Source: Escherichia phage Eps7 | Reading direction: 5' to 3' (one strand) | DNA: 64,000 bases | Sequence record: NC_010583.1 | Part shown: piece after piece, positions 1 to 64,000 of the stretch | Layout of the letters: each line of letters starts with the position of its first letter | How positions within the stretch are numbered: the first letter of the stretch is position 1 | The notes under the pieces: generated by a model | The model's input: the letters and a program-made list of their open reading frames with translations, nothing else | Told to the model about the DNA's origin: nothing | The model's database searches: none | Position numbers and translations under genes: made by a program

Positions 1-182
1 ATATACTCAGCTTGGATGTAATAATCAGGTACATGATCTTTTGGCAGATTCTTGTTAGTATCATGAACCTCAGCTCTAGCTTCTTCTTCAGAATCAAAAC
101 CACGATACCAGATTTCACCACCCCAGCCACGTTCACTTTCGGTATACTTAACAATGTGTTTCATAAGGTTTTCCTTATTAGT

Positions 183-272
183 TGGAGGAAGGTAATGGAG
201 TCGAACCATCACCATATCGCTACAGCGGGCAGGTTTTCAAGACCTGTTACATACCACTATGTCCTACCTTCC
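183..272 (-). tRNA. tRNA-Ser (anticodon UGA, type II; tentative)
   Basis: Reverse-complement T-arm (aatgg/agtcgaa/ccatc), acceptor halves ggaaggt/accttcc, anticodon hairpin caggt-tttcaag-acctg, long variable arm, encoded CCA (TGG 183-185). Confidence 0.6.
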
Positions 273-279
273 AGTTGTT

Positions 280-370
280 TGGCGGAAGAAGAGAGATTCG
301 AACTCTCAAGCCGTTTTACCAGTCAGCCACTTTCCAAGCGGTTTTCGTCACCTAATCGATTTGCTCTTCC
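280..370 (-). tRNA. tRNA, type II (possibly Ser, anticodon GGA)
   Basis: T-arm gagag/attcgaa/ctctc, acceptor ggaagaa/ctcttcc, long variable region, loop tttccaa in imperfect anticodon stem. Confidence 0.5.
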
Positions 371-544
371 GTAGATCTCAGGATTAAATCATAAACTTCA
401 TTAGCGGATACTGGAAGTATGAGATTATACATCTTTTGGTCATACCTCTGACCATACTCTATAAACACATACTCTTTAGTTAATGTATTAACAGCTAACC
501 AGATATCAGTTATAGGAGTTTTCATCATGAGTTAATCCAATGTT

Positions 545-625
545 TGGTAGGGATGGAGGGACTCGAACCCACACCCGAAGACTAGAATCTAAATCTAGCG
601 CGTCTGCCAATTTCGCCACATCCCC
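545..625 (-). tRNA. tRNA (anticodon UAG? Leu-like with short variable arm; uncertain)
   Basis: T-arm gaggg/actcgaa/cccac, acceptor agggatg/catcccc, perfect hairpin ctaga-atctaaa-tctag. Confidence 0.5.
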
Positions 626-632
626 ATTTTAT

Positions 633-851
633 TTAGTTAGAAATAAATAATAATCCCGCAACAATGGAACCTACGCCACTGAACACCATTATCAGCATAG
701 CTTCTAAGCTGATAAAGCGGACAGTATATGGAGCGCCCCAAGAATAATCAGTAAAGAAAGTTTTCTTTTCTTTAGCTAAATCTTTAACAGTTCTAAAATA
801 GATAGCTAGTGCTAAAGCTGCAAGAACTATAGAGGCTGCTAAGAATACCAT
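633..851 (-). CDS. small hydrophobic membrane protein (72 aa)
   Basis: ORF with two predicted TM-like hydrophobic stretches; position between tRNAs. Confidence 0.35.
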   Translation of the reverse strand: MVFLAASIVLAALALAIYFRTVKDLAKEKKTFFTDYSWGAPYTVRFISLEAMLIMVFSGVGSIVAGLLFISN

Positions 852-870
852 ATTATTTCCTTAATTTGTT

Positions 871-946
871 TGGTGGAGTCACTCAGAATTGAACTGAGTT
901 CCACTGCTTGCAAGGCAGTAAGTTTAACCAAATAACCTATGACCCC
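871..946 (-). tRNA. tRNA-Ala (anticodon UGC; tentative)
   Basis: T-arm ctcag/aattgaa/ctgag, acceptor ggagtca/tgacccc, anticodon hairpin actgc-ttgcaag-gcagt. Confidence 0.6.
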
Positions 947-952
947 GAATTT

Positions 953-1031
953 TGGTGGAGAATAACGGAATCGAACCGTTCTGATGTCCTCGGTGCAAGC
1001 GAGGTGTCCACTCCATGCAGACCCATTCCCC
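953..1031 (-). tRNA. tRNA (anticodon also reads UGC; identity uncertain)
   Basis: T-arm aacgg/aatcgaa/ccgtt, acceptor ggagaat/attcccc, hairpin cctcg-gtgcaag-cgagg; 7-nt variable loop. Confidence 0.5.
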
Positions 1032-1040
1032 AAAATTTAT

Positions 1041-1304
1041 TTATTCTCTATACATATCGAGAACAGTTGCTACAATCTGAGCTTCTAGCCTAGCAATATC
1101 TTTATTCACTATATCAGATTCTACTACTAAGTGATTATATATTGCTTCAGTTTTAGCAAGATCTACATCAGATAGTTTATTAAGACTATTATAATACTTA
1201 GCATTATTGCAACGTTTCTTCATATCGGAAACTCGTTTATGGAGTGTTCTTTGTTGATAACGTTGTGACATTAGTTTCTTAGCCATATCTTTCAGATCAA
1301 ACAT
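1041..1304 (-). CDS. hypothetical protein (87 aa)
   Basis: ORF downstream of a ~230-nt leader from the promoter cassette at 1545-1592. Confidence 0.4.
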   Translation of the reverse strand: MFDLKDMAKKLMSQRYQQRTLHKRVSDMKKRCNNAKYYNSLNKLSDVDLAKTEAIYNHLVVESDIVNKDIARLEAQIVATVLDMYRE

Positions 1305-1544
1305 GGATATTCCTTCTAGTTTACTAAGGCTATTAGCTCGGTGTGCGTATTACCCTCAGACATTAGCCAGTAGAGGATAATCGCTCTTCACAAACCCGAT
1401 ACACTATTCAGTTGCCGCTGAATCTAGCGGACTAATCTAGAACTTCTCCCGAGTCGTAGGGATCGTGCTTTTTTGGCAGCCAGTCCTAGGTCGAGCTAAT
1501 ACCTTAGTGAACTTTGATGAGGATTTCTCCTCATCAATTTATAT

Positions 1545-1592
1545 AAATATTATAACAAGAAATTAAGCATCAAGCAAGTACATTTTTAGCGA
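1545..1592 (-). promoter_or_regulatory. T5-type early promoter cassette (sigma70-like)
   Basis: On minus strand: A-rich UP, -35 CTTGCT, 17-nt spacer, -10 TATAAT, conserved leader ATTTATATAAATTGATGAGGAG. Confidence 0.55.
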
Positions 1593-1929
1593 TTTCTTGT
1601 AGTTCCTTAACGTCGCTAACGAAAAGGTAATCAGAGCTTCCAGAGTGCATACTCTGCATAACCACACCACCATCCGGTGCATCTTCTTTCAGTGTGATAC
1701 CTAACCAGAACTCGGCAAAACTAGGTGTTACCTCACCTTGACTTGCCTTGAACACATCGCCTTCTGTGATCTCTTGACCAGTGGAGAGTCCCATGTATGG
1801 TACGTTCAGATCAATATCTTTGTAGAACTCAGCTAGATCTTGCTCGAAATCCCAACCTTTAGAGATAGCGAACTCCATTGTTACATGACCGAAATAGCCT
1901 TGAACCTTGCTTGATAATTGCATTTGCAA
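1570..1929 (-). CDS. hypothetical protein (119 aa)
   Basis: ORF, protein-like composition. Confidence 0.5.
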   Translation of the reverse strand: MQMQLSSKVQGYFGHVTMEFAISKGWDFEQDLAEFYKDIDLNVPYMGLSTGQEITEGDVFKASQGEVTPSFAEFWLGITLKEDAPDGGVVMQSMHSGSSDYLFVSDVKELQEIAKNVLA

Positions 1930-1948
1930 TTCCTTATTTTGAGTTAAT

Positions 1949-2021
1949 TGGTACTCGGTGATAGAATCGAACTATCGCAACCGCCGTGTAAAGACGGGGT
2001 TCTCCCATTAAACTAACCGAG
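1949..2021 (-). tRNA. tRNA-Val (anticodon UAC; tentative)
   Basis: T-arm gatag/aatcgaa/ctatc, acceptor actcggt/accgagc, anticodon arm ccgcc-gtgtaaa-gacgg. Confidence 0.55.
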
Positions 2022-2026
2022 CAATT

Positions 2027-2104
2027 TGGTGGATTGCCTGGGATTCGAACCCAGAACTGACGGATTAAAGGTCCGCTACTCTTATCCAGTTGAGCTAGCA
2101 ATCC
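2027..2104 (-). tRNA. tRNA (anticodon not resolved; possibly Lys UUU)
   Basis: T-arm ctggg/attcgaa/cccag, acceptor ggattgc/gcaatcc perfect; anticodon arm ambiguous. Confidence 0.5.
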
Positions 2105-2490
2105 AATTTTTCTACTAATAATTTAAAAGCATCTAGTACAGGTACTTCAAACCATTCTCCAGATACTCTATAATCTTTAAGAAGATTATGTAATTCTTTC
2201 TCTGTACGTCTTTTATCCGACGAAAATCTGAAATGGTATAGCTTGTAGTCTCTATTAGGTGAATAAGTTTGATAACTTGTTAACCTCTCATTCACATCTA
2301 TAGTCATACCTATTTTATACATGCCTGGCCATGCTGGATTACCAATTACATATACAAAACCTTCCGTTATAGGTATTTTATGCTCCCTTTTATACTTTAA
2401 GAGATTTAAGGCTGCCATTCGATAACAGAATCTAAACTCTGAAGTTTTTAACTTACCTTCTTTACCTGAAATTTCGTTATATTTGCTCAT
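2095..2490 (-). CDS. GIY-YIG-like (T5orf172-type) domain protein
   Basis: Motifs GFVYVIGNP...YKIGMT...R...Y...E resemble the GIY-YIG/T5orf172 nuclease fold; embedded in tRNA cluster. Confidence 0.5.
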   Translation of the reverse strand: MSKYNEISGKEGKLKTSEFRFCYRMAALNLLKYKREHKIPITEGFVYVIGNPAWPGMYKIGMTIDVNERLTSYQTYSPNRDYKLYHFRFSSDKRRTEKELHNLLKDYRVSGEWFEVPVLDAFKLLVEKLDC

Positions 2491-2556
2491 ATAAGCTCTT
2501 ATGAGCTTATCATCTATAATGAAGTTATCAGGAAGGTTTAAGGCAGCTAAAAACTT

Positions 2557-2721
2557 TATTAATTAGCATAGACTTCCTTAATAGAATAAACTTTTAAGTT
2601 AAGGTGATTAATACCAAATTCCGCCATCACTTCGTTTTCATCTTTACCGTAATGGGCTAGTGGATACTTCTTACGATCTTTGCTAGAACGTAGATCACTT
2701 ACTTTTAAACGAAATAATTTC
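2557..2721 (-). CDS. hypothetical small protein (54 aa)
   Basis: ATG-initiated ORF MKLFRLKVSDLRS... found by manual translation; below the 60-aa ORF-track cutoff. Confidence 0.3.
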
Positions 2722-2743
2722 ATTTCGAAATCCTTCTATTAAA

Positions 2744-2820
2744 TTGGAAGCGGGTGCAGGAATCGAACCTACCTCTTTCTAGCTTATGAGACTAGCGATC
2801 TCTACCAGAGATCTAACCCG
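2744..2820 (-). tRNA. tRNA with CAU anticodon (Met or Ile-lysidine; tentative)
   Basis: T-arm gcagg/aatcgaa/cctac, acceptor agcgggt/acccgca, anticodon arm ctagc-ttatgag-actag. Confidence 0.55.
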
Positions 2821-2827
2821 CAATTGT

Positions 2828-2906
2828 TTGGTCTCCGTGGGAGGATTTGAACCCCCCGACCCTATCGCCCCAAACGAAACGCTCTGGCCAAACTGAGCTA
2901 CACGGA
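2828..2906 (-). tRNA. tRNA-Pro (anticodon UGG; tentative)
   Basis: T-arm ggagg/atttgaa/ccccc, acceptor ctccgtg/cacggag perfect, D-arm gctc...gagc, loop ccccaaa. Confidence 0.55.
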
Positions 2907-2934
2907 GAATATTCTTTGTTAACTCACTTTATAA

Positions 2935-2992
2935 ATATATTATACAGAGAATTAAGCTAAATAGCAACTACATTTTTAATAAATTTACTTAT
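2935..2992 (-). promoter_or_regulatory. T5-type early promoter cassette driving tRNAs at 2744-2906
   Basis: RC shows -35 GTTGCT, spacer, -10 TATAAT, conserved leader; tRNA begins about 30 nt downstream. Confidence 0.55.
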
Positions 2993-3212
2993 TAGGTAAG
3001 TCACCGAGCTATCAACTCATGCTAGCGAAAGTTTGCGAGACCTTCTTTAAGTACTAGAACACACCCGCCGATGTGTCGGACTTACTTAATAAGTAAACTT
3101 TCGTTTACTTACACCTACCTGGTCGGGAGGATTTTCAGCGACTAGAACCGGCCGGAAACTCATCGCCTTGTTTATCTAGGAGTCCGTTCTCTAGGAAGCA
3201 GAAACCTAAATT

Positions 3213-3287
3213 TGGTGCGGTCGGAGGGAATCGAACCCTCAACTTCTGGTTGGCAACCAAAAAATTATACCTTTTAACTACGAACGC
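3213..3287 (-). tRNA. tRNA-Gly (anticodon GCC; tentative)
   Basis: T-arm gaggg/aatcgaa/ccctc, acceptor gcggtcg/cgaacgc, anticodon arm tctgg-ttggcaa-ccaaa. Confidence 0.55.
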
Positions 3288-3295
3288 ATAATAAG

Positions 3296-3500
3296 TCAAT
3301 CTAGGCAGGACTTGAACCTGCTATCACTTGTGCGGATTTACGAGAACCATTCTTTCACTCGAATCGAACGAGCTTCTACCCTCGGCAAGCTGGTGTCCCC
3401 TCTCCACCACGCTAGAATGATAATTAATGCCTGCTCCTTTGAATCAAGAAGTCCACCCCGGACTTTGGGTCTTTGCAGTACATCACGCTGCTCTGATGTT
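3296..3500 (-). other. tRNA-like elements (T-arm hairpins without complete cloverleaf); possible tRNA pseudogenes or small ncRNA
   Basis: Two strong T-arm-like hairpins (gcagg-acttgaa-cctgc at 3306-3322; actcg-aatcgaa-cgagc at 3357-3373) but no matching acceptor stem found by eye. Confidence 0.3.
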
Positions 3501-3576
3501 TGGTACACCCACTAGGACTTGAACCTAGAACCCTCCGCTTAAGAGGCGGTAGCTCTAACCATTGAGCTATGGATGT
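3501..3576 (-). tRNA. tRNA (possibly Lys, anticodon CUU)
   Basis: T-arm ctagg/acttgaa/cctag perfect, D-arm gctc...gagc, acceptor acaccca/tggatgt, loop ttaagag. Confidence 0.5.
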
Positions 3577-3654
3577 ATTATTATGTTTTGCAGTGCTCTA
3601 AATATAGACACTTCCCACGCGGTGGTTATCTATACCAGCGTCCTGCAAAAATTG

Positions 3655-3731
3655 GCGCGACCGATGGGATTCGAACCCACATTTTCTCCCGTGACAGGGG
3701 AGTACCATTACCAAGCCAGCCCCGATCGCAT
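3655..3731 (-). tRNA. tRNA-Asp (anticodon GUC)
   Basis: T-arm atggg/attcgaa/cccac, acceptor gcgaccg/cgatcgc, perfect anticodon arm ctccc-gtgacag-gggag. Confidence 0.65.
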
Positions 3732-3752
3732 AATTTATTTACTCAGTTTTGA

Positions 3753-3936
3753 GTTTTTCGATAGCTTCCTCAACCTCTTTTAGAGCTTCACGACGGGCAT
3801 TCTGTTGCTGCATATCTTGAATTAATGTCAGTTTTTGTTTTTAATTTCTTGATCCCAAACCTTAATATTATTAATCAGACTATCACGATCAGCTTCTAGT
3901 CGAGCAATTGCACGAGTTGTCATATCTATTTCCTCA
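3753..3936 (-). CDS. hypothetical small coiled-coil protein (about 60 aa, apparent frameshift)
   Basis: Two short adjacent ORFs (MTTRAIARLEADRD... and ...MQQQNARREALKEVEEAIEKLKTE) join across an A5CA5 tract; manual translation only. Confidence 0.25.
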
Positions 3937-4025
3937 GTTATTAATGAAAATGGTATCTGTGACTGAATTCAATATCAGTAATGATAGCTGGTTGGCTACC
4001 GGTTTACTTAACTCTACACAGAATA

Positions 4026-4108
4026 TGGCGGGCCGTGTAGGATTCGAACCTACGTTGTCTTTCGACATGGATTAACAGTCCACCGCCAAACCGCTTGGCT
4101 AACGACCC
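4026..4108 (-). tRNA. tRNA with 13-nt variable arm; anticodon reads GUU (Asn?)
   Basis: T-arm gtagg/attcgaa/cctac perfect, acceptor gggccgt/acgaccc, anticodon arm atgga-ttaacag-tccac, variable hairpin gtc-tttc-gac. Confidence 0.5.
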
Positions 4109-4115
4109 TAAAATT

Positions 4116-4191
4116 TGGACGACCGCATGAGATTCGAACTCACATAAGGAGGTTTTGCAGGCCTCCGCCTAAGCCATTCAGCCAACGGTCG
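4116..4191 (-). tRNA. tRNA-Cys (anticodon GCA; tentative)
   Basis: T-arm atgag/attcgaa/ctcac, acceptor cgaccgc/acggtcg, anticodon arm gaggt-tttgcag-gcctc. Confidence 0.55.
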
Positions 4192-4369
4192 AGTTATCTT
4201 GCTTTTCGAGATTAGTAAACTCTAGATCTTTAGAATGTCCTATAGATCTAGCATAATAGCCATCTCCAGCATCATAGCCTGACTTACCACACTCACACAT
4301 CTTAAACTCTCTATAACGAGTGAAAATATGTTCAGAACCACAACACTTAAATTTAACTAACATTTTCAT
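4178..4369 (-). CDS. Cys-rich small protein (63 aa), putative zinc ribbon
   Basis: KFKCCGSEH...CECGKSG cysteine pattern; 3' end overlaps tRNA by about 14 nt. Confidence 0.4.
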   Translation of the reverse strand: MKMLVKFKCCGSEHIFTRYREFKMCECGKSGYDAGDGYYARSIGHSKDLEFTNLEKQDNSTVG

Positions 4370-4608
4370 TTAACACGCTCCGGTAAATCTTCGAGTTTAT
4401 ATTGAGTAGCCACATTAGCAGCATCTAGTAACAAACCCATATGTTTAAGAATCCTAGTGATAGCTTCGCCTTCTGCTTCTTCTACAAAAGTGCGTAGTTG
4501 AATGAAGTCAATACCACCATCCATACCAGAGAAAATGTTAAGTAAGCGAAGCATTACCAGCTTACGTTCTTTTAATTCTTGTTCTGCCATGTTGCTTCTC
4601 CAGTTCAA
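4366..4608 (-). CDS. hypothetical protein (80 aa)
   Basis: ORF directly downstream of promoter cassette 4625-4672; ATGA overlap with next gene. Confidence 0.45.
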   Translation of the reverse strand: MNWRSNMAEQELKERKLVMLRLLNIFSGMDGGIDFIQLRTFVEEAEGEAITRILKHMGLLLDAANVATQYKLEDLPERVK

Positions 4609-4624
4609 TTTATGTAATAATTAT

Positions 4625-4672
4625 ACAGAACTTTAAGGATTTAAGCAACTACATTTTTCAGAAATTTGATGC
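4625..4672 (-). promoter_or_regulatory. T5-type early promoter cassette
   Basis: RC: -35 GTTGCT, -10 TATAAT, conserved leader. Confidence 0.5.
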
Positions 4673-4928
4673 CTTTCTTTTTCTTCTTATACTTCCACGT
4701 TAATGGATTCTGTCGATTATGAACGCTTGAGATCTTTGTCTCGTCAAATTTCTTCAATACCATGTAATCACACGCCAACTGCTCTAGTGGAATGGTTTCT
4801 CCATCAAAAGCATAAACATAAGGCTGTTGACTAGCACGATAATGATAGACTTTGTTAACTCTACGTTTCAGCGACTTATCCGCGCAGTAAATAAAGAAGT
4901 TTTCAGGATGCATCAGCATCTCCTTCAA
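4641..4928 (-). CDS. hypothetical protein (95 aa)
   Basis: ORF; lysine-rich C-terminus overlaps the downstream promoter cassette. Confidence 0.4.
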   Translation of the reverse strand: MKEMLMHPENFFIYCADKSLKRRVNKVYHYRASQQPYVYAFDGETIPLEQLACDYMVLKKFDETKISSVHNRQNPLTWKYKKKKKGIKFLKNVVA

Positions 4929-5011
4929 ATTGGTGCAACCTGTACGTAACGATCGTACCTCTTCTCCTTTTCAGGGAGACGCTAATCCATCTCAGCTAAA
5001 GTCGCAAATAT

Positions 5012-5088
5012 TGGCAAACCTACTAGGACTCGAACCTAGACCGTACGGTTTTGGAGACCGACATGCTGTCCAGTAACACTCTAGGAAT
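5012..5088 (-). tRNA. tRNA-Trp (anticodon CCA; tentative)
   Basis: T-arm ctagg/actcgaa/cctag perfect, anticodon arm acggt-tttggag-accga; acceptor pairing imperfect. Confidence 0.5.
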
Positions 5089-5096
5089 GCAGAAAT

Positions 5097-5172
5097 TGGC
5101 GTCCTGTGCGGGGATCGAACCCGCAAATCCTACCTTGAAAGGGTAGTGACTTTACCAGTTTGTCTAACAGGA
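5097..5172 (-). tRNA. tRNA-Glu (anticodon UUC)
   Basis: T-arm gcggg/gatcgaa/cccgc, acceptor gtcctgt/acaggac perfect, anticodon arm ctacc-ttgaaag-ggtag perfect. Confidence 0.65.
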
Positions 5173-5180
5173 CTTAAATT

Positions 5181-5271
5181 TGGTGTTGGATGATGGAGTC
5201 GAACCACCCGAGACCCTTCCGAGTCGGCAGATTTACAGTCTGCTTCGCTACCTCTACGATACTAATCCAAC
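5181..5271 (-). tRNA. tRNA-Tyr (anticodon GUA, type II)
   Basis: T-arm gatgg/agtcgaa/ccacc, acceptor gttggat/atccaac perfect, anticodon arm gcaga-tttacag-tctgc perfect, long variable arm. Confidence 0.65.
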
Positions 5272-5416
5272 ATATTTGAATGAAAAATAAGTCGGTTAAA
5301 CTCAAGGTGGAATATTTCAGGAAATCCTGACTTTACCCCTAAAAGCAACTCGCTTAGTTACTTCTCATTCAGATATGTTTTCCAAATTAGATAACTATTA
5401 TATCAAGTTTTGAAGG

Positions 5417-5452
5417 ACTGAGCAAGTCAAATTTTAAAGAACTTGCTCAGTG
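5417..5452 (-). terminator. intrinsic terminator hairpin (11-bp stem)
   Basis: actgagcaagt ... acttgctcagt inverted repeat immediately downstream of the 5462-5737 gene. Confidence 0.45.
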
Positions 5453-5461
5453 CTATATCAG

Positions 5462-5737
5462 TTACTCGAAGCTAGGAGTGACACTCAGTTTGAATGGAAG
5501 CTCGAACACTTCTTCATAATCATCATTGAGCGTAATTACACGACCTTCTAGCTTAGTCATGGTGATTTCGATATCAGCCTCTGCATCAGGAGCCATACCA
5601 GCTTCCACACATTTAGCTTTGACTTCCGGCAGAAGTTCTACATCGTAGAAATAAAGCCATTCAATCTCACCTTCCCAGCCACCCCAGGATTTACAAACAG
5701 CACTTTCAACACCAGTTGCAGTAACACGTTTTGACAT
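5462..5737 (-). CDS. hypothetical protein (91 aa)
   Basis: ORF downstream of promoter cassette 5775-5815. Confidence 0.5.
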   Translation of the reverse strand: MSKRVTATGVESAVCKSWGGWEGEIEWLYFYDVELLPEVKAKCVEAGMAPDAEADIEITMTKLEGRVITLNDDYEEVFELPFKLSVTPSFE

Positions 5738-5774
5738 TCGTTAACTCCTTCATCAATTTATATAACTATTATAG

Positions 5775-5815
5775 CAGAAATCTTAAGTAAAAAGCAAGTA
5801 CATTTTTAAAATTTC
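5775..5815 (-). promoter_or_regulatory. T5-type early promoter cassette
   Basis: RC: -35 CTTGCT, -10 TATAAT, conserved leader. Confidence 0.5.
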
Positions 5816-5827
5816 TGCTTGGAGGAG

Positions 5828-6034
5828 TTAAACTCCTGATTCTTCAGCCAGATCAAGCCCAACCAACGTGATTGCCATAATAGCCGCGCCATGTTCTTTC
5901 TCTCCTAGCTCTTTGGCTTGAGTGAGAATATTTAGGAACTGCTTTTGAAAATCTGCAACTTCTTCTGTCATGCCTGCTTCAGCAATAATTCCTTTCAGCA
6001 TAAAGCGTTGTGCCGTAATTTCAGGATTAGCCAT
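5828..6034 (-). CDS. hypothetical protein (68 aa)
   Basis: ORF. Confidence 0.45.
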   Translation of the reverse strand: MANPEITAQRFMLKGIIAEAGMTEEVADFQKQFLNILTQAKELGEKEHGAAIMAITLVGLDLAEESGV

Positions 6035-6185
6035 TTATTATCTCCAGTTATTTAGAATGTAAGCCAAACTTAGGATCATAGCGATCGTAAGTCGTACCAT
6101 TAGTTGAAGCCTTGATGCTATGAAAACGACAGTACATAAATTTACGTAGTGCTTTCTTAATAGCTTTCATTTTATTTCCTTAATT

Positions 6186-6262
6186 TGGTAGGGGTGGTGG
6201 GATTCGAACCCACAAAACCTGAATTTTAAGTCCAGTACCTATGCCAATTCGATTACACCCCC
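6186..6262 (-). tRNA. tRNA (anticodon reads UAA, Leu-like but type I; uncertain)
   Basis: T-arm gtggg/attcgaa/cccac perfect, acceptor aggggtg/caccccc, anticodon arm ctgaa-ttttaag-tccag. Confidence 0.5.
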
Positions 6263-6280
6263 ATGTAATCTTAGCGAATC

Positions 6281-6603
6281 TCTAAACCCTGGAAATATCG
6301 AGGGAATGGAGAGCCAACTTCAAAATTGATGCCCCAATTAAGTTCAACGAGTTCAGATTTATTAAGATCTAGGCCATTACCTTCAAAGATATAGCCGTAA
6401 ACCGCAGGGAACATAGCTGCTAGATCTTCCATATCGGAATGAGCATTGTGTTCTTCACGGAACTGCTCAACTCTTCAATAGAACTTTTCTAGGAGACTCA
6501 GGTACGATGAACGTTACCACATCAGTAGAATCATCGGTACGATACACCGTAGCTTGGAACAAGCCAACACCTAAAAGGTTTATTGCCGGAGTAGTAAAAA
6601 TAT
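6281..6603 (-). CDS. hypothetical protein (about 107 aa, apparent +1 frameshift near 6470)
   Basis: Two sub-threshold ORFs (MDIFTTPAINLLG... and ...EQFREEHNAHSDMEDLAAMFPAVYGYIFEGNGLDL...) in adjacent frames. Confidence 0.3.
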
Positions 6604-6608
6604 CCATC

Positions 6609-6794
6609 TTAGCCTCGCTCAATGTCTAGACAAATTGCATATTCAGGGTTGATACCAGTACCTTTACATGTAGGACATTCCCATTCTCTACAGAAAATAT
6701 CCCCAGGTTCTGCATCATCCTGCCTACCACTACCATGACAGTCCTTACACCGACATTCTTCTAATGCTTTCTTCATTTCATAGAATCTAGACAT
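6609..6794 (-). CDS. DnaJ-type zinc-finger mini-protein (61 aa)
   Basis: Two CxxCxGxG motifs (CKDCHGSG, CPTCKGTG) plus additional Cys pairs. Confidence 0.45.
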   Translation of the reverse strand: MSRFYEMKKALEECRCKDCHGSGRQDDAEPGDIFCREWECPTCKGTGINPEYAICLDIERG

Positions 6795-6811
6795 ATAGTC
6801 TCCTAGTTAAT

Positions 6812-6889
6812 TGGTGGCTCCCGGAGGATTCGAACCTACCTACCTTTCGCTTATGAGGCGACGGCTCATACCAAATGAGCTTGAGAACC
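6812..6889 (-). tRNA. tRNA with CAU anticodon (Met or Ile-lysidine; tentative)
   Basis: T-arm ggagg/attcgaa/cctac, D-arm gctc...gagc, anticodon arm ttcgc-ttatgag-gcgac. Confidence 0.55.
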
Positions 6890-6894
6890 AAATT

Positions 6895-6988
6895 TGGAGG
6901 AAGATGCCAGATTCGAACTGGCACACCGTGTCTCCACAGCTACTGGCTGTTTAGCAAACAGCTCCCTTACCTTTAGGGTTAATCTTCC
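6895..6988 (-). tRNA. tRNA-Ser (anticodon GCU, type II)
   Basis: T-arm gccag/attcgaa/ctggc perfect, acceptor ggaagat/atcttcc perfect, anticodon arm gctgt-ttagcaa-acagc perfect, long variable arm. Confidence 0.65.
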
Positions 6989-6999
6989 GAATTTATGAA

Positions 7000-7045
7000 T
7001 ATATTATACAGAAAATTTCGGCATTAAGCAAGTGAAATTTTACTG
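7000..7045 (-). promoter_or_regulatory. T5-type early promoter cassette driving tRNAs at 6812-6988
   Basis: RC: -35 CTTGCT, -10 TATAAT, conserved leader. Confidence 0.5.
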
Positions 7046-7336
7046 AACATTGCACTGATATACTTGTTTGATACGTGTCACTGACTTCTTAGTTGGGTTG
7101 ATAGAAGAACCCTGCCACCAACGTGATTCTGAGCTGAGAACAGCCCCAGGAACAGCTTGTTCTTTTGGCAGAACAATATCAAAACACTGTTCACCCATAT
7201 TATCTTTAATGTGCGACCAAATGTCTAGAGTAAATCGTTCTAGCTTATTACAAACTTGAACTTGACAAAGTTCCTGTTGTGGAGCAGCAAATACAGAAGT
7301 AGATACTAGAGTCAATGCAAGTACAATGCGTTTCAT
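7040..7336 (-). CDS. secreted/periplasmic protein with signal peptide (98 aa)
   Basis: MKRIVLALTLVSTSVFA signal peptide then Cys-containing mature part; the ORF-track MREESN prefix is read-through of the conserved leader. Confidence 0.5.
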   Translation of the reverse strand: MKRIVLALTLVSTSVFAAPQQELCQVQVCNKLERFTLDIWSHIKDNMGEQCFDIVLPKEQAVPGAVLSSESRWWQGSSINPTKKSVTRIKQVYQCNVQ

Positions 7337-7362
7337 ATTTGATTCCTCTCTCAAATTTATAA

Positions 7363-7400
7363 ATATATTATACAGAAATTTTCTATATAAGCAAGGTAAA
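7363..7400 (-). promoter_or_regulatory. T5-type early promoter cassette
   Basis: RC: -35 CTTGCT, 17-nt spacer, -10 TATAAT, leader ...TTTGAGAGAGGAATCAA then ATG. Confidence 0.55.
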
Positions 7401-7436
7401 AATTTATGTATATAGCCCTCTAAGCGAGGGCTATAA
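7398..7436 (-). terminator. intrinsic terminator
   Basis: Hairpin tatagccctc-taagc-gagggctata followed on the minus strand by a U-run. Confidence 0.5.
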
Positions 7437-7441
7437 CTACT

Positions 7442-8134
7442 TTATTTGTTAACGCGTACAAAGTATCCTTTATAGGCTCCCATAATAGAGTTACCTAAGA
7501 ATACTAGCCACATTGCTAGGATTGCATAAGATGCACCTGTAGATTGAGCAGTTACAAGCCAAATGTACACAGTACCAATGTTAATAGCAATCCAAATCAG
7601 CCATTGTTCAGCATATTGTTTGACCATAAGCCACATAGCAATCACACTACCTACCGCAGTAAATGCATCCAACATTGGGAATGGATCAGCCGTAGTAGCA
7701 AGGAAACTACCATAACCTAACGTGGCTACTGCTAAAATCCCTAGAGTCAGCAAAGCTTGAGCTTTTGTCAGAACTTTAGTTGGAACATCCGGCAGATTAC
7801 TTGGCTTATTTTTATGCCATAAGTACATTCCATAAAACTGCATAGGAACGTAGTATAGCAGGTTTAGTGCAGCGTTACCATAAAGATCTGCGTTTAAAGC
7901 TGTAATACCATATGTAAGAACACCCACTAAGCCCCAAATATAGTTGGAAACACGTCCTTTTGCAACCAGAATAACACAAACCACATTGGTTATTGCAGTA
8001 GCCCAATCTAGAGCTGTACCATTATAGTTTGCTAAACTAATAAAGGCGACTGCTATAAACAGCCACAGATATTCCAGAGGTTTCCAGTTTTTAAAGTCAT
8101 TTACGAGATAGTTAGTCATATTAAAACTCTCCAA
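7442..8134 (-). CDS. pnuC: nicotinamide riboside transporter PnuC-like membrane protein
   Basis: 230-aa polytopic membrane protein; GMYLWHK and VKQYAEQWLIWIAINI match PnuC signatures GWYAW and RKYVENWLLWVIINV. Confidence 0.65.
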   Translation of the reverse strand: MESFNMTNYLVNDFKNWKPLEYLWLFIAVAFISLANYNGTALDWATAITNVVCVILVAKGRVSNYIWGLVGVLTYGITALNADLYGNAALNLLYYVPMQFYGMYLWHKNKPSNLPDVPTKVLTKAQALLTLGILAVATLGYGSFLATTADPFPMLDAFTAVGSVIAMWLMVKQYAEQWLIWIAINIGTVYIWLVTAQSTGASYAILAMWLVFLGNSIMGAYKGYFVRVNK

Positions 8135-9176
8135 AGATAAAGTGATGAATCAGCCAGTCTACTGCGTTTACTGCTTCGTCCATACGAACTTTGTAGTCCG
8201 GAGAGTCGATGTAAACAGTACGCCCTTCAGGGAACTGATTTGGAAATTCTTTCTTCATCTGCTCGAACAGTTCAGAAGTAATTGAACGATCGGAGTTAAT
8301 ACGTAAACCATCATCTACCCACTTGACAGTAGGCGCTAGAACAATTACTAAATCGTAATGTTCTTCTTTTGCAATTGCTGTAACCACAGGGTTCTTACTA
8401 TGTTCATAAAGTCTGTGGTAGAACTCAGTAATAAAAGCATTTGTATCCACAAACATGATCTTATTTGCAGTACGTTTTGCTTCAAACTCTAGCTCTTTGT
8501 GTCTGAACGCAATTTTACTATAGTCTTCGCTGGTAAGCAGATTTTCGTTACCAACTAGATCAACTTCACAATACGTTCGGCCATATTCTTTTACCCACGA
8601 AGTGTTGTATAGCTTCGCAAGGTATTTTGTTAAAGTAGTCTTTCCTGAGCTTTCAGTCCCAATGATTACAACCTTACGCACGTAATCTTTACGAACTACG
8701 CTAGGAAGAAACTCCCAATACTTCATAAGATCATTACGAATCATTGTAGCTGAGATTGGAACACGAGTCCGATCAGAATCTACAATATAATGACCAAACT
8801 TCGGCAGATATTTCTTATATTCTGCATCATAGTCTAGTTCGCTAGAGAAAATGGTGATCTCAGGCAAATGTCCGTAATTTTCATTAAGGATTCTAGCATA
8901 TTCCGGCCAACCATTCGGATATTCAGGAATATCATCTTCAATAATGTACTCTACCGAAATGTGCTCAATATCCGCGTAAGTTTGTTCTAACCAACGAAGT
9001 CGATTCTTTAACTGTAATACTTCCTGATCACGTGTGTTCTGCTTATCCAGCCAACGATTATCATGACTAACTACAACAATAACTCGTTCACACATAGTTG
9101 CTGCTGTGTTTATTAGGTTAATATGACCACGCGTTAATGGCGCGAACTTACCAATTACTAGACCAGTCTTAATCAT
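8121..9176 (-). CDS. nadR: NadR-like bifunctional NMN adenylyltransferase / ribosylnicotinamide kinase
   Basis: N-terminal nucleotidyltransferase motif GKFAPLTRGH (HxGH), C-terminal P-loop GTESSGKTT; true start MIKTGL (track MREESN prefix is leader). Confidence 0.65.
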   Translation of the reverse strand: MIKTGLVIGKFAPLTRGHINLINTAATMCERVIVVVSHDNRWLDKQNTRDQEVLQLKNRLRWLEQTYADIEHISVEYIIEDDIPEYPNGWPEYARILNENYGHLPEITIFSSELDYDAEYKKYLPKFGHYIVDSDRTRVPISATMIRNDLMKYWEFLPSVVRKDYVRKVVIIGTESSGKTTLTKYLAKLYNTSWVKEYGRTYCEVDLVGNENLLTSEDYSKIAFRHKELEFEAKRTANKIMFVDTNAFITEFYHRLYEHSKNPVVTAIAKEEHYDLVIVLAPTVKWVDDGLRINSDRSITSELFEQMKKEFPNQFPEGRTVYIDSPDYKVRMDEAVNAVDWLIHHFIFGEF

Positions 9177-9202
9177 ATTTGATTCCTCTCTCAAATTTAT
9201 AA

Positions 9203-9250
9203 ATATATTATACAGAGAATTTAGCGTTCAAGCAATCGAATTTTTAAACT
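9203..9250 (-). promoter_or_regulatory. T5-type early promoter cassette (drives nadR-pnuC)
   Basis: RC: -35 ATTGCT, -10 TATAAT, conserved leader with GAGAGAGGAATCAA RBS. Confidence 0.55.
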
Positions 9251-9384
9251 TTTTAGTGGAAAAATCTCAAGGCATTTAGTGGTAGCACGTTGTTGCTACA
9301 ATAATAGTATATGTATTACTAAAGTAAATAAAGAATTAAATACTAAAGACCTTAGTTGAATAACTTATGGGCTTTTCTTTTGCC

Positions 9385-9428
9385 TTAAATACAGAAAAGC
9401 CCGCGCTCTCGGAGGAAACGCGGGCTTG
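9385..9428 (-). terminator. intrinsic terminator (possibly bidirectional)
   Basis: GC-rich hairpin aagcccgcg...cgcgggctt with flanking T/A runs. Confidence 0.5.
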
Positions 9429-9546
9429 GTTCGAAGATTACGTGTAACTATTACTTGTTACGCATATCCATGATCATTTGACCATCGTAGCCAGTACCAA
9501 CAACAGTCTGCGGTACACCACCTTGTATTTTTCAGCACGAAGCATT

Positions 9547-10395
9547 TCAAACTTCCAGCTGCTTCCAACGAATCATTTCAGGAGTAATGGTACGTTGCAG
9601 CGCGGCGTTAGCTTCAGCTTCTTTCTTAGCTGCGTACAGTTTAGCATCTGCGTCACGTTCGTTAGCTACTGCCATGTTTTCACGAGCAGAACGATCAGCT
9701 TCAGCTTGCTTAACTTTCTGCTGTGCTTCTTGTTCAACACGAGCCAATTCAGCTTTAGCGGCGTTAACTTGTTCTTCACGAACTTTTGTGTTTTGTACCT
9801 GTTCCATGATTACAGGTGGCAGAGTAATATCCTGAAGGAATACTTGCTTAACCGTGTAACCATAAGGACGCGCGTACTCTTCTACTTCTTGCTGAATAGC
9901 AGTTTGCAGTTGAGCCTGAATCTTAGCGTCGAACAGATCTTGTGCTTTTGGTACAGACTTACCAAACTCACGAATCGTAGATAGCATCTTCTCTTCAACG
10001 TACTTGTTCAGAGCTTGATCCTGAGTACCTGCGTTAACACGGTTCATAGGAGCTTTAGCACCATCAAACTGCAACATAACGGTAATGTCAACAGTGGACT
10101 TAAACTTATCCTGGCTAGGAACCTGAAGTTTATCCAGTTTCATGGAAATATCTTTCGTACTAAAAGTATCAAAAGAAGCAAATGGGTTAACAATATGGAA
10201 GCCTGGCAATACAGGATTAGGGCTAACTTTACCCAGGAAGGTTTGGGTCTTAACAGTACCATCCTGAACAACTGTGTAGGAATTGAGAGCCAGAATAAGA
10301 GCGCCAAGACCAACTACAGCACCAACACCCCAACGTTTGATAGTGCGAATTACTTTTTGCTCAGAAGTCAGTTCTTTAGTGTTTTTAGTAAACAT
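9547..10395 (-). CDS. SPFH/band-7 (stomatin/prohibitin/HflC-like) domain protein; C-terminus probably extends to about 9451
   Basis: N-terminal TM segment, SPFH-like core, Ala/Glu/Gln-rich coiled-coil tail; two in-frame stops within 30 nt flanking an open alternative frame. Confidence 0.6.
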   Translation of the reverse strand: MFTKNTKELTSEQKVIRTIKRWGVGAVVGLGALILALNSYTVVQDGTVKTQTFLGKVSPNPVLPGFHIVNPFASFDTFSTKDISMKLDKLQVPSQDKFKSTVDITVMLQFDGAKAPMNRVNAGTQDQALNKYVEEKMLSTIREFGKSVPKAQDLFDAKIQAQLQTAIQQEVEEYARPYGYTVKQVFLQDITLPPVIMEQVQNTKVREEQVNAAKAELARVEQEAQQKVKQAEADRSARENMAVANERDADAKLYAAKKEAEANAALQRTITPEMIRWKQLEV

Positions 10396-10406
10396 ATATT
10401 TCCTTA

Positions 10407-10607
10407 TTATTTAGAAGAGTTAGCTACTACAGTTACTTTAGTTGCAGAAATAAACAGGCTAGCATCCACAGCAAATTCAGGAGCTTTGATATCTCCATTA
10501 TGAAATATGACTATACCGGAGACTACTTCAAATGCTAGTGCTGTAACATCGGTGGTATTTACTTGTGAATGTTCACCTACTACTTTTACTATATATCGTG
10601 TTTTCAC
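10407..10607 (-). CDS. NfeD-like short OB-fold protein (66 aa), partner of SPFH protein
   Basis: Beta-rich 66-aa protein (YIVKVVGEHSQV...) immediately upstream of and co-oriented with the SPFH gene. Confidence 0.4.
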   Translation of the reverse strand: MKTRYIVKVVGEHSQVNTTDVTALAFEVVSGIVIFHNGDIKAPEFAVDASLFISATKVTVVANSSK

Positions 10608-10633
10608 TTTATTTTCCTAGCAGTTAATAAAAT

Positions 10634-10709
10634 TGGCCGAGGTGACAGGATTCGAACCTGCATAAAGGAATTTAGAAGACTCCTGCCTATCCCTTAGACT
10701 ACACCCCGT
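10634..10709 (-). tRNA. tRNA-Arg (anticodon UCU; tentative)
   Basis: T-arm acagg/attcgaa/cctgc, acceptor cgaggtg/caccccg, anticodon arm ggaat-ttagaag-actcc. Confidence 0.6.
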
Positions 10710-11791
10710 TTAGGTATTTTTAAGAACTCTTATAAAAGCTCTTAAAGATACCCGACGGTAGGTAGGGTCAGCCCCCTCAGATTAAGCTCTGCAGCCCTTC
10801 CGTCAGACAATATCTTCCAGTTTAAGTCAGGGTGACTTTGTGGTTATGTTCTCCGTATGTGAAGAACTCGGTTAGGCTTAGGTCATGACTCCCAGCCTAC
10901 TGCTGCCACTCAACAGGAATTATCGCGAATTACCTGTACTATTGGGCACCATTAGTGACATCTCTCATGTCAGCGTTTCCCACTCTCATATTCACGCGGT
11001 CTGTTAGAATCGCACCTCCGATTTTCGATGCGAAGCTGGATGCCTAGTCTCAGGTTAAACGGGGCACACACTAGGCAGTGATCCCGAGTTCCGAGTTTGG
11101 TTGAGGCCGTCAGGTTTCCTCGTGGTTTAGCTGTTTCGATTCTAACCTAATACTGATCAGGTGGCGTACCTCCTGAACCGTCATAGTATGTACTCCAGCA
11201 GCGAATGCTTATCCGGTATAAGCCCGAGTTATCCGATTCTTTCCAGAAGGAGCAGTAAAGCTCAATGTCAGCCTGTGAGCATCTGGCAGTGTTATCACAT
11301 AAGTCAGTTCGACACCCCACATTTTAGTGCCTGGTAGATCCCGAATGAAGCCCTCAGTCGTTAGACCTCCATCATTCATCAAAGATTTACGCTACCCACT
11401 ATTCGATGGACAATCGCCGCATTGTGGTATACATACGTTTTCACTTGCATCCTAGACGGGTCAGCGTTGAAAGTTATATGGGTTTCTCAAGCCCAACCTT
11501 CAGTCTTCTACCCCTGGGACACGCACCGTATTTCACACTGTGCCTAGCTCCTGTTGAGACCCATCGTTTTGTATAAATTAGAGAAGAGTTTAGAGGAGAG
11601 GTTTCAGACGCCTCATTTTACAAGAAGTCTCGAACCTATATTCGTTACTCTAGTCACTTGGCCGGATATACCGGACTGGACTCGGAACTCTAACAGGTGA
11701 TCATTCTTAACCCACCGACTCTATTCAGTGTCAGAAGCTATCACTAGGTGAATCGCTAAAGCTCACTCAGCGTAATCGGCTCGCTGTTCTC
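10710..11791 (-). ncRNA. candidate large structured non-coding RNA (about 1.05 kb), co-transcribed with tRNA-Arg
   Basis: No ORF of 60 aa or more in any frame over about 1.1 kb; stops dense in all frames; GC visibly higher than flanking genes; conserved promoter cassette at 5' end, tRNA at 3' end. Confidence 0.3.
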
Positions 11792-11838
11792 TAATTTATG
11801 AATCTATTATACAGAATTTTGGAACGTTTAGCAAATCA
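11792..11838 (-). promoter_or_regulatory. T5-type early promoter cassette driving the ORF-free region and tRNA-Arg
   Basis: RC: -35 TTTGCT, -10 TATAAT, conserved leader start; no ATG or RBS follows. Confidence 0.5.
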
Positions 11839-11842
11839 ATTT

Positions 11843-12286
11843 TTAATTAAATTCGCCAGCAACCTGAGCAGCAATGCCACCATCGTAACGACCAGGAAAC
11901 TCTTCCTTAATCGCTTTCATCAGCATACCCTTTGTAATCCCAGGATTCAACTTAACTAATTCTGCAAAGTATTTGCGAATCTCAGAATCAGATAACTGAG
12001 GCGGCAGATACTGTTGTAGCCATTTGTTCAGTATATATTCATACTGAGCAGACTGCAAGCTATAATTATCAAGGTCTTGACCGTGAAGTTTAGCTTTTGT
12101 CTGATTAATGCTTTTCAGTTGAGCTTTTAGATAAGATACAAACTGTTCAGAAGTAATGAAGTCTTTATCAACACGCTGAAGATCTCCGATTATAGTCTGG
12201 TAGCTTTTAGCTACTTCTTTATCAGAACCATCAACCTTAGATTCCTGCAAAGCCCTACGCAAAACATCTAGAATATTCTCTTCCAT
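11843..12286 (-). CDS. GatB/YqeY domain protein
   Basis: 147-aa protein with YqeY-like C-terminal motif NPGITKGMLMKAIKEEFPGRYDGG. Confidence 0.55.
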   Translation of the reverse strand: MEENILDVLRRALQESKVDGSDKEVAKSYQTIIGDLQRVDKDFITSEQFVSYLKAQLKSINQTKAKLHGQDLDNYSLQSAQYEYILNKWLQQYLPPQLSDSEIRKYFAELVKLNPGITKGMLMKAIKEEFPGRYDGGIAAQVAGEFN

Positions 12287-12290
12287 TATT

Positions 12291-12461
12291 TAATTCCCAG
12301 TGCTTGGTTAAAAGATTGTTCTGTCATAACTGCCGAGACTTTAGCGAAATCAAACTTCTTAGGGTTTGTAGTAATTTCAGCAACGTTAGTAGTTTTAACT
12401 GTTTTCGTAGTACGGATACCACGAGTATTAACACCAATAATTACAACTGATTTCATATTTC
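12291..12461 (-). CDS. hypothetical small protein (56 aa)
   Basis: ATG ORF MKSVVIIGVNTRG... immediately after the leader of cassette 12475-12520; manual translation. Confidence 0.4.
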
Positions 12462-12474
12462 GCTTCCTCTCATT

Positions 12475-12520
12475 AATTTATGAAAGTATTATACAGAAAT
12501 TTAAGGCTTTAAGCAATCGA
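12475..12520 (-). promoter_or_regulatory. T5-type early promoter cassette
   Basis: RC: -35 ATTGCT, -10 TATAAT, leader ...AATTAATGAGAGGAAG. Confidence 0.5.
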
Positions 12521-12524
12521 ATTT

Positions 12525-12992
12525 TTAAGTTTTCTTAACCACAGGCTTGTAGAACGTATGGCCTTGAATCTTCGTTGTTTTCTTAAACTTCTTTGTCCAG
12601 TACGGTTTATCTTTACCACTATGGAAGTATAACGCTCCATGTGTTGGATCTTGTGGTAAATCAACGTAGTATATCACTCTAGCTAAATTCTTAGCAACTT
12701 GCCAAGCCTCATCGGTTTTATCAACTTTTGGTCTCTTGGCCACCCAAGAGAACTGGTTAGACTGATATACTACTTTACAGTAAGAATCAGGAAAGTACCA
12801 GAGTTAACACGGTTTTTTAGTAACCTGTGCAACTGCGATCATTCCTTTAGTGCCCTCACCTCGTGCTTCGAAGTAGATATTTTTTGCAATGCAATCAATC
12901 TGCTTTGAGTCGTAGGTCGCATGACTATTGAAGCTATAGGTTAGGGCAGCTATTAAAAGCAAAGCTGCCTTCATTTTATTTACTCCGGCCAA
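12525..12992 (-). CDS. SleB/CwlJ-like cell-wall hydrolase with signal peptide (two apparent frameshifts)
   Basis: N-terminal signal peptide plus NIYFEARGE...AVAQV; middle ...NRVNSG.F.DSYCKVVYQSNQFSW and C-terminal ...ALYFHSGKDKPYW recovered across tracts at 12813-12818 and 12790-12791. Confidence 0.5.
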
Positions 12993-13297
12993 TCGTACTC
13001 AATACGATTAGGGCTTTCTTGATACCCTTCGTCTAAGAGATCATTACGCATGGTCTCTTTAGCTACTGGGTTCGAGGTTACTAGTACCACTTTCTTGGGT
13101 CTCTGACCAAATTCTAGGAGTAAACGAAGAATTTGATAACCTTCCATACCATCTACAGCCAGATCGTTATCCATATAAACGAAATGACCTGTGGTATCGG
13201 TTTTATTCAGAAACTCAATAGCGGCTTCGGGGGTTCGAATGATAATGTCCATTCCATGAAGGTTACGTACATCATCAATCAGAATATGAAAAATCAT
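12980..13297 (-). CDS. CheY-like receiver-fold protein (105 aa), function unknown
   Basis: Pattern ...IDDVRN...YMDNDL...G...KVVLVTSNP resembles a receiver (REC) domain. Confidence 0.4.
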   Translation of the reverse strand: MIFHILIDDVRNLHGMDIIIRTPEAAIEFLNKTDTTGHFVYMDNDLAVDGMEGYQILRLLLEFGQRPKKVVLVTSNPVAKETMRNDLLDEGYQESPNRIEYDWPE

Positions 13298-13323
13298 AAT
13301 AGCCTCGTCTCATCAATTTAAAA

Positions 13324-13372
13324 ATATATTATACAGAAAACTAAACTAATTAGCAAATACATTTTTAAATTG
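13324..13372 (-). promoter_or_regulatory. T5-type early promoter cassette
   Basis: RC: -35 TTTGCT, -10 TATAAT, conserved leader. Confidence 0.5.
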
Positions 13373-13736
13373 AGAGACTAGTAAACCGATAAACAGCCTA
13401 GAGGCGCCACAGGCCATATCTTATGAGCCATGTACCTTTGATCTAGGGTTTGAATCATCAACGAATACTTTGCATCTTTTAGCTTTAGAAGGTTAGAAGT
13501 TTGAGTTCTTTTAACTTTTCAGCTTTCATACTTGAGCGTTGATCTTTGAAGTTGTGTTGGTACTACCAACGACCGTTTTTACAGTTCAGCTTAAGAGGCT
13601 GGTGTAATAAACATAATCTCCAATAGATTATACTTTATAGTATGGTCAGCGGTCTTATTTAACCTCGTATTTCAACCGCTGCTGCGAGGTAAGATGCTTG
13701 GGCTTTCGTCTACCGATTTACTAGTCTTTTAAATTA

Positions 13737-14375
13737 TTACTCTACTTCGATGAAAGTAGAGGCGTTGGACTCAGACAGAACAAAGTCAACGTTAGTTGCA
13801 AAGTCCTGGTATTCTTCGTCGTGTTGCTTGATCAGCTTTTCTAGCTCCAGCGGATCGATCAGGAACGGAGTGTTCTTGAGTTCCAGCAGGTTAAGCTGCA
13901 TCTTAACTTCATCCTCGGAAGTCTTCTTGTCGCGGGTAGCCATGGTATCCTGCAGACGCTCATACTTGGCGTCAAACTGAGCCTTCTGAGTGTTAAACTT
14001 AACAGTAGCAGCATGGAACTGCTTACGCATGTTAGCCAGCAACTGAGCTTTGAGTTCCATAGAACGCTTAGCTTCGATTGCTTCCGCAACAGTCATAGAG
14101 CGAGAACCGATCTCTACAACAGTTTCAGCATTGCTCTTGATCAGCGCAGCTTTCAGCTGATCACGCTGGGACATCATATCCAGCAGAGACTGGAAATCAG
14201 TCTTAATACGAGTAGACAGAGCATCTACTTCGATTGCAGCGCCAACGACAACTTGGTTCTTGTCCTTACCTTCACCAACAGCGATCAAAAGCTGTTGTTC
14301 AGTAGCTTTACGGATTTTAGCTTCCAGAGACTTGATAGTTGCCAGAGCACGAGTTTTAGAGATACGAGTAGTCAT
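13737..14375 (-). CDS. hypothetical protein (212 aa), coiled-coil rich
   Basis: Long ORF with biased codon usage suggesting high expression. Confidence 0.6.
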   Translation of the reverse strand: MTTRISKTRALATIKSLEAKIRKATEQQLLIAVGEGKDKNQVVVGAAIEVDALSTRIKTDFQSLLDMMSQRDQLKAALIKSNAETVVEIGSRSMTVAEAIEAKRSMELKAQLLANMRKQFHAATVKFNTQKAQFDAKYERLQDTMATRDKKTSEDEVKMQLNLLELKNTPFLIDPLELEKLIKQHDEEYQDFATNVDFVLSESNASTFIEVE

Positions 14376-14429
14376 TATTTGCTTCCTTATATGAAGTTTG
14401 AGATTTGAATTTGTTTTAAAAACGGTCTA

Positions 14430-14612
14430 TTACAGACCGATTGCCAGCATAGTGCGCAGAACAGTATCAGAACTGTTATCAATATTCGGATTGGCGCGAT
14501 TCAGCACGTTAAAGATTTTCTGGATGCCGGACTGACGCTCAGCCATACGACGCAGACCCAGGTTACGTTTTGCTACTTTACCATTTTTACGGACGTTTTT
14601 AGATACTGGCAT
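14430..14612 (-). CDS. hypothetical basic protein (60 aa)
   Basis: ORF directly after promoter cassette leader. Confidence 0.45.
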   Translation of the reverse strand: MPVSKNVRKNGKVAKRNLGLRRMAERQSGIQKIFNVLNRANPNIDNSSDTVLRTMLAIGL

Positions 14613-15385
14613 AATTATTTTCCTTTTGTTGTTCTCTCAAATTTATGAATATATTATACAGAATTTGGAGCTGAAAGCAAATCAAATTTTGATTTTTTTC
14701 GATCATGATGGCTACACAATAACTTTCAACTAAAGCATCGAATGCGGGATCATGTTTCACTGGATAGATTCCATAACGAATGGTATCCATCTTTTCCATT
14801 TTAGCTTTTGCCCAGCTAGCACCTTCGGCTTCTAGATCTTTATAGCTATAACCAGCTTGCATCCACTGATTACGGAAAGATCGAACGTTACCTAAGTTCC
14901 AGAATTTCCACGGAACTATTTCTTCATGGGTTCCGGCATGGAACGTATTTGCAGAGTAGATTGTCATATCAAACTCTGGGCCATTGCCGTAATACAGAGC
15001 ATTATCTCCTAGAGACAATTCCATAATGTTCTGAGCCATAGAGAAGGCAGCATAATTAGAGCCTACGTCATTAGTGCAGTGATGCTTACCATCACGGAAG
15101 GCAATCAGTTTAGGATTACGACCATTTAGAGCCTCCATAATATGGAGCGCAGATGGACTGTTTTTTAGCTTGATCCATCCAGAATGCAATAGTAGAGGCA
15201 GTTACCTTAGCACCCGCATTAAGCTGATCTTGAACGTCTAGAGTAACGAATACCAGATCAGGATCTTTATCAATTCCGTGCATCGCTACAAAAGCGAAAG
15301 AAGGCATTGCAATATGAGTAGTACCGCAATTTCCTGGAGTACCTAGAGATTCAATGTCCAGCATACCAAAGGGCTTGAATTTCAT
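14599..15385 (-). CDS. DEDDh-family 3'-5' exonuclease-like protein (frameshifted at T6 tract 15161-15166)
   Basis: Exo I-like LDIESLG, later H-x4-D (HDPAFD); two ORFs join when the A6 run on the coding strand is shortened to A5. Confidence 0.5.
14650..14695 (-). promoter_or_regulatory. T5-type early promoter cassette
   Basis: RC: -35 TTTGCT, -10 TATAAT, conserved leader. Confidence 0.5.
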
Positions 15386-15415
15386 AATTATGTCCTTTAT
15401 TGTTGTAGAAAACTA

Positions 15416-15628
15416 TTAAAGAGCTGTCTCTTTAATAGACTCCCACTGTTTGGGGTCTTTCAGAGGAAGTTCCTCTTCTTCAAACAGGTCTGTTCCATTT
15501 TCACTAACATCCCAGTTTTCTTCCATGATTTCTTCTAGAAGCTCATGTTTAGAAAGACGAGTGTAGTCTCTAGCAGACTTGTGAGTGCTAGCACGGTTAA
15601 AATCATTCTTTGCAACGAAGTTACGCAT
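15416..15628 (-). CDS. hypothetical acidic protein (70 aa)
   Basis: ORF. Confidence 0.45.
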   Translation of the reverse strand: MRNFVAKNDFNRASTHKSARDYTRLSKHELLEEIMEENWDVSENGTDLFEEEELPLKDPKQWESIKETAL

Positions 15629-15629
15629 A

Positions 15630-15660
15630 GTTTCTCCAAATAAGAGGGGCTTTCGCCCCC
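15630..15660 (-). terminator. intrinsic terminator (GGGGCTTTCGCCCC hairpin)
   Basis: Perfect hairpin with TTTC loop immediately after stop of 15670-15885 gene. Confidence 0.5.
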
Positions 15661-15669
15661 TGATTTAAA

Positions 15670-15885
15670 TTACTTGCCCAGCAGTTTAAGGATATTTTCC
15701 TTAATAGTTTGAGCAGATTTTTCACTCTTATTGGTTTCAGCCAGTTTCAGAGCGAGTTCTTCCTGCTGTTTCTGAATATCAGCAGCAGTTTTCTGGTCAG
15801 CTTCAATACGAGCTTGAAGTTCATCAGTAATAGTGGTAAAGGAAGCAACGATTTCAGTAACGGAACGTGGTTTCTTAGAGAACAT
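15670..15885 (-). CDS. hypothetical coiled-coil protein (71 aa)
   Basis: ORF flanked by two terminator hairpins. Confidence 0.5.
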   Translation of the reverse strand: MFSKKPRSVTEIVASFTTITDELQARIEADQKTAADIQKQQEELALKLAETNKSEKSAQTIKENILKLLGK

Positions 15886-15919
15886 AAAAATATCCTTAAT
15901 TAGTCAGAGAAAGAGTTAG

Positions 15920-15940
15920 TATATGGGGCTTTCGCCCCAT
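15920..15940 (-). terminator. intrinsic terminator (GGGGCTTTCGCCCC hairpin)
   Basis: tggggctttcgcccca hairpin directly after stop of 15947-16462 gene. Confidence 0.5.
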
Positions 15941-15946
15941 CAATCA

Positions 15947-16462
15947 TTACTTCGCTTTACGCTTACGAGTAGGTTTAGCGGATTTACGATCAGAAGCACC
16001 AGTAAACTTAATACCGATACCGTAGCACAGAGCGCGAACGTTGTCACGGCTATACTCTACACCGAAAATATTCGGTTTAACGGAGCCAAACTGTCCACGG
16101 GATTCACGCATTACGTCAGCCATTGGCTTACGCTTCTGATTGACTGCTTTTTCGTAGTCTTTCAGAGCCATACCGTTGCGGGCGAACATCTCAGCACCGC
16201 CGTTAAAGCTCAGAGTTACCGGTACAGACTTATGACCTTCACCCTTGATGAACACAACCTGCTTAGCAGTTGCGCGAGTAGAGTTCTTGGCCTTCGGCTT
16301 CTGGCGAACCGGAGCCGCAGACTTCAGGGCAGTCTGAGCCTGAGCATCAGTAGGATGCTTACGCAGATGACGTTCCAGACGAGCCTTACGATTGGCTTCG
16401 GTCTGAGCGAAAGTTTTAACTGCCGGAGCTGCCTGAGTTTTTGCGTTTTTCTGCTTAGCCAT
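15947..16462 (-). CDS. hypothetical highly basic protein (171 aa), possible nucleic-acid binding
   Basis: Lys/Arg/Ala-rich N-terminus and C-terminal KPTRKRKAK; codon usage typical of abundant proteins. Confidence 0.55.
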   Translation of the reverse strand: MAKQKNAKTQAAPAVKTFAQTEANRKARLERHLRKHPTDAQAQTALKSAAPVRQKPKAKNSTRATAKQVVFIKGEGHKSVPVTLSFNGGAEMFARNGMALKDYEKAVNQKRKPMADVMRESRGQFGSVKPNIFGVEYSRDNVRALCYGIGIKFTGASDRKSAKPTRKRKAK

Positions 16463-16498
16463 TATTTGTTTTCCTTTTTGTTGATCAATTTATGAGAT

Positions 16499-16545
16499 AT
16501 ATTATACGAAATTTTGAAGCGTTTAGCAAATGAATTTTTTAAAAA
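16499..16545 (-). promoter_or_regulatory. T5-type early promoter cassette
   Basis: RC: -35 TTTGCT, -10 TATAAT, conserved leader. Confidence 0.5.
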
Positions 16546-16824
16546 TTATCTGCCGATCATCTTAGCTTGTTCCTCACTGGAAACGTACTGATAACCACCC
16601 TTATTGTATGCAGGAGCAGTACACAGTTTCTTACGCTCAATTTCTTCTTGAGCCTTGCGTTCCCTTTCGGCTAACTCTTCATCTAGGTAAATTAGACGTT
16701 GCTCCGGAGGTGGTGGAAGCCTAGTTTCTGGCTCACCAATATTTGCCTTTCTGATCTGACGCGGAGATTGTGCGCGTTTTCTCAAAGGTTTAAATCCTAA
16801 TGAATTTGAGTTGTAAATTCGCAT
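16546..16824 (-). CDS. hypothetical protein (92 aa)
   Basis: ORF. Confidence 0.5.
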   Translation of the reverse strand: MRIYNSNSLGFKPLRKRAQSPRQIRKANIGEPETRLPPPPEQRLIYLDEELAERERKAQEEIERKKLCTAPAYNKGGYQYVSSEEQAKMIGR

Positions 16825-16847
16825 AAAGCCCTCCTCACTTTCAATAC

Positions 16848-16895
16848 GAATATTATACTAAATTAGAGGGCTTTAAGCAAGTGAATTTTTAATTT
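16848..16895 (-). promoter_or_regulatory. T5-type early promoter cassette
   Basis: RC: -35 CTTGCT, -10 TATAAT, leader. Confidence 0.5.
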
Positions 16896-16900
16896 ATTTA

Positions 16901-17377
16901 TTACATCTCAGCAAGTTCTTGCTCAGTAATTACAGTATTGCATAGAGCATCAACTTCTTCATTACCACGAATACCTGAGTGACCTTTAACCTTAACAAAG
17001 GTTGGATTGGTATCATGGAAGTTAATATACTGTTGAGTTAGTTTAAATGCTTCTTGCCAGAGTTCTAGATTAAGAGGAGTTTCACCATCTCCCTTCTTCC
17101 AGCCTTTCTTCTGCCAAGACCACATCCAGCTTTCCATACCATTTTTGCAGTAAGCAGAATCAGTGTAGATAATTACTGGACGATTATCTTTCTTAGTAGA
17201 CCAACGAAGAACTTCTACAATTGCAGTAAGTTCCATTTCGTTATTAGTAGTTTTAGGGCTGAAGCCAGATTTAGAGCCAATACGATCATCATTATCATTA
17301 TAGACAACGAATCCCCACGCACCTAAACCAGGATTGCCTTTACATGCACCATCTGTATATATGTGGAAAACCGACAT
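16901..17377 (-). CDS. rnh: ribonuclease H (RNase HI-like)
   Basis: Motifs YTDGAC.GNPG.G, ELTA, IYTDS.Y, KVKGHSG..GNEE.D; start at MSVFH with GGAG RBS. Confidence 0.7.
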   Translation of the reverse strand: MSVFHIYTDGACKGNPGLGAWGFVVYNDNDDRIGSKSGFSPKTTNNEMELTAIVEVLRWSTKKDNRPVIIYTDSAYCKNGMESWMWSWQKKGWKKGDGETPLNLELWQEAFKLTQQYINFHDTNPTFVKVKGHSGIRGNEEVDALCNTVITEQELAEM

Positions 17378-17646
17378 TATTTGCTCCAATCAATTTCAAG
17401 CCAAAAACCTTCACGCTGTTCATACTTAGCTTCTACAACATAACCTAGTTTGCTAAGTTTTTGCATGACGCTATTTCTAGCGTTTTCTGAGTATTCAGTT
17501 AATCCCTGGATGTGACAGTTAAATTCTTTATCTTTAATAGCTTTGTCAATCTCTACGGCAATAAGTGATTCTAGGTCAATTACTTCCTTTTTAATGCTAG
17601 CAATAGTATTTTGTTTTGCTTCTAAAGCAGATAAAAGAATAGACAT
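17377..17646 (-). CDS. hypothetical protein (89 aa)
   Basis: ORF; ATGA overlap with rnh. Confidence 0.5.
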   Translation of the reverse strand: MSILLSALEAKQNTIASIKKEVIDLESLIAVEIDKAIKDKEFNCHIQGLTEYSENARNSVMQKLSKLGYVVEAKYEQREGFWLEIDWSK

Positions 17647-17648
17647 AT

Positions 17649-18227
17649 TTATTCTCCAATTACTAAAACATCATGTTGGGAAGATACACCACACATATAA
17701 TCTGCACAATGCGTAAAAGCCAGATCAATGATTTCAAATATATCATCTACATCTAAATCTGTGGCTCGACAATCCGCAATAGCTAAACCTGTACGAATAC
17801 TGGAAAGTACATCTTCTCCTCCACAGCCTACACCGGCATATTCAACTTCTAGAATAGAAGCATTAGATTGGAAAATAAAGATTCTTCCTTTGTAGAGCAT
17901 AATAAATTGTCCCAGATTAGGTTCAGCATATTTTTCATTTTTCTTTTCGCCAAAATCTTTCTGGTTAAACATATCACGTAATTTAGGTACTATTTCCGTA
18001 TATAAATATTTATCATCGGAAATATCTGCTAAACGTGGTGGTACAGTAAAGCTATGCTCTAGTAATTGTCCCATGTAGAAGGAACTAGTGTATCCGAAGT
18101 ACAAATCATCAGAGATTTTGAATACTTTCGGATTTTTAACCAGCAGTTTCGTATAGCCATTAGAACCCATACGATCACCAGCTAAGTATACTTTATCTTT
18201 ATATTTAAATGCTACTATGGCTGTCAT
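17649..18227 (-). CDS. HslV-like / proteasome-type Ntn-hydrolase peptidase
   Basis: Begins M-TAIVAFKYKDKVYLAGDRMGS (Thr right after Met; compare HslV TTIVSVRR...GD); about 190 aa. Confidence 0.5.
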   Translation of the reverse strand: MTAIVAFKYKDKVYLAGDRMGSNGYTKLLVKNPKVFKISDDLYFGYTSSFYMGQLLEHSFTVPPRLADISDDKYLYTEIVPKLRDMFNQKDFGEKKNEKYAEPNLGQFIMLYKGRIFIFQSNASILEVEYAGVGCGGEDVLSSIRTGLAIADCRATDLDVDDIFEIIDLAFTHCADYMCGVSSQHDVLVIGE

Positions 18228-18243
18228 TATTAAATCCTTCTGT

Positions 18244-18295
18244 CAAATTAGAAGTATATTATATTTGAATTTCACTCAGTAAGCAAATGAAATTT
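18244..18295 (-). promoter_or_regulatory. T5-type early promoter cassette
   Basis: RC: -35 TTTGCT, -10 TATAAT. Confidence 0.45.
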
Positions 18296-18302
18296 AAATA
18301 TA

Positions 18303-18322
18303 ATAGCCCCGAAGGGCTATTT
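18303..18322 (-). terminator. intrinsic terminator hairpin
   Basis: atagccccgaagggctat directly downstream of 18326-18679 gene. Confidence 0.45.
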
Positions 18323-18325
18323 GAA

Positions 18326-18679
18326 TTAGATTATAATCAAGATTATTAGGGCGTATGTCAGATAATGCAGTAACTGATCAAATCCTAAAGCTATCCAAAA
18401 CTTAGCATCGCTTATAGCATATTTACAGCGTTGTGCTTTCCAATAATCTATAATAAAGTGTAGAATTAATTCCATAATAGCTAAAGCTATAGACATTCCT
18501 GGTGATGTGAATAGGATTAGAATTGCAAATGTTAATCCAGCATGTACTAGCGAATGGGTTAATAATGGAAGTTTCCACCCTATTTTATGCGTCTTTCTTA
18601 GCATATATGGTGTTTGGAGTGGATAATCGGCCATAAAATGTTTTAGAAAGAATATGACAAATAATAGTATAATTAACAT
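18326..18679 (-). CDS. hypothetical integral membrane protein (117 aa)
   Basis: Multiple hydrophobic TM-like segments. Confidence 0.5.
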   Translation of the reverse strand: MLIILLFVIFFLKHFMADYPLQTPYMLRKTHKIGWKLPLLTHSLVHAGLTFAILILFTSPGMSIALAIMELILHFIIDYWKAQRCKYAISDAKFWIALGFDQLLHYLTYALIILIII

Positions 18680-18682
18680 ATG

Positions 18683-19537
18683 TTACACCGTAAATGGATA
18701 TGCAATAGCAGGATGGTGTTCATAGCCACGAACAGTAAAATCATCCTTACTTACCCACGTTAATACATCATCCAAAGTTCTAATATTTGGATTGATTTCT
18801 AAAGTAGGAGGTGCAAAAGGTTCACGATCGAATTGCTTGTGCTCCATCAGAACATTATACTGATCTTCATAGATATGAAGATTAATAATCTTTTGACGAG
18901 CAATACCTGGCTTAAGACCTGTAATCTGTGCCATAATAGCTAGAAGTGCATAGCATTGCACCATATTAAATACTTGGCCCAGCAAGAAATCATTAGACCT
19001 CTGGAAAGAGTTTAGGTATAGTGTATCACCTAAAATAGAGAATTGATGGGTATGCATACACGGACGTAGGCATCCTTTACGAAATTCCCCACGGGTTCCA
19101 AAAGTTAAAATTTCTCCACGATCGTCAATCCCTCTTTTCAAATTATGATAGACTTTGGCTAACTGATCAAATACCATACCATCAGAATTAGTCCAATGAC
19201 GTCCTTGAACACCATAGACTCGTCCCATATCATCCTCGCCTTTACGGAATGGATTACCTAGCCAGGCAATATTTTCATTTGCATTAGCATTCCATGTATT
19301 AACACCAATAGCGCGGAATTGTGCTGCTGAGTCGTACCCACGGAGATATCCGATCATTTCCATTATTGCTTGTTTAGCAAATGCTTTACGAGTAGTTACT
19401 AGCGGCAGTTCTCCTGCTCCTACGTTAAAGGTAAAGTCTGCATCAATAATGGTTAGGCAACGAACCCCTGTTCTAGGATTCGTTACCCATACACCCTCTT
19501 CAAGAATACGTTTTCCAGTTTCAATATATTGCTTCAT
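18683..19537 (-). CDS. thyA: thymidylate synthase
   Basis: Conserved ThyA blocks: PLVTTRK, active-site region [11 protein letters not shown] (PCH), [14 protein letters not shown] and YALLAIMAQ. Confidence 0.8.
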
Positions 19538-20062
19538 TTAAATATCACCAATTCTTGTAAGAATGAAAGCGTTTTATCTGCATTCTGTCCTGCCACATAG
19601 TCCATTCTAGTTGCCATTGAATTATAAGTAATATGATGATGCAGATGTACATCAGCAGATAATGGTGTGGCTGAAGTAATAGTAGAGATATACGCCATAT
19701 CTAGATGATTTTTTGACATACATTTCAAGAAGCAGAGTTGCTCCCCCTAATACTACAGTTACCTCTTCCTTGAGAAAATCAGGCAGACGGTATCCAATGT
19801 TGCTTATGCGTGTAGCTGATCTTATAGAGTTCGGTAGTGGTCTATTTGCATAAATAAATAGGTCAGAATCTCCTAGTATTCTTTTTTGCAGAGTCTCAGG
19901 GAATGCTAACCAAGTTCCTGCTCCTACAATAATATTGTCAGGTGCCAGAGAATCCAATGTAGCATAGAAGATATCTAGTTCTTCTTTGAAAGAACCCCAG
20001 GGGAGCTTACCATTGAGGCCGAACTCCCCATTCGGCCCAGTTGCATAGATTGCTGCTATCAT
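19534..20062 (-). CDS. frd: dihydrofolate reductase (frameshifted at T6 tract 19709-19714)
   Basis: N-terminal [22 protein letters not shown] and [10 protein letters not shown]; continues ...[12 protein letters not shown] in the next frame when the A6 run is read as A5. Confidence 0.6.
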
Positions 20063-21207
20063 TAGAACATATCCTCAAATTCGTTGCCAAGATCTTTCAG
20101 AGTATCAGCAGATGTTTCTGTTACTTGACCTACACGATACGCTGCGCCAATCTGAATCTCTTGCGGAGCAGGTTGTAAAGATGTAGTATCCAACCAGTTC
20201 ATAATCCACGGAATAGGGTTCTTAGTAATTACAGGTAAGTGGCTTGGCCATTCTACACCAATGTGCATAAATGCGTTACGTCCTACAAAGTAAAGGTATT
20301 CTTCAAGCAGTTCTGCGTTCAAACCAATCAGACTGCGGCCTTTAAAGATAAAGTGGCCCCATTCAATCTCAGTTTTCAGAGTTTTTAGGAGTTGTGTTGG
20401 TGCTTTAGCTAATGCTTCATCTACCAGATCTTTATCAAATTGCTGGAACATAATCTGGATGATAGCTTTAGACATTTGAGTATGTAGAGCTTCATCTTTA
20501 GCGATTAATTGCAGGTTCTTAGCAATACCTTGCAGAATATCGTTCTCTGCTAGAGCAAAGGTACATGCAAAGGATGCGTAGAACTGCATTGCTTCCAGAC
20601 CGTAGATTGCAAAGTAAGCATCTAACAGCTTAGCCTGAGTTTCACGTTTAACTTCAGGGAACTCAGTTTCTGGATAAGTATTATCACCACGATGATCACG
20701 TACTGCAAGGAAATACTGACCTAACAGATACAATTCATCAAACAGTTCAACAGAATCTGCGATACGTGCAAATGCTTCTTGGTTTTTAGTTACAGAATCA
20801 ATAAATTCTGCTGGATCAGTCAGAACGTTACGAATAATATTACTATACGCACGGCTGTGCAGATCTTCGAAGTAGCTCCACTGCTTGAGCATACCCTCCA
20901 ATTCAGGACGGCTTACAAGCGGCATAATAGCTGCTTCAGGAGCACGGCTAATGAAAGAATCTGTTTGGGTCTGCCATGCTAAGTTCAGGAGAGTAATTTC
21001 CTGAATATCACGCGGAAGGTTTGGCCATTGTTTCTTATCGGCTTCCAGACTGATTTCAGTTTCAGTCCAAAATTGAGAACGTTGCAGAAGTGCTAGACGC
21101 TCAAGTTCAGGATGTGCTACACGAACGTAATCTGCGATACCAAGAGAATCGCCCAGGAAAAGGTCAGCGTTAGTATGATCCCAATTCAGGTTTAGTAAAG
21201 TAGTCAT
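20062..21207 (-). CDS. nrdB: ribonucleotide reductase class Ia beta subunit
   Basis: Ferritin-like diiron motif region ...FACTFALAEND...AKDEALHTQ; 381 aa; adjacent to nrdA. Confidence 0.85.
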   Translation of the reverse strand: MTTLLNLNWDHTNADLFLGDSLGIADYVRVAHPELERLALLQRSQFWTETEISLEADKKQWPNLPRDIQEITLLNLAWQTQTDSFISRAPEAAIMPLVSRPELEGMLKQWSYFEDLHSRAYSNIIRNVLTDPAEFIDSVTKNQEAFARIADSVELFDELYLLGQYFLAVRDHRGDNTYPETEFPEVKRETQAKLLDAYFAIYGLEAMQFYASFACTFALAENDILQGIAKNLQLIAKDEALHTQMSKAIIQIMFQQFDKDLVDEALAKAPTQLLKTLKTEIEWGHFIFKGRSLIGLNAELLEEYLYFVGRNAFMHIGVEWPSHLPVITKNPIPWIMNWLDTTSLQPAPQEIQIGAAYRVGQVTETSADTLKDLGNEFEDMF

Positions 21208-21235
21208 TGATTTTCCTCTTTCTCACTATTTCAGG

Positions 21236-21282
21236 AATATTATAGCAAATCTGGTAGCGATTAGCAAGTAAAATTATAAACT
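21236..21282 (-). promoter_or_regulatory. T5-type early promoter cassette (upstream of nrdB)
   Basis: RC: -35 CTTGCT, -10 TATAAT. Confidence 0.45.
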
Positions 21283-21756
21283 ATCAAGCTCCAATAGTTT
21301 AGCATCGCGCCATTCTATAGCATCCTCTAATTCTTTAAATGTTTTAGTATGTTTTACACCTTTCCTAGCTATTTGGACTTGATAAGATCCACTTGCTTTT
21401 TGGTGTATATTTTTAATACCTAACTTATTGTCCTTATGTGCTCCAACGTTCTTTCCATTACTAAATCTGTTAGAGGCTAGTAAATTAATTGCTCTATTAT
21501 CATGACGTATTCTATTATCATGATCTACTTCTTTTGGGATGTACCCATGCGTAATATAGAATGCTAGGATATGTGCGTAGTATTTTGTACCTCTTACCTG
21601 CATTACTATGTATCCTGAGCATTTTTCCAAAGAGCCTGCCTCTTTGCCTGCAAACTTAGTATTAAATGATTTATCTTCTCTAGGTTTGTGGGTAAAGATT
21701 CCGGTTTCTGGATTATAGTCAAATAACTCAGCTATTTCTTTGTATTTTTCTTCCAT
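21274..21756 (-). CDS. HNH homing endonuclease
   Basis: HNH motif VDHDNRIRHDNRAINLL...N; free-standing gene inserted between nrdA and nrdB. Confidence 0.7.
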   Translation of the reverse strand: MEEKYKEIAELFDYNPETGIFTHKPREDKSFNTKFAGKEAGSLEKCSGYIVMQVRGTKYYAHILAFYITHGYIPKEVDHDNRIRHDNRAINLLASNRFSNGKNVGAHKDNKLGIKNIHQKASGSYQVQIARKGVKHTKTFKELEDAIEWRDAKLLELDSL

Positions 21757-21788
21757 AATCTAAAATTACAGCCATTATAGGCCTAATA

Positions 21789-21806
21789 AAGGGGCTTTCG
21801 CCCCTT
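21789..21806 (-). terminator. intrinsic terminator (GGGGCTTTCGCCCC hairpin), possibly bidirectional
   Basis: aggggctttcgcccct directly after nrdA stop; T-rich flanks on both sides. Confidence 0.5.
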
Positions 21807-21811
21807 ATTTA

Positions 21812-24204
21812 TTATAATTGACAACCACCAGATGCGCATCCAGCAGCAGCTTCCTCTCCTGCACCTCCACCATTTTCAGTGTTGAAGTTTGCATAATAAA
21901 AGGTTTTCCAACCGTACTTAACAGCAGTCATAAAGTCACGAACTACTACTGGGCCGGGAATGATTTCATTCTCGAACTTGGTGTAGTCATAGTACATATT
22001 CGTACTGATAGACTGGCTGAAGAATTTCTGCATGGTTGCTACCCATTTGATCCACTCGATACGATCTACATCATAAGCCAGTTTATAGCTCATTAATGTA
22101 TCCCAATCAGTTGCACCTGGAGCAATTGCAATTACTTTATTAACTGCACTACCCTTGATAGATACGATCTTACGGGGCGGTTCGATAGAGTTAGTAACAC
22201 CTAGCAGTACAGAGGAACTTTCACCTGGCATCTGAGCAGTCAGAACAGAGTTGCGCATACCATATTTCAGAATATCTGCACGCAGAGATTCCCAATCCAT
22301 TTCTAGACCTACAGTTACCAGTTCATCAACAGTTTTCTTGTACGTGTCGATTACCAGAGTTCCTTGCGAAGGCTTAGTACGATTAAACCAGTCACATGCA
22401 CCTTGTTCTTTAGCCAGACGTACAGAGGCTTTATGTAGGAAGTAGGACAGCTTTTCAGCTTCACGGTGAATCCAGTTACGTGCTTCAACACCTTCGTAAG
22501 CCAAACCTTCTGCTGCCATTGCACCTGCTGCGTTCATCAGACCAATACCAACGTTACGACGTTTCTTAGCCGTGTACTTCCATAGTTGGGAATGGGTAAT
22601 CCTGAATCTCGATGATTGTATCAACGAATTTCAGAAGGATGTAGCAAGTTTTCTCCCATTCAGCCAGAGATTCCATGCGGCCTAGTACAACACCACCTAA
22701 GTTACACAGAGATACTTCACCAATATCTTCTGGACGCATATCGTCTAACTGATCTTGGGTTTTATACAGTTCCGTAACGTGATGGAATGGACGGGTGGCT
22801 GAGTAATTCAACACAAAAGGGTTGGTCATACGAATCGGGTCAAGGAAGTTACCATGACGGTTAGATTCACCAATGTGATGAGCATACATACGCCCTGTTT
22901 CCATACGGATACGTAACCAAGTATCTAGGATTTCTTTTGCAGAGATTCTAGGAGCTGCTGGAATTGTTTTTCCTTCGTGGTCGATCTTTGTAAGAGAAGC
23001 CACACGTTTCTCCGCTGCCACGTAGATTTCTTCAAACTTAGCCTCATCTTCACCATAAAACGCTTCATGAACTTCTGGTGCGTAGAAGTAGGACATTAGC
23101 GTAATATCTTCGTTTTTCAGGTAACGTTTTAACAGAAGGTTGTTAAAGCTCAGAGAATAATCCATCTTATCGATTTTATTCTCGTCTGTAGCACGTTGCT
23201 GCTTAACCTGCATCAACTGAATGATTTCAGGATCGAAGTATGGATAAGACACAGTAGCAGAACCGCCACGGGTTTGCTGAGTGTTAGCTTTTACTGATCG
23301 GTCAATGTGTCGATAATATGGCAGTTTTCCGGAATGCGGGAATGCCCCATTTCGCACCGGATCAGCAATTGATCGGCTTTCAAGATGATACCCGATTCCC
23401 GCTCTGGCTGCGACCATTTTGAAGACGATGTGCTCGGCTGTGTCGATTGAATCCAGCGTGTCAGTGGAATCCACGAGACAGCAACTAGCAAATCCACGGT
23501 CACTAGAGCGCAGGCCAACCAGTGGCGGCGTAGGAACGTTGATTTTGTGGAGCGACATTGCATTGTAGAGGTCGATTGCATCTAGGATTGTCCAGTTAGG
23601 TTGAGATAACATCGCCATTGCCATACCCATGTAGGCAAACTGCGGGGTTTCATAAATTTCACCAGTTGCAATATTACGACGAGAATACTTGTCGAAGAAC
23701 TGTTTCAGTCCACCACTGGTGAATAAACGATCGCGATCATGATCAATAACTTGGTTCAGAGCGTCAAACTGATCATCGCTAATCCATGCACTCATGTCTT
23801 CCCAGCGCCAACACGAACCATATGATCGTGGAAGAAACGCAGAGAAGGGGTTCAAAGGAATCATATAGGCGTTTACGCATCTGCGCAAGACGTAATTCCT
23901 TTGCTACAGTATCATATGCTGGGTTGTCTTTGATAAGACCTTCAGCGGCTTTAATTAACACATCTTGGAGGGTATCGGAATCTACAACACCTTTTGGTAG
24001 ATTTTTCTGGGCAGACATAACGACGGCAGACCAACTTACGTCAGTTGCTTTACATGCCCATGCAGCCCAATCATTGAGTTTTTCAGGAGCAAAGTCCTGA
24101 ACAGTACCGTCACGTTTAATTACTTTTTCAATACTATGGCTCATTGGGGTTTCCTTTTTGTAGTTATCAGGATTTAGGAAATATTCTACTTTGTTTTGGG
24201 TCAT
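21812..24204 (-). CDS. nrdA: ribonucleotide reductase class Ia alpha subunit (three apparent frameshifts)
   Basis: ATP-cone N-terminus, catalytic core ...VIDHDRD..., ...RRNVGIGLMNAAG..., C-terminal CxxxGGC tail; fragments join at G4 tract 23847-23850 (restores FEPP), at 23799-23800 and near 22575-22581. Confidence 0.75.
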
Positions 24205-24267
24205 TATGCAAGTACAATTTTACAGATAAAAAGAGCCCGGATATTTTCATACCCAGGCTCGTCTGTC

Positions 24268-24510
24268 TTACCATTTAAGTTTATCGGTTATATCAATTAG
24301 CTTCTGTTGTATTTCTCGGTTGAAGAGAATATCTACAGAAGTACTTAGTTCATTATAGTTGAAAGGCCGATTTGGATTAGAGGCTACAATTTTCCACGCT
24401 AGGGTAGTCTTAGGACTTTCTTCCCCTTCCTTACGTGTAATCATGTTAGCAGCACTCAGTGAAGTACGGTGGATCTTAGTTTTGCGGTGCAGATGTACGA
24501 CGTTTCCCAT
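24268..24510 (-). CDS. hypothetical protein (80 aa)
   Basis: ORF. Confidence 0.45.
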   Translation of the reverse strand: MGNVVHLHRKTKIHRTSLSAANMITRKEGEESPKTTLAWKIVASNPNRPFNYNELSTSVDILFNREIQQKLIDITDKLKW

Positions 24511-24511
24511 A

Positions 24512-24811
24512 TTACACCTTCCCCATATCCTTAAAGATATCGTAGAATGCTTTAGACTCCGGTGAGCGAACGTTGTCGATCAGTTCGATCATAGAGAAAG
24601 GAGAGTTTTCGTACTTCTCATAGACTTCCATAAGAAGTGCTAGACCTGAATCACCCTTGATGTCTTTCTGAGCTATATCCCCACAGATAATTAAACGACA
24701 ATCTTGTCCTACACGAGTCAGGAGACAGATCATTGCTTCAACGGAGATATTCTGAGCTTCATCGACAATTACATAGGAGTTGTTGAATGTTGCCACGCTT
24801 TCTTGAACCAT
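24512..24811 (-). CDS. PhoH-like ATPase C-terminal-domain protein (short form)
   Basis: Walker B-like YVIVDEAQN and ...IICGDIAQKDIKG...SGL; Walker A absent; start may lie at 24845 if the T6 tract at 24823-24828 is an overcall. Confidence 0.45.
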   Translation of the reverse strand: MVQESVATFNNSYVIVDEAQNISVEAMICLLTRVGQDCRLIICGDIAQKDIKGDSGLALLMEVYEKYENSPFSMIELIDNVRSPESKAFYDIFKDMGKV

Positions 24812-24913
24812 TGCGGTTCTCTCTTTTTTGACGTGCTTTTCCCATAAATAACACTCCTATAGTGTACTTCGCTAACAGAGGATCAACAAAAAGATCTTGT
24901 TTATCAACTTACA

Positions 24914-24960
24914 AATATATTATACCAATATATGCGGGAGAAAGCAACTACAATTTTAAA
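24914..24960 (-). promoter_or_regulatory. T5-type early promoter cassette (leftward, for PhoH-like operon)
   Basis: RC: -35 GTTGCT, -10 TATAAT; part of a divergent promoter region. Confidence 0.5.
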
Positions 24961-25139
24961 TAAGCCTATGATATTGCATTTAAATAAAAAATTTGCTTGC
25001 TTTTATTGGGAGATGTATGGTACTAGATAATCATTTTATATCGCGTACACGGGCGCGTGATTATACTATTTTTAATAGAGGTTGGCAAATAAAATTTTTT
25101 GACCCAGATCAATTTACAGAATGTTATAGTAAAATATTG

Positions 25140-25168
25140 TTGACATCCGCCTTCGAATGAGTTATAAT
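25140..25168 (+). promoter_or_regulatory. consensus sigma70 promoter upstream of nrdD
   Basis: TTGACA, 17-nt spacer, TATAAT (perfect consensus); AGGAGG RBS at 25188-25193. Confidence 0.65.
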
Positions 25169-25197
25169 AGTAGTCTTAGTTAGAGAAGGAGGGTATA

Positions 25198-27072
25198 ATG
25201 AATCGCAATGAAGAACTAAAATATAAAGGAATGCAGTCCTTAATTCGAAACTGCAAAGAAATTATCGAAGGTTCAGCAGATGAAGAGCTGCTGTTTAATA
25301 ATGCCAATAAACCCTCAGAACGTTTCCCTACACAAAGGGATATGCTTGCAGGGGAATTGAGTAAATATCTGATTCTGGAAGAAATGCCAATACAGATTCG
25401 AAATGCTCACATGATTGGTGATATTCACTTCCATGATGCTGATTACGCTGCGTTAGGTATGACTAACTGTTGCCTGGTTGCTTTGGAAGATATGTTGAAG
25501 AATGGTATGAAGGTTGGTAATGCTGAAATCAGTACACCAAACTCTATTACTACTGCGGCTGCTATTACAGCTCAGATTATCACTCAAGTTAGCTCCCATC
25601 AGTATGGTGGTACTTCTGTAGACCGATTAGATGAAGTATTGGCTCCTTATGTTCGTAAGTCTTACGATAAGAATCATGCGTTTGCAAAGCGTTGGACTAA
25701 GGATGAAGCCAAAGCATCTGTAATGGCTACGGAAATGACTGAGAAAGAAGTGTACGATGCCTGTCAAGGTCTAGAATATGAAATCAATACGATGTTCAAC
25801 TCTAATGGTCAGAGTCCATTTATTACCTTTGGGTTTGGTCTAGGAACTTCTTGGGAAGCACGTCTTGTACAGAAAGCAATCCTAGAAGTGCGTATGGATG
25901 GTTTGGGTATCAATAAACGTACTGCTATCTTCCCTAAACTGGTATTTGTTCTGCGAGATGGCGTAAACATGAAGCCTGGAGATGTCAACTACGATATCAA
26001 GAAGTTGGCTATGAAGTGTACTGCCGAACGTATGTATCCTGACTATATCAGCTATGATAAGGTTGTAGAAGTTACGGGAGACTACAAAGTCTCTATGGGC
26101 TGTCGTTCATTCCTGGCTGCTGCGGAAGATGGTGAAACTTCTGGTCGTAACAACTTAGGCGTTGTTTCCGTAAACCTTCCTCGAATCGCTATCGAAGCGG
26201 AAGGAAATATTGATCTATTCTTCGATCTGCTTGAGCTGCGTGTGGATACCGCGTTAAAAGCATTGGAGTGGAGAGTTGATCGCTTAAAATACATTCAAGC
26301 TAACGCTGCGCCCATCCTCTATATGTCAGGAGCCTTTGGATTACGTCTGGGGCCAGATGAATATGTATTTGATCATTTCTACAAGCGTGCTTCTGTATCC
26401 CTAGGATATATTGGCTGCCACGAAATGTTGCAGCTCATGTTTGGTAAAGATGTTGATACAATGTCTGAGTCTTGTATCAAGTTCGTTCAACGTGTGTTAC
26501 AATACATGCGTGATCGTGCTGATCAGAAGAAGGAAGAGACTCAATTAGGGTATAGTCTGTATGCTACACCATCTGAATCTCTATGTGATCGCTTCTGTCG
26601 TCTAGATCGTGAGTATTTCCCAGAGCATGAAGATATTCTGGCTAAAGGATATTACACTAACTCTCATCACCTTGATGTGGAGCGTAAGGTTGCTCCAAAT
26701 GTGAAGTTTGATTATGAGTCTAACTTTACTCCTATTGCTTCTGGTGGGTGCATTTCCTATGTGGAATTACCCGATATGAAACGATTCCCAGATGCGCTGG
26801 AATGGGTTATTAACTATGCTGCAAGTAAGGTTCATTACTTCGGTATTAATACTCCAGTAGACTCCTGTGGGGAATGTGGGTTCTTGGGTGAGACTATAGC
26901 TTCTGAGGATGGTTTCAAATGCCCTATTTGTGGCAACCATGACCCTGAGACTCTTGAGGTAACTCGTCGAGTTTGTGGATATCTTGGAAATCCAGGTGCT
27001 CGTCCGTTTAACCCAGGCAAACAGCATGAGGTAATGGGTCGAGTGAAACATCAGGACATTCGCGCTAAATAA
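25198..27072 (+). CDS. nrdD: anaerobic ribonucleoside-triphosphate reductase (class III)
   Basis: 624 aa; C-terminal glycyl-radical motif RVCGYLG and CxxC zinc ribbon (CPICGN). Confidence 0.85.
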   Translation: MNRNEELKYKGMQSLIRNCKEIIEGSADEELLFNNANKPSERFPTQRDMLAGELSKYLILEEMPIQIRNAHMIGDIHFHDADYAALGMTNCCLVALEDMLKNGMKVGNAEISTPNSITTAAAITAQIITQVSSHQYGGTSVDRLDEVLAPYVRKSYDKNHAFAKRWTKDEAKASVMATEMTEKEVYDACQGLEYEINTMFNSNGQSPFITFGFGLGTSWEARLVQKAILEVRMDGLGINKRTAIFPKLVFVLRDGVNMKPGDVNYDIKKLAMKCTAERMYPDYISYDKVVEVTGDYKVSMGCRSFLAAAEDGETSGRNNLGVVSVNLPRIAIEAEGNIDLFFDLLELRVDTALKALEWRVDRLKYIQANAAPILYMSGAFGLRLGPDEYVFDHFYKRASVSLGYIGCHEMLQLMFGKDVDTMSESCIKFVQRVLQYMRDRADQKKEETQLGYSLYATPSESLCDRFCRLDREYFPEHEDILAKGYYTNSHHLDVERKVAPNVKFDYESNFTPIASGGCISYVELPDMKRFPDALEWVINYAASKVHYFGINTPVDSCGECGFLGETIASEDGFKCPICGNHDPETLEVTRRVCGYLGNPGARPFNPGKQHEVMGRVKHQDIRAK

Positions 27073-27078
27073 TGAATC

Positions 27079-27108
27079 AGCCAGATCGCTAGTCGATCTG
27101 GCTTTTAT
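27079..27108 (+). terminator. intrinsic terminator
   Basis: Hairpin agccagatcg...cgatctggct followed by TTTTATTTTATTT. Confidence 0.6.
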
Positions 27109-27113
27109 TTTAT

Positions 27114-27142
27114 TTGCTTTCGAGCTAAAACTTATGTATAAT
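27114..27142 (+). promoter_or_regulatory. T5-type promoter (TTGCTT, 17 nt, TATAAT)
   Basis: -35 TTGCTT, 17-nt spacer, -10 TATAAT, leader ...AAATTTGAGAGGAGAAAGACT then ATG. Confidence 0.6.
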
Positions 27143-27171
27143 TGATTTATAAATTTGAGAGGAGAAAGACT

Positions 27172-27453
27172 ATGAGCAAATTGCTTCCGAAAGTAGATGT
27201 TTCCCATCTTGGAGAGCCTAGTGAAGAACGTAAGGCTCTTGATTGGCTAGGTGGATTTGATTATCGTCGTGTTGTTGCAACATGGAATACTGGTAAGGTT
27301 AAAAAATTTCGTGTGCATTATGTTGGCAAAGATAAGTGGCTCTGGATCGATTATGAAGAATCGAAGGGATCTACTAAGGCTGTAAAAGTCTATCGTATGA
27401 ATGGGTATTATTATGCTCATTGTGATAAGAATGAATTTACAGTACAGAACTAA
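27172..27453 (+). CDS. hypothetical protein (93 aa)
   Basis: ORF starting MSKLLPKV after cassette RBS. Confidence 0.5.
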   Translation: MSKLLPKVDVSHLGEPSEERKALDWLGGFDYRRVVATWNTGKVKKFRVHYVGKDKWLWIDYEESKGSTKAVKVYRMNGYYYAHCDKNEFTVQN

Positions 27454-27462
27454 GGAACAAGA

Positions 27463-27829
27463 ATGAAGAACGTAAGACATCTTAAATATCGCTTAATTTA
27501 CAACGGACGTATGGAAACAGAAGATCTAGCTCAGCTAGCGATCAATTCAGATGAAGTTACGGTTCGTGCTTTATCTATTGAGAAGCTGCGTGCTTCTTAC
27601 GAAAATCGTATTATGGAACTGGAGGAGAAACTGTATGGACTTCTTGAATCAGAATCTAAAAAATAATCTAGAAAACATGCTTATGGAGCAGTGGAACTCT
27701 GGGTATAATGCTGGGGTGGCTACTTGTATTGCGGGGTTGGATATGCTTATTAAGCAAGAAAAGGTACGTCCAGAAGAAGCAATTCTACTCCAAAATATCA
27801 TCGAAGGATTCAAGCAAGGAATCGTATAA
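27463..27829 (+). CDS. hypothetical protein (about 121 aa; apparent frameshift at A6 tract 27658-27663)
   Basis: ORFs 27463-27666 and 27551-27829 join in-frame if the A6 run is read as A5. Confidence 0.4.
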
Positions 27830-28643
27830 TGCGTAGACTAATCGTTGTTAGTGGTGCAGGTTTGAGTGTAGATAGTGGTGTTCGTGCTTTCCGTACTGAT
27901 ACTGCTAGTGGTAAAGCGTTGTGGGATGATTATGACCTAGAAGAGGTATGTAATATTCATGCCTTTCGTGGTAATTTTACCATAAAACTCATATGTTTTA
28001 CAACAAACGTCGTGAAGAGTTACAAACTGTTGAACCTAACCTAGCTCATTTGCGTATTGGTGAATGGTATAAACGGTATCCAAATCAAGTGGTAAACCTT
28101 ACTACCAATGTTGATGATCTAATCGAACGTGCTGGAGTGCCGAGAGAAGATATACTCCATATTCATGGATATCTGAAAGAAATTATTGTAGAGCATGCGT
28201 TCGACCAGACACGTGATGTTATTGATATTGGGTATAGTTCTATTGATCCAGATGACTTTGATTGGGTTAAACCTAACGTTATCTTCTTTGGTGAGGTTGC
28301 TCCTGCCTATAAAACAATGTATGAGGTTTTTGATGGTATCACCAGTCATGATATGATCATCATTGTTGGGTGCTCTAACCAAGTAATTAACTTCTACTGG
28401 GAGCTATTTCCTGTTCTGAATCTTACTGCTGCAAAACTTATGGTAGTTAACTATTACGATAGTGCAGTAGCTATGGAACCAGGCTATCAGGGCATGACTC
28501 GTAGTGAAATGTATCAGTTAGAAGAACGTGGTATTCCTTACTGGAGTAAAGGTGCTGTGGATGCCTTTAGTGATCCCGATTTTATTGCTCGTGTGGAAGC
28601 TCATCTAGAAGGTAAACCCTATGTTCAACAAAAGCATGTGTGA
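27829..28643 (+). CDS. Sir2 (sirtuin)-like NAD-dependent protein (frameshifted at A4 tract 27984-27987)
   Basis: N-terminal GAGLSVDSGVRAFR (compare sirtuin GAGIS.ESGI..FR), central NVDDLIERAG...ILHIHG, later IIIVGCSN; two ORFs in adjacent frames. Confidence 0.55.
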
Positions 28644-28803
28644 TCTTTTAGTGTGGCCGGATGGTAGTTGGTGCTACCGTTTCGAATTTGCTACCGATGA
28701 TTTCTCATGGAAGAGTGATGATTTCTGTGTTATCTATGAAGATACAGCAGAATGGAAAGAGTTCCTTATTAAGGAGGGAGAATATGGTGAAGAAGATTTT
28801 TAA
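28621..28803 (+). CDS. hypothetical acidic protein (60 aa)
   Basis: ORF MFNKSMCDLLVWPDGSW...; overlaps Sir2-like stop. Confidence 0.4.
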   Translation: MFNKSMCDLLVWPDGSWCYRFEFATDDFSWKSDDFCVIYEDTAEWKEFLIKEGEYGEEDF

Positions 28804-28969
28804 GGGTATCTGGAAAGGTCTAGTATGGTTTGTCAACCTAATCGGTATGATTACCATTTATTCTCTGTTCCTATCTGTTATGTGGGGTAAAGGTGAATTG
28901 AAGGTTCCAGTTCCTTTTACTGATGAAGTTAAAGTCTGGACGTGGGATGCTACTGGTGGAAATAAGTAA
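28784..28969 (+). CDS. small membrane protein (61 aa)
   Basis: MVKKIFKGIWKGLVWFVNLIGMITIYSLFLSVMW hydrophobic helix; AAGGAGGGAG RBS. Confidence 0.45.
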   Translation: MVKKIFKGIWKGLVWFVNLIGMITIYSLFLSVMWGKGELKVPVPFTDEVKVWTWDATGGNK

Positions 28970-29462
28970 TACTCCTATAATTTTCCTGGATATTGATGGG
29001 GTGCTCAATTCGAGCATCTCTCACCATCATGCTCCAGATAGTGAAAAGCTATTCTTTGGTAGTGATTGGGTTTATAAGCCATTACTCCAGGCTTTTCAGA
29101 ACTTCCTTAAACCTTCTCCAATAATGATTGTTGGGGTATCTTCATGGTTTTCTGTACGAAACGAGATGGAGAACGTCCAGAGTATGACCGGGCTCGGTTT
29201 GATCGATCGTTTTCTTGGTACAACAGATTTTACTGGTGGCGGTTTATCTCGTGGTAATTCTGTCTTACGTTTCGTAGAAAAACATAAGCTCAAGCATTGG
29301 TGCGTCCTAGATGATGCTGGTGCTATGATGTATCAATTTCCTACTGTTATTGTAAATGGCAGGACTGGAATAAACCTTCAAGATTTAAATGCTATCAGCT
29401 ATATGCTGGAGTTTAGTCCAGATCTTGAAATGTGTAAGGCTCTTCAGAAACTCAAGGTGTAA
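28947..29462 (+). CDS. HAD-superfamily phosphatase-like protein
   Basis: HAD motif I IIFLDIDGVLNS; start uncertain. Confidence 0.5.
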   Translation: MLLVEISNTPIIFLDIDGVLNSSISHHHAPDSEKLFFGSDWVYKPLLQAFQNFLKPSPIMIVGVSSWFSVRNEMENVQSMTGLGLIDRFLGTTDFTGGGLSRGNSVLRFVEKHKLKHWCVLDDAGAMMYQFPTVIVNGRTGINLQDLNAISYMLEFSPDLEMCKALQKLKV

Positions 29463-29464
29463 AT

Positions 29465-29893
29465 ATGTTCGATAATCTTTTCATGAAAGAGGTAAACCCT
29501 ATGCTCCTCAACTTCTGGCGATCTCTCCCTGATGGTATGTATAATGAAACCATCAATCTGCTCAAGATTTGGTGTGAGAATAACGATATCTTCTTATCCT
29601 TTAAAGGCCCACTAGAGGAAGCTCCGTGTATTGGAGTTAGCGTGGATTTAGGGGAGGGAGTAGAAGAGATTGTAGACTGGAAAGAACTAGATGAAATGGG
29701 TCTGGTTTTTGCCTTGAACCATAAGCTGTTTATGCCTGCAAATCACCGTCTTATTGTAAACTATCGCACTGGTGAAGCTCCTGCTTTCCAGGTAAATGAA
29801 CGGGAGGGCTGGTCATATTCGCCCGAAGAAGTAAATGAGGGGATTCAGAAACTTCGTCGTTTCGGGTATATGATCCCAGGTTTAACTGCTTAA
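29465..29893 (+). CDS. hypothetical protein, paralog A (142 aa)
   Basis: Shares LVFALNHKLF.P...YMIPGL with the next gene (LIVALNFSIFHP...YVPGL). Confidence 0.55.
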   Translation: MFDNLFMKEVNPMLLNFWRSLPDGMYNETINLLKIWCENNDIFLSFKGPLEEAPCIGVSVDLGEGVEEIVDWKELDEMGLVFALNHKLFMPANHRLIVNYRTGEAPAFQVNEREGWSYSPEEVNEGIQKLRRFGYMIPGLTA

Positions 29894-29902
29894 GGAGGCA
29901 GA

Positions 29903-30298
29903 ATGGAACAAGTATTTTGGCGTCAGATAGATCCTAGTTTGGTAGAGCGTGCTGAGGGGCTCCTTGCACGTTGGTTGGGGGTTGACAAGGTTAGTGTAAC
30001 ATTTCCGTTTACTTCTGTAACAGACCCTAGTGTAGGTGTCTTTGTGGACGAAGATGAAGATGATGGTTGGGAAGCTGACTGGAATGAATTGTCCAGTATG
30101 GGCTTGATTGTTGCCCTCAACTTCTCTATATTCCACCCACGTGGTTTAGCTATTACACGTGATCCCGAAACCGGTGAATCCCCTTATCTTTTGCAAGTAG
30201 AAGATGATATTTGGGAGTACACCGAAGATATTCTCGAAGAAGCTAAAGGTCAATTAAATCGCATTGGGATCTATGTTCCAGGCCTAAATGATGATTGA
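29903..30298 (+). CDS. hypothetical protein, paralog B (131 aa)
   Basis: Tandem paralog of 29465-29893. Confidence 0.55.
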   Translation: MEQVFWRQIDPSLVERAEGLLARWLGVDKVSVTFPFTSVTDPSVGVFVDEDEDDGWEADWNELSSMGLIVALNFSIFHPRGLAITRDPETGESPYLLQVEDDIWEYTEDILEEAKGQLNRIGIYVPGLNDD

Positions 30299-30321
30299 TT
30301 TTCATTAGTCCAATCCTGATT

Positions 30322-30345
30322 ACCGAGTCATTTTGGCTCGGTTTT
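30322..30345 (+). terminator. intrinsic terminator
   Basis: Hairpin accgag...ctcggt followed by TTTTCTCT. Confidence 0.5.
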
Positions 30346-30390
30346 CTCTGTGCTCAAAGACACTGATAGCACCTTACGGAAAAATTTTAC

Positions 30391-30419
30391 TTGCAGGATG
30401 GTCAAAATCTTGATATAAT
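30391..30419 (+). promoter_or_regulatory. T5-type promoter (TTGCAG, 17 nt, TATAAT) with about 490-nt untranslated leader
   Basis: -35 TTGCAG, 17-nt spacer, -10 TATAAT; conserved leader start ATTTATATTGAATTGAGAGAC but no ORF until about 30916. Confidence 0.5.
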
Positions 30420-30915
30420 ATTTATATTGAATTGAGAGACATTAGTAAAAATTGATTTTGCTAATTTTTCTTGTTTACAATCCGCAATACGGAACAGTTA
30501 GGCTGCCCCATTAAGGGTTGTTTTAACTATTACTAGTGTTTATACTGCATTAGTTAATTATCAATTAAGTGATCTGCGTACCCTGAATTCGGAAAGGTAA
30601 ATCCAAACCGTGCATATTTAGCTCGTTATATAGGCAGAGCTTTATATGGGGGTGCGAACGAAAAGAGCAGCGAATGGTGACACGTCCAGTAGCCACCTAC
30701 CAATAGGATAGTGAGGGCAATCAGAATCGGCTTAGCGGCCAATGACCTAGGTTCTGATCTGGATAAGAGTTAAGAGAGCGCAGCACTGAGGTATGATAAC
30801 TTATTCATACTGCTTGATGATGATTAATGTTTGTGTAAATGGTAGTAATAGTTGTTCTATTCTTTTGAATAGTCCTAAAGAAAGATATTCGAATAACCAA
30901 CATAGGAGTATTGTT

Positions 30916-33705
30916 GTGTTCTCAATCCTACAAGGTCACGCAGGATTTTCCAGAGATAAAGCTACTGGCATCTGGAAAGAGATCAAAGTGGAAGATTACA
31001 CCTTTGCAAAGCGATTCTCTAAAGAGCATCCAGAAGGTAAACCAGCTTCCATGCCCTTCAAATTTGATGTACTTGAAGAACTTGACCCGCAAAACCTTGC
31101 TGAAATGTTACCTATCATGCGTCGTCTTACCAAAGACCCGCATATTGTAGCTATTCGTGGTAAATGTTTAGCCCCAAAAGATAATGTGCGTCGTACCAGG
31201 GGAAACTTTAACGTATCCAATCCTAGTCATATTATTGCTATGGACGTGGATGGTATTGTAGATACTGGTGGCTATGACAAGTTTAATCTTGTTGGCATGG
31301 CACGTCATATTATTAAGATGTTGAATAGTATTAGTGAGGATATGTTTCCTCTTGATGCAGGGTTTATTGCCCATGCATCGTCTTCGGCTGGATTAAAACC
31401 AGGTATCCGAATGCACTTAATGCTAGAATCTAATGTCAAGGTAACGCAGGGACAGTTAAAGTTCTTATTTACATCTATCAATGATAGTAGTAAGCAAAAG
31501 TACGGCTTTGATATTGCTGACTTAGCTTATTATTCTTCTGTTCAGCTTCACTATTTCGCAGATCCCTTATTTGATGATGGTATAGTCGATCCGTTTAAAG
31601 CGGAGAATAAACCACGTCTTGTGTATGTTAAGGGTTCGAAGGTAAATCTACCTAATAACCTAGTTGACTTTGAAACAACTAGAGGTGAGTTTAAAGAAGA
31701 GTTCTACTCCTTACTTGACCAAATTAAAGGCAAGAAGGCTGCATCTGATAAAGTGGAAGAAACCATCAGCGAACTAGAAGAAGCTGAGGATGGAGTGTAC
31801 CTGCGTATTATTCCAAAACTTTATCACAGAGCGTTAGAAGATGGTGTTGACTTTACGTGGTTAGAACGTGAAATTAAACCAGCTTTATCTGAGTATATTG
31901 CGACTAAAGATAATAGTCGTAATATTCAAGATTACTTTAATAACGGTCGTAAGCAGGCTCTCAAAGCCTTTGTAAATAACTCCAAACGTGAGATTCCACC
32001 AAACTTAAAAGGTGTACCATTAAAACGTCTAGACACAGATTCTCCACCAGAAGTTCCATACCTGAAAATTAACATTGTACCACCAAAAGGACATTTAACA
32101 TTTGTTAAGGCAAGTCTTGGTACGGGTAAAACTACCGCAGTAACTAAGTGGCTAGATGCAGGTGTTCTTCCAGGAAACTTTATTGCAATCACAAATACTA
32201 GGGCACTTGTATCTTCTAACGCGAAGAAATTCGGTGCTGGCCAGTATGATAAGTCAGTTGATATGCTGAACTTCAAACGTGGTGCCATTGATCGTATGTC
32301 TTCAACTATTCACTCTATCCATAAGTTCAAGAGCTTTGTGGGTCAGATTGATACGATCTTTATTGATGAATGTGACGCAGTAATGAATGATCTGTTATTC
32401 GCTCCGGTTGTTAAAAACCGTCGTGAATGTATTCAGGTTCTTCGTGATATCCTTATTACTGCTAAAACTGTTATCTTATCCGATGGTGATATCAGTGCAG
32501 AAACGATTGAAGCCTATGGTTCTTTGATTGATTTTGATAAACCAGTCGCATTTTATAATCACCACCGTAAAATGCTGGCGAAAGCTCATGCTTATGAATT
32601 CCCTGATGAATCCAGTATTTGGGTTGCACTTCAAACATCTTTAGAGATGGGGGAGAAATCAATCCTAGTATCTGACTGTGGCCCGGATGAACTGAATGAG
32701 AAGGGAATGGCATTACGTCGTAATACTGGTGCGTTAGTTAAAGAAATTCACTCAAACTCTACGTCTGATGTAGATATCCGACGTATTCTGGATTATACAA
32801 CTAATGAGCTAATTGATCAACAGATTGATTGTTTATTATGTAGTCCATCTGTAACGAGTGGTGTTGACTTTAACTATTTTGATAACGTATTCGTAATCAC
32901 TAGAACCTCAAACCAAGCGCCAAACATGCGTTTTCAAGCAATCAGGCGCGACCGTGGTGCTCAGAACATTTATTATTTTATTGATAAATCTACGAGTGGA
33001 TTTTCTGCGGGTTCCGAGCAATATAATATTGACGAAGGTTGGATTGAGTTAGCCCAACAACTGTACGCACGTCGTCGTGAGCTGGAATCTAGAAACTATA
33101 CCAGTACTTTGCGGTATTATCTTCTCGATCAAGGTGCAACTATTGATATTTTCAGTGAAAGCTGGGGAACTATCGAAGGTGCAGGCAAAGAGTATACAGA
33201 AGAGCGAATCAAAGCTATTTTGCACTCAACTCCTGAATATTGCGCACCACGTCATGCAGACGCATATGAAGCTAAATTGCTTCTGGTTCGCTATTATCAT
33301 CTGGATTCTATCAAAGATGTAACAGTGGAACATGTTGAACAGTATATCAAGGATAAACCGAATGATCGAGCTGCATTTTTCCACAAGATGCACGACATGT
33401 TCTGGGAAGATATTAAAAAGTGTTCAAACGTAACAATCAAACCGTTTATCGAAGCTCTTAAGAATAAGAAGAAGGATTTCTTCCTTAAGACAGGTCAGAG
33501 CGCTAACCCAAAATATGCTCGTATGTATCTTGGCATGATGGGTATCGGTAAAGATCTGGATACGGAAAAGATTGTGGACTGGTACAGAACTTACTGTAAG
33601 ATCGAATGTATGCCGATTCCAGTTAAGTTTATGACAGACGAAGAACGTCAGATGCACGAGGAAGCTCTTGCTGAATTGGGAGCTAGAAATGACAGTGAAG
33701 AATAA
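30916..33705 (+). CDS. large P-loop NTPase/helicase-like replication protein (putative origin-binding protein)
   Basis: Walker A GTGKTT, DExD-like IFIDECD; likely start GTG 30916 with AGGAG RBS 7 nt upstream (ORF track starts at 30793). Confidence 0.55.
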   Translation: MFSILQGHAGFSRDKATGIWKEIKVEDYTFAKRFSKEHPEGKPASMPFKFDVLEELDPQNLAEMLPIMRRLTKDPHIVAIRGKCLAPKDNVRRTRGNFNVSNPSHIIAMDVDGIVDTGGYDKFNLVGMARHIIKMLNSISEDMFPLDAGFIAHASSSAGLKPGIRMHLMLESNVKVTQGQLKFLFTSINDSSKQKYGFDIADLAYYSSVQLHYFADPLFDDGIVDPFKAENKPRLVYVKGSKVNLPNNLVDFETTRGEFKEEFYSLLDQIKGKKAASDKVEETISELEEAEDGVYLRIIPKLYHRALEDGVDFTWLEREIKPALSEYIATKDNSRNIQDYFNNGRKQALKAFVNNSKREIPPNLKGVPLKRLDTDSPPEVPYLKINIVPPKGHLTFVKASLGTGKTTAVTKWLDAGVLPGNFIAITNTRALVSSNAKKFGAGQYDKSVDMLNFKRGAIDRMSSTIHSIHKFKSFVGQIDTIFIDECDAVMNDLLFAPVVKNRRECIQVLRDILITAKTVILSDGDISAETIEAYGSLIDFDKPVAFYNHHRKMLAKAHAYEFPDESSIWVALQTSLEMGEKSILVSDCGPDELNEKGMALRRNTGALVKEIHSNSTSDVDIRRILDYTTNELIDQQIDCLLCSPSVTSGVDFNYFDNVFVITRTSNQAPNMRFQAIRRDRGAQNIYYFIDKSTSGFSAGSEQYNIDEGWIELAQQLYARRRELESRNYTSTLRYYLLDQGATIDIFSESWGTIEGAGKEYTEERIKAILHSTPEYCAPRHADAYEAKLLLVRYYHLDSIKDVTVEHVEQYIKDKPNDRAAFFHKMHDMFWEDIKKCSNVTIKPFIEALKNKKKDFFLKTGQSANPKYARMYLGMMGIGKDLDTEKIVDWYRTYCKIECMPIPVKFMTDEERQMHEEALAELGARNDSEE

Positions 33706-33922
33706 AAAGTGGGAAACAAGGAAGTTTCCAGTAAAAGAACGTAAAACTTCTGTTTACGATACTGCGGAGAAACTATGTAGGGTTGTACCACCTCGTCTCG
33801 CTGGCATCCCTAATGTCTCCATATGGTTACTTAAACAACGGAAGACTCGTGTGTCTCTTCGCATTGGCTTTGAGTTAGATAAAGTCTATGCTGAACTTGC
33901 TTCTTTGCTCAAAGAATCATAA
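33689..33922 (+). CDS. hypothetical protein (77 aa)
   Basis: ORF MTVKNKKWETRKF... overlapping previous stop. Confidence 0.45.
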   Translation: MTVKNKKWETRKFPVKERKTSVYDTAEKLCRVVPPRLAGIPNVSIWLLKQRKTRVSLRIGFELDKVYAELASLLKES

Positions 33923-33931
33923 AAATTTTAT

Positions 33932-33960
33932 TTGCTTTCAGGAAAAATTTTCTGTATAAT
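33932..33960 (+). promoter_or_regulatory. T5-type promoter (TTGCTT, 17 nt, TATAAT)
   Basis: Conserved leader ...ATAAATTTGAGAGAGGAGTTTAAAT then ATG at 33992. Confidence 0.6.
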
Positions 33961-33991
33961 AGATTCATAAATTTGAGAGAGGAGTTTAAAT

Positions 33992-34696
33992 ATGGCTGGT
34001 TCTCGTAGAAAGAAACTTATCCATGAAATCCCTGATGAAACCTTTAAAAAGGTTATTGAACATCTGGAGAATGGTGGTACTAAGAAAGCAGCCTGTGAGA
34101 TGCTCGGTGTTTCTTCTAACCCAACTATGGAACGAATGATCGAGGAATGGAGAGATCGTCAGGTTCAAGTTGCGGAAATGAAAAAGAAGAAGCGCGGAAC
34201 ACTAATTGAAGGTGTTGAGCTTGCAAACGTAATTGAACAGTATCTTTCTGGTGATTCTTTTGAAGAAATCGCAGATCGTAACTATCGTTCTGTAGCGATG
34301 ATTAAATCTGTTCTGGAACGTTATGGTGCTCTGCTTCGTTTAAACGATATTGTTGATCCATTGAATCCTCCATTGATTCCTGATGATGCAATGGCAGAAG
34401 AATTTGAAGTTGGCGAACTTGTTTGGGTTCCCGGCTACCAGTGTATTGGTGAAATCAAGAAAGCAATGACTAACCCAGTTGGCTGCTACCGTGTTTGGTT
34501 GTTATCAGAAGGTAAACAACAGAACGTTCACTATATGCACTACGAATTAGCTTCTGTTAAACATCTGGAAAAGCTGGGAGTTGATGTTAAAGCTCTGGGC
34601 TTTAAATGGAGCCGTGAAGAAGTTATCACGTTGGTTAATGAAGCTGTTAAAGCCGCCCTGAAACTCGATAAAGAGAAAGGAAAACGTCGTGAGTAA
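33992..34696 (+). CDS. hypothetical protein (234 aa), possible HTH DNA-binding regulator
   Basis: N-terminal helix-turn-helix-like segment (GGTKKAACEMLGVSSNPTMERMI); strong promoter. Confidence 0.55.
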   Translation: MAGSRRKKLIHEIPDETFKKVIEHLENGGTKKAACEMLGVSSNPTMERMIEEWRDRQVQVAEMKKKKRGTLIEGVELANVIEQYLSGDSFEEIADRNYRSVAMIKSVLERYGALLRLNDIVDPLNPPLIPDDAMAEEFEVGELVWVPGYQCIGEIKKAMTNPVGCYRVWLLSEGKQQNVHYMHYELASVKHLEKLGVDVKALGFKWSREEVITLVNEAVKAALKLDKEKGKRRE

Positions 34697-34922
34697 ACTA
34701 ACTGATCTGTTAAAAGCTGGAGACGTGAAATATCTCCAGCGAGATAGCTGGAAGAACACCCGAGACTTTACATTCTTGTTAAAATTTGATGTAGATAGTG
34801 ACACTGTTAAGCTATATGAGTGGCCTAGTATACACTGCGTACGCCCGATAGTAACAGTAGTTAATCTTAGTCTAGAAGAAGCTCTGGCCGACGATTGGGA
34901 GATCGTTGAACTAGATGTGTAG
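34689..34922 (+). CDS. hypothetical protein (77 aa)
   Basis: ORF overlapping previous stop. Confidence 0.5.
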   Translation: MSKLTDLLKAGDVKYLQRDSWKNTRDFTFLLKFDVDSDTVKLYEWPSIHCVRPIVTVVNLSLEEALADDWEIVELDV

Positions 34923-34942
34923 CAGTTACTGAAAAATTTCAG

Positions 34943-34971
34943 TTGCTTAATCCTGTAATTCTTGATATAAT
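34943..34971 (+). promoter_or_regulatory. T5-type promoter (TTGCTT, 17 nt, TATAAT)
   Basis: Preceded by a short palindrome (actgaaa..tttcagt). Confidence 0.55.
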
Positions 34972-35029
34972 ATTCTCATAGTTTGAAAGAACTATTCTGT
35001 TTAATTCTTAATTAAGGAAATCGAAAAAT

Positions 35030-35440
35030 ATGACTACTCCAACTCAGTGGACTGATGAACTGTTCGAAAAAATGTCTTCCGACTACGTTGCTCGTATGGA
35101 GCAATTCCCAGAAGATGAGCGTCCGGGCGTTAGCATGGAAATTGTTAGCGAAATTGCTCAGGAAAATGGTGTAACTCCGAACGGTTTCCGTATGAAGCTG
35201 ACCAAAGCAGGTCTGTATATCAAGAAAGCTGCTGGCTCTACTTCTAAATCAAGCGCATCTACTGGAGAAAAAGCTTCTGGTGGTTCTCGTACTTCCAAAG
35301 CTCAGGCGCACTCCGATCTTCGCTCTGCATTCTCTGATGCTGGCTTAGCACCGGACTTCCTGGACGACGCAATCATCGACAAGCTGACCGGTAAAGCAGC
35401 TGCTCATCTGGCAGAAGCTATCCGAGCTATCACTAAGTAA
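35030..35440 (+). CDS. hypothetical protein (136 aa), probably abundant
   Basis: Codon usage strongly biased to preferred codons (GCT, GGT, CTG, CGT). Confidence 0.6.
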   Translation: MTTPTQWTDELFEKMSSDYVARMEQFPEDERPGVSMEIVSEIAQENGVTPNGFRMKLTKAGLYIKKAAGSTSKSSASTGEKASGGSRTSKAQAHSDLRSAFSDAGLAPDFLDDAIIDKLTGKAAAHLAEAIRAITK

Positions 35441-35476
35441 TTCTTAGATAAATCCACCAACACAAGGAATACAGTT

Positions 35477-35773
35477 ATGAATAAAGCTGAAATTATTGCT
35501 CAATGCGAAAAATTTGGTGAGTTTTATCTTCATTACGAAAAACTTCGTCAGAAAGGAACCACGTACCTTCAGGGTACGATGGAGTTTGATCCAGCTCAGG
35601 ATAAATACCTGGCTGAGCGTATTAAACGTGAGCGCATCCGTAAGCCGAAAGAAGATGAAATCCTAGTTTTCTCTCGTACTAACGATAGCTTCCGTTTCAT
35701 TCCTGTTGTGAAAGTTCGCCGTGTGACGAGCCTCCAGTCAGAGTTAGATCGTGCTTCTCCAGTAGGCCGATAA
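35477..35773 (+). CDS. hypothetical protein (98 aa)
   Basis: ORF followed by terminator. Confidence 0.55.
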   Translation: MNKAEIIAQCEKFGEFYLHYEKLRQKGTTYLQGTMEFDPAQDKYLAERIKRERIRKPKEDEILVFSRTNDSFRFIPVVKVRRVTSLQSELDRASPVGR

Positions 35774-35783
35774 GAAACCAATT

Positions 35784-35808
35784 AGCCCCTATATGGGGCT
35801 TTTTGTGT
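35784..35808 (+). terminator. intrinsic terminator
   Basis: agcccctatatggggct then TTTTTGTGTATTT. Confidence 0.6.
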
Positions 35809-35823
35809 ATTTGGGATATGTAA

Positions 35824-36132
35824 ATGAGCGATCAGGTAAATCAAAACTATGAAGGACACATTGACGACCAGTCCATCATGCTTTGGGAGAAGGACGGGGA
35901 ACAAGTAAGACTAACCGTATCTGAATTTCGTGGGAATCTATACATGGGAATTCGTTACTGGCTCCAAGATATTACTGGAGAGTGGTTTCCAACGAAATCC
36001 GGCTTCTCTTTTCCTTATACCCTAGAAACTACATCACAGCTATTTTACGCTTTTACGCAAATCCTCAGTGAATCCGAGGTCTTGCATGAAGTACAGAAAC
36101 GAGCTGAAGAACTCAAAGCCAAGAATGCCTAG
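35824..36132 (+). CDS. hypothetical protein (102 aa)
   Basis: ORF followed by terminator. Confidence 0.55.
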   Translation: MSDQVNQNYEGHIDDQSIMLWEKDGEQVRLTVSEFRGNLYMGIRYWLQDITGEWFPTKSGFSFPYTLETTSQLFYAFTQILSESEVLHEVQKRAEELKAKNA

Positions 36133-36146
36133 TTCTTGGCTTTTTC
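36118..36146 (+). terminator. intrinsic terminator
   Basis: gccaagaa-tgcctag-ttcttggc then TTTTTCTTT. Confidence 0.55.
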
Positions 36147-36159
36147 TTTATAAATGTAC

Positions 36160-36188
36160 TTGCTTTCGACTCAGTTTTGTTATATAAT
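36160..36188 (+). promoter_or_regulatory. T5-type promoter (TTGCTT, 17 nt, TATAAT)
   Basis: Leader ATTTATATAAATTGATGAGAGATATAAATAA then ATG at 36220. Confidence 0.6.
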
Positions 36189-36219
36189 ATTTATATAAAT
36201 TGATGAGAGATATAAATAA

Positions 36220-37191
36220 ATGACTAATGTAAAAGAATTTATTAAACGCTGTCAAGAAGCATATTATCAAGGTATGTCTTTAATCTCTGACGAAGAATAT
36301 GATCGTCTGATTAAAAGATTCCCACTAGAGGAAGAAATCGGACCGAAAGGTGATATTCCTCATTTGTATCGTATGTATTCTTTGCAGAAAGTCTATTACG
36401 GTCGCGGTGATAAAGCTCCATTCAATCCATTAGGTCAGGTTGAAACTGATAAGTTAGATGGTTGTGCGATTTCTCTATTATATATTAATGGTGAATTTGT
36501 TCAAGCGTTAACTCGTGGTAACGGTATTCTAGGGAATGATGTAACGCATAATGTTAAAATGCTGAACATCCCCAAAACTATTTCCCAAAAAGTACCAACT
36601 CAAATCACTGGTGAAGTTCTCATTACTAAAGAAGTAGAGAACAAACGTAACTACGCTTCGGGTGCTATTAACCTGAAAGACAGCGATGATTTCATCCAAC
36701 GTATTGGTGAAGGTGGTTTAATCTTCGTTGCATACGGTATCCAGTGTTCAGCGGAAACAGTCGGTATTACAGAAGCCTATTTAAAAGATATGCTTTGGCT
36801 AGAGAATGAGAACTTCTTGACAGTTGTTAATGTTCGTTCCTTTTTTAAATGGATTCCGACGGACGGTAAAGTTGTTCGTATTAACGACAACAATAAATTC
36901 TTCCGTGAAGGTTGGACTAATAAATTTCCTCGTGGTGCATTTGCTATTAAAGAGGATGAAGAAGGCGAAATTACCACACTTGTTAAAGTTGAATGGCAAG
37001 TAGGGGCTTCTGGTAAAGTAACTCCAGTTGGTTATTTCGAACCGGTGATTATTGATGATGCCACAATCGTTAAAGCAACTCTTAATAACGTTGATTATAT
37101 TAACGCTCTCGATTTAGAGATCGGTTGCCAGATTCGAGTGATTCGTGCTGGTGGTGTAATCCCTTGTATAGTAGAGCGAGTATACGACTAA
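36220..37191 (+). CDS. ligA: NAD-dependent DNA ligase, N-terminal subunit (adenylation + OB domains)
   Basis: Adenylation motif I ETDKLDGC (KxDG), LigA-like N-terminus ...EEYDRL...; 323 aa ending before the Zn-finger/HhH/BRCT part. Confidence 0.75.
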   Translation: MTNVKEFIKRCQEAYYQGMSLISDEEYDRLIKRFPLEEEIGPKGDIPHLYRMYSLQKVYYGRGDKAPFNPLGQVETDKLDGCAISLLYINGEFVQALTRGNGILGNDVTHNVKMLNIPKTISQKVPTQITGEVLITKEVENKRNYASGAINLKDSDDFIQRIGEGGLIFVAYGIQCSAETVGITEAYLKDMLWLENENFLTVVNVRSFFKWIPTDGKVVRINDNNKFFREGWTNKFPRGAFAIKEDEEGEITTLVKVEWQVGASGKVTPVGYFEPVIIDDATIVKATLNNVDYINALDLEIGCQIRVIRAGGVIPCIVERVYD

Positions 37192-37239
37192 TTCGTAACC
37201 CTTTGCTACCCGTTTACCATGTCGGAATTATAAAGTGGT

Positions 37240-37268
37240 TATTGACATTTTCGCCGCTTAGGTATATA
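37240..37268 (+). promoter_or_regulatory. sigma70-like promoter (TTGACA, 17 nt, TATACT) between ligase halves
   Basis: Near-consensus hexamers; followed by an 8-codon micro-ORF (MARVSKVS). Confidence 0.5.
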
Positions 37269-37334
37269 CTATTATCATTCAGTTGAGGGATAGAAAGTTA
37301 TGGCGAGGGTAAGCAAAGTTAGTTAAAATTGTAG

Positions 37335-37363
37335 TTGCTAAATGCTTAAATACTTGCTATAAT
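37335..37363 (+). promoter_or_regulatory. T5-type promoter (TTGCTA, 17 nt, TATAAT) for ligase C-terminal subunit
   Basis: Conserved leader ATTTATATAAATTGATAAGGAAGAAATTTG then ATG. Confidence 0.55.
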
Positions 37364-37393
37364 ATTTATATAAATTGATAAGGAAGAAATTTG

Positions 37394-38172
37394 ATGAAAA
37401 TCGAAATTCCAACACAATGTCCCTCTTGTGGTTCTAAGCTAGATCTTGTCAACGGGCAATTATTCTGTAGGAATAAGTCCAACTGTCCAGCGCAATCAAG
37501 TAAGTTAATCGAGAACTTCTGCACAAAAATGAAGTTAAAGGGCTTTGGCCCGAAAACTATTGAGAAGCTGGAGCTGACTAAGATCTCAGAACTGTTTTAC
37601 CTGACCGAAGAAGATTTGGTCGGAGCTGTGGGTAGCAAGGTTGCCGCTAAATTGATTAGCGAGTTAAATACAAGGTTCGCGGAGACATTGACTTTGGTTC
37701 AGTTCTCGGTTCTTTAGGAATTCCTCTTATTGGAGAGGTTGCAGCAAAGAAACTGTCCCAAAATTGCACTAGCTTCCACGATGTGAAGGCTGACGGCAAG
37801 GCTGGAGAAAATTACAAAACCTGGCTAAATTCCCCACAAGGCAAGGATGTTATTGAATTACCGTGGAAATTCTCAACTGGTATCCGAGGTGCTAAAGCTG
37901 ACATCATCATTACAGATGATTTAGTTGCCCAGCCAAATGGAATCACGGTCTGTATTACCGGATCTTTGCAAGATTTTGCAAATCGAACGGATGCAACAAA
38001 CTATTTAGAAAGTCTAGGGTATACGGTTAAGAAGTCCGTTACCAAAGACGTCAAATACCTAATCTGTGAGGATGAATCAAAACGTTCTTCCTCATCTTAT
38101 AAGAAAGCCGAAACGAATGGGATAGAAATCCTGTCGATTAAAGAACTATTGGAGAAAAATAATAATGTCTAA
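37394..38172 (+). CDS. ligB: NAD-dependent DNA ligase, C-terminal subunit (Zn finger, HhH, BRCT); frameshifted at T3 tract 37713-37715
   Basis: Zn-finger CPSCGSKL...[10 protein letters not shown], HhH ([14 protein letters not shown]), BRCT-like VCITGSL...; a T4 tract gives ...[13 protein letters not shown] matching LigA ...FLYALGIREVGE. Confidence 0.65.
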
Positions 38173-38932
38173 ACTGAACTGGAACGTAGAAGGTGTAACC
38201 GAGTCTCTGAAAGCAAAAGCCACTGCTCTGGGTGTTGCTGTAATCTCTCAAGAACAAGTAGCTGCTATCGCTGCTGAACTGGCTACCGAGACTGGTAAAG
38301 ACGTTACCGCTCGCTCTGTTGGCTCTAAGCTGCGTAAAGAAGGTTTCGAAGTACAGAAAGCTAACGAAGTACAGAAATCCCCGTGGACTCCTGAGCAGGA
38401 AGCTGAACTGGTTGATTTCCTGAACGCTCATGCGGGTCAGTATACTTACGCTGAAATCGCTGCTGCTGTAGCTGGTGGTCAGTTCGGTGCTAAGCAGGTT
38501 CAGGGTAAGATCCTGAGTCTGGAAATGACTGCTTCTGTTAAGCCAACCGAAAAAGCTGCTGCTGTTCGTTCCTTCACTCCTGACGAAGAAACTGATTTCG
38601 TTAATCAGGTTGTTGCTGGTGCTACTATTGAAGCTATCGCTGCTCACTTCGGTCGCAATATTAAGCAGATCCGTGGTAAAGCTCTGAGTCTGCTTCGTGA
38701 AGGTCGTATCGCTGCTATGCCGGTACAGGAAACTTCAAGTGCTAAAACTCGTGAAGATCTGTTAGAAGGTCTGGATCTGGCTAACATGACTGTTGCTGAG
38801 ATCGCTGAGAAAACTGGTAAGTCTGAGCGCGGTGTTAAATCTATGCTGTCTCGTCGTGGTCTGGTTGCTAAGGACTATGATGGTGCCGCTAAGCGTGCTA
38901 AACTGGATGCAAAAGCTGCGGCTGCTGAATAA
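38165..38932 (+). CDS. putative DNA-binding protein with four internal repeats (255 aa)
   Basis: Four repeats of about 45 aa (...ARSVGSKLRKEG, ...KQVQGKILSLE, ...KQIRGKALSLLREG, ...ERGVKSMLSRRG); highly optimised codon usage. Confidence 0.5.
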   Translation: MSKLNWNVEGVTESLKAKATALGVAVISQEQVAAIAAELATETGKDVTARSVGSKLRKEGFEVQKANEVQKSPWTPEQEAELVDFLNAHAGQYTYAEIAAAVAGGQFGAKQVQGKILSLEMTASVKPTEKAAAVRSFTPDEETDFVNQVVAGATIEAIAAHFGRNIKQIRGKALSLLREGRIAAMPVQETSSAKTREDLLEGLDLANMTVAEIAEKTGKSERGVKSMLSRRGLVAKDYDGAAKRAKLDAKAAAAE

Positions 38933-38949
38933 TCTGGTAAATTAAACCT

Positions 38950-38982
38950 AAGGGGAGGGGGCTATGCTCCTTCCCCTTTTTG
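38950..38982 (+). terminator. intrinsic terminator
   Basis: aaggggaggggg...ctccttcccctt then TTTT. Confidence 0.55.
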
Positions 38983-39014
38983 CATTTAGAAGGCACGAAA
39001 GCGTGCAAAGGAGA

Positions 39015-40487
39015 ATGACCTTGTTTAACGTGCAAGCTGTAGTGTTGAAGATGCTTCTCGCTTCTGAACAGAAGCAAATAGCATTGGAAACATTCTCAAA
39101 ACTGCATAAAGATCATTTTAATGACGCTTTCTCCTCAATTTACCAAGCCGTCCAGAATTATTATAAGAAATATAACGCAATGCCGTCCATTGACGCACTG
39201 ATGCTTGAGGCCAATAGGAACGCCCGCCTTTCTCAAGCTCTTGTCGTCTTAGCTAACACTCAAATTCCAGAAGTGAGCATGGAACAGGCGCTTGAAGTCC
39301 TAGAAGCCGAATATACACAGGATCTATTCCTGAAACTTCTAGAAACAGACGTGCTTCAAGATTTAACAATGCTGGATCAGGGAGAAATTCTCAACCGAGT
39401 TGCCTCCCTTCACTTAAAATTAGAAGAGAAAGTAACGAATACTGGAAAGGTATTCAACGCAGACACAATGCGTATTTTCCAGAGAGAAGAAGATACCAAA
39501 CTGAACTTGATCGCTCTTGGTATTTGTAATGAGTTCGACGCTCAAATTGGTTTAGCTCGCACAGAAACGTTACTGCTTGGTGGTTGGCGTGGTACTGGTA
39601 AATCCATTATCTGTTCAAACATACAGGTTCAGCAATATTTGAATGGAGACATTGCTCCATATTTCTCAATTGAGATGAAGGAGCACGAAGTGTTTAGACG
39701 TAATCTGGCTATGTTAGCTGGAGTATCTGCATTAGCAATGCGTAATAACACTCTTGAAGGTGCTGCTCTGTTGAGATTAGCCAGAACTAGGGCTAGAATG
39801 TTTAATGGTGGTGAAGAGCTTTTCGATAACTTCGTTAAGCAATACACTATGGCTAAAATGAGTGACTTCTATGATATGGAAAGTAAACTCCTTGAAGGCT
39901 ATGAGCTTCACACTCCTATGATCATCGTTTACGATCCTGAACTGTCTATTACGACGGTTGACGTAGAATTAAATAAACTAGTTGCTAAATATGGTGATAA
40001 GGTTACTGTAGCTCTTCTAGACTATATTAACCAAACAAGACTTCCAGATTCAAAGACCATTGACATGTATGACTGGAAAGAACAGATGGTTGTTAGTTCA
40101 TCTTTCAAATCTATCTGCCAGAAACATAACGTGGCTGGTGTTGCCCCTTACCAGATTGACCAAGATGGTAGAACGCGTATGTCTAAAGGGATTCTTGATT
40201 CCGCAGATATGGCTGCTAATCTTAACGCTGCAAAAGCTGATAATGGTCAAGGTGCTATTATGTTTGATTTCGTTAAGACTCGTTCCTCTGATAGTGTGAA
40301 GTTTATGCCTAAGATGAACTGGGAAACTCTACGAATGGATAACACTACCAACCTAGCAATGGAAGATATTGCGCAAATGGAAGCTGAGTTCGTTATTCCT
40401 ATTGAAAAGGATAAACCAGCTCAACCTAAACGTGCTAAGAAAGACAAAGCTGAAAATTCAACAGGTGAACAGGCCAGCGATATATGA
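39015..40487 (+). CDS. DnaB-like replicative helicase (RecA-fold ATPase)
   Basis: Walker A-like GGWRGTGKSI, DnaB-like C-terminal fold; start at ATG 39015 with AAGGAGA RBS. Confidence 0.6.
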   Translation: MTLFNVQAVVLKMLLASEQKQIALETFSKLHKDHFNDAFSSIYQAVQNYYKKYNAMPSIDALMLEANRNARLSQALVVLANTQIPEVSMEQALEVLEAEYTQDLFLKLLETDVLQDLTMLDQGEILNRVASLHLKLEEKVTNTGKVFNADTMRIFQREEDTKLNLIALGICNEFDAQIGLARTETLLLGGWRGTGKSIICSNIQVQQYLNGDIAPYFSIEMKEHEVFRRNLAMLAGVSALAMRNNTLEGAALLRLARTRARMFNGGEELFDNFVKQYTMAKMSDFYDMESKLLEGYELHTPMIIVYDPELSITTVDVELNKLVAKYGDKVTVALLDYINQTRLPDSKTIDMYDWKEQMVVSSSFKSICQKHNVAGVAPYQIDQDGRTRMSKGILDSADMAANLNAAKADNGQGAIMFDFVKTRSSDSVKFMPKMNWETLRMDNTTNLAMEDIAQMEAEFVIPIEKDKPAQPKRAKKDKAENSTGEQASDI

Positions 40488-41374
40488 GTAGAATAACAGA
40501 ACTACTTGATCTGAAAGGCATTGAATACAAAGACACAGGTGGGGATATCCTCATCTGTTGTCTCAATCCAGATCATGATGATAAACACCCAAGCTTGCGT
40601 ATTGACCCTGAATCAGGTATTATGCATTGCTTGAGCTGTGGCTTCGGTAGAGGAATACCGAGCATTTACCATTATTTTAATGAGACTCAGTACAGACAGT
40701 CACCAAGATTGTCACAAGTACGTAAAAAGATTTCAGAGATTAGGAATGGATCTACGAATCTTGCAATTCCTGAATCTGCTTACCTTTTCGAAGGTGATTT
40801 CCGAGGTATCAGTTCTAAGACCTTGAAGAAATATTTTGCTTTCCAACATCAAGCAGACTGGGAAGGCAGAATTGTATTCCCAATAACAGATGCTGTTGGA
40901 CGCAATATCCTATTCTTGGGACGTTCTATAAACAGTTCTGCCCCTCCTAAATACTTAGTAAAACCAAAACAAGTTTCACCACCGATTTTCCCTGTACGAT
41001 ATAATACACCAGTTCTTATTCTAGTTGAAGGTATCTTTGATATGTTAAATCTAGAAGATAACGGTGTGGATTATGCTTCTTGCTGCTTTGGTACACATCA
41101 GTTTACATCTGATAACATTGCCGATAAGTTCAGTCCTTACATTATTGCTGGAGTAAGAGTAGTAGTTATCCTATTAGATAATGATGCCTCTGGTAATAAA
41201 GCTGCGCAAGCATTGGCGAAGCTAATTCGTACAAAAACACGTTTAACACCTGTAATTGGTAACTTCCTTCTTCCAGAAGGCAAAGACCCAGGTGATTTAA
41301 ATAAAGAAGAGATCGATATGTTGGCTCAACGTATTGAAATTTTAGTTGCCGAATCGCTCAAAGATTTGGTATAA
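40484..41374 (+). CDS. DNA primase (zinc-finger + TOPRIM)
   Basis: Zn-binding CCLNPDHDDKHPSL...CLSCGFG, TOPRIM-like ILVEGIFDMLNL and VVILLDNDASG. Confidence 0.7.
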   Translation: MSRITELLDLKGIEYKDTGGDILICCLNPDHDDKHPSLRIDPESGIMHCLSCGFGRGIPSIYHYFNETQYRQSPRLSQVRKKISEIRNGSTNLAIPESAYLFEGDFRGISSKTLKKYFAFQHQADWEGRIVFPITDAVGRNILFLGRSINSSAPPKYLVKPKQVSPPIFPVRYNTPVLILVEGIFDMLNLEDNGVDYASCCFGTHQFTSDNIADKFSPYIIAGVRVVVILLDNDASGNKAAQALAKLIRTKTRLTPVIGNFLLPEGKDPGDLNKEEIDMLAQRIEILVAESLKDLV

Positions 41375-41436
41375 TATATTGGTAAGTTAGAGAAGAAACA
41401 CTGAAGTTATACTTACTTACCAAAAGAAGACTAAAT

Positions 41437-44004
41437 TTGAAAATTGCAGTAGTTGATAAAGCTCTAAATAACACTCGTTATGATAAACACTTCCAGCTTT
41501 ATGGTGAGGAAGTTGATGTATTCCATATGTGTAACGAGAAGTTATCTGGCCGTTTGCTGAAAAAGCATATTACAATCGGAACTCCAGATAACCCGTTCGA
41601 TCCGAACGATTACGATTTTGTTGTACTAGTTGGTGCTGAACCTTTCCTGTATTTCGCAGGTAAGAAAGGTATCGGTGATTATACTGGTAAACGTGTAGAG
41701 CATGGCGGCTATGCCAATTGGATTGCAAGTATTAGTCCAGCTCAGTTACACTTTAAACCTGAAATGAAACCAGTTTTCGATGCAACTGTAGAAAGTATTC
41801 ACGATATTATTAATGGTCGTGAGAAGATTGCAAAAGCTGGTGATTATCGTCCTATTACTGATCCAGATGAAGCTGAAGAATACATCAAGATGGTATATAA
41901 CATGGTTATCGGTCCTATCGCATTCGACTCCGAAACCTCAGCTTTGTACGCTCGTGATGGTTATCTGCTTGGTGTTTCTATGTCTCACCAAGAGTACCAG
42001 GGTGTTTATATTGACTCTGACAGCATCACCGAAGTAGCTGTACATTATCTCCAGAAAATTCTGGATAGCAAGAATCATCAGATCGTTTTTCATAACTTGA
42101 AGTTTGATATGCACTTTTATTCCTATCATCTAGGACTTTCCTTTGAGAAAGCACATAAAGAGCGTAGACTTCACGATACCATGTTACAACACTATGTTCT
42201 TGATGAACGTCGTGGTACTCACGGCCTGAAATCTCTGGCTATGAAGTATACTGACATGGGTGATTATGACTTTGAACTGGATAAGTTCAAGGAGGATTAT
42301 TGCAAAGCACATAAGATCAAGAAAGAAGATTTCAGCTATGATCTGATTCCATTTGATATTATGTGGCCTTATGCTGCAAAAGATACCGATGCTACTCTGC
42401 GTCTGCATAACTTCTTCTTACCGAAAATTGAGAAGAATGAAAAGCTTTGCAGTCTATACTATGACGTTCTGATGCCTGGTTGTGTATTCTTGCAACGTGT
42501 TGAAGATCGTGGTGTACCAATTTCTGTTGATCGCTTGAAAGAAGCTCAGTATCAGTTAACTCACAACCTGAACAAGGCTCGTGAAAAGCTGTATACTTAT
42601 CCAGAAGTCGTTCAGCTAGAGAAAGACCAGAACGAAGCATTTAACCCTAACTCTGTTAAGCAGCTCCGTGTTCTTTTATTTGATTATGTTGGTCTGACTC
42701 CAACTGGTAAGCTGACAGATACAGGTGCAGATTCTACAAACGCAGAAGCTCTGAACGAACTGGCTACTCAGCATCCAATTGCTAAGACTCTGCTAGAGAT
42801 TCGTAAGCTGACTAAGCTGATCTCTACTTATGTTGAGAAGATTCTTCTGAGCATTGATGCAGATGGTTGCATTCGTACTGGTTTCCATGAACACATGACT
42901 ACTTCTGGTCGTCTGAGTTCTTCTGGTAAGCTGAACCTGCAACAGTTACCACGTGATGAATCTATTATCAAGGGTTGTGTAGTAGCTCCCCCTGGATATC
43001 GTGTAATCGCATGGGACTTAACAACTGCGGAAGTTTATTACGCTGCTGTACTGTCTGGTGACAGAAACATGCAACAAGTATTTATCAACATGAAGAATGA
43101 GCCAGATAAATATCCTGACTTCCACTCAAACATCGCACACATGGTATTTAAACTGACCTGTGAACCGCGTGATGTTAAGAAGTTGTTCCCAGCTCTGCGT
43201 CAGGCTGCTAAGGCAATTACCTTCGGTATTCTGTACGGTTCTGGCCCAGCTAAAGTAGCTCATTCTGTTAACGAAGCTCTTCTGGAACAGGCCGCTAAGA
43301 CAGGCGAACCGTTTGTTGAATGTACCGTTGCAGATGCGAAGGACTATATCGAAACTTACTTCGGTCAATTCCCTCAGCTTAAGCGTTGGATTGATAAGTG
43401 CCACGATCAGATCAAGAACTTTGGATTCATCTACAGTCACTTTGGTCGTAAGCGTCGTCTGCACAATATCCATTCTGAAGATCGTGGTGTTCAGGGTGAG
43501 GAAATCCGTTCTGGATTTAACGCAATCATTCAGTCTGCATCTTCGGATAGCCTGTTATTAGGTGCTATTGATGCTGATGAAGAAATCCTGTCCCTGGGTC
43601 TAGGAAAAGAGATGAAGATCGTCATGTTGGTTCACGACTCCGTGGTTGCCATTGTACGTGAAGATCTGATTGATCAGTATAATGAGATTCTGATTCGTAA
43701 CATCCAGAAGGATCGTGGTATTAGTATCCCTGGCTGCCCAATCGGTATTGATTCTGATTCTGAGAAAGGTGGTTCTCGTGACTACTCTTGTGGTAAGATG
43801 AAGAAACAGCACCCATCAATCGCTTGTATTGATGATGATGAGTATACTCGTTATGTTAAAGGTGTATTACTCGATGCAGATTTCGAGTATAAGAAGTTAG
43901 CTGCAATGGATAAAGAGCATCCAGACCACAGCAAATACAAGGATGATAAGTTTATTGCTGTATGTAAAGATCTGGATAATGTGAAAAGGATTTTAGGTGC
44001 TTGA
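41437..44004 (+). CDS. DNA polymerase, family A (T5-type, 855 aa) with 3'-5' exonuclease domain
   Basis: Exo motifs (IAFDSETS), Pol motif B-like RQAAKAITFGILYGSG, motif C VHDSVV; N-terminus MKIAVVDKALNN...; apparent TTG start. Confidence 0.9.
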   Translation: MKIAVVDKALNNTRYDKHFQLYGEEVDVFHMCNEKLSGRLLKKHITIGTPDNPFDPNDYDFVVLVGAEPFLYFAGKKGIGDYTGKRVEHGGYANWIASISPAQLHFKPEMKPVFDATVESIHDIINGREKIAKAGDYRPITDPDEAEEYIKMVYNMVIGPIAFDSETSALYARDGYLLGVSMSHQEYQGVYIDSDSITEVAVHYLQKILDSKNHQIVFHNLKFDMHFYSYHLGLSFEKAHKERRLHDTMLQHYVLDERRGTHGLKSLAMKYTDMGDYDFELDKFKEDYCKAHKIKKEDFSYDLIPFDIMWPYAAKDTDATLRLHNFFLPKIEKNEKLCSLYYDVLMPGCVFLQRVEDRGVPISVDRLKEAQYQLTHNLNKAREKLYTYPEVVQLEKDQNEAFNPNSVKQLRVLLFDYVGLTPTGKLTDTGADSTNAEALNELATQHPIAKTLLEIRKLTKLISTYVEKILLSIDADGCIRTGFHEHMTTSGRLSSSGKLNLQQLPRDESIIKGCVVAPPGYRVIAWDLTTAEVYYAAVLSGDRNMQQVFINMKNEPDKYPDFHSNIAHMVFKLTCEPRDVKKLFPALRQAAKAITFGILYGSGPAKVAHSVNEALLEQAAKTGEPFVECTVADAKDYIETYFGQFPQLKRWIDKCHDQIKNFGFIYSHFGRKRRLHNIHSEDRGVQGEEIRSGFNAIIQSASSDSLLLGAIDADEEILSLGLGKEMKIVMLVHDSVVAIVREDLIDQYNEILIRNIQKDRGISIPGCPIGIDSDSEKGGSRDYSCGKMKKQHPSIACIDDDEYTRYVKGVLLDADFEYKKLAAMDKEHPDHSKYKDDKFIAVCKDLDNVKRILGA

Positions 44005-44494
44005 TTTCAAATTGCCCGTATATGCTTTACGGGCATTTGTATCAATTGAGCAGGAAGGTGATTATTCCGTAATTACAACAAAATATAATAAATATGTGCT
44101 AGATAACAGGAAGTTGCCCGGCACATTCTCCCAACGTAGGTTAGCCCTATTTGAGAAGCGGAAAGAATTACCGTATAAGCTCTATCCTATTCGTGGTAGA
44201 ATATCAATGTTGTCCCAATTAGTAGGGTCAAAGCGTAGCCAGTTTATAGATTCTGATGGAAATCTTATTAACTGGAAGAAAACTACGTTCTATGATGTTA
44301 TCACATCTAAAGTTCTGCATTCTGCAAGAATTTATAATGGAAAGTATCAATGTTATGTGGCTAAAGTCCCATATCCATTCGTGCTATCCTATGTTCCAGC
44401 TTATATAAGCTATATTCTGGTAAATAATAGCCCTGTTATTTATCAAGTCCATCAAGAGGAGCCTGAAATTCCTAGACTTAGAATAAAATTATGA
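43997..44494 (+). CDS. hypothetical protein (165 aa)
   Basis: ORF between polymerase and helicase, overlapping both. Confidence 0.5.
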   Translation: MLDFKLPVYALRAFVSIEQEGDYSVITTKYNKYVLDNRKLPGTFSQRRLALFEKRKELPYKLYPIRGRISMLSQLVGSKRSQFIDSDGNLINWKKTTFYDVITSKVLHSARIYNGKYQCYVAKVPYPFVLSYVPAYISYILVNNSPVIYQVHQEEPEIPRLRIKL

Positions 44495-45843
44495 AGGTTG
44501 TTATATCTAATAAAGCCTATTTCAAGCCCGATGATGAACTCTGGGATTACTGTAGTAAGCAAACCACTTATCACATCGAGACAATGACTAGTAAATACCC
44601 TATTATGTATAAGAATAGTGGTGTTGTTGCTAAAGAGATTAAGTGGATTCCTATTACGCGTCTGGATTTACTAGATGCTAAGGGAGTAAAGTACGAATTA
44701 GTTGATAAACGTACGTTAGCTCCGGTAGAAATACCAGAACCTCAGTTCAAACTGCGTGAAGAAGATCAGCTTCCTATATATGAAGAGTGTGATGATACTT
44801 GTATTATCAATGGTAAGCCTGGGTTTGGTAAAACTATCCTAGCTCTTGCTCTTGCATATAAGTTTGGCCAGAAAACTCTGGTAATCTGCACCAACACATC
44901 CATTCGTGAAATGTGGGCTGCAGAAGTTCGTAAATGGTTTGGGTTTGAACCTGGTATTATTGGCTCTGGGAAGTATAATATTGATCCACCAATCGTGGTC
45001 AGTAATATACAAACAGTGAATAAACATGCGAATAATCTTTCTAAAGTGTTCGGTACTGTTATAGTTGATGAAGTACACCACTGTGTGGCTACAACTTTCA
45101 CTAATTTCCTAGAGATCTCATGTGCTCACTATAAGATTGGTCTATCTGGTACGTTAAAGCGTAAGGATGGCCTGCAAGTTATGTTCAAAGACTTCTTCGG
45201 ATATAAGATCTTTAGTCCACCCGTTAATAATACTGTTCCACCTACAATCCATAGGTACTCCGTGCCTGTTGAGTTATCAGGTAACCAAAACGTACCCTGG
45301 GCATTACGTGCTAACGATGTGTATAATCATCCTGAATATCGAGAAACTATTATAAACCTAGCGCATTTATATGTGTCTATGGGACATAAGGTTCTCTTTG
45401 TAAGTGATAGGACGGAACTAATCCAAACAATACTAGAAGCTCTCGCACAACGTGGTGTTACAACCTATGAGATTATAGGTGCAACTCCTTTGGATGATCG
45501 ATTGAGAATCCAGAAAGATGTAGCGGAGGGCGGACCTTGTGTACTTGCAGCAGCTCAGAGTATCTTCTCAGAAGGTATTTCTCTTAACGAGCTGTCTTGT
45601 TTAATAATGGGAAGTCTCATTAATAATGAATCTCTCATAGAACAGTTAGCAGGCCGCGTTCAACGTATTGTTGACGGAAAGCTAGATCCGATTGTTGTAG
45701 ATTTAATTATGAAAGGAGGTACTGGTTTAAGACAGGCTTCTGGACGTATGGCCGTGTATCGCAATAATGCATGGAAAACTATTACTATGACTCCGGAGAA
45801 AGCAGTACAATTAGCTAAAATTGCATTTGGCAACTGCTCATAA
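44491..45843 (+). CDS. SF2 (DEAD/DEAH-box type) DNA helicase
   Basis: Walker A GKPGFGKT, Walker B VIVDEVHH, helicase C-terminal motifs. Confidence 0.75.
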   Translation: MKVVISNKAYFKPDDELWDYCSKQTTYHIETMTSKYPIMYKNSGVVAKEIKWIPITRLDLLDAKGVKYELVDKRTLAPVEIPEPQFKLREEDQLPIYEECDDTCIINGKPGFGKTILALALAYKFGQKTLVICTNTSIREMWAAEVRKWFGFEPGIIGSGKYNIDPPIVVSNIQTVNKHANNLSKVFGTVIVDEVHHCVATTFTNFLEISCAHYKIGLSGTLKRKDGLQVMFKDFFGYKIFSPPVNNTVPPTIHRYSVPVELSGNQNVPWALRANDVYNHPEYRETIINLAHLYVSMGHKVLFVSDRTELIQTILEALAQRGVTTYEIIGATPLDDRLRIQKDVAEGGPCVLAAAQSIFSEGISLNELSCLIMGSLINNESLIEQLAGRVQRIVDGKLDPIVVDLIMKGGTGLRQASGRMAVYRNNAWKTITMTPEKAVQLAKIAFGNCS

Positions 45844-45856
45844 TTATTGTATAATA
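45827..45856 (+). promoter_or_regulatory. promoter (TTGGCA, 17 nt, TATAAT) with leader but no obvious ORF
   Basis: Conserved leader ACACATAAATTTGAGAGAGAAAG followed by hairpin gtttcgga...tccgaag and a second promoter. Confidence 0.45.
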
Positions 45857-45927
45857 TACACATAAATTTGAGAGAGAAAGTTTCGGATTGATAAGAAAGT
45901 CCGAAGCAGAAAAAATAAAAATTGTAC

Positions 45928-45957
45928 TTGTCAAATCCTCCCGATTTAATGTATAAT
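45928..45957 (+). promoter_or_regulatory. T5-type promoter (TTGTCA, 18 nt, TATAAT)
   Basis: Leader ATACATAAATTGATGAGAGACAAAA then ATG 45985. Confidence 0.5.
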
Positions 45958-45984
45958 ATATACATAAATTGATGAGAGACAAAA

Positions 45985-46347
45985 ATGAAATTCTTTGATT
46001 ACGAGAGAATTTACCTCTTAGCTAGAGGAAACTCCGACCTGATTGTCAAGCTATTTAATAGAATGCTTGCAGAGCCTGATGCTCACCAGTTACTGGTCGG
46101 TTCTTCATTCATCTTGAATGAATCAACTATTGTTGATAACCCTTACAAATTGTCTAATAGACAACTGGCAGAATATCTAGGAATTCTAAGTCTACGAAAT
46201 TATGCCGAATATAAGTTTACAAACGATCCGAGTTTGGACATGCAATATGTTCCCATATGGATACCACGTTCTGTAATCGACACTAACCCACTAATTGCAA
46301 TCAATAAATCGAAGATAATCTTTAAAGAGGAAATAAAATATGGCTAA
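45985..46347 (+). CDS. hypothetical protein (120 aa)
   Basis: ORF. Confidence 0.5.
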   Translation: MKFFDYERIYLLARGNSDLIVKLFNRMLAEPDAHQLLVGSSFILNESTIVDNPYKLSNRQLAEYLGILSLRNYAEYKFTNDPSLDMQYVPIWIPRSVIDTNPLIAINKSKIIFKEEIKYG

Positions 46348-47113
46348 GTCTTGGGGCGAAACTACTGGCGGTTCTAACGATAAAATCGACTTCCTGAAAT
46401 TCAACAACGGTGTAACTCGTGTTCGTATCGTTTCTGGTGTTCTTCCACGTTATGTCTACTGGCTGACTAACAAAGATGGTAATGCAGCTCCGTTTGAGTG
46501 CCTGCGTTTCAACCGTACTAAAGAGAGCTTCGTTCGCGGTAAAGCTGACCCGATTCACGAAATGGGCTTCTTCGAGAAAGAGCTGGACAAAGATGGTAAT
46601 CGTGTTCCGCTGAAACCGAAGAAAAACTACATCGCTTTCGTTATCGACCGTTCTGATAACAAACTGAAAGTTATGGAAGTTAAAGCTACTATCCTGAAAG
46701 GCATCCAGTCTATCATGAAGCAGCTTGAATTGGCAGATCCATTCGATATCGATATTTCTATCGAGAAGAAAGGTAAAGGCTTCGATACTGAGTACGATGT
46801 ACAGCAGATCGCAGCAATGCAGTTCCAGATGAAACTGAAAGATCCTACCAGTGCTGAATCAAAACTGCACGCCGCAGATACTGATATTCTCGGTGAAGCA
46901 CTGAGTGATGAAAATGGCGATTTCCTGAAGTTCGAAAAAGTTCCTTCTCTGGAAGAAACCTATCCGGTTCCGTCCTACGAAGAGCAGAAAGAAGCTATTC
47001 TCGCCTTCATGGAAGGTCGTGAGAAGCAAGACGGCGGTGACGCTAAGTCTGGTGGTGATGCTGGTTCTCAGAAAGGCATCGACGCTGAAGCTGCTAGCGA
47101 TCTGGACGACTAA
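46340..47113 (+). CDS. hypothetical abundant protein with acidic C-terminal tail (possible ssDNA-binding protein)
   Basis: 257 aa, highly optimised codon usage, Gly/Asp-rich C-terminus ending DLDD, in replication cluster. Confidence 0.4.
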   Translation: MAKSWGETTGGSNDKIDFLKFNNGVTRVRIVSGVLPRYVYWLTNKDGNAAPFECLRFNRTKESFVRGKADPIHEMGFFEKELDKDGNRVPLKPKKNYIAFVIDRSDNKLKVMEVKATILKGIQSIMKQLELADPFDIDISIEKKGKGFDTEYDVQQIAAMQFQMKLKDPTSAESKLHAADTDILGEALSDENGDFLKFEKVPSLEETYPVPSYEEQKEAILAFMEGREKQDGGDAKSGGDAGSQKGIDAEAASDLDD

Positions 47114-47120
47114 TAAACCA

Positions 47121-47146
47121 AGGGGAGCTACGGCTCCCTTTCTTTT
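47121..47146 (+). terminator. intrinsic terminator
   Basis: gggagc-tacg-gctccc then TTTCTTTTT. Confidence 0.55.
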
Positions 47147-47152
47147 TAACTT

Positions 47153-48130
47153 ATGAGAATACTATTTAGTGCTGATCATCATATCAAACTAGGACAAGAT
47201 AAAGTTCCAAAGGAATGGCAGAAGCGTCGCTTCCTGATGCTAGGAGAACGGTTAAATGACATATTCCATAATCATAACTGTGATCTGCATATTGCTGGTG
47301 GTGATATTCTTGATGTTGCCGACCCATCGTCGGAAGAAATAGAACTTCTTGAGCAGTTCATGTCAAGACTTGATCATCCAGGCAAGATCTTCACTGGGAA
47401 CCATGAAATGTTAACTAAAACTATTTCATGCCTGTATCATTATGCAGGGGTTATTAACAAAGTAACAAACGGAAATTGGGAAGTCATTACTAAACCATAT
47501 CGTTCTCCTGAATTTGATATTATCCCTTACGATGAAATTCACAAACCAAAGTGGAAACCCTCTGAATCAAAATTATGTTTCACGCATGTTCGTGGTGAAA
47601 TCCCTCCACATGTAAAACCAGAGATTGATCTAACGAGGTATAACTGTTACGACACTGTAATTGCTGGCGATTTACATTCTTATACTAATAGTCAAACTGT
47701 TGGTTCTACTAGACTTCTTTATCCAGGATCTCCATTAACTACATCGTTCCATAGAGAACGCACAAAAGGTACAAATGGTTGTTTTATCATTGATACCGAC
47801 ACATTAAAAGTAGAATGGATTGAACTTGGTGACTTACCACAACTGATTCGTAAAACAATCGGAGTCGGTGAGGAAATGGAGCCTAGTGACTATGACCGTG
47901 TAATTTATGAAGTCACTGGTGACGTCGTTCAGTTAAAGTCTATTAAAGATTCCGATCTCCTAGATAAAAAGATTAACCATCGAGTTACTAAAGATGCTAA
48001 GTTAAATCTTGTCGATCTTGATATGTTAGGCGAGCTTGAGCTTTACTTCCGTGAAGTTGAAAAGCTGTCTCAAGGCGACATTGATAGAATCTTAGCTAGA
48101 GCTGCTAAATATGTCAAAGATTACAATTAA
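47153..48130 (+). CDS. SbcD/Mre11-like nuclease (calcineurin-like phosphoesterase)
   Basis: Motifs SADHH, GGDILD, FTGNHE; followed by Rad50/SbcC-like partner. Confidence 0.75.
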   Translation: MRILFSADHHIKLGQDKVPKEWQKRRFLMLGERLNDIFHNHNCDLHIAGGDILDVADPSSEEIELLEQFMSRLDHPGKIFTGNHEMLTKTISCLYHYAGVINKVTNGNWEVITKPYRSPEFDIIPYDEIHKPKWKPSESKLCFTHVRGEIPPHVKPEIDLTRYNCYDTVIAGDLHSYTNSQTVGSTRLLYPGSPLTTSFHRERTKGTNGCFIIDTDTLKVEWIELGDLPQLIRKTIGVGEEMEPSDYDRVIYEVTGDVVQLKSIKDSDLLDKKINHRVTKDAKLNLVDLDMLGELELYFREVEKLSQGDIDRILARAAKYVKDYN

Positions 48131-49949
48131 GACACTAAAATTCAGCAACGTTATGTCTTACGGTAAGGATATCGTAATTCATTTCGATAAGAATCCAGTT
48201 ACTCAGTTAATTGGAGGAAATGGTCTAGGGAAGTCCACTATTGCTACTGTTATTGAGGAATTGTTTTATAACAAGAACTCACGTGGTATCAAGAAGGACG
48301 CCCTATTCTCTTGGGGTTCTCCGAAGAAAGAGTATGATATGCACGCTTACTTCTCGAAAGATGAAGATGAGTATGAATTGCATAAAGTAGTTAAATCAAC
48401 TGCTAAGGTTACGCTGATTAAGAACGGGGAAGATATCAGTGGGCACACAGCAACTCAAACGTACAAGATGATTGAAGAGATTATGGGTGGTGACTTCCAA
48501 ACATTCACTAAACTGATCTATCAATCTGTTGGTTCCAATCTAGACTTCCTCAAAGCAACTGATGCAACACGTAAAGCTTTTCTTGTTAATCTGTTCAATC
48601 AGGAACAGTATAAAGAGATGTCAGAAACTATTAAGGCTGATCGTAAAGAAGTGGCAAGTACGTTAAGTAACTTGCAAGGCCAGATGGCCGTAATTACGAA
48701 GATCCTCAATGGAAAAGGTAATCTCGGAAGTTTACAAGAACCAGTTGAAGTTCCAGAGTTTGATGAAGAACCGTTAGCACAAGAACTTACTGAATCGAAA
48801 ATTAAGGCGGCATTAGCCAAGTCACAAGAGGCTAATATTACTAAACTCCGTAATTTGGACAAAGCTGTACAAGTTGCCGAACAATCTTTCGAGCCTTTCA
48901 AAAATTTCCCTGCGCCCACTGACCAATCTGAAGAGATCTCAAGTGTTACGCGTGACCTAACGATCGTTACCTCACGTGCGGGAGAAGTCAAGAAACGTTA
49001 TCAGAAGTTCAAGCAAGAGGCTTCAAATACTGAATGTCCTACTTGTGGCACTCACCTTGATACAACTGCTGCTCAAAAAGCCATGGATATGGCTAGAACA
49101 GAATATGATCCTCTGTTTAAAGAGAAACAATCTCTTGAAGCTACATTGGAGCAGTTGAAGAAAGAACAAGTCGAGTACACTGCGTATACTAGAGCTAAGG
49201 ATGCTTTGGATAAGGCAGTAGCAGCTAGAGACGAATTCAAAAATTCAATGAGTGATTCTTCTTTTGAAGAACTCAATGTGCAAATCCTACAGGTGCAAAT
49301 CCGACAATTAGAACAGGAAATCGCAGATGGACGTTCTAAAGTTGCAATTGCCAAAGAACATAATGCAAATGTCGAATTAGCCAATGCAAAGTATAAAGCG
49401 AAACTAGAACAGATTGAGAAAGCTGAGGCAGAAATGTCTGAGATAACGTCCAAACTGGAAGGAGTATCAGAAGCTGTTGCTGATCTTGATATTCTGATCG
49501 CTGCATTGAAAAATCTGGTAGGATATAAACTAGAGCATAGTGTGAAAGTATTTGAGGAATTAATTAATAAATATCTTTCTATTATGACTGGTGGTAAGTT
49601 CGCACTTGGATTTGAACTTGATGAAACTAAATTACAAGTAGTAATCTTCAATGATGGAAATCGTACTAGTATGGAGAACTGCTCCACTGGTCAGCAAAGT
49701 AGAATTAATTTAGCAACTCTGTTAGCTATTCGAATGCTGTTAACATCTATCAGCAAAGTTAATATTAATCTTCTGTTCCTTGACGAAGTTATTAGCTTTA
49801 TTGATACGAAAGGACTTGATACTCTCGTTGAATTATTAAATGAGGAAGATAGTCTAAACTCTATCATTGTTTCTCATGGGCATACGCATCCATTAGCCCA
49901 TAAGATTACTGTCAAAAAAGATGCAGAAGGATTTTCCTACTTAGAATAA
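48111..49949 (+). CDS. SbcC/Rad50-like ATPase
   Basis: Walker A GGNGLGKST, central coiled coil with zinc hook CPTCG, signature STGQQSR, Walker B LLFLDEV. Confidence 0.75.
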   Translation: MSKITIKTLKFSNVMSYGKDIVIHFDKNPVTQLIGGNGLGKSTIATVIEELFYNKNSRGIKKDALFSWGSPKKEYDMHAYFSKDEDEYELHKVVKSTAKVTLIKNGEDISGHTATQTYKMIEEIMGGDFQTFTKLIYQSVGSNLDFLKATDATRKAFLVNLFNQEQYKEMSETIKADRKEVASTLSNLQGQMAVITKILNGKGNLGSLQEPVEVPEFDEEPLAQELTESKIKAALAKSQEANITKLRNLDKAVQVAEQSFEPFKNFPAPTDQSEEISSVTRDLTIVTSRAGEVKKRYQKFKQEASNTECPTCGTHLDTTAAQKAMDMARTEYDPLFKEKQSLEATLEQLKKEQVEYTAYTRAKDALDKAVAARDEFKNSMSDSSFEELNVQILQVQIRQLEQEIADGRSKVAIAKEHNANVELANAKYKAKLEQIEKAEAEMSEITSKLEGVSEAVADLDILIAALKNLVGYKLEHSVKVFEELINKYLSIMTGGKFALGFELDETKLQVVIFNDGNRTSMENCSTGQQSRINLATLLAIRMLLTSISKVNINLLFLDEVISFIDTKGLDTLVELLNEEDSLNSIIVSHGHTHPLAHKITVKKDAEGFSYLE

Positions 49950-49952
49950 AAC

Positions 49953-50435
49953 ATGGCCGTAGATAGTAGAGAGAAAGGTAAACGTGGTGAATATCAGGTA
50001 AGAGATATACTGCGTGAACGTACAGGTCTTGAGTGGGAACGTGTTCCAGGCTCTGGTGCTTTTGGCCAGAGCCATGGACTGAAGGGTGACATCTACCTCC
50101 CACCACAAAGCGGACACATTAGTAAATACTGCTTCGAAGTTAAGTGGTATAAAGATGATAACATATCAAGTAATTTATTTAACGTTGGTGAATCCACTCT
50201 AGAGAAGTGGTGGCAGCAGTGTTCCCGTGAAGGTGAACAGATGAACTCCAAACCAGCCTTAATATTCAAGAAAGACAGAGGACAGTGGTTAATTGCTTTG
50301 GATAGCTCAGACCCGATGGTTGACAACTTAATGAGTCGTACCCATATGGTGTTAAATAAGAAAGACATGGAAATCGTAATAGGGTTATTCGAACCGTGGT
50401 TACATCACGCATCTGTTGAGGACTTAATTAAATAA
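49953..50435 (+). CDS. hypothetical protein (160 aa)
   Basis: ORF between SbcC-like and flap endonuclease genes. Confidence 0.5.
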   Translation: MAVDSREKGKRGEYQVRDILRERTGLEWERVPGSGAFGQSHGLKGDIYLPPQSGHISKYCFEVKWYKDDNISSNLFNVGESTLEKWWQQCSREGEQMNSKPALIFKKDRGQWLIALDSSDPMVDNLMSRTHMVLNKKDMEIVIGLFEPWLHHASVEDLIK

Positions 50436-51310
50436 TGAGTAAATCCTGGGGAAAATTTATTGAAGAGGAAGAAGCTGAGCTGGCTTCTCGTCGCAACCTA
50501 ATGATTGTTGACGGAACTAACTTAGGCTTCCGCTTTAAGCATAATAACAGTAAGAAACCTTTTGCTTCTAGTTATGTATCAACGATTCAATCTTTAGCGA
50601 AATCTTACTCTGCTAGAACTACGATCGTCCTTGGTGATAAAGGGAAGTCTGTGTTCCGTCTTGAACATCTTCCTGATTATAAAGGCAATCGTGATGAAAA
50701 GTATGCACAACGTACAGAAGAAGAGAAAGCTCTAGATGAGCAGTTCTTTGAGTATCTTCGTGACGCTTTCGAGTTGTGTGAAACTACATTTCCAACCTTC
50801 ACTATTCGCGGTGTAGAAGCAGATGATATGGCAGCTTATATTGTTAAGCTCATTGGTCACTTATATGATCACGTTTGGCTGATCTCTACTGATGGTGACT
50901 GGGATACTTTATTAACTGATCGAGTTTCTCGCTTCTCCTTTACCACACGTCGTGAATACCATCTTCGTGATATGTATGAACACCATAACGTTGATGATGT
51001 TGACCAGTTTATCTCTCTGAAAGCAATCATGGGAGATCTTGGTGATAACATTCGTGGTGTTGAGGGCATTGGTGCAAAACGTGGTTATAATATTATACGT
51101 GAATTTGGTAATGTTCTGGATATTATTGATCAACTCCCGTTGCCTGGGAAACAGAAATATATACAGAATCTGAACGCATCGGAGGAGTTGCTTTTCCGAA
51201 ACTTGATTCTGGTTGATTTACCGACCTATTGTGTAGATGCTATTGCTGCTGTAGGTCAAGACGTATTAGATAAGTTTACGAAAGATATTTTGGAGATCGC
51301 AGGACAATGA
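50435..51310 (+). CDS. 5'-3' exonuclease / flap endonuclease (T5 D15-type FEN, 291 aa)
   Basis: N-terminus MSKSWGKFIEEEEAE...LMIVDGTNLGFRF and conserved acidic residues (VEADDMAAY, ISTDGDWD); length and sequence as recalled for T5 exonuclease. Confidence 0.85.
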   Translation: MSKSWGKFIEEEEAELASRRNLMIVDGTNLGFRFKHNNSKKPFASSYVSTIQSLAKSYSARTTIVLGDKGKSVFRLEHLPDYKGNRDEKYAQRTEEEKALDEQFFEYLRDAFELCETTFPTFTIRGVEADDMAAYIVKLIGHLYDHVWLISTDGDWDTLLTDRVSRFSFTTRREYHLRDMYEHHNVDDVDQFISLKAIMGDLGDNIRGVEGIGAKRGYNIIREFGNVLDIIDQLPLPGKQKYIQNLNASEELLFRNLILVDLPTYCVDAIAAVGQDVLDKFTKDILEIAGQ

Positions 51311-51753
51311 TTAAAATTAAACTAACTCATCCAGATTGCATGCCGAAGATTGGTTCTGATGATGCCGCAGGTATGGATCTGCGTGCATTCTTCGGTACTA
51401 ACCTTGCAGCAGATTTACGTGCTATTGCACCAGGCAAATCCCTTATGATTGACACCGGTGTCGCGGTGGAAATTCCGCGAGGTTGGTTTGGTTTGGTAGT
51501 TCCTCGCAGCTCTTTAGGTAAGCGTAAACTGATGATCGCAAACACCGCAGGAGTGATCGACTCAGACTACCGTGGTACTATTAAGATGAACCTTTATAAC
51601 TACGGTTCTGAAATGCAAACTCTGGAGAATTTCGAGAGACTTTGTCAGCTAGTGGTACTACCACACTATTCAACCCATCATTTTGAAATCGTTGACGAAC
51701 TAGAGGAGACTGATCGTGGAGAAGGCGGCTTTGGAAGCTCAGGAAGTAAATAA
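51307..51753 (+). CDS. dut: dUTP diphosphatase (dUTPase)
   Basis: Motifs AAGMDLRA, RSSLG, GVIDSDYRG, C-terminal GGFGSSG. Confidence 0.8.
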   Translation: MIKIKLTHPDCMPKIGSDDAAGMDLRAFFGTNLAADLRAIAPGKSLMIDTGVAVEIPRGWFGLVVPRSSLGKRKLMIANTAGVIDSDYRGTIKMNLYNYGSEMQTLENFERLCQLVVLPHYSTHHFEIVDELEETDRGEGGFGSSGSK

Positions 51754-51982
51754 TTTTGCTGATCCTAATATGGTAGGGGTAGATGTAGACCAACCTAATT
51801 TTTGCAAGATTGATATTAAATACGTTGAACCTGAGAAAATAGTATTGAGGGTTGATGTATCTGGTGTAGTAGAACAGTGGGATGAAGAAGGATTTATCGC
51901 ACTTTGCACTGAATCTCAAGATCATATGCTTAAAGCCATGCTAGCAGTATATAACTTAGGTAGTATTGCAGGTAGTAGATAA
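51716..51982 (+). CDS. hypothetical protein (start uncertain)
   Basis: ORF overlapping dut 3' end; alternative ATG at 51769. Confidence 0.35.
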   Translation: MEKAALEAQEVNNFADPNMVGVDVDQPNFCKIDIKYVEPEKIVLRVDVSGVVEQWDEEGFIALCTESQDHMLKAMLAVYNLGSIAGSR

Positions 51983-51987
51983 TAATA

Positions 51988-52018
51988 AACCCCAGTGGAC
52001 AATCCACTGGGGTTTTCT
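51988..52018 (+). terminator. intrinsic terminator ending the plus-strand replication cluster
   Basis: aaccccagtgga-caa-tccactggggtt then TTTCTCTTATTT. Confidence 0.6.
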
Positions 52019-52100
52019 CTTATTTAGTAAGGAGTTGTTTTACTAATTCCTTTATTTTATTAATCTTTTTTTTTTTGAAAGGGTGCAAAACGAACCTCTT

Positions 52101-52128
52101 GCATTTTGCATTTTGCATTTTGCGTTTT
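52101..52128. repeat. tandem heptamer repeat (GCATTTT) x4 in convergent intergenic region
   Basis: gcattttgcattttgcattttgcgtttt; preceded by a T11 run at 52066-52076. Confidence 0.6.
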
Positions 52129-52264
52129 CATATTGTACATAAGAACAGCCTAAGAATCAGCGAACTGTTAACATAGCAGAACACGCGTTGCGTTGCTAGG
52201 ATAATCAATGTTCAGGCTTGTTTCGCAGCAATATTTTTCAGTGACAGATTGCACTCCACTTATA

Positions 52265-55215
52265 TTATGGTAGTTCTGTAATTGTTGGAGCATTTCCGTT
52301 AAGCATTGATTTTACAAGGTTTTTCAGTTCATATAACTCATTGCGTAATACGTTAATTTCCTCCTGTTGATTATCAATCTTTGCTTTTTGCTCTTTGAAT
52401 GCGTTAACAAGAAGTGCGACAACACCATTATAGTTAATGCCTTTGATTGCCTCGCCTTTTGGGTCTAGCTGACCATCGTTATTCAAAGAATGAACCGCTT
52501 CCGGCAAAACCCTTTCAACATCTTGTGCGATCAATCCAGCCTCAATACTATAAACGCTGTTTTCATCTTCAATTAGATTGTTGCGCTTGTAGTAAGTATA
52601 ACCAGTTAGATAATCAATTTTGTCGGATGCCGTTTCGATCTCTTTTAGATGTGCTTTTAATCTAATGTCAGACCTGCTAACCCAATTTGATGCGCTACCA
52701 TTTCCAGCACTATCAAAAATAAAGTCAGCGCCCTTAACATAAAGATGTGTTTCAGCGCCGCCAGAAGTCCACGGAACAACATCCATGCCAGCTATCCAAT
52801 CTTTCCCCAATAAACAGATTTAAATATGGCAACCGCAGAATCAAATCCAATGTGCTCAACAAGCAATCCAGACGCACGACTACGCCAGTCGGCAAATGAA
52901 CCACCCTCAACTTGACCAGCAATAAGAGCGTTTGGATCACCGCGCCTAACTCCATTTACATACATACCCCTTGCGTTATCATCAACATAAGATGATATGA
53001 CCCTGTAAGTGTTTATTCCTGATGGAGTCCATGCAAATATTCTCGCTGAATCAGCAAACGCGCTTATGTGACCATCACGATCCCATTTAAGACCTGAATC
53101 ATGATCCCCAATTGCTATAGAGTAATCACCAAGAGCCGATTGAGCATCCGGACTTAATAACATCAATTGCCTATCAGATCTTGCTATCCTGTACCATCCA
53201 CCCCAAGAGCCAGCACTGCAAATGATACCCCATTTATTACCGTTCATTGCGGTTGCAACAATATTTCCATACTCAACATGACCGTTTGCATTTTTACCGT
53301 GAACATGCAATTCATACATCCACCAACCAGAGGCTTCAGGTGGTTGATATGTAACAAGTTCTCCGCTTGAGTAATAACCGCTTTCTGCGTATGTTGACAT
53401 AAACCCAAGAATGTTTGAATTATTAGGAATAATAATTGCTTGACCACCAACAGGAGTATTTAAGTTCTTTCTTGCTCCAACTTCAGTATTAGATCCAGTG
53501 CCGCCAGCATCAATTGAAAGAGGAATCCATCTTCCAGTTTCATCAGTCCAAACACCCCACGCCGCATCAGGTCTAATTGTGATTCGATAAGGTGAGTTAC
53601 TCCCTGGTGCATACATCATAGTTTCTGTTTCTGTTTGCTTTAAACGATCAATGCCAAAGTTTATTTTTGCGCCCTCAACGTTTTCAGCACCAGTACCGCC
53701 AGCACCAATAGAAAGCGCAGATGTGCTGTTATTGTCATTACGCGCAACGCGCCATTCCCCATTGTTAGCGATCCGTAATTCATAAGTCCATGCAGGATTA
53801 CGAAAAGAATTATAAGCGCCAGCATATTGATCTTTTACAGAATTAACAGCCTCAACTTTTAGCGCCTCCCTTGCAAGGTCTTTGTTTGCAAGATCATTAA
53901 GGTTCTGATCCTTCTTTAACGACGCTTGCATAACCTGTTCTGCTGATGCAGCCGCTGTCTCCGCTCTATCTGCTGCACTGGTGGCATTAGTAGCTTTCTC
54001 TCCTGCTATTGTAGCGCTACCAGCGGCCTCCAGGGCCTTGTCTGTTGCTGTCGTTGCAGCAGTAGTGGCGGTATTTTTAAATACCTCTGCTTCGTCTCTG
54101 TAGCCTTTGGTTGTGGTCATCGCTTGCGTAGCTGTATTCGCACTACCTGATGCACTTTGCTGAGCTAGCTTAGCAGCGTCTTCACTAGCTTTTGAGTTAA
54201 TTTCACTAGTCTTTGTATTAGTTTCTGAGTTTTTTGCTGCTAATGCTGATGTGGAGGCTTGTGCAGCGAATGCTTCTGCTTCATCCCTGAATCCTTTGGA
54301 GTCAGAAGCAGAGGCAGCGGAATCAGCAGCATTAGTCTCACTAGTTTTTGCTGCTGCTGCATATGCTGCTGCATTAGTCTCACTAGTTTTTGCATTAGTC
54401 TCACTAGTTTTTGCATTAATCTCACTAGTTTTTGCTGCAGCTGATGATTCTATAGCAGTAGTTTCACTAATTTTTGCTGCAGCTGATGATTCTGCAGCTT
54501 TAGTAGCGGATGCAGCAGATTGAGAAGCAGAAATAGCAGACTGAGAAGCAGAAGCTTCAGAAGCTTCAGCAGAAATAGCAGATTCATTCTCAGAATTCTT
54601 AGCATTAAGTTCTGAAGTCTTAGCAGCTATCTCGGAGTCTTTTGCAGTAGTAGCGTATTCTCCCGCCTCTGTAGCAGAACCAGCAGCAGCAATAGCCTGA
54701 TTGGTAGACTCAGTAGCAGATGTAGCAGCATTTTGCTCAGAAGTAGCAGCAGCAGTCTTAGCAGCCTCAGCGTCCTTCTTAGCTTGTTCAGCTAATAGAC
54801 GACTCTGTTCAGCATTTTGTGCAGCAAGTTCAGCAGAATCACGGAATCCTTTGGATTCCTCAGCTGACGTAGCAGAGGCATCAGCACTATCTTTAGATAA
54901 ACCAGCTTGTCTCTCCGCTTCAGTAGCAGAAGCAGCAGATTGAGTTGCAGAAGTTTCTGAAGAGTTAGCGTAAATTGCAGCTAGGTTCTCCGAGTCCTTA
55001 GCATTTGTTTCAGATTCTTTTGCTGCAATTTCAGAATCTTTTGCTGCCGCAGCAGAAGCAGCAGAGGCCTCAACAGCCCCTGTTAGTTCACTAGCAGTAA
55101 TAGAACTAATAGAAGTACCTAAAACTACCGTATACTTAGGATATTTACTAGCAGTAGTTGTAGTGTCATCTATGTTCAGAATCTGCTGTACAATAATTTT
55201 AGTTTTAAGTGCCAT
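52265..55215 (-). CDS. ltf: L-shaped tail fibre protein with C-terminal intramolecular chaperone (peptidase S74-like) domain; frameshift at C4 tract 52805-52808
   Basis: N-terminal repetitive AK.SE.NAK.SE fibre shaft, central beta-rich region, C-terminal chaperone motifs (SDIRLKAHLKEI...DYLTGYTYYKRN...SIEAGLIAQDVERVLPEAV); two ORFs join across the tract. Confidence 0.7.
54371..54500. repeat. in-frame tandem DNA repeats inside tail-fibre gene
   Basis: 21-nt unit gcattagtctcactagttttt x3 (54371-54433), then tgctgcagctgatgattct x2; encodes repeated TSETNAK-type peptide units. Confidence 0.7.
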
Positions 55216-55637
55216 TATTGAGTTACTCCATCGCTGATGTATACTTTACCTTCCATAATACGGAAAGAATTGACTTCAGAGCCAATTACATCACGAGTCA
55301 TTAGGATATCATAATAACCAGCAAAACGTTGTCTTGGGTTATACTTATCACGTTCTTTAGATGCTTTTTCACCAATATTAGTAGTGTCTGCAATGGAAAG
55401 ACTAATTGCAGCAGCACCTTGAGCAGCATCAATAACATGAGTTTTAAAATTAGCTAGAACCTCGGCGTTCTCATCTAAACTAGATTTAATAGTTCCTCTG
55501 AGTGAATACCCTGTCAAGTTAACAGGAAATTCTGTTGGCGGATATACGCTATCATCAACATCCATAAATTGCATGATAAGACTATAAGGCACTTTCTCAT
55601 CAACAACAATATCAATAACTCGGTTTTCTGTACTCAT
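55215..55637 (-). CDS. tail collar protein (T5 p132-like, 140 aa)
   Basis: Size and position (between pb4-like and tail-fibre genes) match T5 p132; beta-rich sequence. Confidence 0.5.
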
Positions 55638-55642
55638 TATAA

Positions 55643-57701
55643 TTACCTTATATGGATATACCCACTATTTAGGTCTATCTTCATCTTGTAGTATGCTTCA
55701 GGGTTTCCTGATAACGCAGCATTTCTATCGTAGATTATATTAACACCTATTTGTGATAAGAAGGCATTTCCTGCCACAATCTTATCAGCAGTTACAGTTC
55801 CATTAACAATCATGTTGCCATGAAGAACCATTGCAGGGTTAATCCATCCAGCCCCGTTCCATTGACGGGTAAATGCTGTTTGTGGAGCATTACTGTTAAA
55901 TTGTGTTAGAACATCGTATTTAACCGGAGGTTTTCCAAAGTTATTTTGAAAGAATGCGTTAGCTTGTCCATCATCCCAACCGCCTAATCCAGGAATACCC
56001 ATGGAGTACATCCCAGGACCACGCTGTCCATCATGTCCTATAGTACCTTCAGTACCACTCCATTGAACTACATCAGACCAGCTAGTACCTTCAAGAAGTT
56101 TGTTAGTAACTGGATCAAGTGTACCTGTAGTCGCATAGATATTTTGTGTCATATCTGTACGATTAGGTGGAGTTTTTGACCAACCAGGAGGTGGATAATC
56201 TTGTTCTAACGGTTTGGCCGGTAAAGATGTTGCTAACTTATAAACAAATACTGTTTGCTTACCTTGTAAACCAGTTCCAATATCTACGTCACCATTTGGT
56301 GTTCCAATTACTACACCACTAGAAATACGCAGAGTAGTACCATCATAACGTATCCATTGTGTAGCATTACCAATGTCTAACTTAGCTTTGGCAGAGGTAT
56401 TATCCATACCCATCCAAATACCAGAGTTATTATCTCCCCAAGATTTACCTTGAGTATAAATTGCTGGATTATCTTTACCAGATAAGTTAGTCATGATAAA
56501 GTTCGCAGCATTAATATCTCTAGTAATTACTTTACCATCGACGTTAACAACACGATTTATAGGGTCGAAAGAAATAGGTGCTTTTCCTTCTTCATCTAGC
56601 AGACCAATGTTAATAGCACCAGTAGCTGCATCAATTAAGAATGTCTGTCTCCAGATTTCTCCATCTTTCATACTACCCTTAATAAAGGCATAGTTAACAT
56701 CAATACCAGTCTCATTGACAAAACTATTATCTAGAGGAGTATCTTCATTCAATATAAATGTTACAGGAGCTGATTCTGTTATATCTTGCTTATTTGGTCC
56801 CCAGGCAATTGATGAAACCTTAAAGGTATGTTCAACTTTCCATGGGAATGATATAATCGTTGCAGCTCTAGCAGCACCCACGTTTATCTTTTGAGCTTTA
56901 GCCCATCCGGTTTTAGCGTATTCCTCGGAGTTTATATAAGTAACCAAGAACTCACGAACGTTAGCACCAGCACCACGTTCCCATTCCCACTCAATTCTAA
57001 CATCATATCGTTCTTTACCATCAGCAATTCGTGCAGCTTTAAAAACAATATCGATAGGTGCAGTAGGTGGAACAAAGTTATAAGCTACAGTTAGAATATT
57101 AGGAAACTCGTAGTATCCTGAAGAATCAACTGTAACACCATCAGGCATAGTTACTTGACCAGATATTCTGATCTTATAGTCTCCGATAGGAACTCCACCA
57201 AATTTAATAGTAGAACCTAAAGCCCCAATATAATATTTAGTCCAAGGACTGTCTTCAGTGGCTGTACTTTTTAACTCAATAGTACAGTAACTTGCTTCAC
57301 CAGTTGTTTCCACAACAACTATCGGTGCGCCCACCCCAACATCCACAGGTTCTGACTCAGATCTTGCTGCGACAATTATTGGCTTCTCTTTTGTTTTAAA
57401 GTTAGTTTCATTAGAGAGGTTAATACCAATTTTTGCATTTAAAAGTTCTGAGTCAATAATCGAGTCATAAAAAAGCTCCCTGAACCTGATAGGTAGTTGA
57501 GGGAGTTAAATTATTGATCATAACAAAGAAAGTGTCGATTCCAGTGAAATCTCTTCTATCCACTTCTTCGCCAAGTTTAAGCCAGAATGATCTACCGATA
57601 ACATCGTAGTCGGTATAGATAGAATGCTGGATATACGCCATCGTATACCCAGTCATAATACTATTTAAGACCATCTTGGCTGGTGCATTATTCGAAATCA
57701 T
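55643..57701 (-). CDS. pb4: baseplate/central fibre protein pb4-like (frameshifted at A6 tract 57469-57474)
   Basis: Combined length about 685 aa (T5 pb4 is about 688); 78-aa and 567-aa ORFs join when the T6 run on the coding strand is read as T5. Confidence 0.65.
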
Positions 57702-60551
57702 TTAAATAGATGCCCAATCCACAGATTGCTCGCCATTATCACCTTCTGCTCTTATACGGAAGCGTAACTTCCTATTAATACCCAGAGCATCCTCATTATG
57801 AAGAGCATAGTCTGCCTTATTGTATATCAGTAGATAATCGTAGACATACTGATCTTCAATTCGTACACTTCTTAATAAACGATCTAGGTTATCGTAGATT
57901 TCGAGAGTGTAGAAGATTCCATCAATGATATCTTCTTCTGGAATTCTATCCCAGGCCAATTTAACGTCTGGTCCTACAAACTCCGAAGCATCTCCTGAAG
58001 CTGTATTAGTAACCCTGAAGTTACTAACGACGCTTAAGTTTTTAGCAGAGTTAAGTTCTACTGATAATGTTACAGGAGAACTTCGTCTACCATTAATATC
58101 TACAGCTCTAATCTCAAAGACTGCTAAACCAGCAGGTTCTCCAATAATTTCTTGGATCATTCGTAGATTTGGATTAGTTTCTAGTTGCTGTACGATATAA
58201 GGATCAGCATGTCCAGAATGAACGATGGAGTAATAAACAACGTTATTAGTTAAGCTAGGAAGCCAAGATAGCTCACCATTCTTACCAATAGACCCTACTT
58301 GTCCACCTGGTGTTGGTGTATACATAAAGTCTCTAGGAGGCAGTACGTTATTACTAACATCAGGGATATCGTTACCACTATTATCAACCTGCTCGGAGTT
58401 AATGAATACATCCTCACCATACTCTTGCAGTGTAATATTAATCTTACCTTCTCTAGAGTTTTCAACTTCATCAACTAGGAAGTATTTCTTATCCCAACCA
58501 TAACGACCATATGTAAAAGCAACCGGATCGTTAGGCTCAATACCTATGAAATGATATGGTAATGAGAATGTGAGAGTTCGTGAGTAACGAGATTTTTTCA
58601 GTTCTCTATCTGCAAAGCTACGTGCAGTATAATAGTTAGTGATGTTTGCAAAAGAAAGCTGAAGTTTTTTATCTAATCCTTTATCTTGTTCTTTAAATAT
58701 AGAGTTAAAGAATGTAATGGAGTTAGTTTTCCAGCTTAATGCGGGATCTAGTATAGAGGCCTGTACTGAGTTGAATTTATTTCTGCCAGTAGTATCTGAC
58801 AATTCCAGATCACCATAGGTATCTAAGAAGTCAATCTCCAGTGGAGTATTCGAGAACTTCTCAACAGTTATTCTATACTGACCAGATAAGTTGTTGATAG
58901 CACCCCCATAAGACTCTATTAATCCCTGCACGTTTTTAAATACTGACTCAGAGGTATCGAGAATAGTGTTCATTTGAACTATTTGTCTATTCTCTCCTAC
59001 AGCATCAGTCCATCCAACGTATCTCCAGTAGGGTTGCCAAGAAACCTGATAGGATTCATCAATTATATCCAGAATAGCTGCTTCTTGAATAAGTTGCTGG
59101 AGAGGGAACTGATCAATAGTGATATTAGCACCATAGCGATCAGAGGTTAGGTAGTCCAGAGTTTGCCAGATACCATTTAAGCTAGTCTTATCAGCAGTTA
59201 CTCTACCATCTGAATGATAGATCTTAATCTTCTTACCTTGAACTTCAGCGCTAACTTCTGGAATTTCTGTTCTGTTTTCATTAATAGTAAAGCGAACAAT
59301 AGCGTAAGCAGTATCTAACAGTTTATAACGAGAGTCCCAGTATTCTGGTCCATTCTCATTCATGTTCTGTAGGTAGAAACCTTTCTCTTTTGCAATGTTA
59401 ACTAGAACATCCGCAGCAGATTGGTCTGCTTTACCATGATAAGTCCAGATACGTATATCGCCATTACCATCGTTATACCTATATTCCTGTCCATGAACAG
59501 AGGGTTCAGAGCTTGATTGACCAGAAGCAATACGTTGCATGGTATCTCCAGCTACTTTCTTAGTACCAAAGCAAGTACGAGACTTACTATCGTTAGGATC
59601 AATACAGATCATTGGTACATCACCAAAGTAGAAATCTAGAAATCCATCAATCTCACCCTCACAGAAGGCATATACTATATATACGATATTAGGGTTATGC
59701 AGCTCAGTATCCGCAAATACGGGGATTCCAGGGATTTTCTGAGTTCCATACACTACTGGAAGGAACTTAGCCGCTAAGTTAAAATCGATGTCAACTTCCT
59801 TAGTCACAGTCTCATAGTATTTCTTTAGGCTATAGCTTCTAGAAAGACCAAATAACTTTTTCTTAGACTGTAACTTGTAACGTTCTTCCTGAACCTGATA
59901 CTTAGCGAGAATAGAAATACTTTTATTAGCATGGAAGAATCCGTAGTCCTCTTGATACTCAGGTCGCTTAGCACCATTAGATGGAACTAATTGGCCAGCA
60001 ACAATCTCAAGTCCCCTATGGTCAGCATCGTCTGTGAAACGTCCGTTTACTCTATCAAAGTCGTAAAACTGGTTCGAACAGTTCCATGTGATAGTGGATG
60101 TGCTAATTCCAGAAGTACCAATGTTATCCTTAATACCACCACCAGTGATTTTACCACGGAAGTAAAGTAAAGGACCATTAGTGTCTGGATCCACAGGAAG
60201 AATGTTACCTTCTTCATCAATAACCGCTTGATGGATTGAGATGGATCTATCTAGGAATGATACACCATTTTGGACTAGTTTTAATACTTCATCCTCAGCA
60301 GTACCTGTGATAGTAAAAGAAAGACTACCAATGGAAAGATCTCTATTTTGTTTATGTGTTGTTATAGACTTAACCTTACCGGATGTATAAAGAATCCCAT
60401 TATATCTTACATCTCTAAAATAATCTGTAAGATATATGTAGGCAGAACTTGATCCAGTAGAGCTTGGCAATTCAAGAGTAATAAGGCATGCAGTTTTTAT
60501 TTTATTATTAGTTCTTAAATACTCTCTTGCACTGTCAAGAATTTTCTTCAT
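57702..60551 (-). CDS. pb3: baseplate hub protein pb3-like (949 aa)
   Basis: Length identical to T5 pb3 (949 aa); between distal tail protein and pb4 homologs. Confidence 0.75.
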   Translation of the reverse strand: MKKILDSAREYLRTNNKIKTACLITLELPSSTGSSSAYIYLTDYFRDVRYNGILYTSGKVKSITTHKQNRDLSIGSLSFTITGTAEDEVLKLVQNGVSFLDRSISIHQAVIDEEGNILPVDPDTNGPLLYFRGKITGGGIKDNIGTSGISTSTITWNCSNQFYDFDRVNGRFTDDADHRGLEIVAGQLVPSNGAKRPEYQEDYGFFHANKSISILAKYQVQEERYKLQSKKKLFGLSRSYSLKKYYETVTKEVDIDFNLAAKFLPVVYGTQKIPGIPVFADTELHNPNIVYIVYAFCEGEIDGFLDFYFGDVPMICIDPNDSKSRTCFGTKKVAGDTMQRIASGQSSSEPSVHGQEYRYNDGNGDIRIWTYHGKADQSAADVLVNIAKEKGFYLQNMNENGPEYWDSRYKLLDTAYAIVRFTINENRTEIPEVSAEVQGKKIKIYHSDGRVTADKTSLNGIWQTLDYLTSDRYGANITIDQFPLQQLIQEAAILDIIDESYQVSWQPYWRYVGWTDAVGENRQIVQMNTILDTSESVFKNVQGLIESYGGAINNLSGQYRITVEKFSNTPLEIDFLDTYGDLELSDTTGRNKFNSVQASILDPALSWKTNSITFFNSIFKEQDKGLDKKLQLSFANITNYYTARSFADRELKKSRYSRTLTFSLPYHFIGIEPNDPVAFTYGRYGWDKKYFLVDEVENSREGKINITLQEYGEDVFINSEQVDNSGNDIPDVSNNVLPPRDFMYTPTPGGQVGSIGKNGELSWLPSLTNNVVYYSIVHSGHADPYIVQQLETNPNLRMIQEIIGEPAGLAVFEIRAVDINGRRSSPVTLSVELNSAKNLSVVSNFRVTNTASGDASEFVGPDVKLAWDRIPEEDIIDGIFYTLEIYDNLDRLLRSVRIEDQYVYDYLLIYNKADYALHNEDALGINRKLRFRIRAEGDNGEQSVDWASI

Positions 60552-61162
60552 AGACTTTCCCTCAAGGAAAGTGAAATACCAGTATATGTACCATTGCTAT
60601 TTAACGTAGAGCCGAAGCTGTCTCCATTCATTAATTTAGTTCTAAATAGAATACCATTAAATACCGGTTTCTCACTACCCGTAGTAGTAATGAATAGATC
60701 AGGATAAACACTTATATTCCAAGTATTTCCTGCTGTGTTGATAGAAGTGATTTTATACACTTTTGGATGATTGGACAACTTAAATAAATCTCCTGGTTTA
60801 GGCAGTCCACGAAGTGTACCTTTAGTGTCCATAATAACTGTTGAACCTTTTTGTCCAGCAGGAATATTTACAGCACTAGTATCACCACGAACTCGGAAAG
60901 CCTCATATTGTGGTAATAACACATCAATATAGCTACCTGTTCTTTTATAATCTAGGATGAATGAGTCTAATTTAGCAAATTCATCTGGGAATAATTCTGG
61001 ATAAGAGATATTAATACCCCAATATTGAGCAGACACCTTAACCTCCCTAACTTTACCATTAGGTAATTCATCACGAATCATAGGGTCATTGTCTACTAAG
61101 TTAACGCTTTCAAAACCTAACCCTGATAGCTCTGGGTTCGTGTATGGGTCTGGTAGTCTCAT
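60548..61162 (-). CDS. pb9: distal tail protein (Dit, T5 pb9-like, 204 aa)
   Basis: Size and position immediately downstream of the tape-measure gene. Confidence 0.7.
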   Translation of the reverse strand: MRLPDPYTNPELSGLGFESVNLVDNDPMIRDELPNGKVREVKVSAQYWGINISYPELFPDEFAKLDSFILDYKRTGSYIDVLLPQYEAFRVRGDTSAVNIPAGQKGSTVIMDTKGTLRGLPKPGDLFKLSNHPKVYKITSINTAGNTWNISVYPDLFITTTGSEKPVFNGILFRTKLMNGDSFGSTLNSNGTYTGISLSLRESL

Positions 61163-61184
61163 AGTTAATTTCTCCTCTTAATAA

Positions 61185-61220
61185 CAATATTATAATAGGA
61201 TTGGAAAATTTTATCAAGAA
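61185..61220 (-). promoter_or_regulatory. sigma70-like promoter upstream of pb9-like gene
   Basis: RC: UP element AAAAATAAAAATTT, -35 TTGATA, 18-nt spacer, -10 TATAAT, RBS AGGAG. Confidence 0.45.
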
Positions 61221-61229
61221 ATTTTTATT

Positions 61230-61263
61230 TTTCCATAAAGAAAGGAGGACATAAAGTCCTCCT
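61230..61263 (-). terminator. intrinsic terminator after tape-measure gene
   Basis: Hairpin ggaggac-ataaa-gtcctcc followed on the minus strand by a U-rich run. Confidence 0.5.
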
Positions 61264-61269
61264 CCAGTA

Positions 61270-64000
61270 TTAAGAATTACCAAGTGATTTCAGGGTGGTT
61301 CCATTCTCATTAAGAGCCTGTTCCACGGCATCCCTGAAAGCAGCACTGTTACTCGAAGCAAAGTCTCGGAAGCTAGCCGCATCCATCGTACTGATGTTCA
61401 GCACAATAGGCCTACCCGATGTACCCTTTGAAGATCCTTTGAGTTCATCAGTAGGAGTAGCCTTCATCGGAACCATAGGAGTGATTACTTCGGTACCATG
61501 CTCACCCATCTGGTAACTAACTCCAGGGTACATATTACCACCTTCTGCACGAGGTACGAAAGAGTTCGCATTACCAATCCCTTGATCTCCTCGAATATAA
61601 GAAAGTTCTCCTGCGTTAGCCGACATAGAAACGTCTACGTTCTTCTGGCGCTCTCCAAGAGACAAGTATTGAGCTGTCTCAGTACCCGAGTCTCCAATAG
61701 AAGACATACCAGATGCAGAGGATGCTTGTGCAAGAGACAATGCACCTGCAACACCTGCTGCAATCATAAGAGGGATAGACCACGGGTAAGGAACAGCTGT
61801 TGCTGCTTGCATCACCGCTACTGCCGTCTGAATTATGATCTGCTTCTTAGCTGCGTCTTGCTGGATCTTAACCTTTTCCGCTTCCAGTTTCTTGAGCTTA
61901 GCTTTAGATGCTTCGGATTTACCGTCACGTTTTTGCTCTGCTGCAATAGCCTGGTCAATAGCTGATACTTGATTACTTACTCCCATAGCAATCATTGAAG
62001 AAACCATCTGCATACCTGCCGCCACAGTGCTAACAGTATCTAAAGATCCCTGAGAGAACTGCATCATGGCATTAGTAAGATTTCCCATACTCTGGCCAAC
62101 TTCCGTTGCTTGGCTATTTAATGCTCCAAGTTTAGAAATAGCTTCGTCGTAAGAGGCCATCTGGTTCTGCATATCAGCATACTTCTTATCATCCCCAGAT
62201 AAACCAGTCGTAGGAGTATAAGTAGCTCCAACAGAAGAACCTACCTGTTGCTGCATCTGAGCATTACGTTGTGCTGTTAAAGCCGACATCTGAGCCCTTG
62301 TCTTGGCTATTTCAGCATTCCAGCGCATTTGCTCGTTAGCATTACCTTTGGTAAGTTCTTTCATCTTGGTATAAAAATCTAACTGCATTTCCATTTTTTT
62401 GCATTTCCCCTGCCAGAGGGAACATGGAAGTTAGAGTATTTTCAAAGGCTTCTTGCCTTTTACTGGTCATTTCAGCTTGCTGGTCTTGGCGGAATTTCCA
62501 GATTTCACGCCCTATCTGTGCTTGAGCACGTCTTGATTGTTCAGCTTCTTTCTGCTTATCAGCTTGTTTTGTATACCATTCGTACTTCTCTTTTTCAATA
62601 GTCAATTCAAGATTTAACTGTGCTAGACGATACTGAGTATCTGTCATAGTACGGTTATTTAAGAGAGCTATTTCACGATCAACACCAAGAATCTTATCCG
62701 TATAGTCCTTAACTTTCTTCTGAGCTTCCATGTCCTGGTTAGTAATTTTGATACGTTCTAACTGAACCTTAGCTATTTCATTCTCAATTGCCTTGTTACC
62801 TTTGTTAGTTTCTAGGACACGCTTAAGAGCTGCTTCCTGTTCTTCTAACTGTTGGATTTCTAGACGTCTACCCGCTTCCTGTGCTTTCTCTTTATCCTTG
62901 GTCTGGTTGTACACTTCGGCAATCTTTTGCTGAACTTCTAGCTGATTTTTAGTCTCATTACTAGTTAATTTTACATAACCAGCAAGAGCTTGTGAGGCAG
63001 TCTTCATCTCACTAAGAGTATTATACCCTAAGTTCAGACTCTTAACATACTCATCAGCATTTTTACCAGTGCCGGCAGATAGAGACTCAATAGTCTTAAT
63101 CGTATCCGATAGGGATGCACTAGTTTTAGCCGCAGTATTAGTATTTTCGGCAATGTTCTGGATATCGTTAGCTAAATCACTAGCAGTTTTCTTAGCCTGA
63201 TCATATGCTTTCTGCTGTTCCGTCAGTCCTTTCAGAGTTGCGGAGTTAAAGTCATAAACCGCATCAGGGTCATTCATATCCTTCTGCAGATTAATCTGCT
63301 TCTGAAATTCTGGATTAGTCTTAGCAGCCGCAGCACCAGCAGCTTGATACGCAGATTTCCAAGCATTAAGGTTTTCAGTAGAGTCATCAACTTCTTTACC
63401 TAACCTTGCTACCTGTAGTCCCATAGCTGCGGTTTCTTCTACAAACTTTTTGTTAGCTTCGGAAGAACCTATGCGCACTCCCCCTACTTCAAATCCCCCA
63501 GCAGCTAATCCAACAGGCATTCCCTCACCCACTAATCTAATAGCGGCAGCAGTACTAGCATCTGCTTGGGACATACGTTTATCAAACTCAGTCTTTAGTT
63601 TATTACGCTTATCCAGAGACTCTTTATACATATCAAGAGCTTTATTATATCCTTCCTCGGAAGCGGAAAGACTTAAAGCTACAGCACCAACGTTAGTTGG
63701 GTCAATCTGACGGTTAGTTTCTTCTTGTGCTCTAGCAGCAGAAGCCGAGATAGATGCTTGAGAAGTATAGAATACTGCGTTAATAGAATCAATTACCGGC
63801 CCTAAATACTTAGCAGCAGCCTGTTGAACCTTTCTTAGTGCAGCATCAGCGTTAGCAGCAAACTGTTCCCATGGAGTTGCACGGAGTACGTCATCCAAGT
63901 AGCCGAAACGTTTAGTAGATTCAGCAATTACTGCGTTAGCATATGCTTGTTGCTTTTGGAAAGTGGAAAGACTATTGACGTTATATGTGATACCTGTGTT
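61270..64000 (-). CDS. pb2: tail tape measure protein (T5 pb2-like), N-terminus beyond window; frameshift at T7 tract 62364-62370
   Basis: Ala/Gln-rich coiled-coil, frame open to window edge; ORFs 62342-63898 and 61270-62394 join if the A7 run is read as A6 (...AGEMQKMEMQLDF...). Confidence 0.75.

What the first reader, a model, noticed from the sequence alone, without database searches (positions are those of the whole stretch)
7442..9176. Phage-encoded NAD+ salvage pair: PnuC-like transporter plus NadR-like NMN adenylyltransferase/ribosylnicotinamide kinase
Two co-transcribed early genes look like PnuC (nicotinamide riboside uptake) and the enzymatic part of NadR (HxGH nucleotidyltransferase motif TRGH plus a P-loop kinase domain GTESSGKTT), without NadR's HTH repressor domain. 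Together they could turn nicotinamide riboside into NMN and NAD+. Rebuilding NAD+ from scavenged precursors would let the phage counter host defences that deplete NAD+ (Thoeris, DSR, TIR/SEFIR, Sir2-based systems). The pathway chemistry here (NR to NMN to NAD via NadR/PnuC) differs from the Nampt- or Adprs-based phage pathways I am aware of.
Basis: partly seen in the sequence, partly recalled or inferred. Interest (0 to 1): 0.65.

Follow-up and report, generated by a model that had tools for sequence, protein, structure and literature searches.

The report
Known phage NAD+ salvage pair (NARP3)
This T5-like phage carries a transporter and an enzyme that rebuild NAD+ from scavenged nicotinamide riboside; the pair is real, but a near-identical pair was characterised and published in 2026 as the anti-defence pathway NARP3, so it is not new.

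Summary
On the minus strand, 8121..9176 encodes a 351-aa NadR-type enzyme. It has the adenylyltransferase domain (TRGH, ISATMIR) and the kinase domain (GTESSGKT) but no HTH. One base downstream, 7442..8119 encodes a 225-aa PnuC-type transporter. Both pass curated family cut-offs.

The window is a T5-like phage (Demerecviridae, Epseptimavirus). The pair lies behind a T5-type early promoter and between two hairpins.

The two proteins are 347/351 and 224/225 identical to Bas30_86 and Bas30_87 of Escherichia phage TrudiRoth. Yan et al. (Sci Adv 2026, PMC13464706; PDB 9X6H, 9X6F) named that pair NARP3. They showed NR import, NR to NMN to NAD+ conversion, and rescue of phages from Sir2-HerA and DSR1 NAD+ depletion. 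Every residue that paper names or mutates is conserved here. Osterman et al. (2024) had already proposed the idea.

The pair occurs in 208 phage records, most already annotated nadR/pnuC, and is absent from T5 itself.

Still open: no knockout has been tested in a native phage. The phage's own NAD+-using enzymes (an NAD-dependent ligase and a Sir2-like gene) may also benefit.

Novelty: already known. Interest: low.

The parts
9397..9427 (-). Intrinsic terminator ending the upstream SPFH/band-7 gene; it marks the upstream boundary of the unit
   Evidence: 12-pair stem with 7 G-C pairs, followed by TTCTGTATTT. It is conserved in phage TrudiRoth apart from one loop base.
9207..9235 (-). T5-type early promoter: -35 TTGCTT (9235..9230), 17-nt spacer, -10 TATAAT (9212..9207)
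   Evidence: One search gives the coordinates. One search shows it is nearly identical to the annotated T5 promoter P15a and fits the consensus of 11 annotated T5 promoters. One search finds the motif 14 times in the window against 0 in shuffles, always in the local direction of transcription. The generic sigma-70 scan does not list this hexamer pair, because TTGCTT matches only 3 of 6 positions of TTGACA.
9183..9192 (-). Ribosome-binding site GAGAGAGGAA, 6 nt before the nadR ATG
   Evidence: Read directly from the sequence. It belongs to a 43-nt block that recurs exactly at 7334..7376.
8121..9176 (-). nadR-like gene: 351-aa bifunctional ribosylnicotinamide kinase / NMN adenylyltransferase without an HTH (ortholog of Bas30_86)
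   Evidence: Family matches. It is 347/351 identical to Bas30_86 and to PDB 9X6F/9X6H (E 1.4e-238). All 17 residues named in the paper are conserved.
8697..9176 (-). NMNAT (adenylyltransferase) domain, about aa 1-160, with TRGH (aa 15-18) and ISATMIR (aa 141-147)
   Evidence: PF01467 matches aa 7-147. The alignment to H. influenzae NadR (1LW7) is.
8235..8675 (-). Ribosylnicotinamide kinase (P-loop) domain, aa 168-314, with Walker A GTESSGKT (aa 173-180)
   Evidence: PF13521 AAA_28 matches aa 168-314 at E 2e-31.
7442..8119 (-). pnuC-like gene: 225-aa nicotinamide riboside transporter (ortholog of Bas30_87)
   Evidence: PF04973 and TIGR01528 both score above their cut-offs. It is 224/225 identical to Bas30_87 and matches N. 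mucosa PnuC (4QTN) at E 8.7e-33. N45, Q94 and N180 are conserved. A 17-residue hydropathy scan returned nine partly overlapping hydrophobic windows, about 7 distinct segments when merged.
7411..7435 (.). G+C-rich hairpin directly after pnuC; a terminator-like downstream boundary
   Evidence: a 10-pair stem. The tool's T-tail criterion is met on the + strand only; on the - strand the tail is TACATAAATTTTT. The hairpin is conserved in TrudiRoth.
7334..7394 (-). Second copy of the same promoter/RBS cassette (TTGCTT, 16 nt, TATAAT, RBS), driving the next gene (98-aa secreted protein, 7040..7336). It flanks the pair as a direct repeat.
   Evidence: the 43-nt block at 7334..7376 is identical to 9174..9216, with 0 such matches expected by chance.

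Best explanation
This is a copy of the phage NAD+ reconstitution pathway NARP3, in a T5-like (Epseptimavirus) phage.

Early in infection, host RNA polymerase reads a T5-type promoter and makes one mRNA for both genes. The PnuC-like membrane protein lets nicotinamide riboside (NR) from the medium into the cell. The NadR-like enzyme lacks the repressor HTH of bacterial NadR. Its C-terminal P-loop kinase domain phosphorylates NR to NMN. Its N-terminal nucleotidyltransferase domain adenylates NMN to NAD+, again using ATP. This refills the NAD+ pool when host defences such as Sir2-HerA or DSR1 hydrolyse NAD+, so the phage can finish replicating.

Shown here: gene identity, domain content, near-identity to the characterised proteins, conservation of all functional residues, and the operon anatomy. 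Shown in the literature for the 99%-identical ortholog: NR binding, both enzyme steps, dependence on external NR, and rescue from Sir2-HerA and DSR1. Inferred: that this works in the native phage, and that transcription is early.
For: Family membership sits above curated cut-offs.

The proteins are 347/351 and 224/225 identical to Bas30_86 and Bas30_87 of phage TrudiRoth. The NadR-like protein matches the crystal-structure chains 9X6F/9X6H at E 1.4e-238.

The four NadR differences (K196E, K234E, I347N, F348V) and the one PnuC difference (A25V) avoid every residue the paper names or mutates. Those residues are K10, F11, S37, E80, P84, G89, F110, S112, D115, V139, I141, K163, D164, R167, K168, E230 and D275 in NadR, and N45, Q94 and N180 in PnuC.

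Codon differences from TrudiRoth are mostly synonymous: 15 synonymous against 4 non-synonymous in nadR, and 20 against 1 in pnuC. This fits purifying selection.

PMC13464706 reports the following. Bas30_87 is trimeric and binds NR with a Kd of about 0.66 uM. Bas30_86 converts NR to NMN to NAD+ in vitro. Both genes together restore NAD+ and NADH depleted by EcSir2-HerA or AbSir2-HerA and restore T7 and lambda plating by 10^3 to 10^4-fold. The pair also counters DSR1. Rescue depends on NR, with an EC50 of 3.6-5.6 uM.

Operon anatomy: a 1-nt gap between the genes, a T5 P15a-like promoter upstream, and hairpins on both sides.
Against: Nothing was measured for this particular phage. By the authors' own statement, NARP3 has not been tested in a native phage context; all rescue data come from plasmid expression with unrelated phages.

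The pathway cannot recycle the NADase products (nicotinamide and ADP-ribose). It needs external NR, so its benefit depends on the environment.

The hosts already have their own pnuC and nadR.

The hairpin after pnuC meets the tool's terminator rule only on the opposite strand. Promoter-like hits from the generic scan are not above chance in this region (5 found against 8.6 expected).
Confidence: 0.9

Rival explanations
1. The pair mainly serves general metabolism, not counter-defence. It raises NAD+ supply for the phage's own NAD+-consuming enzymes and for the high replication demand of a 110-kb lytic phage. Any protection against NADase defences is a side benefit.
For: The same window encodes an NAD-dependent DNA ligase at 36220..37191 (PF01653 E 3e-23, PF03120 E 9e-22), with a BRCT-bearing downstream part. 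It also encodes a Sir2-family protein at 27829..28643 (PF02146 E 1.8e-14). Relatives annotate the same genes. Iyer et al. (PMC9503650) list NadR among phage NAD+ synthesis genes found in medium-sized and jumbo phages. No native-phage knockout phenotype has been reported.
Against: T5 itself has no nadR/pnuC at the syntenic slot, and about half of T5-like records lack the pair. The phage can therefore do without it, which is more typical of an accessory counter-defence gene than of a core supply function. Whether T5 itself carries the ligase and Sir2 genes was not checked here. The ortholog does rescue phages from Sir2-HerA and DSR1. The two readings are not mutually exclusive.
Confidence: 0.25
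2. The genes are passive cargo recently picked up from a bacterial host, inactive or irrelevant in the phage.
For: nadR and pnuC are ordinary bacterial genes, and the hosts (Salmonella, E. coli) carry both.
Against: The PnuC scores far below the enterobacterial PnuC subfamily model (NF011926: 67.8 bits against a cut-off of 335). The best solved bacterial NadR match (H. influenzae 1LW7) scores 189 bits against 794 for Bas30_86. So this is not a recent host capture. The pair is conserved at 90-99% nucleotide identity in 198 of the 208 matching phage records, with mostly synonymous change and intact motifs. It has a phage-type promoter. The ortholog is active.
Confidence: 0.02

Closest known systems
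NARP3 (Bas30_86/Bas30_87 of Escherichia phage TrudiRoth; Yan et al., Sci Adv 2026, PMC13464706; PDB 9X6H, 9X6F)
   Same: Same gene order, the same 1-nt junction, and the same promoter and flanking hairpins. The proteins are 98.9% and 99.6% identical. All named functional residues are identical. Both phages belong to the genus Epseptimavirus.
   Different: There are four substitutions in NadR (K196E, K234E, I347N, F348V) and one in PnuC (A25V), none at a studied site. An 11-nt indel lies in the untranslated region upstream of the promoter. There is no functional difference to expect.
Bacterial NadR (E. coli/Salmonella trifunctional NadR; H. influenzae NadR, PDB 1LW7)
   Same: It has an NMNAT domain with the (H/T)xGH and ISxTxxR motifs, followed by a P-loop ribosylnicotinamide kinase domain. 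NF005988 scores above its cut-off. It aligns to 1LW7 over aa 3-339 at E 1.1e-54.
   Different: There is no N-terminal HTH repressor domain (the model match starts at position 65), so it has no regulatory role. The first His of HxGH is Thr (TRGH). It is encoded next to pnuC, whereas in E. coli the two genes lie at separate loci. It scores below the TIGR01526 trusted cut-off (270.5 against 341.15).
PnuC nicotinamide riboside transporter (Neisseria mucosa PnuC, PDB 4QTN; Pfam PF04973)
   Same: It is a full-length match to the family and has multiple hydrophobic helices. The ortholog is trimeric and binds NR.
   Different: It is shorter (225 aa against 244 aa). It lies far from the enterobacterial PnuC subfamily (NF011926: 67.8 bits against 335). 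The paper reports three rather than four NR-coordinating residues.
NARP1 (Adps + Namat) and NARP2 (Nampt + Nmnat), Osterman et al. 2024
   Same: They have the same purpose: two-gene phage operons that rebuild NAD+ to escape NAD+-depleting defences.
   Different: The substrates and enzymes differ. NARP1 recycles ADPR plus nicotinamide, and NARP2 uses nicotinamide plus PRPP. This pair imports external NR and needs no PRPP.

Membership tests
NARP3 (phage NadR-like + PnuC-like operon) | Adjacent, same-strand NadR-like and PnuC-like genes in a phage genome | tested here: met
   The genes are 8121..9176 and 7442..8119 on the minus strand, 1 nt apart. The window is 97-98% identical in nucleotides to Epseptimavirus phages.
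NARP3 (phage NadR-like + PnuC-like operon) | The NadR-like enzyme has NMNAT and RNK domains but no HTH | tested here: met
   PF01467 matches aa 7-147 and PF13521 matches aa 168-314. The NF005988 match starts at model position 65. Only 6 codons are open upstream of the ATG.
NARP3 (phage NadR-like + PnuC-like operon) | Orthology to Bas30_86/87 with the functional residues intact | tested here: met
   Identity is 347/351 and 224/225. All 17 NadR residues and all 3 PnuC residues are conserved.
NARP3 (phage NadR-like + PnuC-like operon) | Enzymatic conversion of NR to NMN to NAD+, and NR uptake | not testable with these tools
   Shown in vitro only for the 99%-identical TrudiRoth proteins.
NARP3 (phage NadR-like + PnuC-like operon) | Restores NAD+ and phage growth against NAD+-depleting defence | not testable with these tools
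   Shown for plasmid-borne Bas30_86/87 against Sir2-HerA and DSR1. Not yet shown for any native phage.
Bacterial trifunctional NadR (NF005988) | N-terminal HTH DNA-binding repressor domain | tested here: not met
   The model match covers positions 65-406 of 411. No Pfam HTH hit was found. This is a NadR-type enzyme, not a NadR regulator; GenBank annotations such as 'NadR transcriptional regulator' are misnomers.
Bacterial trifunctional NadR (NF005988) | NMNAT domain with the (H/T)xGH and ISxTxxR motifs, plus an RNK P-loop domain | tested here: met
   TRGH at aa 15, ISATMIR at aa 141 and GTESSGKT at aa 173. NF005988 scores 254 bits against a cut-off of 201.
PnuC transporter family (PF04973 / TIGR01528) | Full-length profile match above the curated cut-off, and a multi-helix membrane protein | tested here: met
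   PF04973 scores 148 bits against 27.3, and TIGR01528 scores 121 bits against 42.45. 4QTN matches at E 8.7e-33.
Enterobacterial PnuC subfamily (NF011926) | Score above the subfamily cut-off | tested here: not met
   It scores 67.8 bits against a cut-off of 335, so it is not a recent copy of the host gene.
NARP1 / NARP2 | Adps + Namat, or Nampt + Nmnat, enzyme pair | tested here: not met
   The two proteins match NadR and PnuC families only. The rest of the phage genome was not scanned for NARP1 or NARP2 genes.

The most novel reading that the evidence does not exclude
In its native T5-like phage the cassette may not act chiefly as an anti-defence device. It could be a conditional NAD+ supply line for the phage's own NAD+-consuming enzymes (the NAD-dependent ligase and the Sir2-like protein). 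It may also move between T5-like genomes as a cassette flanked by promoters, through recombination at the repeated P15a-type promoter sequences. The published work, which used only plasmid expression, excludes neither idea.
Probability: 0.2. Interest if true: 0.3.

Novelty: already known. Interest (0 to 1): 0.1.

Why it matters
NAD+ depletion is a common bacterial anti-phage strategy, and phage pathways that rebuild NAD+ explain how some phages escape it. They could also be engineered into therapeutic phages. This window adds one more natural copy of the third such pathway (NARP3), in a group of Salmonella and E. coli phages often considered for biocontrol. It makes nothing new testable beyond the experiment the NARP3 authors already named as missing: a knockout in a native phage.

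Tried and rejected
1. The generic sigma-70 scan did not list the promoter I propose, and its hit count was at chance level. I therefore compared the region with annotated T5 promoters and counted a T5-type motif across the window (14 found, 0 expected). That settled it.

2. I considered whether the 357-aa TTG-started ORF (8121..9194) was the real gene with an extra N-terminus. I rejected this because the six extra codons are the ribosome-binding site itself (GAGAGAGGAA), relatives annotate the ATG start, and the paper's residue numbering (K10, F11) fits the ATG start.

3. I considered recent capture from the enterobacterial host and rejected it (NF011926: 67.8 bits against 335).

4. I checked a 64-aa ORF (27635..27829) that phage PSa2 annotates as 'nicotinamide mononucleotide transporter'. 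It matches only an unknown-function PHROG (phrog_5827) and its sequence shows no long hydrophobic stretch, so the annotation is probably wrong and there is no second transporter.

5. I did not use the large protein-database searches, structure prediction or metagenome scans. The crystal structure of a 99%-identical protein and the phage collection already answer the question, so the cost was not justified.

6. Three tool calls failed on term length. Two scripts failed because locus files were not yet synchronised. All were repeated by other means.

Full report
**What is there**

The window is part of a T5-like phage genome. The 2.6 kb around the finding is 97-98% identical in nucleotides to many Salmonella and Escherichia phages of the genus Epseptimavirus (Demerecviridae). 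The first 10.7 kb carries 21 tRNA genes, as is usual for the T5 early region.

On the minus strand, 8121..9176 encodes a 351-aa protein and 7442..8119 encodes a 225-aa protein. One base separates them (TAA-T-ATG).

**Family assignment**

The 225-aa protein matches the PnuC family over its full length. Pfam PF04973 gives E 2.9e-43, 148 bits against a cut-off of 27.3. TIGR01528 gives 121 bits against 42.45. It matches the solved Neisseria mucosa PnuC structure (4QTN) at E 8.7e-33. A 17-residue hydropathy scan returned nine partly overlapping hydrophobic windows, which I merge into about seven segments.

The 351-aa protein has an N-terminal cytidylyltransferase-like (NMNAT) domain at aa 7-147 and a C-terminal AAA_28 P-loop domain at aa 168-314 (E 2e-31). 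It passes the NCBIfam NadR model NF005988 with 254 bits against a cut-off of 201. The match starts at model position 65, so the HTH repressor domain is missing.

The second NMNAT signature, ISATMIR, lies at aa 141-147.

The longer TTG-started ORF (357 aa) adds only MREESN, which is the ribosome-binding site read as codons. There is no hidden N-terminal domain.

**Anatomy of the unit**

| Feature | Coordinates (minus strand) | Evidence |
|---|---|---|
| Terminator of the upstream SPFH/band-7 gene | 9427..9397 | 12-pair stem with a T-rich tail |
| Promoter: TTGCTT, 17 nt, TATAAT | 9235..9207 | |
| Ribosome-binding site GAGAGAGGAA | 9192..9183 | |
| nadR-like gene | 9176..8121 | |
| pnuC-like gene | 8119..7442 | |
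| G+C-rich hairpin | 7435..7411 | |

The generic promoter scan missed the promoter hexamer pair and was at chance level in this region. The sequence is, however, almost identical to the annotated T5 promoter P15a. It also fits the consensus of eleven annotated T5 promoters.

A motif built from that consensus occurs 14 times in the window and never in shuffles. Each copy points in the local direction of transcription.

So a two-gene transcription unit under a T5-type early promoter is well supported by sequence. No transcript data were available.

The hairpin after pnuC meets the tool's terminator rule only on the opposite strand. Termination there is therefore plausible but not shown.

**Already known**

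Osterman et al. (bioRxiv 10.1101/2024.02.11.579819) noted that phage NadR genes usually sit next to a PnuC gene. They suggested this operon forms a further NAD+ reconstitution pathway, and they listed BASEL-collection phages that carry it. They did not test it.

Yan et al. (Sci Adv 2026, PMC13464706) tested exactly this operon from Escherichia phage TrudiRoth (Bas30_86/Bas30_87) and named it NARP3. They report that:

- Bas30_87 is a trimeric transporter that binds NR with a Kd of about 0.66 uM.
- Bas30_86 converts NR to NMN to NAD+ with ATP in vitro.
- Both genes together restore NAD+ and NADH depleted by E. coli or A. baumannii Sir2-HerA, and restore T7 and lambda plating by 10^3 to 10^4-fold.
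- The pair also counters DSR1.
- Rescue in minimal medium depends on added NR, with an EC50 of 3.6-5.6 uM.
- They solved crystal structures of Bas30_86 (9X6H, 9X6F).

**Is the window's pair the same thing?**

I fetched TrudiRoth (MZ501109) and compared the proteins. The window's NadR-like protein is 347/351 identical to Bas30_86, and the PnuC-like protein is 224/225 identical to Bas30_87. The PDB sequence search returns 9X6F/9X6H as the top hit at E 1.4e-238.

The differences are K196E, K234E, I347N and F348V in NadR, and A25V in PnuC. None touches a residue the paper names or mutates; all 17 NadR residues and all 3 PnuC residues are identical.

Promoter, junction and both hairpins align base for base, apart from a few substitutions and an 11-nt indel upstream of the promoter. 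Codon differences are mostly synonymous (35 against 5), which fits purifying selection. This is an ortholog of NARP3, not a variant.

**Distribution**

The pair is found by megablast in 208 phage records, 201 of them at 80% coverage or more. These are mostly Salmonella and Escherichia phages, and most already annotate the genes as nadR and pnuC. Some records call the enzyme 'NadR transcriptional regulator', which is a misnomer because it has no HTH.

Flanking sequence, or the Sir2 region of the same genome type, matches 382-416 records. About half of T5-like phages therefore lack the pair.

T5 itself has other genes (T5.076-T5.079) in the slot between the SPFH-like lipoprotein gene and tRNA-Ser(GCU). 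The pair is thus accessory.

More distant NadR-like genes (25-46% identity) occur in 790 of 50,697 phage records. Their hosts include Vibrio, Klebsiella, Enterococcus, Bacillus and others.

The phage PnuC is far from the enterobacterial PnuC subfamily (67.8 bits against a cut-off of 335). It is therefore not a recent copy of the host gene.

**Mechanism and what remains inferred**

The best explanation is the published one. NR enters through PnuC. The kinase domain traps it as NMN. The adenylyltransferase domain turns NMN into NAD+. This refills the pool that NADase defences empty.

From established knowledge of PnuC and NadR, PnuC is a facilitator whose net flux depends on phosphorylation of NR by NadR. 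That fits the tight genetic coupling seen here.

The steps shown experimentally apply to a 99%-identical ortholog expressed from plasmids. The authors state that the native phage context was not tested.

A partly competing reading is that the pair chiefly feeds the phage's own NAD+ users. The window encodes an NAD-dependent DNA ligase (36220..37191 plus a BRCT-bearing downstream part) and a Sir2-family gene. The absence of the pair from T5 and from about half of its relatives argues that it is dispensable, which suits an accessory counter-defence role. The two readings can both be true.

The pathway's dependence on external NR limits it. Unlike NARP1 and NARP2, it cannot reuse the nicotinamide and ADP-ribose that the defence enzymes release.

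**Verdict**

Interest is low. The only open point of note is the missing native-phage knockout.

Noticed in passing
window 9174..9216 and 7334..7376 (minus strand): An identical 43-nt block (-10 box, leader, RBS and ATG) precedes both nadR and the next gene (98-aa secreted protein, 7040..7336), so the nadR-pnuC pair is flanked by direct repeats of a T5 P15a-type promoter. This could let the cassette be gained or lost by recombination between promoters; T5 has P15a at the same slot but no nadR/pnuC.
   Followed up: partly
window 27829..28044 and 27993..28643 (+): The Sir2-family gene is split into two overlapping ORFs in different frames (Pfam SIR2 positions 1-37 and 48-178). The closest relative, PSa2, has the same 951-nt version, annotated as two CDSs. 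Several other close relatives (about 97% identical) align over 952 nt, and some of them annotate a single Sir2 gene. This is either a real frameshift or pseudogene, or a shared sequencing error.
   Followed up: partly
window 37391..37717 and 37783..38172 (+), near 37671: The second part of the NAD-dependent DNA ligase (HhH/BRCT region) is one 259-aa CDS in Salmonella phage S116. In the window it is broken into two ORFs by a 1-nt deletion near 37671, in otherwise 99.9% identical DNA. Whether this is a sequencing error or a real truncation was not resolved.
   Followed up: partly
window 28923..29462 (+): This 179-aa protein carries a HAD_SAK_2 domain (the HAD domain of 'Swiss Army Knife' RNA repair proteins, E 2.6e-19). 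RefSeq for S116 and one PHROG label it 'Sir2 (NAD-dependent deacetylase)', which looks like annotation carry-over from the neighbouring gene.
   Followed up: partly
window 27635..27829 (+): Phage PSa2 annotates this 64-aa ORF just upstream of the Sir2 gene as 'nicotinamide mononucleotide transporter'. It matches only an unknown-function PHROG (phrog_5827) and its sequence shows no long hydrophobic stretch, so the label is probably wrong.
   Followed up: yes
whole window, 14 sites (e.g. 1536..1577, 6990..7031, 11793..11834, 33932..33973): A T5-type early promoter motif (TTGCT, 18 nt, TATAATA, ATAAATT) occurs 14 times and never in shuffles. Copies lie on the minus strand up to about 25 kb and on the plus strand from about 27 kb, matching the divergent transcription and the GC-skew switch near 24-26 kb.
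   Followed up: partly
window 183..10708 (minus strand): The window carries a cluster of 21 tRNA genes interspersed with small ORFs, including two adjacent tRNA-Ala(UGC) copies at 871..946 and 953..1031. This is typical of T5-like phages.
   Followed up: no
window 9547..10395 (-): An SPFH/band-7 family protein (PF01145, E 1.9e-19; PHROG 'lipoprotein') lies immediately upstream of the NARP3 unit. It is conserved at this position in T5 (T5.080) and relatives. Its function in the phage is unknown.
   Followed up: no

What the first reader, a model, noticed from the sequence alone, without database searches (positions are those of the whole stretch)
9451..10607. SPFH/band-7 protein with upstream NfeD-like OB-fold partner, and an odd C-terminus
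A 66-aa beta-rich protein sits immediately upstream of a 282-aa SPFH (stomatin/HflC-like) membrane protein, recalling bacterial NfeD-SPFH operons that scaffold membrane microdomains and proteases. In a phage this could modulate host membrane proteases or inner-membrane organisation early in infection. The SPFH reading frame hits two in-frame stops within 30 nt (about 9520-9550) while an alternative frame is open between them, and an extended C-terminus (...KIQGGVPQTVVGTGYDGQMIMDMRNK) follows. This fits two compensating homopolymer errors (extra T near 9549-9551, missing T near 9528-9532), or a real recoding site.
Basis: partly seen in the sequence, partly recalled or inferred. Interest (0 to 1): 0.5.

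Follow-up and report, generated by a model that had tools for sequence, protein, structure and literature searches.

The report
Phage SPFH gene broken by sequencing errors
This is the ordinary, already-annotated SPFH/band-7 membrane-protein gene of T5-like phages, and its "odd C-terminus" comes from two one-base sequence errors of a kind found throughout this window, not from recoding; the small upstream gene shows no sign of being an NfeD partner.

Summary
On the minus strand a 66-aa ORF (10607..10407) precedes a 282-aa Band_7/SPFH ORF (10395..9547). Two in-frame TGA stops follow (9549-9547 and 9534-9532). Another frame is open between them, and the original frame then reads ...GGVPQTVVGTGYDGQMIMDMRNK* to 9451.

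The window is a T5-like phage (Epseptimavirus). Its relatives carry an uninterrupted 945-nt, 314-aa gene. The window differs by one extra T (GTT to GTTT, 9549-9551) and one missing C (TACCAA to TACAA, between 9525 and 9524). None of 428 related records has these indels.

Similar private indels, mostly homopolymer-length changes, break about ten other conserved genes in the window. These include the endolysin (with a stop between the paired indels), the NrdA catalytic motif, thymidylate synthase, ligase B, and tail proteins pb4, pb1 and pb2. The indels are strongly clustered, and most clusters sum to zero. A viable phage cannot carry all of these breaks, so they are sequence errors.

Recoding is rejected. 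The NfeD idea is not supported: the small protein has no profile hit and no transmembrane segment, it occurs in only part of the clade, and it is absent next to SPFH orthologues in other phages. Interest is low.

The parts
10634..10708 (-). tRNA-Arg (anticodon TCT) immediately upstream of the two-gene unit
   Evidence: ARAGORN; Rfam tRNA 49.3 bits; annotated tRNA-Arg in relatives
10407..10607 (-). 66-aa ORF (GTG start), phrog_11609, unknown function. Not shown to be NfeD-like.
   Evidence: ORF list; PHROG hit 2.5e-48 with no function; no Pfam, NCBIfam, PADLOC or PDB hit; AF2 model unusable at pLDDT 41.6; present in only 193 phage records, all >=90% identical
9547..10395 (-). SPFH/Band_7 ORF as it stands in the window (282 aa, ends at a TGA created by the extra T)
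   Evidence: ORF list; Pfam Band_7 E=1.9e-19; identical over its full length to the first 282 aa of relatives' 314-aa protein
9451..10395 (-). Full extent of the SPFH gene (945 nt, 314 aa once the two indels are corrected)
   Evidence: Relatives annotate a 945-nt CDS; the DNA alignment shows only the two indels in the 3' part
9549..9551 (-). TTT run holding one extra T (relatives have GTT GAA); creates the first in-frame stop, TGA 9549-9547
   Evidence: Alignment A1; blastn indel list
9532..9534 (-). Second in-frame TGA, which exists only because of the shifted frame
   Evidence: Sequence and three-frame translation
9524..9527 (-). Site of the missing C (relatives TAC CAA or TAT CAA; window TACAA); returns the reading to the original frame
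   Evidence: Alignment A1; also seen against NG_S8 and faergetype
9451..9523 (-). Coding sequence of the conserved C-terminal tail (G)GVPQTVVGTGYDGQMIMDMRNK plus stop; in the alignment it differs from close relatives only at a site that varies among the relatives themselves
   Evidence: the tail is conserved in Tequintavirus, Slopekvirus and Tulanevirus homologues and in the NG_S8 deletion remnant
9397..9427 (-). Intrinsic-terminator-like hairpin plus T-run 24 nt after the full-length stop codon
   Evidence: Terminator scan, 12-bp stem with 7 GC pairs

Best explanation
The locus is the SPFH/band-7 gene found in T5-like phages. It encodes a 314-aa protein with one N-terminal membrane anchor, preceded by a small clade-specific gene of unknown function and a tRNA-Arg.

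The apparent double stop and extended C-terminus are an artefact of the sequence record. One base was over-called in a T run (GTT to GTTT) and one under-called in a C run (TACC to TAC) 25 nt downstream. Correcting both restores the reading ...WKQLEVEMLRAEKYQGGVPQTVVGTGYDGQMIMDMRNK found in the relatives examined.

By analogy with solved SPFH assemblies (an inference, not tested here), the protein probably inserts N-in with its SPFH domain and coiled-coil on the periplasmic side, and oligomerises into a membrane-attached ring or cage. The conserved C-terminal tail would be part of that assembly. Its target in the infected cell is unknown.
For: Shown:
- Four close relatives have an intact 945-nt CDS, and the window differs in the 3' end only by +T and -C.
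- Across 428 related phage records the best identity over 9400-9700 is 99.3%, which equals the two gaps. No record shares the indels.
- The window carries about two dozen further private frame-breaking indels in conserved ORFs, mostly homopolymer-length changes.
- Some of these are the same paired, net-zero type. The endolysin pair (12795/12818, A5 to A6 and T4 to T3) has a stop between the two indels. The thymidylate synthase pair is at 19092/19100. In NrdA, changes at 22797-22818 turn the NLCVEI active-site motif into NPFVLN.
- The single indels in tail protein pb4 (57469) and ligase B (37672) are absent from all 230 and 433 related records respectively.
- The indels cluster: 8 neighbouring pairs lie within 35 nt of each other, against 0.32 expected; none of 20,000 randomisations reached 8.
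- The C-terminal tail is conserved down to 62% overall identity in T4-like Aeromonas and Klebsiella phages and in the NG_S8 in-frame deletion remnant.
- SPFH identity rests on Pfam Band_7 at 70.8 bits, phrog_200 at E=4e-85, and the closest solved relatives QmcA (8z5g) and prohibitins. The protein has one hydrophobic segment at about residues 22-42 and a K/R-rich N-terminus.
Against: No reads or quality values are available, so the errors are inferred from comparison rather than observed. Neither the sequencing platform nor the reason most clusters sum to zero could be established. The window is not in the phage collection searched (best matches about 98%), so no second copy of the same isolate could be compared. 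The cage-forming mechanism and the topology are inferred from family knowledge only.
Confidence: 0.9

Rival explanations
1. The two indels are real mutations in this isolate. The SPFH gene is truncated at residue 282 by the extra T, losing the conserved 32-residue tail, and the downstream deletion is a second, silent lesion in a now-untranslated region.
For: The gene is dispensable in nature. Phage NG_S8 carries an in-frame internal deletion that leaves only 55 codons.
Against: The 3' segment after the stop shows no decay beyond the two indels. An exactly compensating second indel 25 nt away has no selective reason, because two stops lie between them. The same signature hits essential genes (endolysin, NrdA active site, pb4, pb2, ligase B) in the same window, and those changes cannot all be real in a plaque-forming phage.
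Confidence: 0.07
2. Programmed recoding: ribosomes shift +1 at GUU_UGA and then -1 near UAC_AAG to make the full-length protein from the sequence as written.
For: The first site superficially resembles the RF2-type 'codon + UGA' +1 shift context. The frames line up so that two shifts would rebuild the conserved protein.
Against: The arrangement is not conserved: 0 of 428 relatives has it, and those examined, like the annotated ones in the hit tables, encode the protein in one frame. From the sequence and general frameshifting rules (my inference), a tRNA-Val moving from GUU to UUU loses first-position pairing, and there is no slippery heptamer for the required -1 shift at UAC. Equivalent paired indels occur in other genes of the window where recoding is not credible.
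Confidence: 0.01
3. The 66-aa upstream protein is a minimal NfeD-like OB-fold partner of the SPFH protein.
For: It sits directly upstream in the same orientation, 11 nt from the SPFH start. Its sequence looks beta-rich, and the low-confidence model contains only strands.
Against: There is no hit to Pfam NfeD or any other family at E<=1, none in NCBIfam, and none in PDB sequences at E<=10. It has no transmembrane segment (max 19-residue hydropathy 1.39), whereas bacterial NfeD proteins are membrane-anchored (family knowledge). It occurs in only 193 records, all >=90% identical, against 722 with SPFH. It is absent upstream of SPFH in HildyBeyeler (34 nt between the tRNA and the gene), Miro and phiAS4, whose neighbours are not NfeD either. 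It is kept in NG_S8, which has lost SPFH.
Confidence: 0.05

Closest known systems
SPFH/band-7 proteins of T5-like phages (Epseptimavirus and Tequintavirus), e.g. phagemcphageface_90 (QIN99182.1) and faergetype_97; PHROG phrog_200
   Same: Over its 282 translated residues the window ORF is identical to the 314-aa protein of phagemcphageface. It has the same position after tRNA-Arg and before the NadR-like and PnuC-like genes, and the same 945-nt span.
   Different: Only the two private single-base indels near the 3' end. The 'lipoprotein' label that pharokka/RefSeq annotations carry for this PHROG is not backed by the sequence, which has no cysteine at all.
SPFH ORFs of T4-like phages (Klebsiella phage Miro gp225; Aeromonas phage phiAS4 ORF0183; 44RR, Aeh1 and RB43 ORFs noted as 'SPFH domain/Band 7' in Virol J 2006;3:30, PMC1524935)
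   Same: 76% and 62% identity (Miro and phiAS4) across the whole protein, including the C-terminal GGVPQTV..G..D.R.K tail. Miro also has an NMN-adenylyltransferase gene next door.
   Different: Different N-terminal segment before the anchor; no homologue of the 66-aa ORF upstream.
Bacterial and mitochondrial SPFH cage formers: E. coli QmcA (PDB 8z5g, 26 chains in the entry) and prohibitin-1/2 complexes (8rrh and others); HflK/C by family knowledge
   Same: Band_7 domain followed by a long Ala/Glu/Lys/Gln-rich helical region; a single N-terminal anchor; detectable sequence similarity (E=4e-5 to 1e-3).
   Different: Very distant: phmmer scores of only 21-27 bits and no NCBIfam equivalog. No associated protease or NfeD gene was found. 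Oligomeric state and partners are untested.
Bacterial NfeD-SPFH operons (e.g. ybbJ-qmcA, yqiJ-yqiK, yuaF-floT; recalled from family knowledge)
   Same: A small gene adjacent to, and co-oriented with, an SPFH gene.
   Different: The small protein here has no NfeD profile match and no membrane anchor, and its distribution is not coupled to SPFH.

Membership tests
SPFH / Band_7 (Pfam PF01145) | Profile match above the curated gathering score | tested here: met
   70.8 bits against a cut-off of 23.6, E=1.9e-19, residues 50-224 covering profile positions 12-176 of 176
SPFH / Band_7 (Pfam PF01145) | Membrane anchor N-terminal to the SPFH domain | tested here: met
   Single hydrophobic stretch at about residues 22-42 (mean Kyte-Doolittle 1.81 over 19 residues), preceded by a segment with 6 K/R and 2 D/E. 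This is hydropathy only, not a dedicated predictor.
SPFH / Band_7 (Pfam PF01145) | C-terminal helical (coiled-coil) region and tail used for ring or cage oligomerisation | tested here: inconclusive
   Residues ~205-270 align to the helical regions of QmcA and prohibitin-2, and the tail is conserved among phage homologues. No structure was predicted and oligomerisation cannot be tested here.
NfeD (Pfam PF01957) partner of SPFH proteins | Profile match to the NfeD C-terminal OB-fold domain | tested here: not met
   No Pfam family at E<=1, none in NCBIfam, and no PDB sequence at E<=10 with a 3-sequence profile
NfeD (Pfam PF01957) partner of SPFH proteins | OB-fold three-dimensional structure | tested here: inconclusive
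   AlphaFold2 on a 3-sequence alignment gave mean pLDDT 41.6 and pTM 0.24, too poor for a fold search. Only two homologous clusters exist to deepen the alignment.
NfeD (Pfam PF01957) partner of SPFH proteins | Membrane anchoring by N-terminal transmembrane helices (family knowledge) | tested here: not met
   66 aa in total; maximum 19-residue hydropathy 1.39, with no transmembrane-length hydrophobic segment
NfeD (Pfam PF01957) partner of SPFH proteins | Conserved gene neighbourhood with the SPFH gene across lineages | tested here: not met
   193 records against 722; absent in HildyBeyeler, Miro and phiAS4; present in NG_S8, which lacks SPFH
Programmed ribosomal frameshift / recoding site | Frame interruption conserved among homologues | tested here: not met
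   0 of 428 related records carries the indels; the relatives aligned or annotated have a contiguous ORF
Programmed ribosomal frameshift / recoding site | Recognisable shift-prone sequence at each of the two required shifts | tested here: not met
   Read from the sequence. GUU_UGA would need tRNA-Val to re-pair on UUU. There is no X_XXY_YYZ heptamer at AAA_UAC_AAG for the -1 return. This judgement rests on general frameshifting rules.
Bacterial lipoprotein (the label carried by phrog_200 and RefSeq annotations) | Lipobox with an invariant cysteine after the signal peptide | tested here: not met
   The protein contains no cysteine, and the Miro and phiAS4 homologues show none in the N-terminal region

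The most novel reading that the evidence does not exclude
The phage SPFH protein may be functionally tied to the neighbouring NAD-salvage module, for example by scaffolding or protecting the PnuC-type transporter in the inner membrane. The basis is that an SPFH gene sits beside an NMN-adenylyltransferase gene both in T5-like phages (NadR-like plus PnuC) and in the T4-like Klebsiella phage Miro (NMNAT-Nudix). The Miro SPFH protein is about 80% identical to the T5-like one, although the enzymes have different architectures. Nothing here excludes this, but simple co-transfer of a cassette explains it equally well.
Probability: 0.07. Interest if true: 0.5.

Novelty: already known. Interest (0 to 1): 0.08.

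Why it matters
It matters mainly as quality control. The window's sequence carries roughly one private frame-breaking indel per 2-3 kb, often in compensating pairs. Any apparent pseudogene, split gene or recoding site elsewhere in this window should therefore be checked against relatives before it is believed.

Biologically, the SPFH gene is a widespread but uncharacterised phage accessory gene. It was found in 722 phage records, including T5-like and T4-like lineages, and it is dispensable in at least one natural isolate. Nothing about this copy is special.

Tried and rejected
- **Structure route for the 66-aa protein.** The homologue search returned only two clusters, both T5-like and 94-96% identical. 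AlphaFold2 on that shallow alignment gave pLDDT 41.6, so no fold search was run.
- **Other profile searches.** A PDB sequence search with the 66-aa profile at E<=10 found nothing. PADLOC defence-system models hit neither protein. NCBIfam hit neither protein.
- **Finding the source record.** I looked for the window's own record in the phage collection to compare an independent copy. The best match over 20 kb was 97-98%, so it is not there.
- **Rfam scan of 9000-12500.** It found only the tRNA, so no RNA element explains the site.
- **First literature search.** It failed because a term was too short. The second found only a 2006 listing of SPFH Pfam hits in T4-like phages and no functional study.
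- **Filter caveat.** My filtered indel table dropped the SPFH pair against faergetype because that relative is locally more divergent. The pair is clear against phagemcphageface, SP_Thor, SmurfNell and NG_S8.

Full report
**What is in the sequence**

On the minus strand a tRNA-Arg (TCT; 10708..10634) comes first. It is followed by a 66-aa ORF with a GTG start (10607..10407). Eleven nucleotides later comes a 282-aa ORF (10395..9547).

The 282-aa frame ends ...WKQLEV-TGA (9549-9547). It reads four more codons and meets a second TGA (9534-9532). It then continues KIQGGVPQTVVGTGYDGQMIMDMRNK-TAA to 9451. Between the stops another frame is open and reads EMLRAEKYK. A strong terminator-like hairpin (9427..9397) follows the distal stop.

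**What the window is**

Megablast places the region in T5-like phages of the genus Epseptimavirus (Demerecviridae). There are 445 matching records, the best about 98% identical. The window's own record is not in the collection.

In phagemcphageface, SP_Thor, SmurfNell and faergetype the homologous CDS is uninterrupted. It is 945 nt and 314 aa long and ends ...IRWKQLEVEMLRAEKYQGGVPQTVVGTGYDGQMIMDMRNK. The window's span from 10395 to 9451 is also 945 nt.

**The lesion**

A DNA alignment of the 3' end shows two differences between the window and its closest relatives:
- One extra T: GAAG-TTGAA becomes GAAGTTTGAA, in the run 9549-9551.
- One missing pyrimidine 25 nt downstream: TACCAA (TATCAA in SP_Thor) becomes TACAA, between 9525 and 9524.

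Across 428 related records, the best identity over window 9400-9700 is 99.3%. That figure is exactly the two gaps, so no relative carries the indels. The remnant gene of phage NG_S8 also has the undisturbed sequence.

**Is this biology or error?**

I compared the whole window with two relatives that cover it, NG_S8 (L004, L005) and faergetype (L006, L007). A blastn indel listing and tblastn of the relatives' ORFs show that the window carries about two dozen further private indels whose length is not a multiple of three. These sit inside conserved ORFs in otherwise 93-100% identical context, and most are homopolymer-length changes.

Genes split into different frames include:
- NrdA (22577, 23804, 23849)
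- DNA ligase subunit B (37672)
- a metallopeptidase (15165, 14699)
- tail protein pb4 (57469, A5 to A6)
- the tail-fibre protein annotated in faergetype as faergetype_39, pb1 by my reading (52805, C5 to C4)
- the pore-forming tail-tip protein (pb2)

For pb4 and ligase B, I checked that none of 230 and 433 related records respectively shares the indel. The best identity was 99.5%, which equals one gap.

The paired, net-zero signature seen in the SPFH gene recurs elsewhere:
- **Endolysin.** A5 to A6 and T4 to T3, 23 nt apart, turn VTKNRVNSGTFPD into VTKKPC*LWYFPD, with a stop between the indels.
- **Thymidylate synthase.** A -1/+1 pair 8-12 nt apart turns FWNPGEF into FGTRGEF.
- **NrdA.** Homopolymer changes that sum to zero across about 30 nt turn the active-site motif TNLCVEITQPT into TNPFVLNYSAT.

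The indels are far more clustered than chance allows. Eight neighbouring pairs lie within 35 nt of each other, against 0.32 expected, and none of 20,000 randomisations reached eight. Of the six clusters listed, five sum to zero.

A phage that forms plaques cannot simultaneously lack its endolysin, pb4, pb2 and a functional NrdA active site. The parsimonious reading is that the record contains homopolymer-length miscalls, and that the SPFH "double stop" is one instance. I cannot say which platform or consensus procedure produced length-preserving pairs.

**Why not recoding or a real truncation**

Recoding would require a +1 shift at GUU_UGA and then a -1 shift at UAC_AAG. The arrangement is not conserved in any relative. 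The second site has no slippery sequence. The same pattern appears in genes where recoding is not credible.

A genuine truncation cannot be formally excluded without reads, and the gene is dispensable. NG_S8 has an in-frame deletion joining codon 17 to WKQLEV..., which leaves 55 codons. However, the exact compensation has no selective rationale when two stops lie between the indels, and the 3' coding sequence shows no other decay.

The tail itself is under selection. GGVPQTV(V/M)G..Y.G..(I/L).D.R.K is conserved in Tequintavirus (92% overall identity), Slopekvirus Miro (76%) and Tulanevirus phiAS4 (62%).

**What the proteins are**

The large protein is an SPFH protein:
- Pfam Band_7 scores 70.8 bits against a cut-off of 23.6.
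- phrog_200 matches at E=4e-85.
- The nearest solved relatives are E. coli QmcA (8z5g) and prohibitins 1 and 2, at E=4e-5 to 1e-3.
- There is no NCBIfam or PADLOC match.

It has one hydrophobic segment at about residues 22-42 after a K/R-rich N-terminus, and no cysteine. The "lipoprotein" label attached to this PHROG is therefore not supported for it.

From family knowledge I infer an N-in anchored protein whose SPFH and helical regions oligomerise into a ring or cage at the membrane, as QmcA, HflK/C and prohibitins do. This was not tested here. SPFH ORFs in phages have been noted since at least 2006 (PMC1524935), and I found no functional study.

**The NfeD idea**

The evidence on the 66-aa protein is as follows:
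- It matches only phrog_11609, which has no assigned function.
- It has no Pfam hit at E<=1, no NCBIfam hit, and no PDB sequence hit at E<=10.
- It has no transmembrane-length hydrophobic segment.
- Only two homologous clusters exist in 5.8 billion proteins.
- The resulting AlphaFold model is unusable at pLDDT 41.6, so an OB fold can be neither affirmed nor excluded.

Distribution argues against a dedicated partnership. The small gene is in 193 phage records, all at least 90% identical, whereas the SPFH gene is in 722. In the Tequintavirus HildyBeyeler the SPFH gene starts 34 nt after the tRNA-Arg, with nothing in between. In Miro and phiAS4 the upstream genes are a DUF5856 protein and an unrelated 87-aa ORF. 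NG_S8 keeps the small gene although SPFH is deleted.

**Verdict**

- The SPFH assignment is confirmed, and the gene is already annotated in many related phage genomes.
- The odd C-terminus is a sequence artefact (confidence about 0.9).
- Recoding is rejected.
- The NfeD partner is not supported.

Interest is low. The useful outcome is the warning that this window is peppered with private, often paired, frame-breaking indels.

Noticed in passing
window 12795/12818 (endolysin), 19092/19100 (thymidylate synthase), 22797-22818 (NrdA), 14667/14699 and 15165 (metallopeptidase), 6469-6495: Private single-base homopolymer indels come in tight clusters, and most clusters sum to zero. The endolysin cluster leaves an in-frame stop, and the NrdA cluster destroys the NLCxEI active-site motif. 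Clustering is 8 close pairs against 0.32 expected. The length-preserving character of the error process is unexplained.
   Followed up: partly
window 22577, 23804, 23849, 37672, 52805, 57469, ~62394: Isolated private +1 or -1 indels split NrdA, DNA ligase B, the tail-fibre protein (pb1), tail protein pb4 and the pore-forming tail-tip protein (pb2) into separate frames. The pb4 and ligase B indels are absent from all 230 and 433 related records. Any 'split gene' call in this window should be distrusted.
   Followed up: partly
L004 8188-8355 (phage NG_S8), equivalent to window ~9451-9573 joined to 10346-10395: NG_S8 carries a natural in-frame deletion of the SPFH gene (MFTKNTKELTSDQKVIR|WKQLEV...MRNK, 55 codons). 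It also lacks the NadR-like and PnuC-like genes. SPFH is therefore dispensable for at least one isolate.
   Followed up: partly
window 8121-9194 (NadR-like gene, minus strand) next to SPFH; L009 2508-3569 (Klebsiella phage Miro): An SPFH gene lies beside an NMN-adenylyltransferase gene in T5-like phages (NMNAT plus AAA_28 kinase, with PnuC beyond it). The same is true in the T4-like phage Miro (NMNAT plus Nudix). The Miro SPFH protein is about 80% identical to the T5-like one, although the enzymes have different architectures. This could be recurrent linkage or cassette transfer.
   Followed up: no
window 9547-10395 and homologues (phrog_200): RefSeq/pharokka annotations call this protein 'lipoprotein', but it has no cysteine and therefore no lipobox. 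The label looks like an annotation carry-over.
   Followed up: partly
window ~10709-11800 (between tRNA-Arg and the YqeY-like gene): A stretch of about 1 kb with no convincing ORF is highly indel-rich compared with relatives. One relative annotates a 'tRNA-OTHER' here. ARAGORN and Rfam at gathering threshold find nothing beyond the tRNA-Arg.
   Followed up: partly

Follow-up and report, generated by a model that had tools for sequence, protein, structure and literature searches.

Most interrupted genes in the deposited genome of phage EPS7 are best read as one-base errors of the record, not as real pseudogenes

The genus Epseptimavirus is named after phage EPS7. The DNA analysed here, a stretch of 64,000 nucleotides referred to as the window, comes from this T5-like phage and corresponds to a GenBank/RefSeq sequence from 2008 (CP000917/NC_010583). 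An original prediction, made from the letters of the sequence, held that at least 13 of its genes are interrupted by frameshifts at homopolymer tracts and that these are probably sequencing errors. Nine conserved genes, encoding an SPFH protein, a SleB-like hydrolase, an exoribonuclease-like protein, ThyA, DHFR, NrdA, ligase B, pb4 and the tape measure, carry indels that are private to the record and repairable and that occur under unrelaxed selection. The exceptions to a reading as errors are four of the listed items, namely PhoH, an A6 tract at 27658, a Sir2-like gene and the tail fibre. The affected features are as follows.

2829 to 3287, minus strand: tRNA-Pro and tRNA-Gly, each with a private +1 (C6 at 2852-57 in Pro, A6 at 3259-64 in Gly)
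3739 to 3923, minus strand: orthologue of PSa2_00087, broken by a -1 at 3837
6271 to 6607, minus strand: orthologue of PSa2_00100, broken by indels of -1, +1 and -2 at 6469-6495
9451 to 10395, minus strand: SPFH/Band 7 gene (Pfam Band_7), private -1 at 9525 (coding strand CC to C) and +1 at 9549 (TT to TTT)
12525 to 12974, minus strand: SleB-like cell-wall hydrolase, private -1 at about 12792-95 (four bases to three, A3 at 12792-94) and +1 at T6 12813-18 (five to six)
14682 to 15385, minus strand: Rv2179c-like 3'-5' exoribonuclease, private +1 at T7 14693-99 and at T6 15161-66
18683 to 19537, minus strand: thyA, open reading frame intact, concealing two indels that compensate each other (+1 at 19092, -1 at 19100-04)
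19534 to 20062, minus strand: DHFR, private +1 at T6 19709-14 and private loss of 3 nt near 19625
21812 to 24204, minus strand: nrdA, in three open reading frames, private indels at 22577 (+1), 22797 (-1), 22809 (-1), 22818 (+2), 23804 (-1) and 23849 (-1)
24512 to 24845, minus strand: PhoH remnant, 419-bp out-of-frame deletion at about 24788-24797
27463 to 27829, plus strand: two small overlapping genes around A6 27658-63, genuine and free of frameshift, as annotated in Seafire
27829 to 28643, plus strand: Sir2-like gene, divided in two at T4 27975-78
37394 to 38172, plus strand: NAD-dependent DNA ligase subunit B, loss of one T at 37672 (TACTAAGG to TACAAGG), no homopolymer
52265 to 55215, minus strand: L-shaped tail fibre, split at C4 52805-08 into 807 aa and a 181-aa Peptidase_S74 chaperone frame
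55643 to 57701, minus strand: pb4 straight-fibre gene, private +1 at A6 57469-74
61270 to 64000, minus strand, running past the window end: tape measure pb2 gene, private +1 at T7 62394-62400

The two tRNAs and two small conserved genes upstream of 9451 are damaged as well and lie beyond the range covered by the original prediction.

Seven close relatives (PSa2, SB6, BSP22A, Seafire and three IMG/VR genomes) and 20-34 distant T5-like genomes, the number varying with site coverage, served for comparison; IMG/VR supplied only the three close genomes, its remaining entries being tequintaviruses of about 85% identity, usable solely as outgroups. The indels of the nine genes were absent from all 7 close and all 20-34 distant genomes wherever the site was covered. 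A comparison with T5-like orthologues had been put forward as a check together with the frameshift claim, and it returned in-frame lengths in all relatives at these nine genes. Across the approximately 49.5 kb of coding sequence in the window there are 19-20 private ORF-breaking indels, and in the same genes of four close relatives (PSa2, SB6, BSP22A and Seafire) there are none, as judged from annotated CDS lengths. Apparent private indels in these four relatives were considered as similar damage and rejected: they are artefacts of aligning diverged parts of variable genes, and the annotated CDSs of these genes are intact.

Repair of the indels gave full-length products with zero internal stops in ten genes. 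Identity of the repaired proteins to PSa2 was 93-100%, with the variable tape measure lowest (846/910, 93%) and the other eight at 97% or more; in three genes the indels are almost the sole difference from PSa2. Window-unique substitutions in the broken genes comprise 36 synonymous and 3 non-synonymous changes (ratio 0.024, compared with 0.076 in intact genes), and this test gave no indication that selection on these genes has relaxed. As for the nine genes being pseudogenes, their lesions are neither common to relatives by descent nor joined by neutral substitution decay. The privacy of the indels, the clean repair of the genes and selection without relaxation are thus direct observations.

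The individual genes illustrate the damage. The predicted SPFH lesion at about 9528-9551 resolves into the two private indels at 9525 and 9549, which shorten the frame to 282 aa, identical to an EPS7-only protein (ACB97530.1). Both SleB-like sites named beforehand (12813-18 and 12790-12791) proved private, as the T6 gain and the A3 loss listed above; compared with PSa2 this gene has 0 substitutions and 2 indels, and 150/150 residues match after repair. The exoribonuclease-like gene likewise has 0 substitutions and 2 indels relative to PSa2 (234/234 aa after repair); its predicted +1 at T6 15161-66 is private with respect to all relatives, and the lesion at T7 14693-99 had been overlooked. In relatives this gene carries the label "metallopeptidase."

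In the nucleotide metabolism genes, the predicted DHFR site at T6 19709-14 was borne out as a private +1 with respect to all relatives, and the resulting 136-aa product, found only in EPS7, compares with 176 aa in relatives. The thyA pair at 19092/19100 escaped the original prediction: EPS7 ThyA looks intact, yet the pair turns the conserved TFWNPGEF into TFGTRGEF, so that the WNP catalytic motif is lost, and the repaired protein is identical to that of PSa2 at 284/285 residues. In nrdA, the three sites named in advance were found as private indels (-1 at G4 23847-50, -1 at about 23804 and +1 at 22577), and a further cluster at 22797, 22809 and 22818, also missed, turns the catalytic NLCVEITQPT into NPFVLNYSAT, with loss of the NLCxE motif. 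The 7 indel events of this gene compare with 5 unique substitutions, all of them synonymous.

Ligase B did prove to have a private one-base loss, although the site is 37672, outside any homopolymer, and not the T3 run at 37713-15. The base at 37672 is present in 34/34 relatives, and its restoration yields a protein identical to that of PSa2 (260/260); the repair proposed earlier leaves 13 residues out of frame, and the 13-letter motif that it was thought to restore is absent from the orthologue. The private +1 expected at A6 57469-74 in pb4 is present: 34/34 relatives have A5, and the extra A is the sole difference from BSP22A and Seafire over 2,485 nt, reducing the EPS7 product to 567 aa (684/686 identical to PSa2 after repair). 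In the tape measure a private +1 exists in a T7 run as claimed, at 62394-62400 instead of 62364-70, and two relatives have an in-frame T6 in an identical context.

The attribution to homopolymer miscalls is too narrow: of 20 events, approximately 11 fall within runs of at least 4 bases and 6 within runs of 2-3, and the remaining 3 (at 19092, 22577 and 37672) are outside any run. The accompanying pattern was confirmed, with runs of at least 5 bases mostly one base too long and shorter runs one base too short. The window contains 25 runs of at least 6 bases, 10 of which are private +1 expansions, and the long-run +1 events are scattered over the window (3, 4, 1 and 2 per region). Non-homopolymer and short-run indels form tight patches, mostly within 9.4-24 kb, and many events form +1/-1 clusters 8-50 nt apart, which look like locally poor sequence. 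In five genes (SPFH, SleB, thyA, nrdA and the PSa2_00100 orthologue) compensating +1/-1 pairs are 8-46 nt apart. The EPS7 indels resemble indel errors of draft genomes in being single-base and private, in falling in many cases at runs, in leaving fragments in adjacent frames and in being perfectly repaired against orthologues. Unlike typical errors of this kind, only about half of the events occupy runs of at least 4 bases, many are paired as +1/-1 within tens of bases, and some (thyA, mid-nrdA) spare the open reading frame and are invisible to ORF inspection alone.

Two kinds of error in the deposited consensus would account for approximately 20 single-base indels that the actual phage would lack. 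In the first, long A/T or C runs would have been read one base over (5 to 6 or 6 to 7); in the second, bases would have been lost or gained in doublets, triplets or non-repeats within short patches, in many cases as +1/-1 pairs separated by 8-50 nt, and these patches suggest that reads were poor or few at those places. Both tail proteins pb2 and pb4 are essential in T5. EPS7 is plaque-forming, and its host range has been described. Because the indels are private to one record, are repaired perfectly, show no relaxed selection and strike essential tail genes in a plaque-forming phage, we infer sequencing as the cause of the nine-gene indels; that the approximately 20 indels in the nine genes, the two small genes and the two upstream tRNAs are errors of the record is held with high confidence. 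Some real indel variation is mixed in, since the density of private indels is about fivefold higher in non-coding than in coding sequence.

That the indels are instead real mutations of the sequenced EPS7 stock, recent pseudogenes under relaxed selection in laboratory propagation, is improbable. In its favor, the affected genes are mostly accessory or host-duplicating (nrdA, DHFR, thyA, PhoH, SPFH, SleB, Sir2 and the L-shaped fibre), only one coding lesion falls in the essential replication block at 25-52 kb, and relatives do have real frameshifts in Sir2 and the tail fibre. Moreover, 16 of the 19-20 coding indels lie in genes that a laboratory phage could plausibly do without (nucleotide metabolism, SPFH, SleB), where real loss would look alike. 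Against this stand the broken essential genes for pb4 and pb2 and the occurrence of the indels in none of more than 30 relatives. Neutral decay also predicts substitutions far in excess of indels and mostly non-synonymous, contrary to the counts for nrdA and for the broken genes overall, and compensating +1/-1 pairs in five genes are unexpected for independent mutations.

An origin in cloning or assembly instead of base calling, through shotgun-clone deletions or rearrangements of toxic phage genes or a consensus taken from single low-quality reads, is somewhat less probable still as a separate account, and it overlaps with the preferred reading of consensus errors without competing, both being artefacts of the record. 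The tight patches at 9.4-24 kb and the lesion in PhoH favor it; the window-wide spread of the long-run +1 events does not. In PhoH, the suspected T6 slip at 24823-24828 was not found: the T6 run is unchanged, and the true lesion is the 419-bp deletion, which lies between imperfect repeats of 9-11 bp (GTTGCCACG and GTTCGGCCACG) and removes the P-loop. A 110-nt query from this locus spans 529 nt in every record among the matches listed, and the deletion is unique to the window among 433 records. An in-frame deletion of 417 bp was rejected after the flanks were re-registered, giving 419 bp, out of frame. The deletion may exist in the phage itself or may have arisen during cloning or assembly.

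At the A6 tract 27658-27663 the predicted frameshift gives way to a normal gene overlap. The tract is identical in 26/27 relatives, T5 included, but the downstream frame starts from its own ribosome-binding site (GGAGGAG) and an ATG at 27635, and the two small genes have pN/pS values of 0.027 and 0.037. The Sir2-like gene does contain a frameshift, although at T4 27975-78 and not at A4 27984-27987, and it is not private: PSa2 and MET_P1-197_41 have the same T4, which occurs in linkage with a PSa2-type 3' haplotype, and the split frames of 71 and 216 aa are the same two as in the split gene of those genomes. Because it is common to these records and lies inside a recombination interval, the split probably represents a real allele of the lineage that came in with a PSa2-type segment. 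The window's other nine genes, in contrast, have no partner record bearing the lesion.

Truncated products from the window match EPS7-only database proteins exactly, including the fibre (ACB97589.1), DHFR, SPFH, PhoH (99 aa) and pb4 proteins, and these five stand in RefSeq and UniProt as though real. Users of the record inherit approximately 14 damaged genes whenever they compare gene content, count core genomes, seed protein families or predict structures. A search of later papers found no comments on errors in the EPS7 sequence. Biologically the lesions are ordinary; the practical yield is a corrected list of approximately 20 sites for fixing or verifying, together with four lesions unsuited to automatic correction. 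Error should not be presumed for all of the lesions, because two of the listed sites, Sir2 and the tail fibre, have matching frameshifts in independent assemblies.

The L-shaped tail fibre of T5 is dispensable for plaque formation. Fibres of this type bear an autocleaved C-terminal Peptidase_S74 chaperone (PMC4728585), and in the window the C4 at 52805-08 detaches this domain by a frameshift 46 residues upstream. The predicted -1 at C4 is indeed present with respect to an in-frame C5 in 54/54 phage records, but a frameshift recurs independently in a Salmonella Derby-associated contig from an unrelated assembly, as a -1 in the adjacent run. The window lesion may equally be real or an error of the record. 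Shared descent of the Derby and window alleles was rejected, as a different base is deleted (TTCCCCC vs. TTTCCCC); the window gene has 1-2 mismatches to the intact Seafire and BSP22A genes vs. 6 to the frameshifted Derby contig.

Programmed ribosomal frameshifting or phase-variable tracts regulating tail proteins, notably pb4, the tape measure and the tail fibre, would fit slippery A/T or G runs, the Derby -1 and a fibre allele from which a slip could regenerate the intact protein, but a programmed site predicts conservation and a phase-variable tract predicts length variation, pb4 and the tape measure show neither (A5 in every relative; T6 in relatives of the same context), and relatives are in frame at all three genes with no conserved slippery two-frame arrangement, so this is the least probable account of all. 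In the fibre, the window allele reads TGG GGA AAG and thus holds an in-frame G GGA AAG heptamer, which we take to be the phage lambda G/GT -1 slip site, in the correct frame; a -1 slip there would restore the intact ...YWGKDWIA. Unlike a conserved programmed site, the heptamer is not kept among relatives, whose gene is in frame, the Derby allele G GGG AAG is a non-canonical slip site, and no allele of the fibre tract was recovered when metagenomes were scanned. It is improbable, though conceivable, that the fibre gene has a real recurrent -1 hotspot in its G5A3 tract, close to the 3' end, detaching the Peptidase_S74 chaperone, with the EPS7 heptamer permitting leaky intact fibre; if so, a little intact fibre made by -1 slippage would give a leaky, tunable fibre phenotype. 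Separately annotated short S74 frames resembling that of the window occur in the Derby contig, KKP_3822 and GRNsp8.

The closest matches of the window in the phage collection were T5-like Epseptimavirus phages at 97–98% identity (megablast), and none of the records there was a 100% match. Syntenic regions of PSa2, SB6, BSP22A, and Seafire, along with three further close and ~24–34 more distant T5-like genomes from IMG/VR, were aligned with the window, and every gap between the window and its relatives was listed. This catalog contained 31 indels, or 32 with the tape-measure site, that set the window apart from all four close relatives, of which 19–20 disrupt the frame inside conserved coding sequence. 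None of the private alleles tabulated below from SPFH to the tape measure was seen in any relative covering the respective site, and the same comparison revealed no ORF-breaking private indels in PSa2, SB6, BSP22A, or Seafire. Private gaps of these four genomes were considered as similar damage and rejected, being alignment noise in divergent patches of variable genes, with the annotated CDSs intact. The original prediction, which described at least 13 genes split by ±1 frameshifts at homopolymers, was largely real in its observation and wrong in several details.

Private indels of the window (length change in parentheses)
SPFH: 9525 (−1), 9549 (+1)
SleB-like hydrolase: 12792–12795 (−1), 12813–12818 (+1)
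Rv2179c-like exoribonuclease: 14693–14699 (+1), 15161–15166 (+1)
thyA (region 19092–19104): 19092 (+1), 19100 (−1)
DHFR: 19709–19714 (+1), 3-nt deletion at 19625
nrdA: 22577 (+1), 22797 (−1), 22809 (−1), 22818 (+2), 23804 (−1), 23849 (−1)
ligase B: 37672 (−1)
tail fiber: 52805–52808 (−1)
pb4: 57469–57474 (+1)
tape measure (pb2): 62394–62400 (+1)
tRNA-Pro: C6 run 2852–2857 (+1), one base longer than PSa2
tRNA-Gly(gcc): A6 run 3259–3264 (+1), one base longer than PSa2
small conserved hypothetical gene, PSa2_00087 orthologue: 3739–3923, tRNA region, broken by private indels
small conserved hypothetical gene, PSa2_00100 orthologue: 6271–6607, tRNA region, broken by private indels

Exact protein look-ups identified the truncated products as annotated Eps7 proteins (ACB975xx/YP_0018370xx, 111,382-bp genome), including a tail fiber of 807 aa, DHFR of 136 aa, SPFH of 282 aa, PhoH of 99 aa, pb4 of 567 aa, and two Sir2 pieces; pb3 and nrdB, which are intact in the window, were likewise exact matches. 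Most truncated forms are singletons among the 15 billion proteins of the protein collection. The biology is ordinary, and these observations are of use mainly to curators: damaged proteins from this reference genome have already spread into RefSeq and UniProt.

For nine private cases (SPFH, SleB-like, exoribonuclease-like, thyA, DHFR, nrdA, ligase B, pb4, and tape measure), four lines of comparison point to sequence error, as had been proposed. Removal of the indels made every gene full length with no internal stops and 97–100% identical to PSa2, except for the variable tape-measure gene (93%, 846/910). The SleB-like (450 nt) and exoribonuclease-like (702 nt) genes each differ from PSa2 by two indels and no substitutions, ligase B carries one substitution and one indel, and an extra A is the sole difference from BSP22A and Seafire in the 2,485-nt block containing LtfC and pb4. 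Neutral decay would predict proportions opposite to those found in the broken genes, where window-unique substitutions were 36 synonymous and 3 non-synonymous (ratio 0.024, vs. 0.076 in intact genes); the broken genes are constrained at least as much as the intact ones. In nrdA, five synonymous and no non-synonymous unique changes stand against seven indel events. The T5 tail proteins pb2 and pb4 are essential, and EPS7 forms plaques and has a described host range.

Homopolymer miscalling, the proposed cause, accounts for only about half of the events, because the error pattern has two parts. Private +1 expansions occur in 10 of the 25 window runs of ≥6 bases and are scattered over the whole window, whereas shorter runs and non-repeat positions have lost or gained a base, often in +1/−1 clusters 8–50 nt apart that are concentrated at 9.4–24 kb. 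This remaining half probably reflects locally poor sequence. Three private small indels lie within 12–25 nt in each of three non-coding clusters (7388–7412, 9314–9325, and 11736–11761), which may be either true divergence or further low-quality sequence.

Alignment altered the position or nature of several lesions. The base absent at 37672 in ligase B is present in 34/34 relatives; the lesion is a T missing from TACTAAGG and does not involve the T3 run at 37713–37715. Repair at the latter gives 13 wrong residues and a "restored" motif absent from the orthologue, while alignment-guided repair gives 260/260 identity. The pb4 tract is A5 in 34/34 relatives. The predicted private +1 in a T7 run of the tape-measure gene exists, but at 62394–62400; 62364–62370 reads TCTTGGT. 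Compensated frameshift clusters are invisible to ORF inspection because the ORFs stay open: the +1/−1 pair in thyA converts a conserved WNP to GTR, and the −1/−1/+2 cluster in nrdA (22797–22819) converts the catalytic NLCVEITQPT to NPFVLNYSAT. The thyA pair and the nrdA 22797–22818 cluster had been missed, as had the second +1 in the exoribonuclease-like gene and the two small genes and two tRNAs, which lie upstream of the range originally given. The Pfam match of 14682–15385 to Rv2179c-like 3′–5′ exoribonuclease agrees with its earlier naming as an exonuclease, and the "metallopeptidase" label that this gene carries in several relatives looks wrong. An HNH homing-endonuclease ORF between nrdB and nrdA (21274–21756) is present in SB6 and absent from PSa2, and is thus ordinary mobile-element variation.

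At four further sites, PhoH, the A6 tract at 27658–27663, Sir2, and the tail fiber, attribution to error is wrong or unsafe. The A6 tract is unchanged in 26/27 relatives, including T5. Both ORFs are under strong purifying selection (pN/pS 0.027 and 0.037), neither matches a Pfam family, and a separate GGAGGAG site serves the downstream one, 7 nt ahead of its ATG at 27635; these are two overlapping genes rather than one frameshifted gene. In PhoH (24512–24845), the suspected T6 run is unaltered, and the actual lesion is an out-of-frame loss of 419 bp, P-loop included, at 24788–24797, between an imperfect repeat pair, GTTGCCACG and GTTCGGCCACG. When 110 nt across the junction served as the query, 433 phage records matched; all of the matches listed were in two pieces 419 bp apart, as therefore were any records that could have ranked above them. 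This deletion, unique in that set, could be real or a cloning or assembly artifact.

The Sir2-like gene (27829–28643) is indeed split, but PSa2 and MET_P1-197_41 have the same T4 run (27975–27978) and the same pair of ORFs, of 71 aa and 216 aa, that it produces. The gene is a mosaic, SB6-like to ~27945 and PSa2-like from ~28187, which places the T4 tract inside the recombination interval; most simply, T4 would have been acquired together with the PSa2-type segment. In BSP22A and Seafire, the middle segment of this gene is longer and divergent.

Neither the Sir2 nor the tail fiber site should be called an error on present evidence. The predicted −1 in the fiber stands, as the tract is C5 in 54/54 matching phage records. 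A real lesion is plausible because the T5 tail fiber is dispensable for plaque formation, and an error is equally plausible in view of the remainder of this record. A phage contig in SRR3182272, a data set from Salmonella Derby, for which the NCBI submitters and Logan produced separate assemblies, encodes the same 807-aa fiber and a separate 173-aa Peptidase_S74 protein. It reads TTCCCCC where the window reads TTTCCCC and the common form is TTTCCCCC (window 52798–52814), and hence carries an independent −1 in a run adjoining the window's C4 tract, and the window gene is nearer to those of Seafire and BSP22A, which are intact, than to this contig. Short S74 ORFs are also annotated separately in KKP_3822 and GRNsp8. 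The window allele reads TGG GGA AAG and so contains an in-frame G GGA AAG heptamer, the slip site of lambda G/GT; slippage by −1 at this point would restore the intact sequence, but this reading has a low probability. The T11 tract at 52066–52076 lies in an intergenic terminator region, where the replication and tail gene blocks converge; it differs in length in every relative (−4, −2, +1, +2) and is a naturally hypervariable run.
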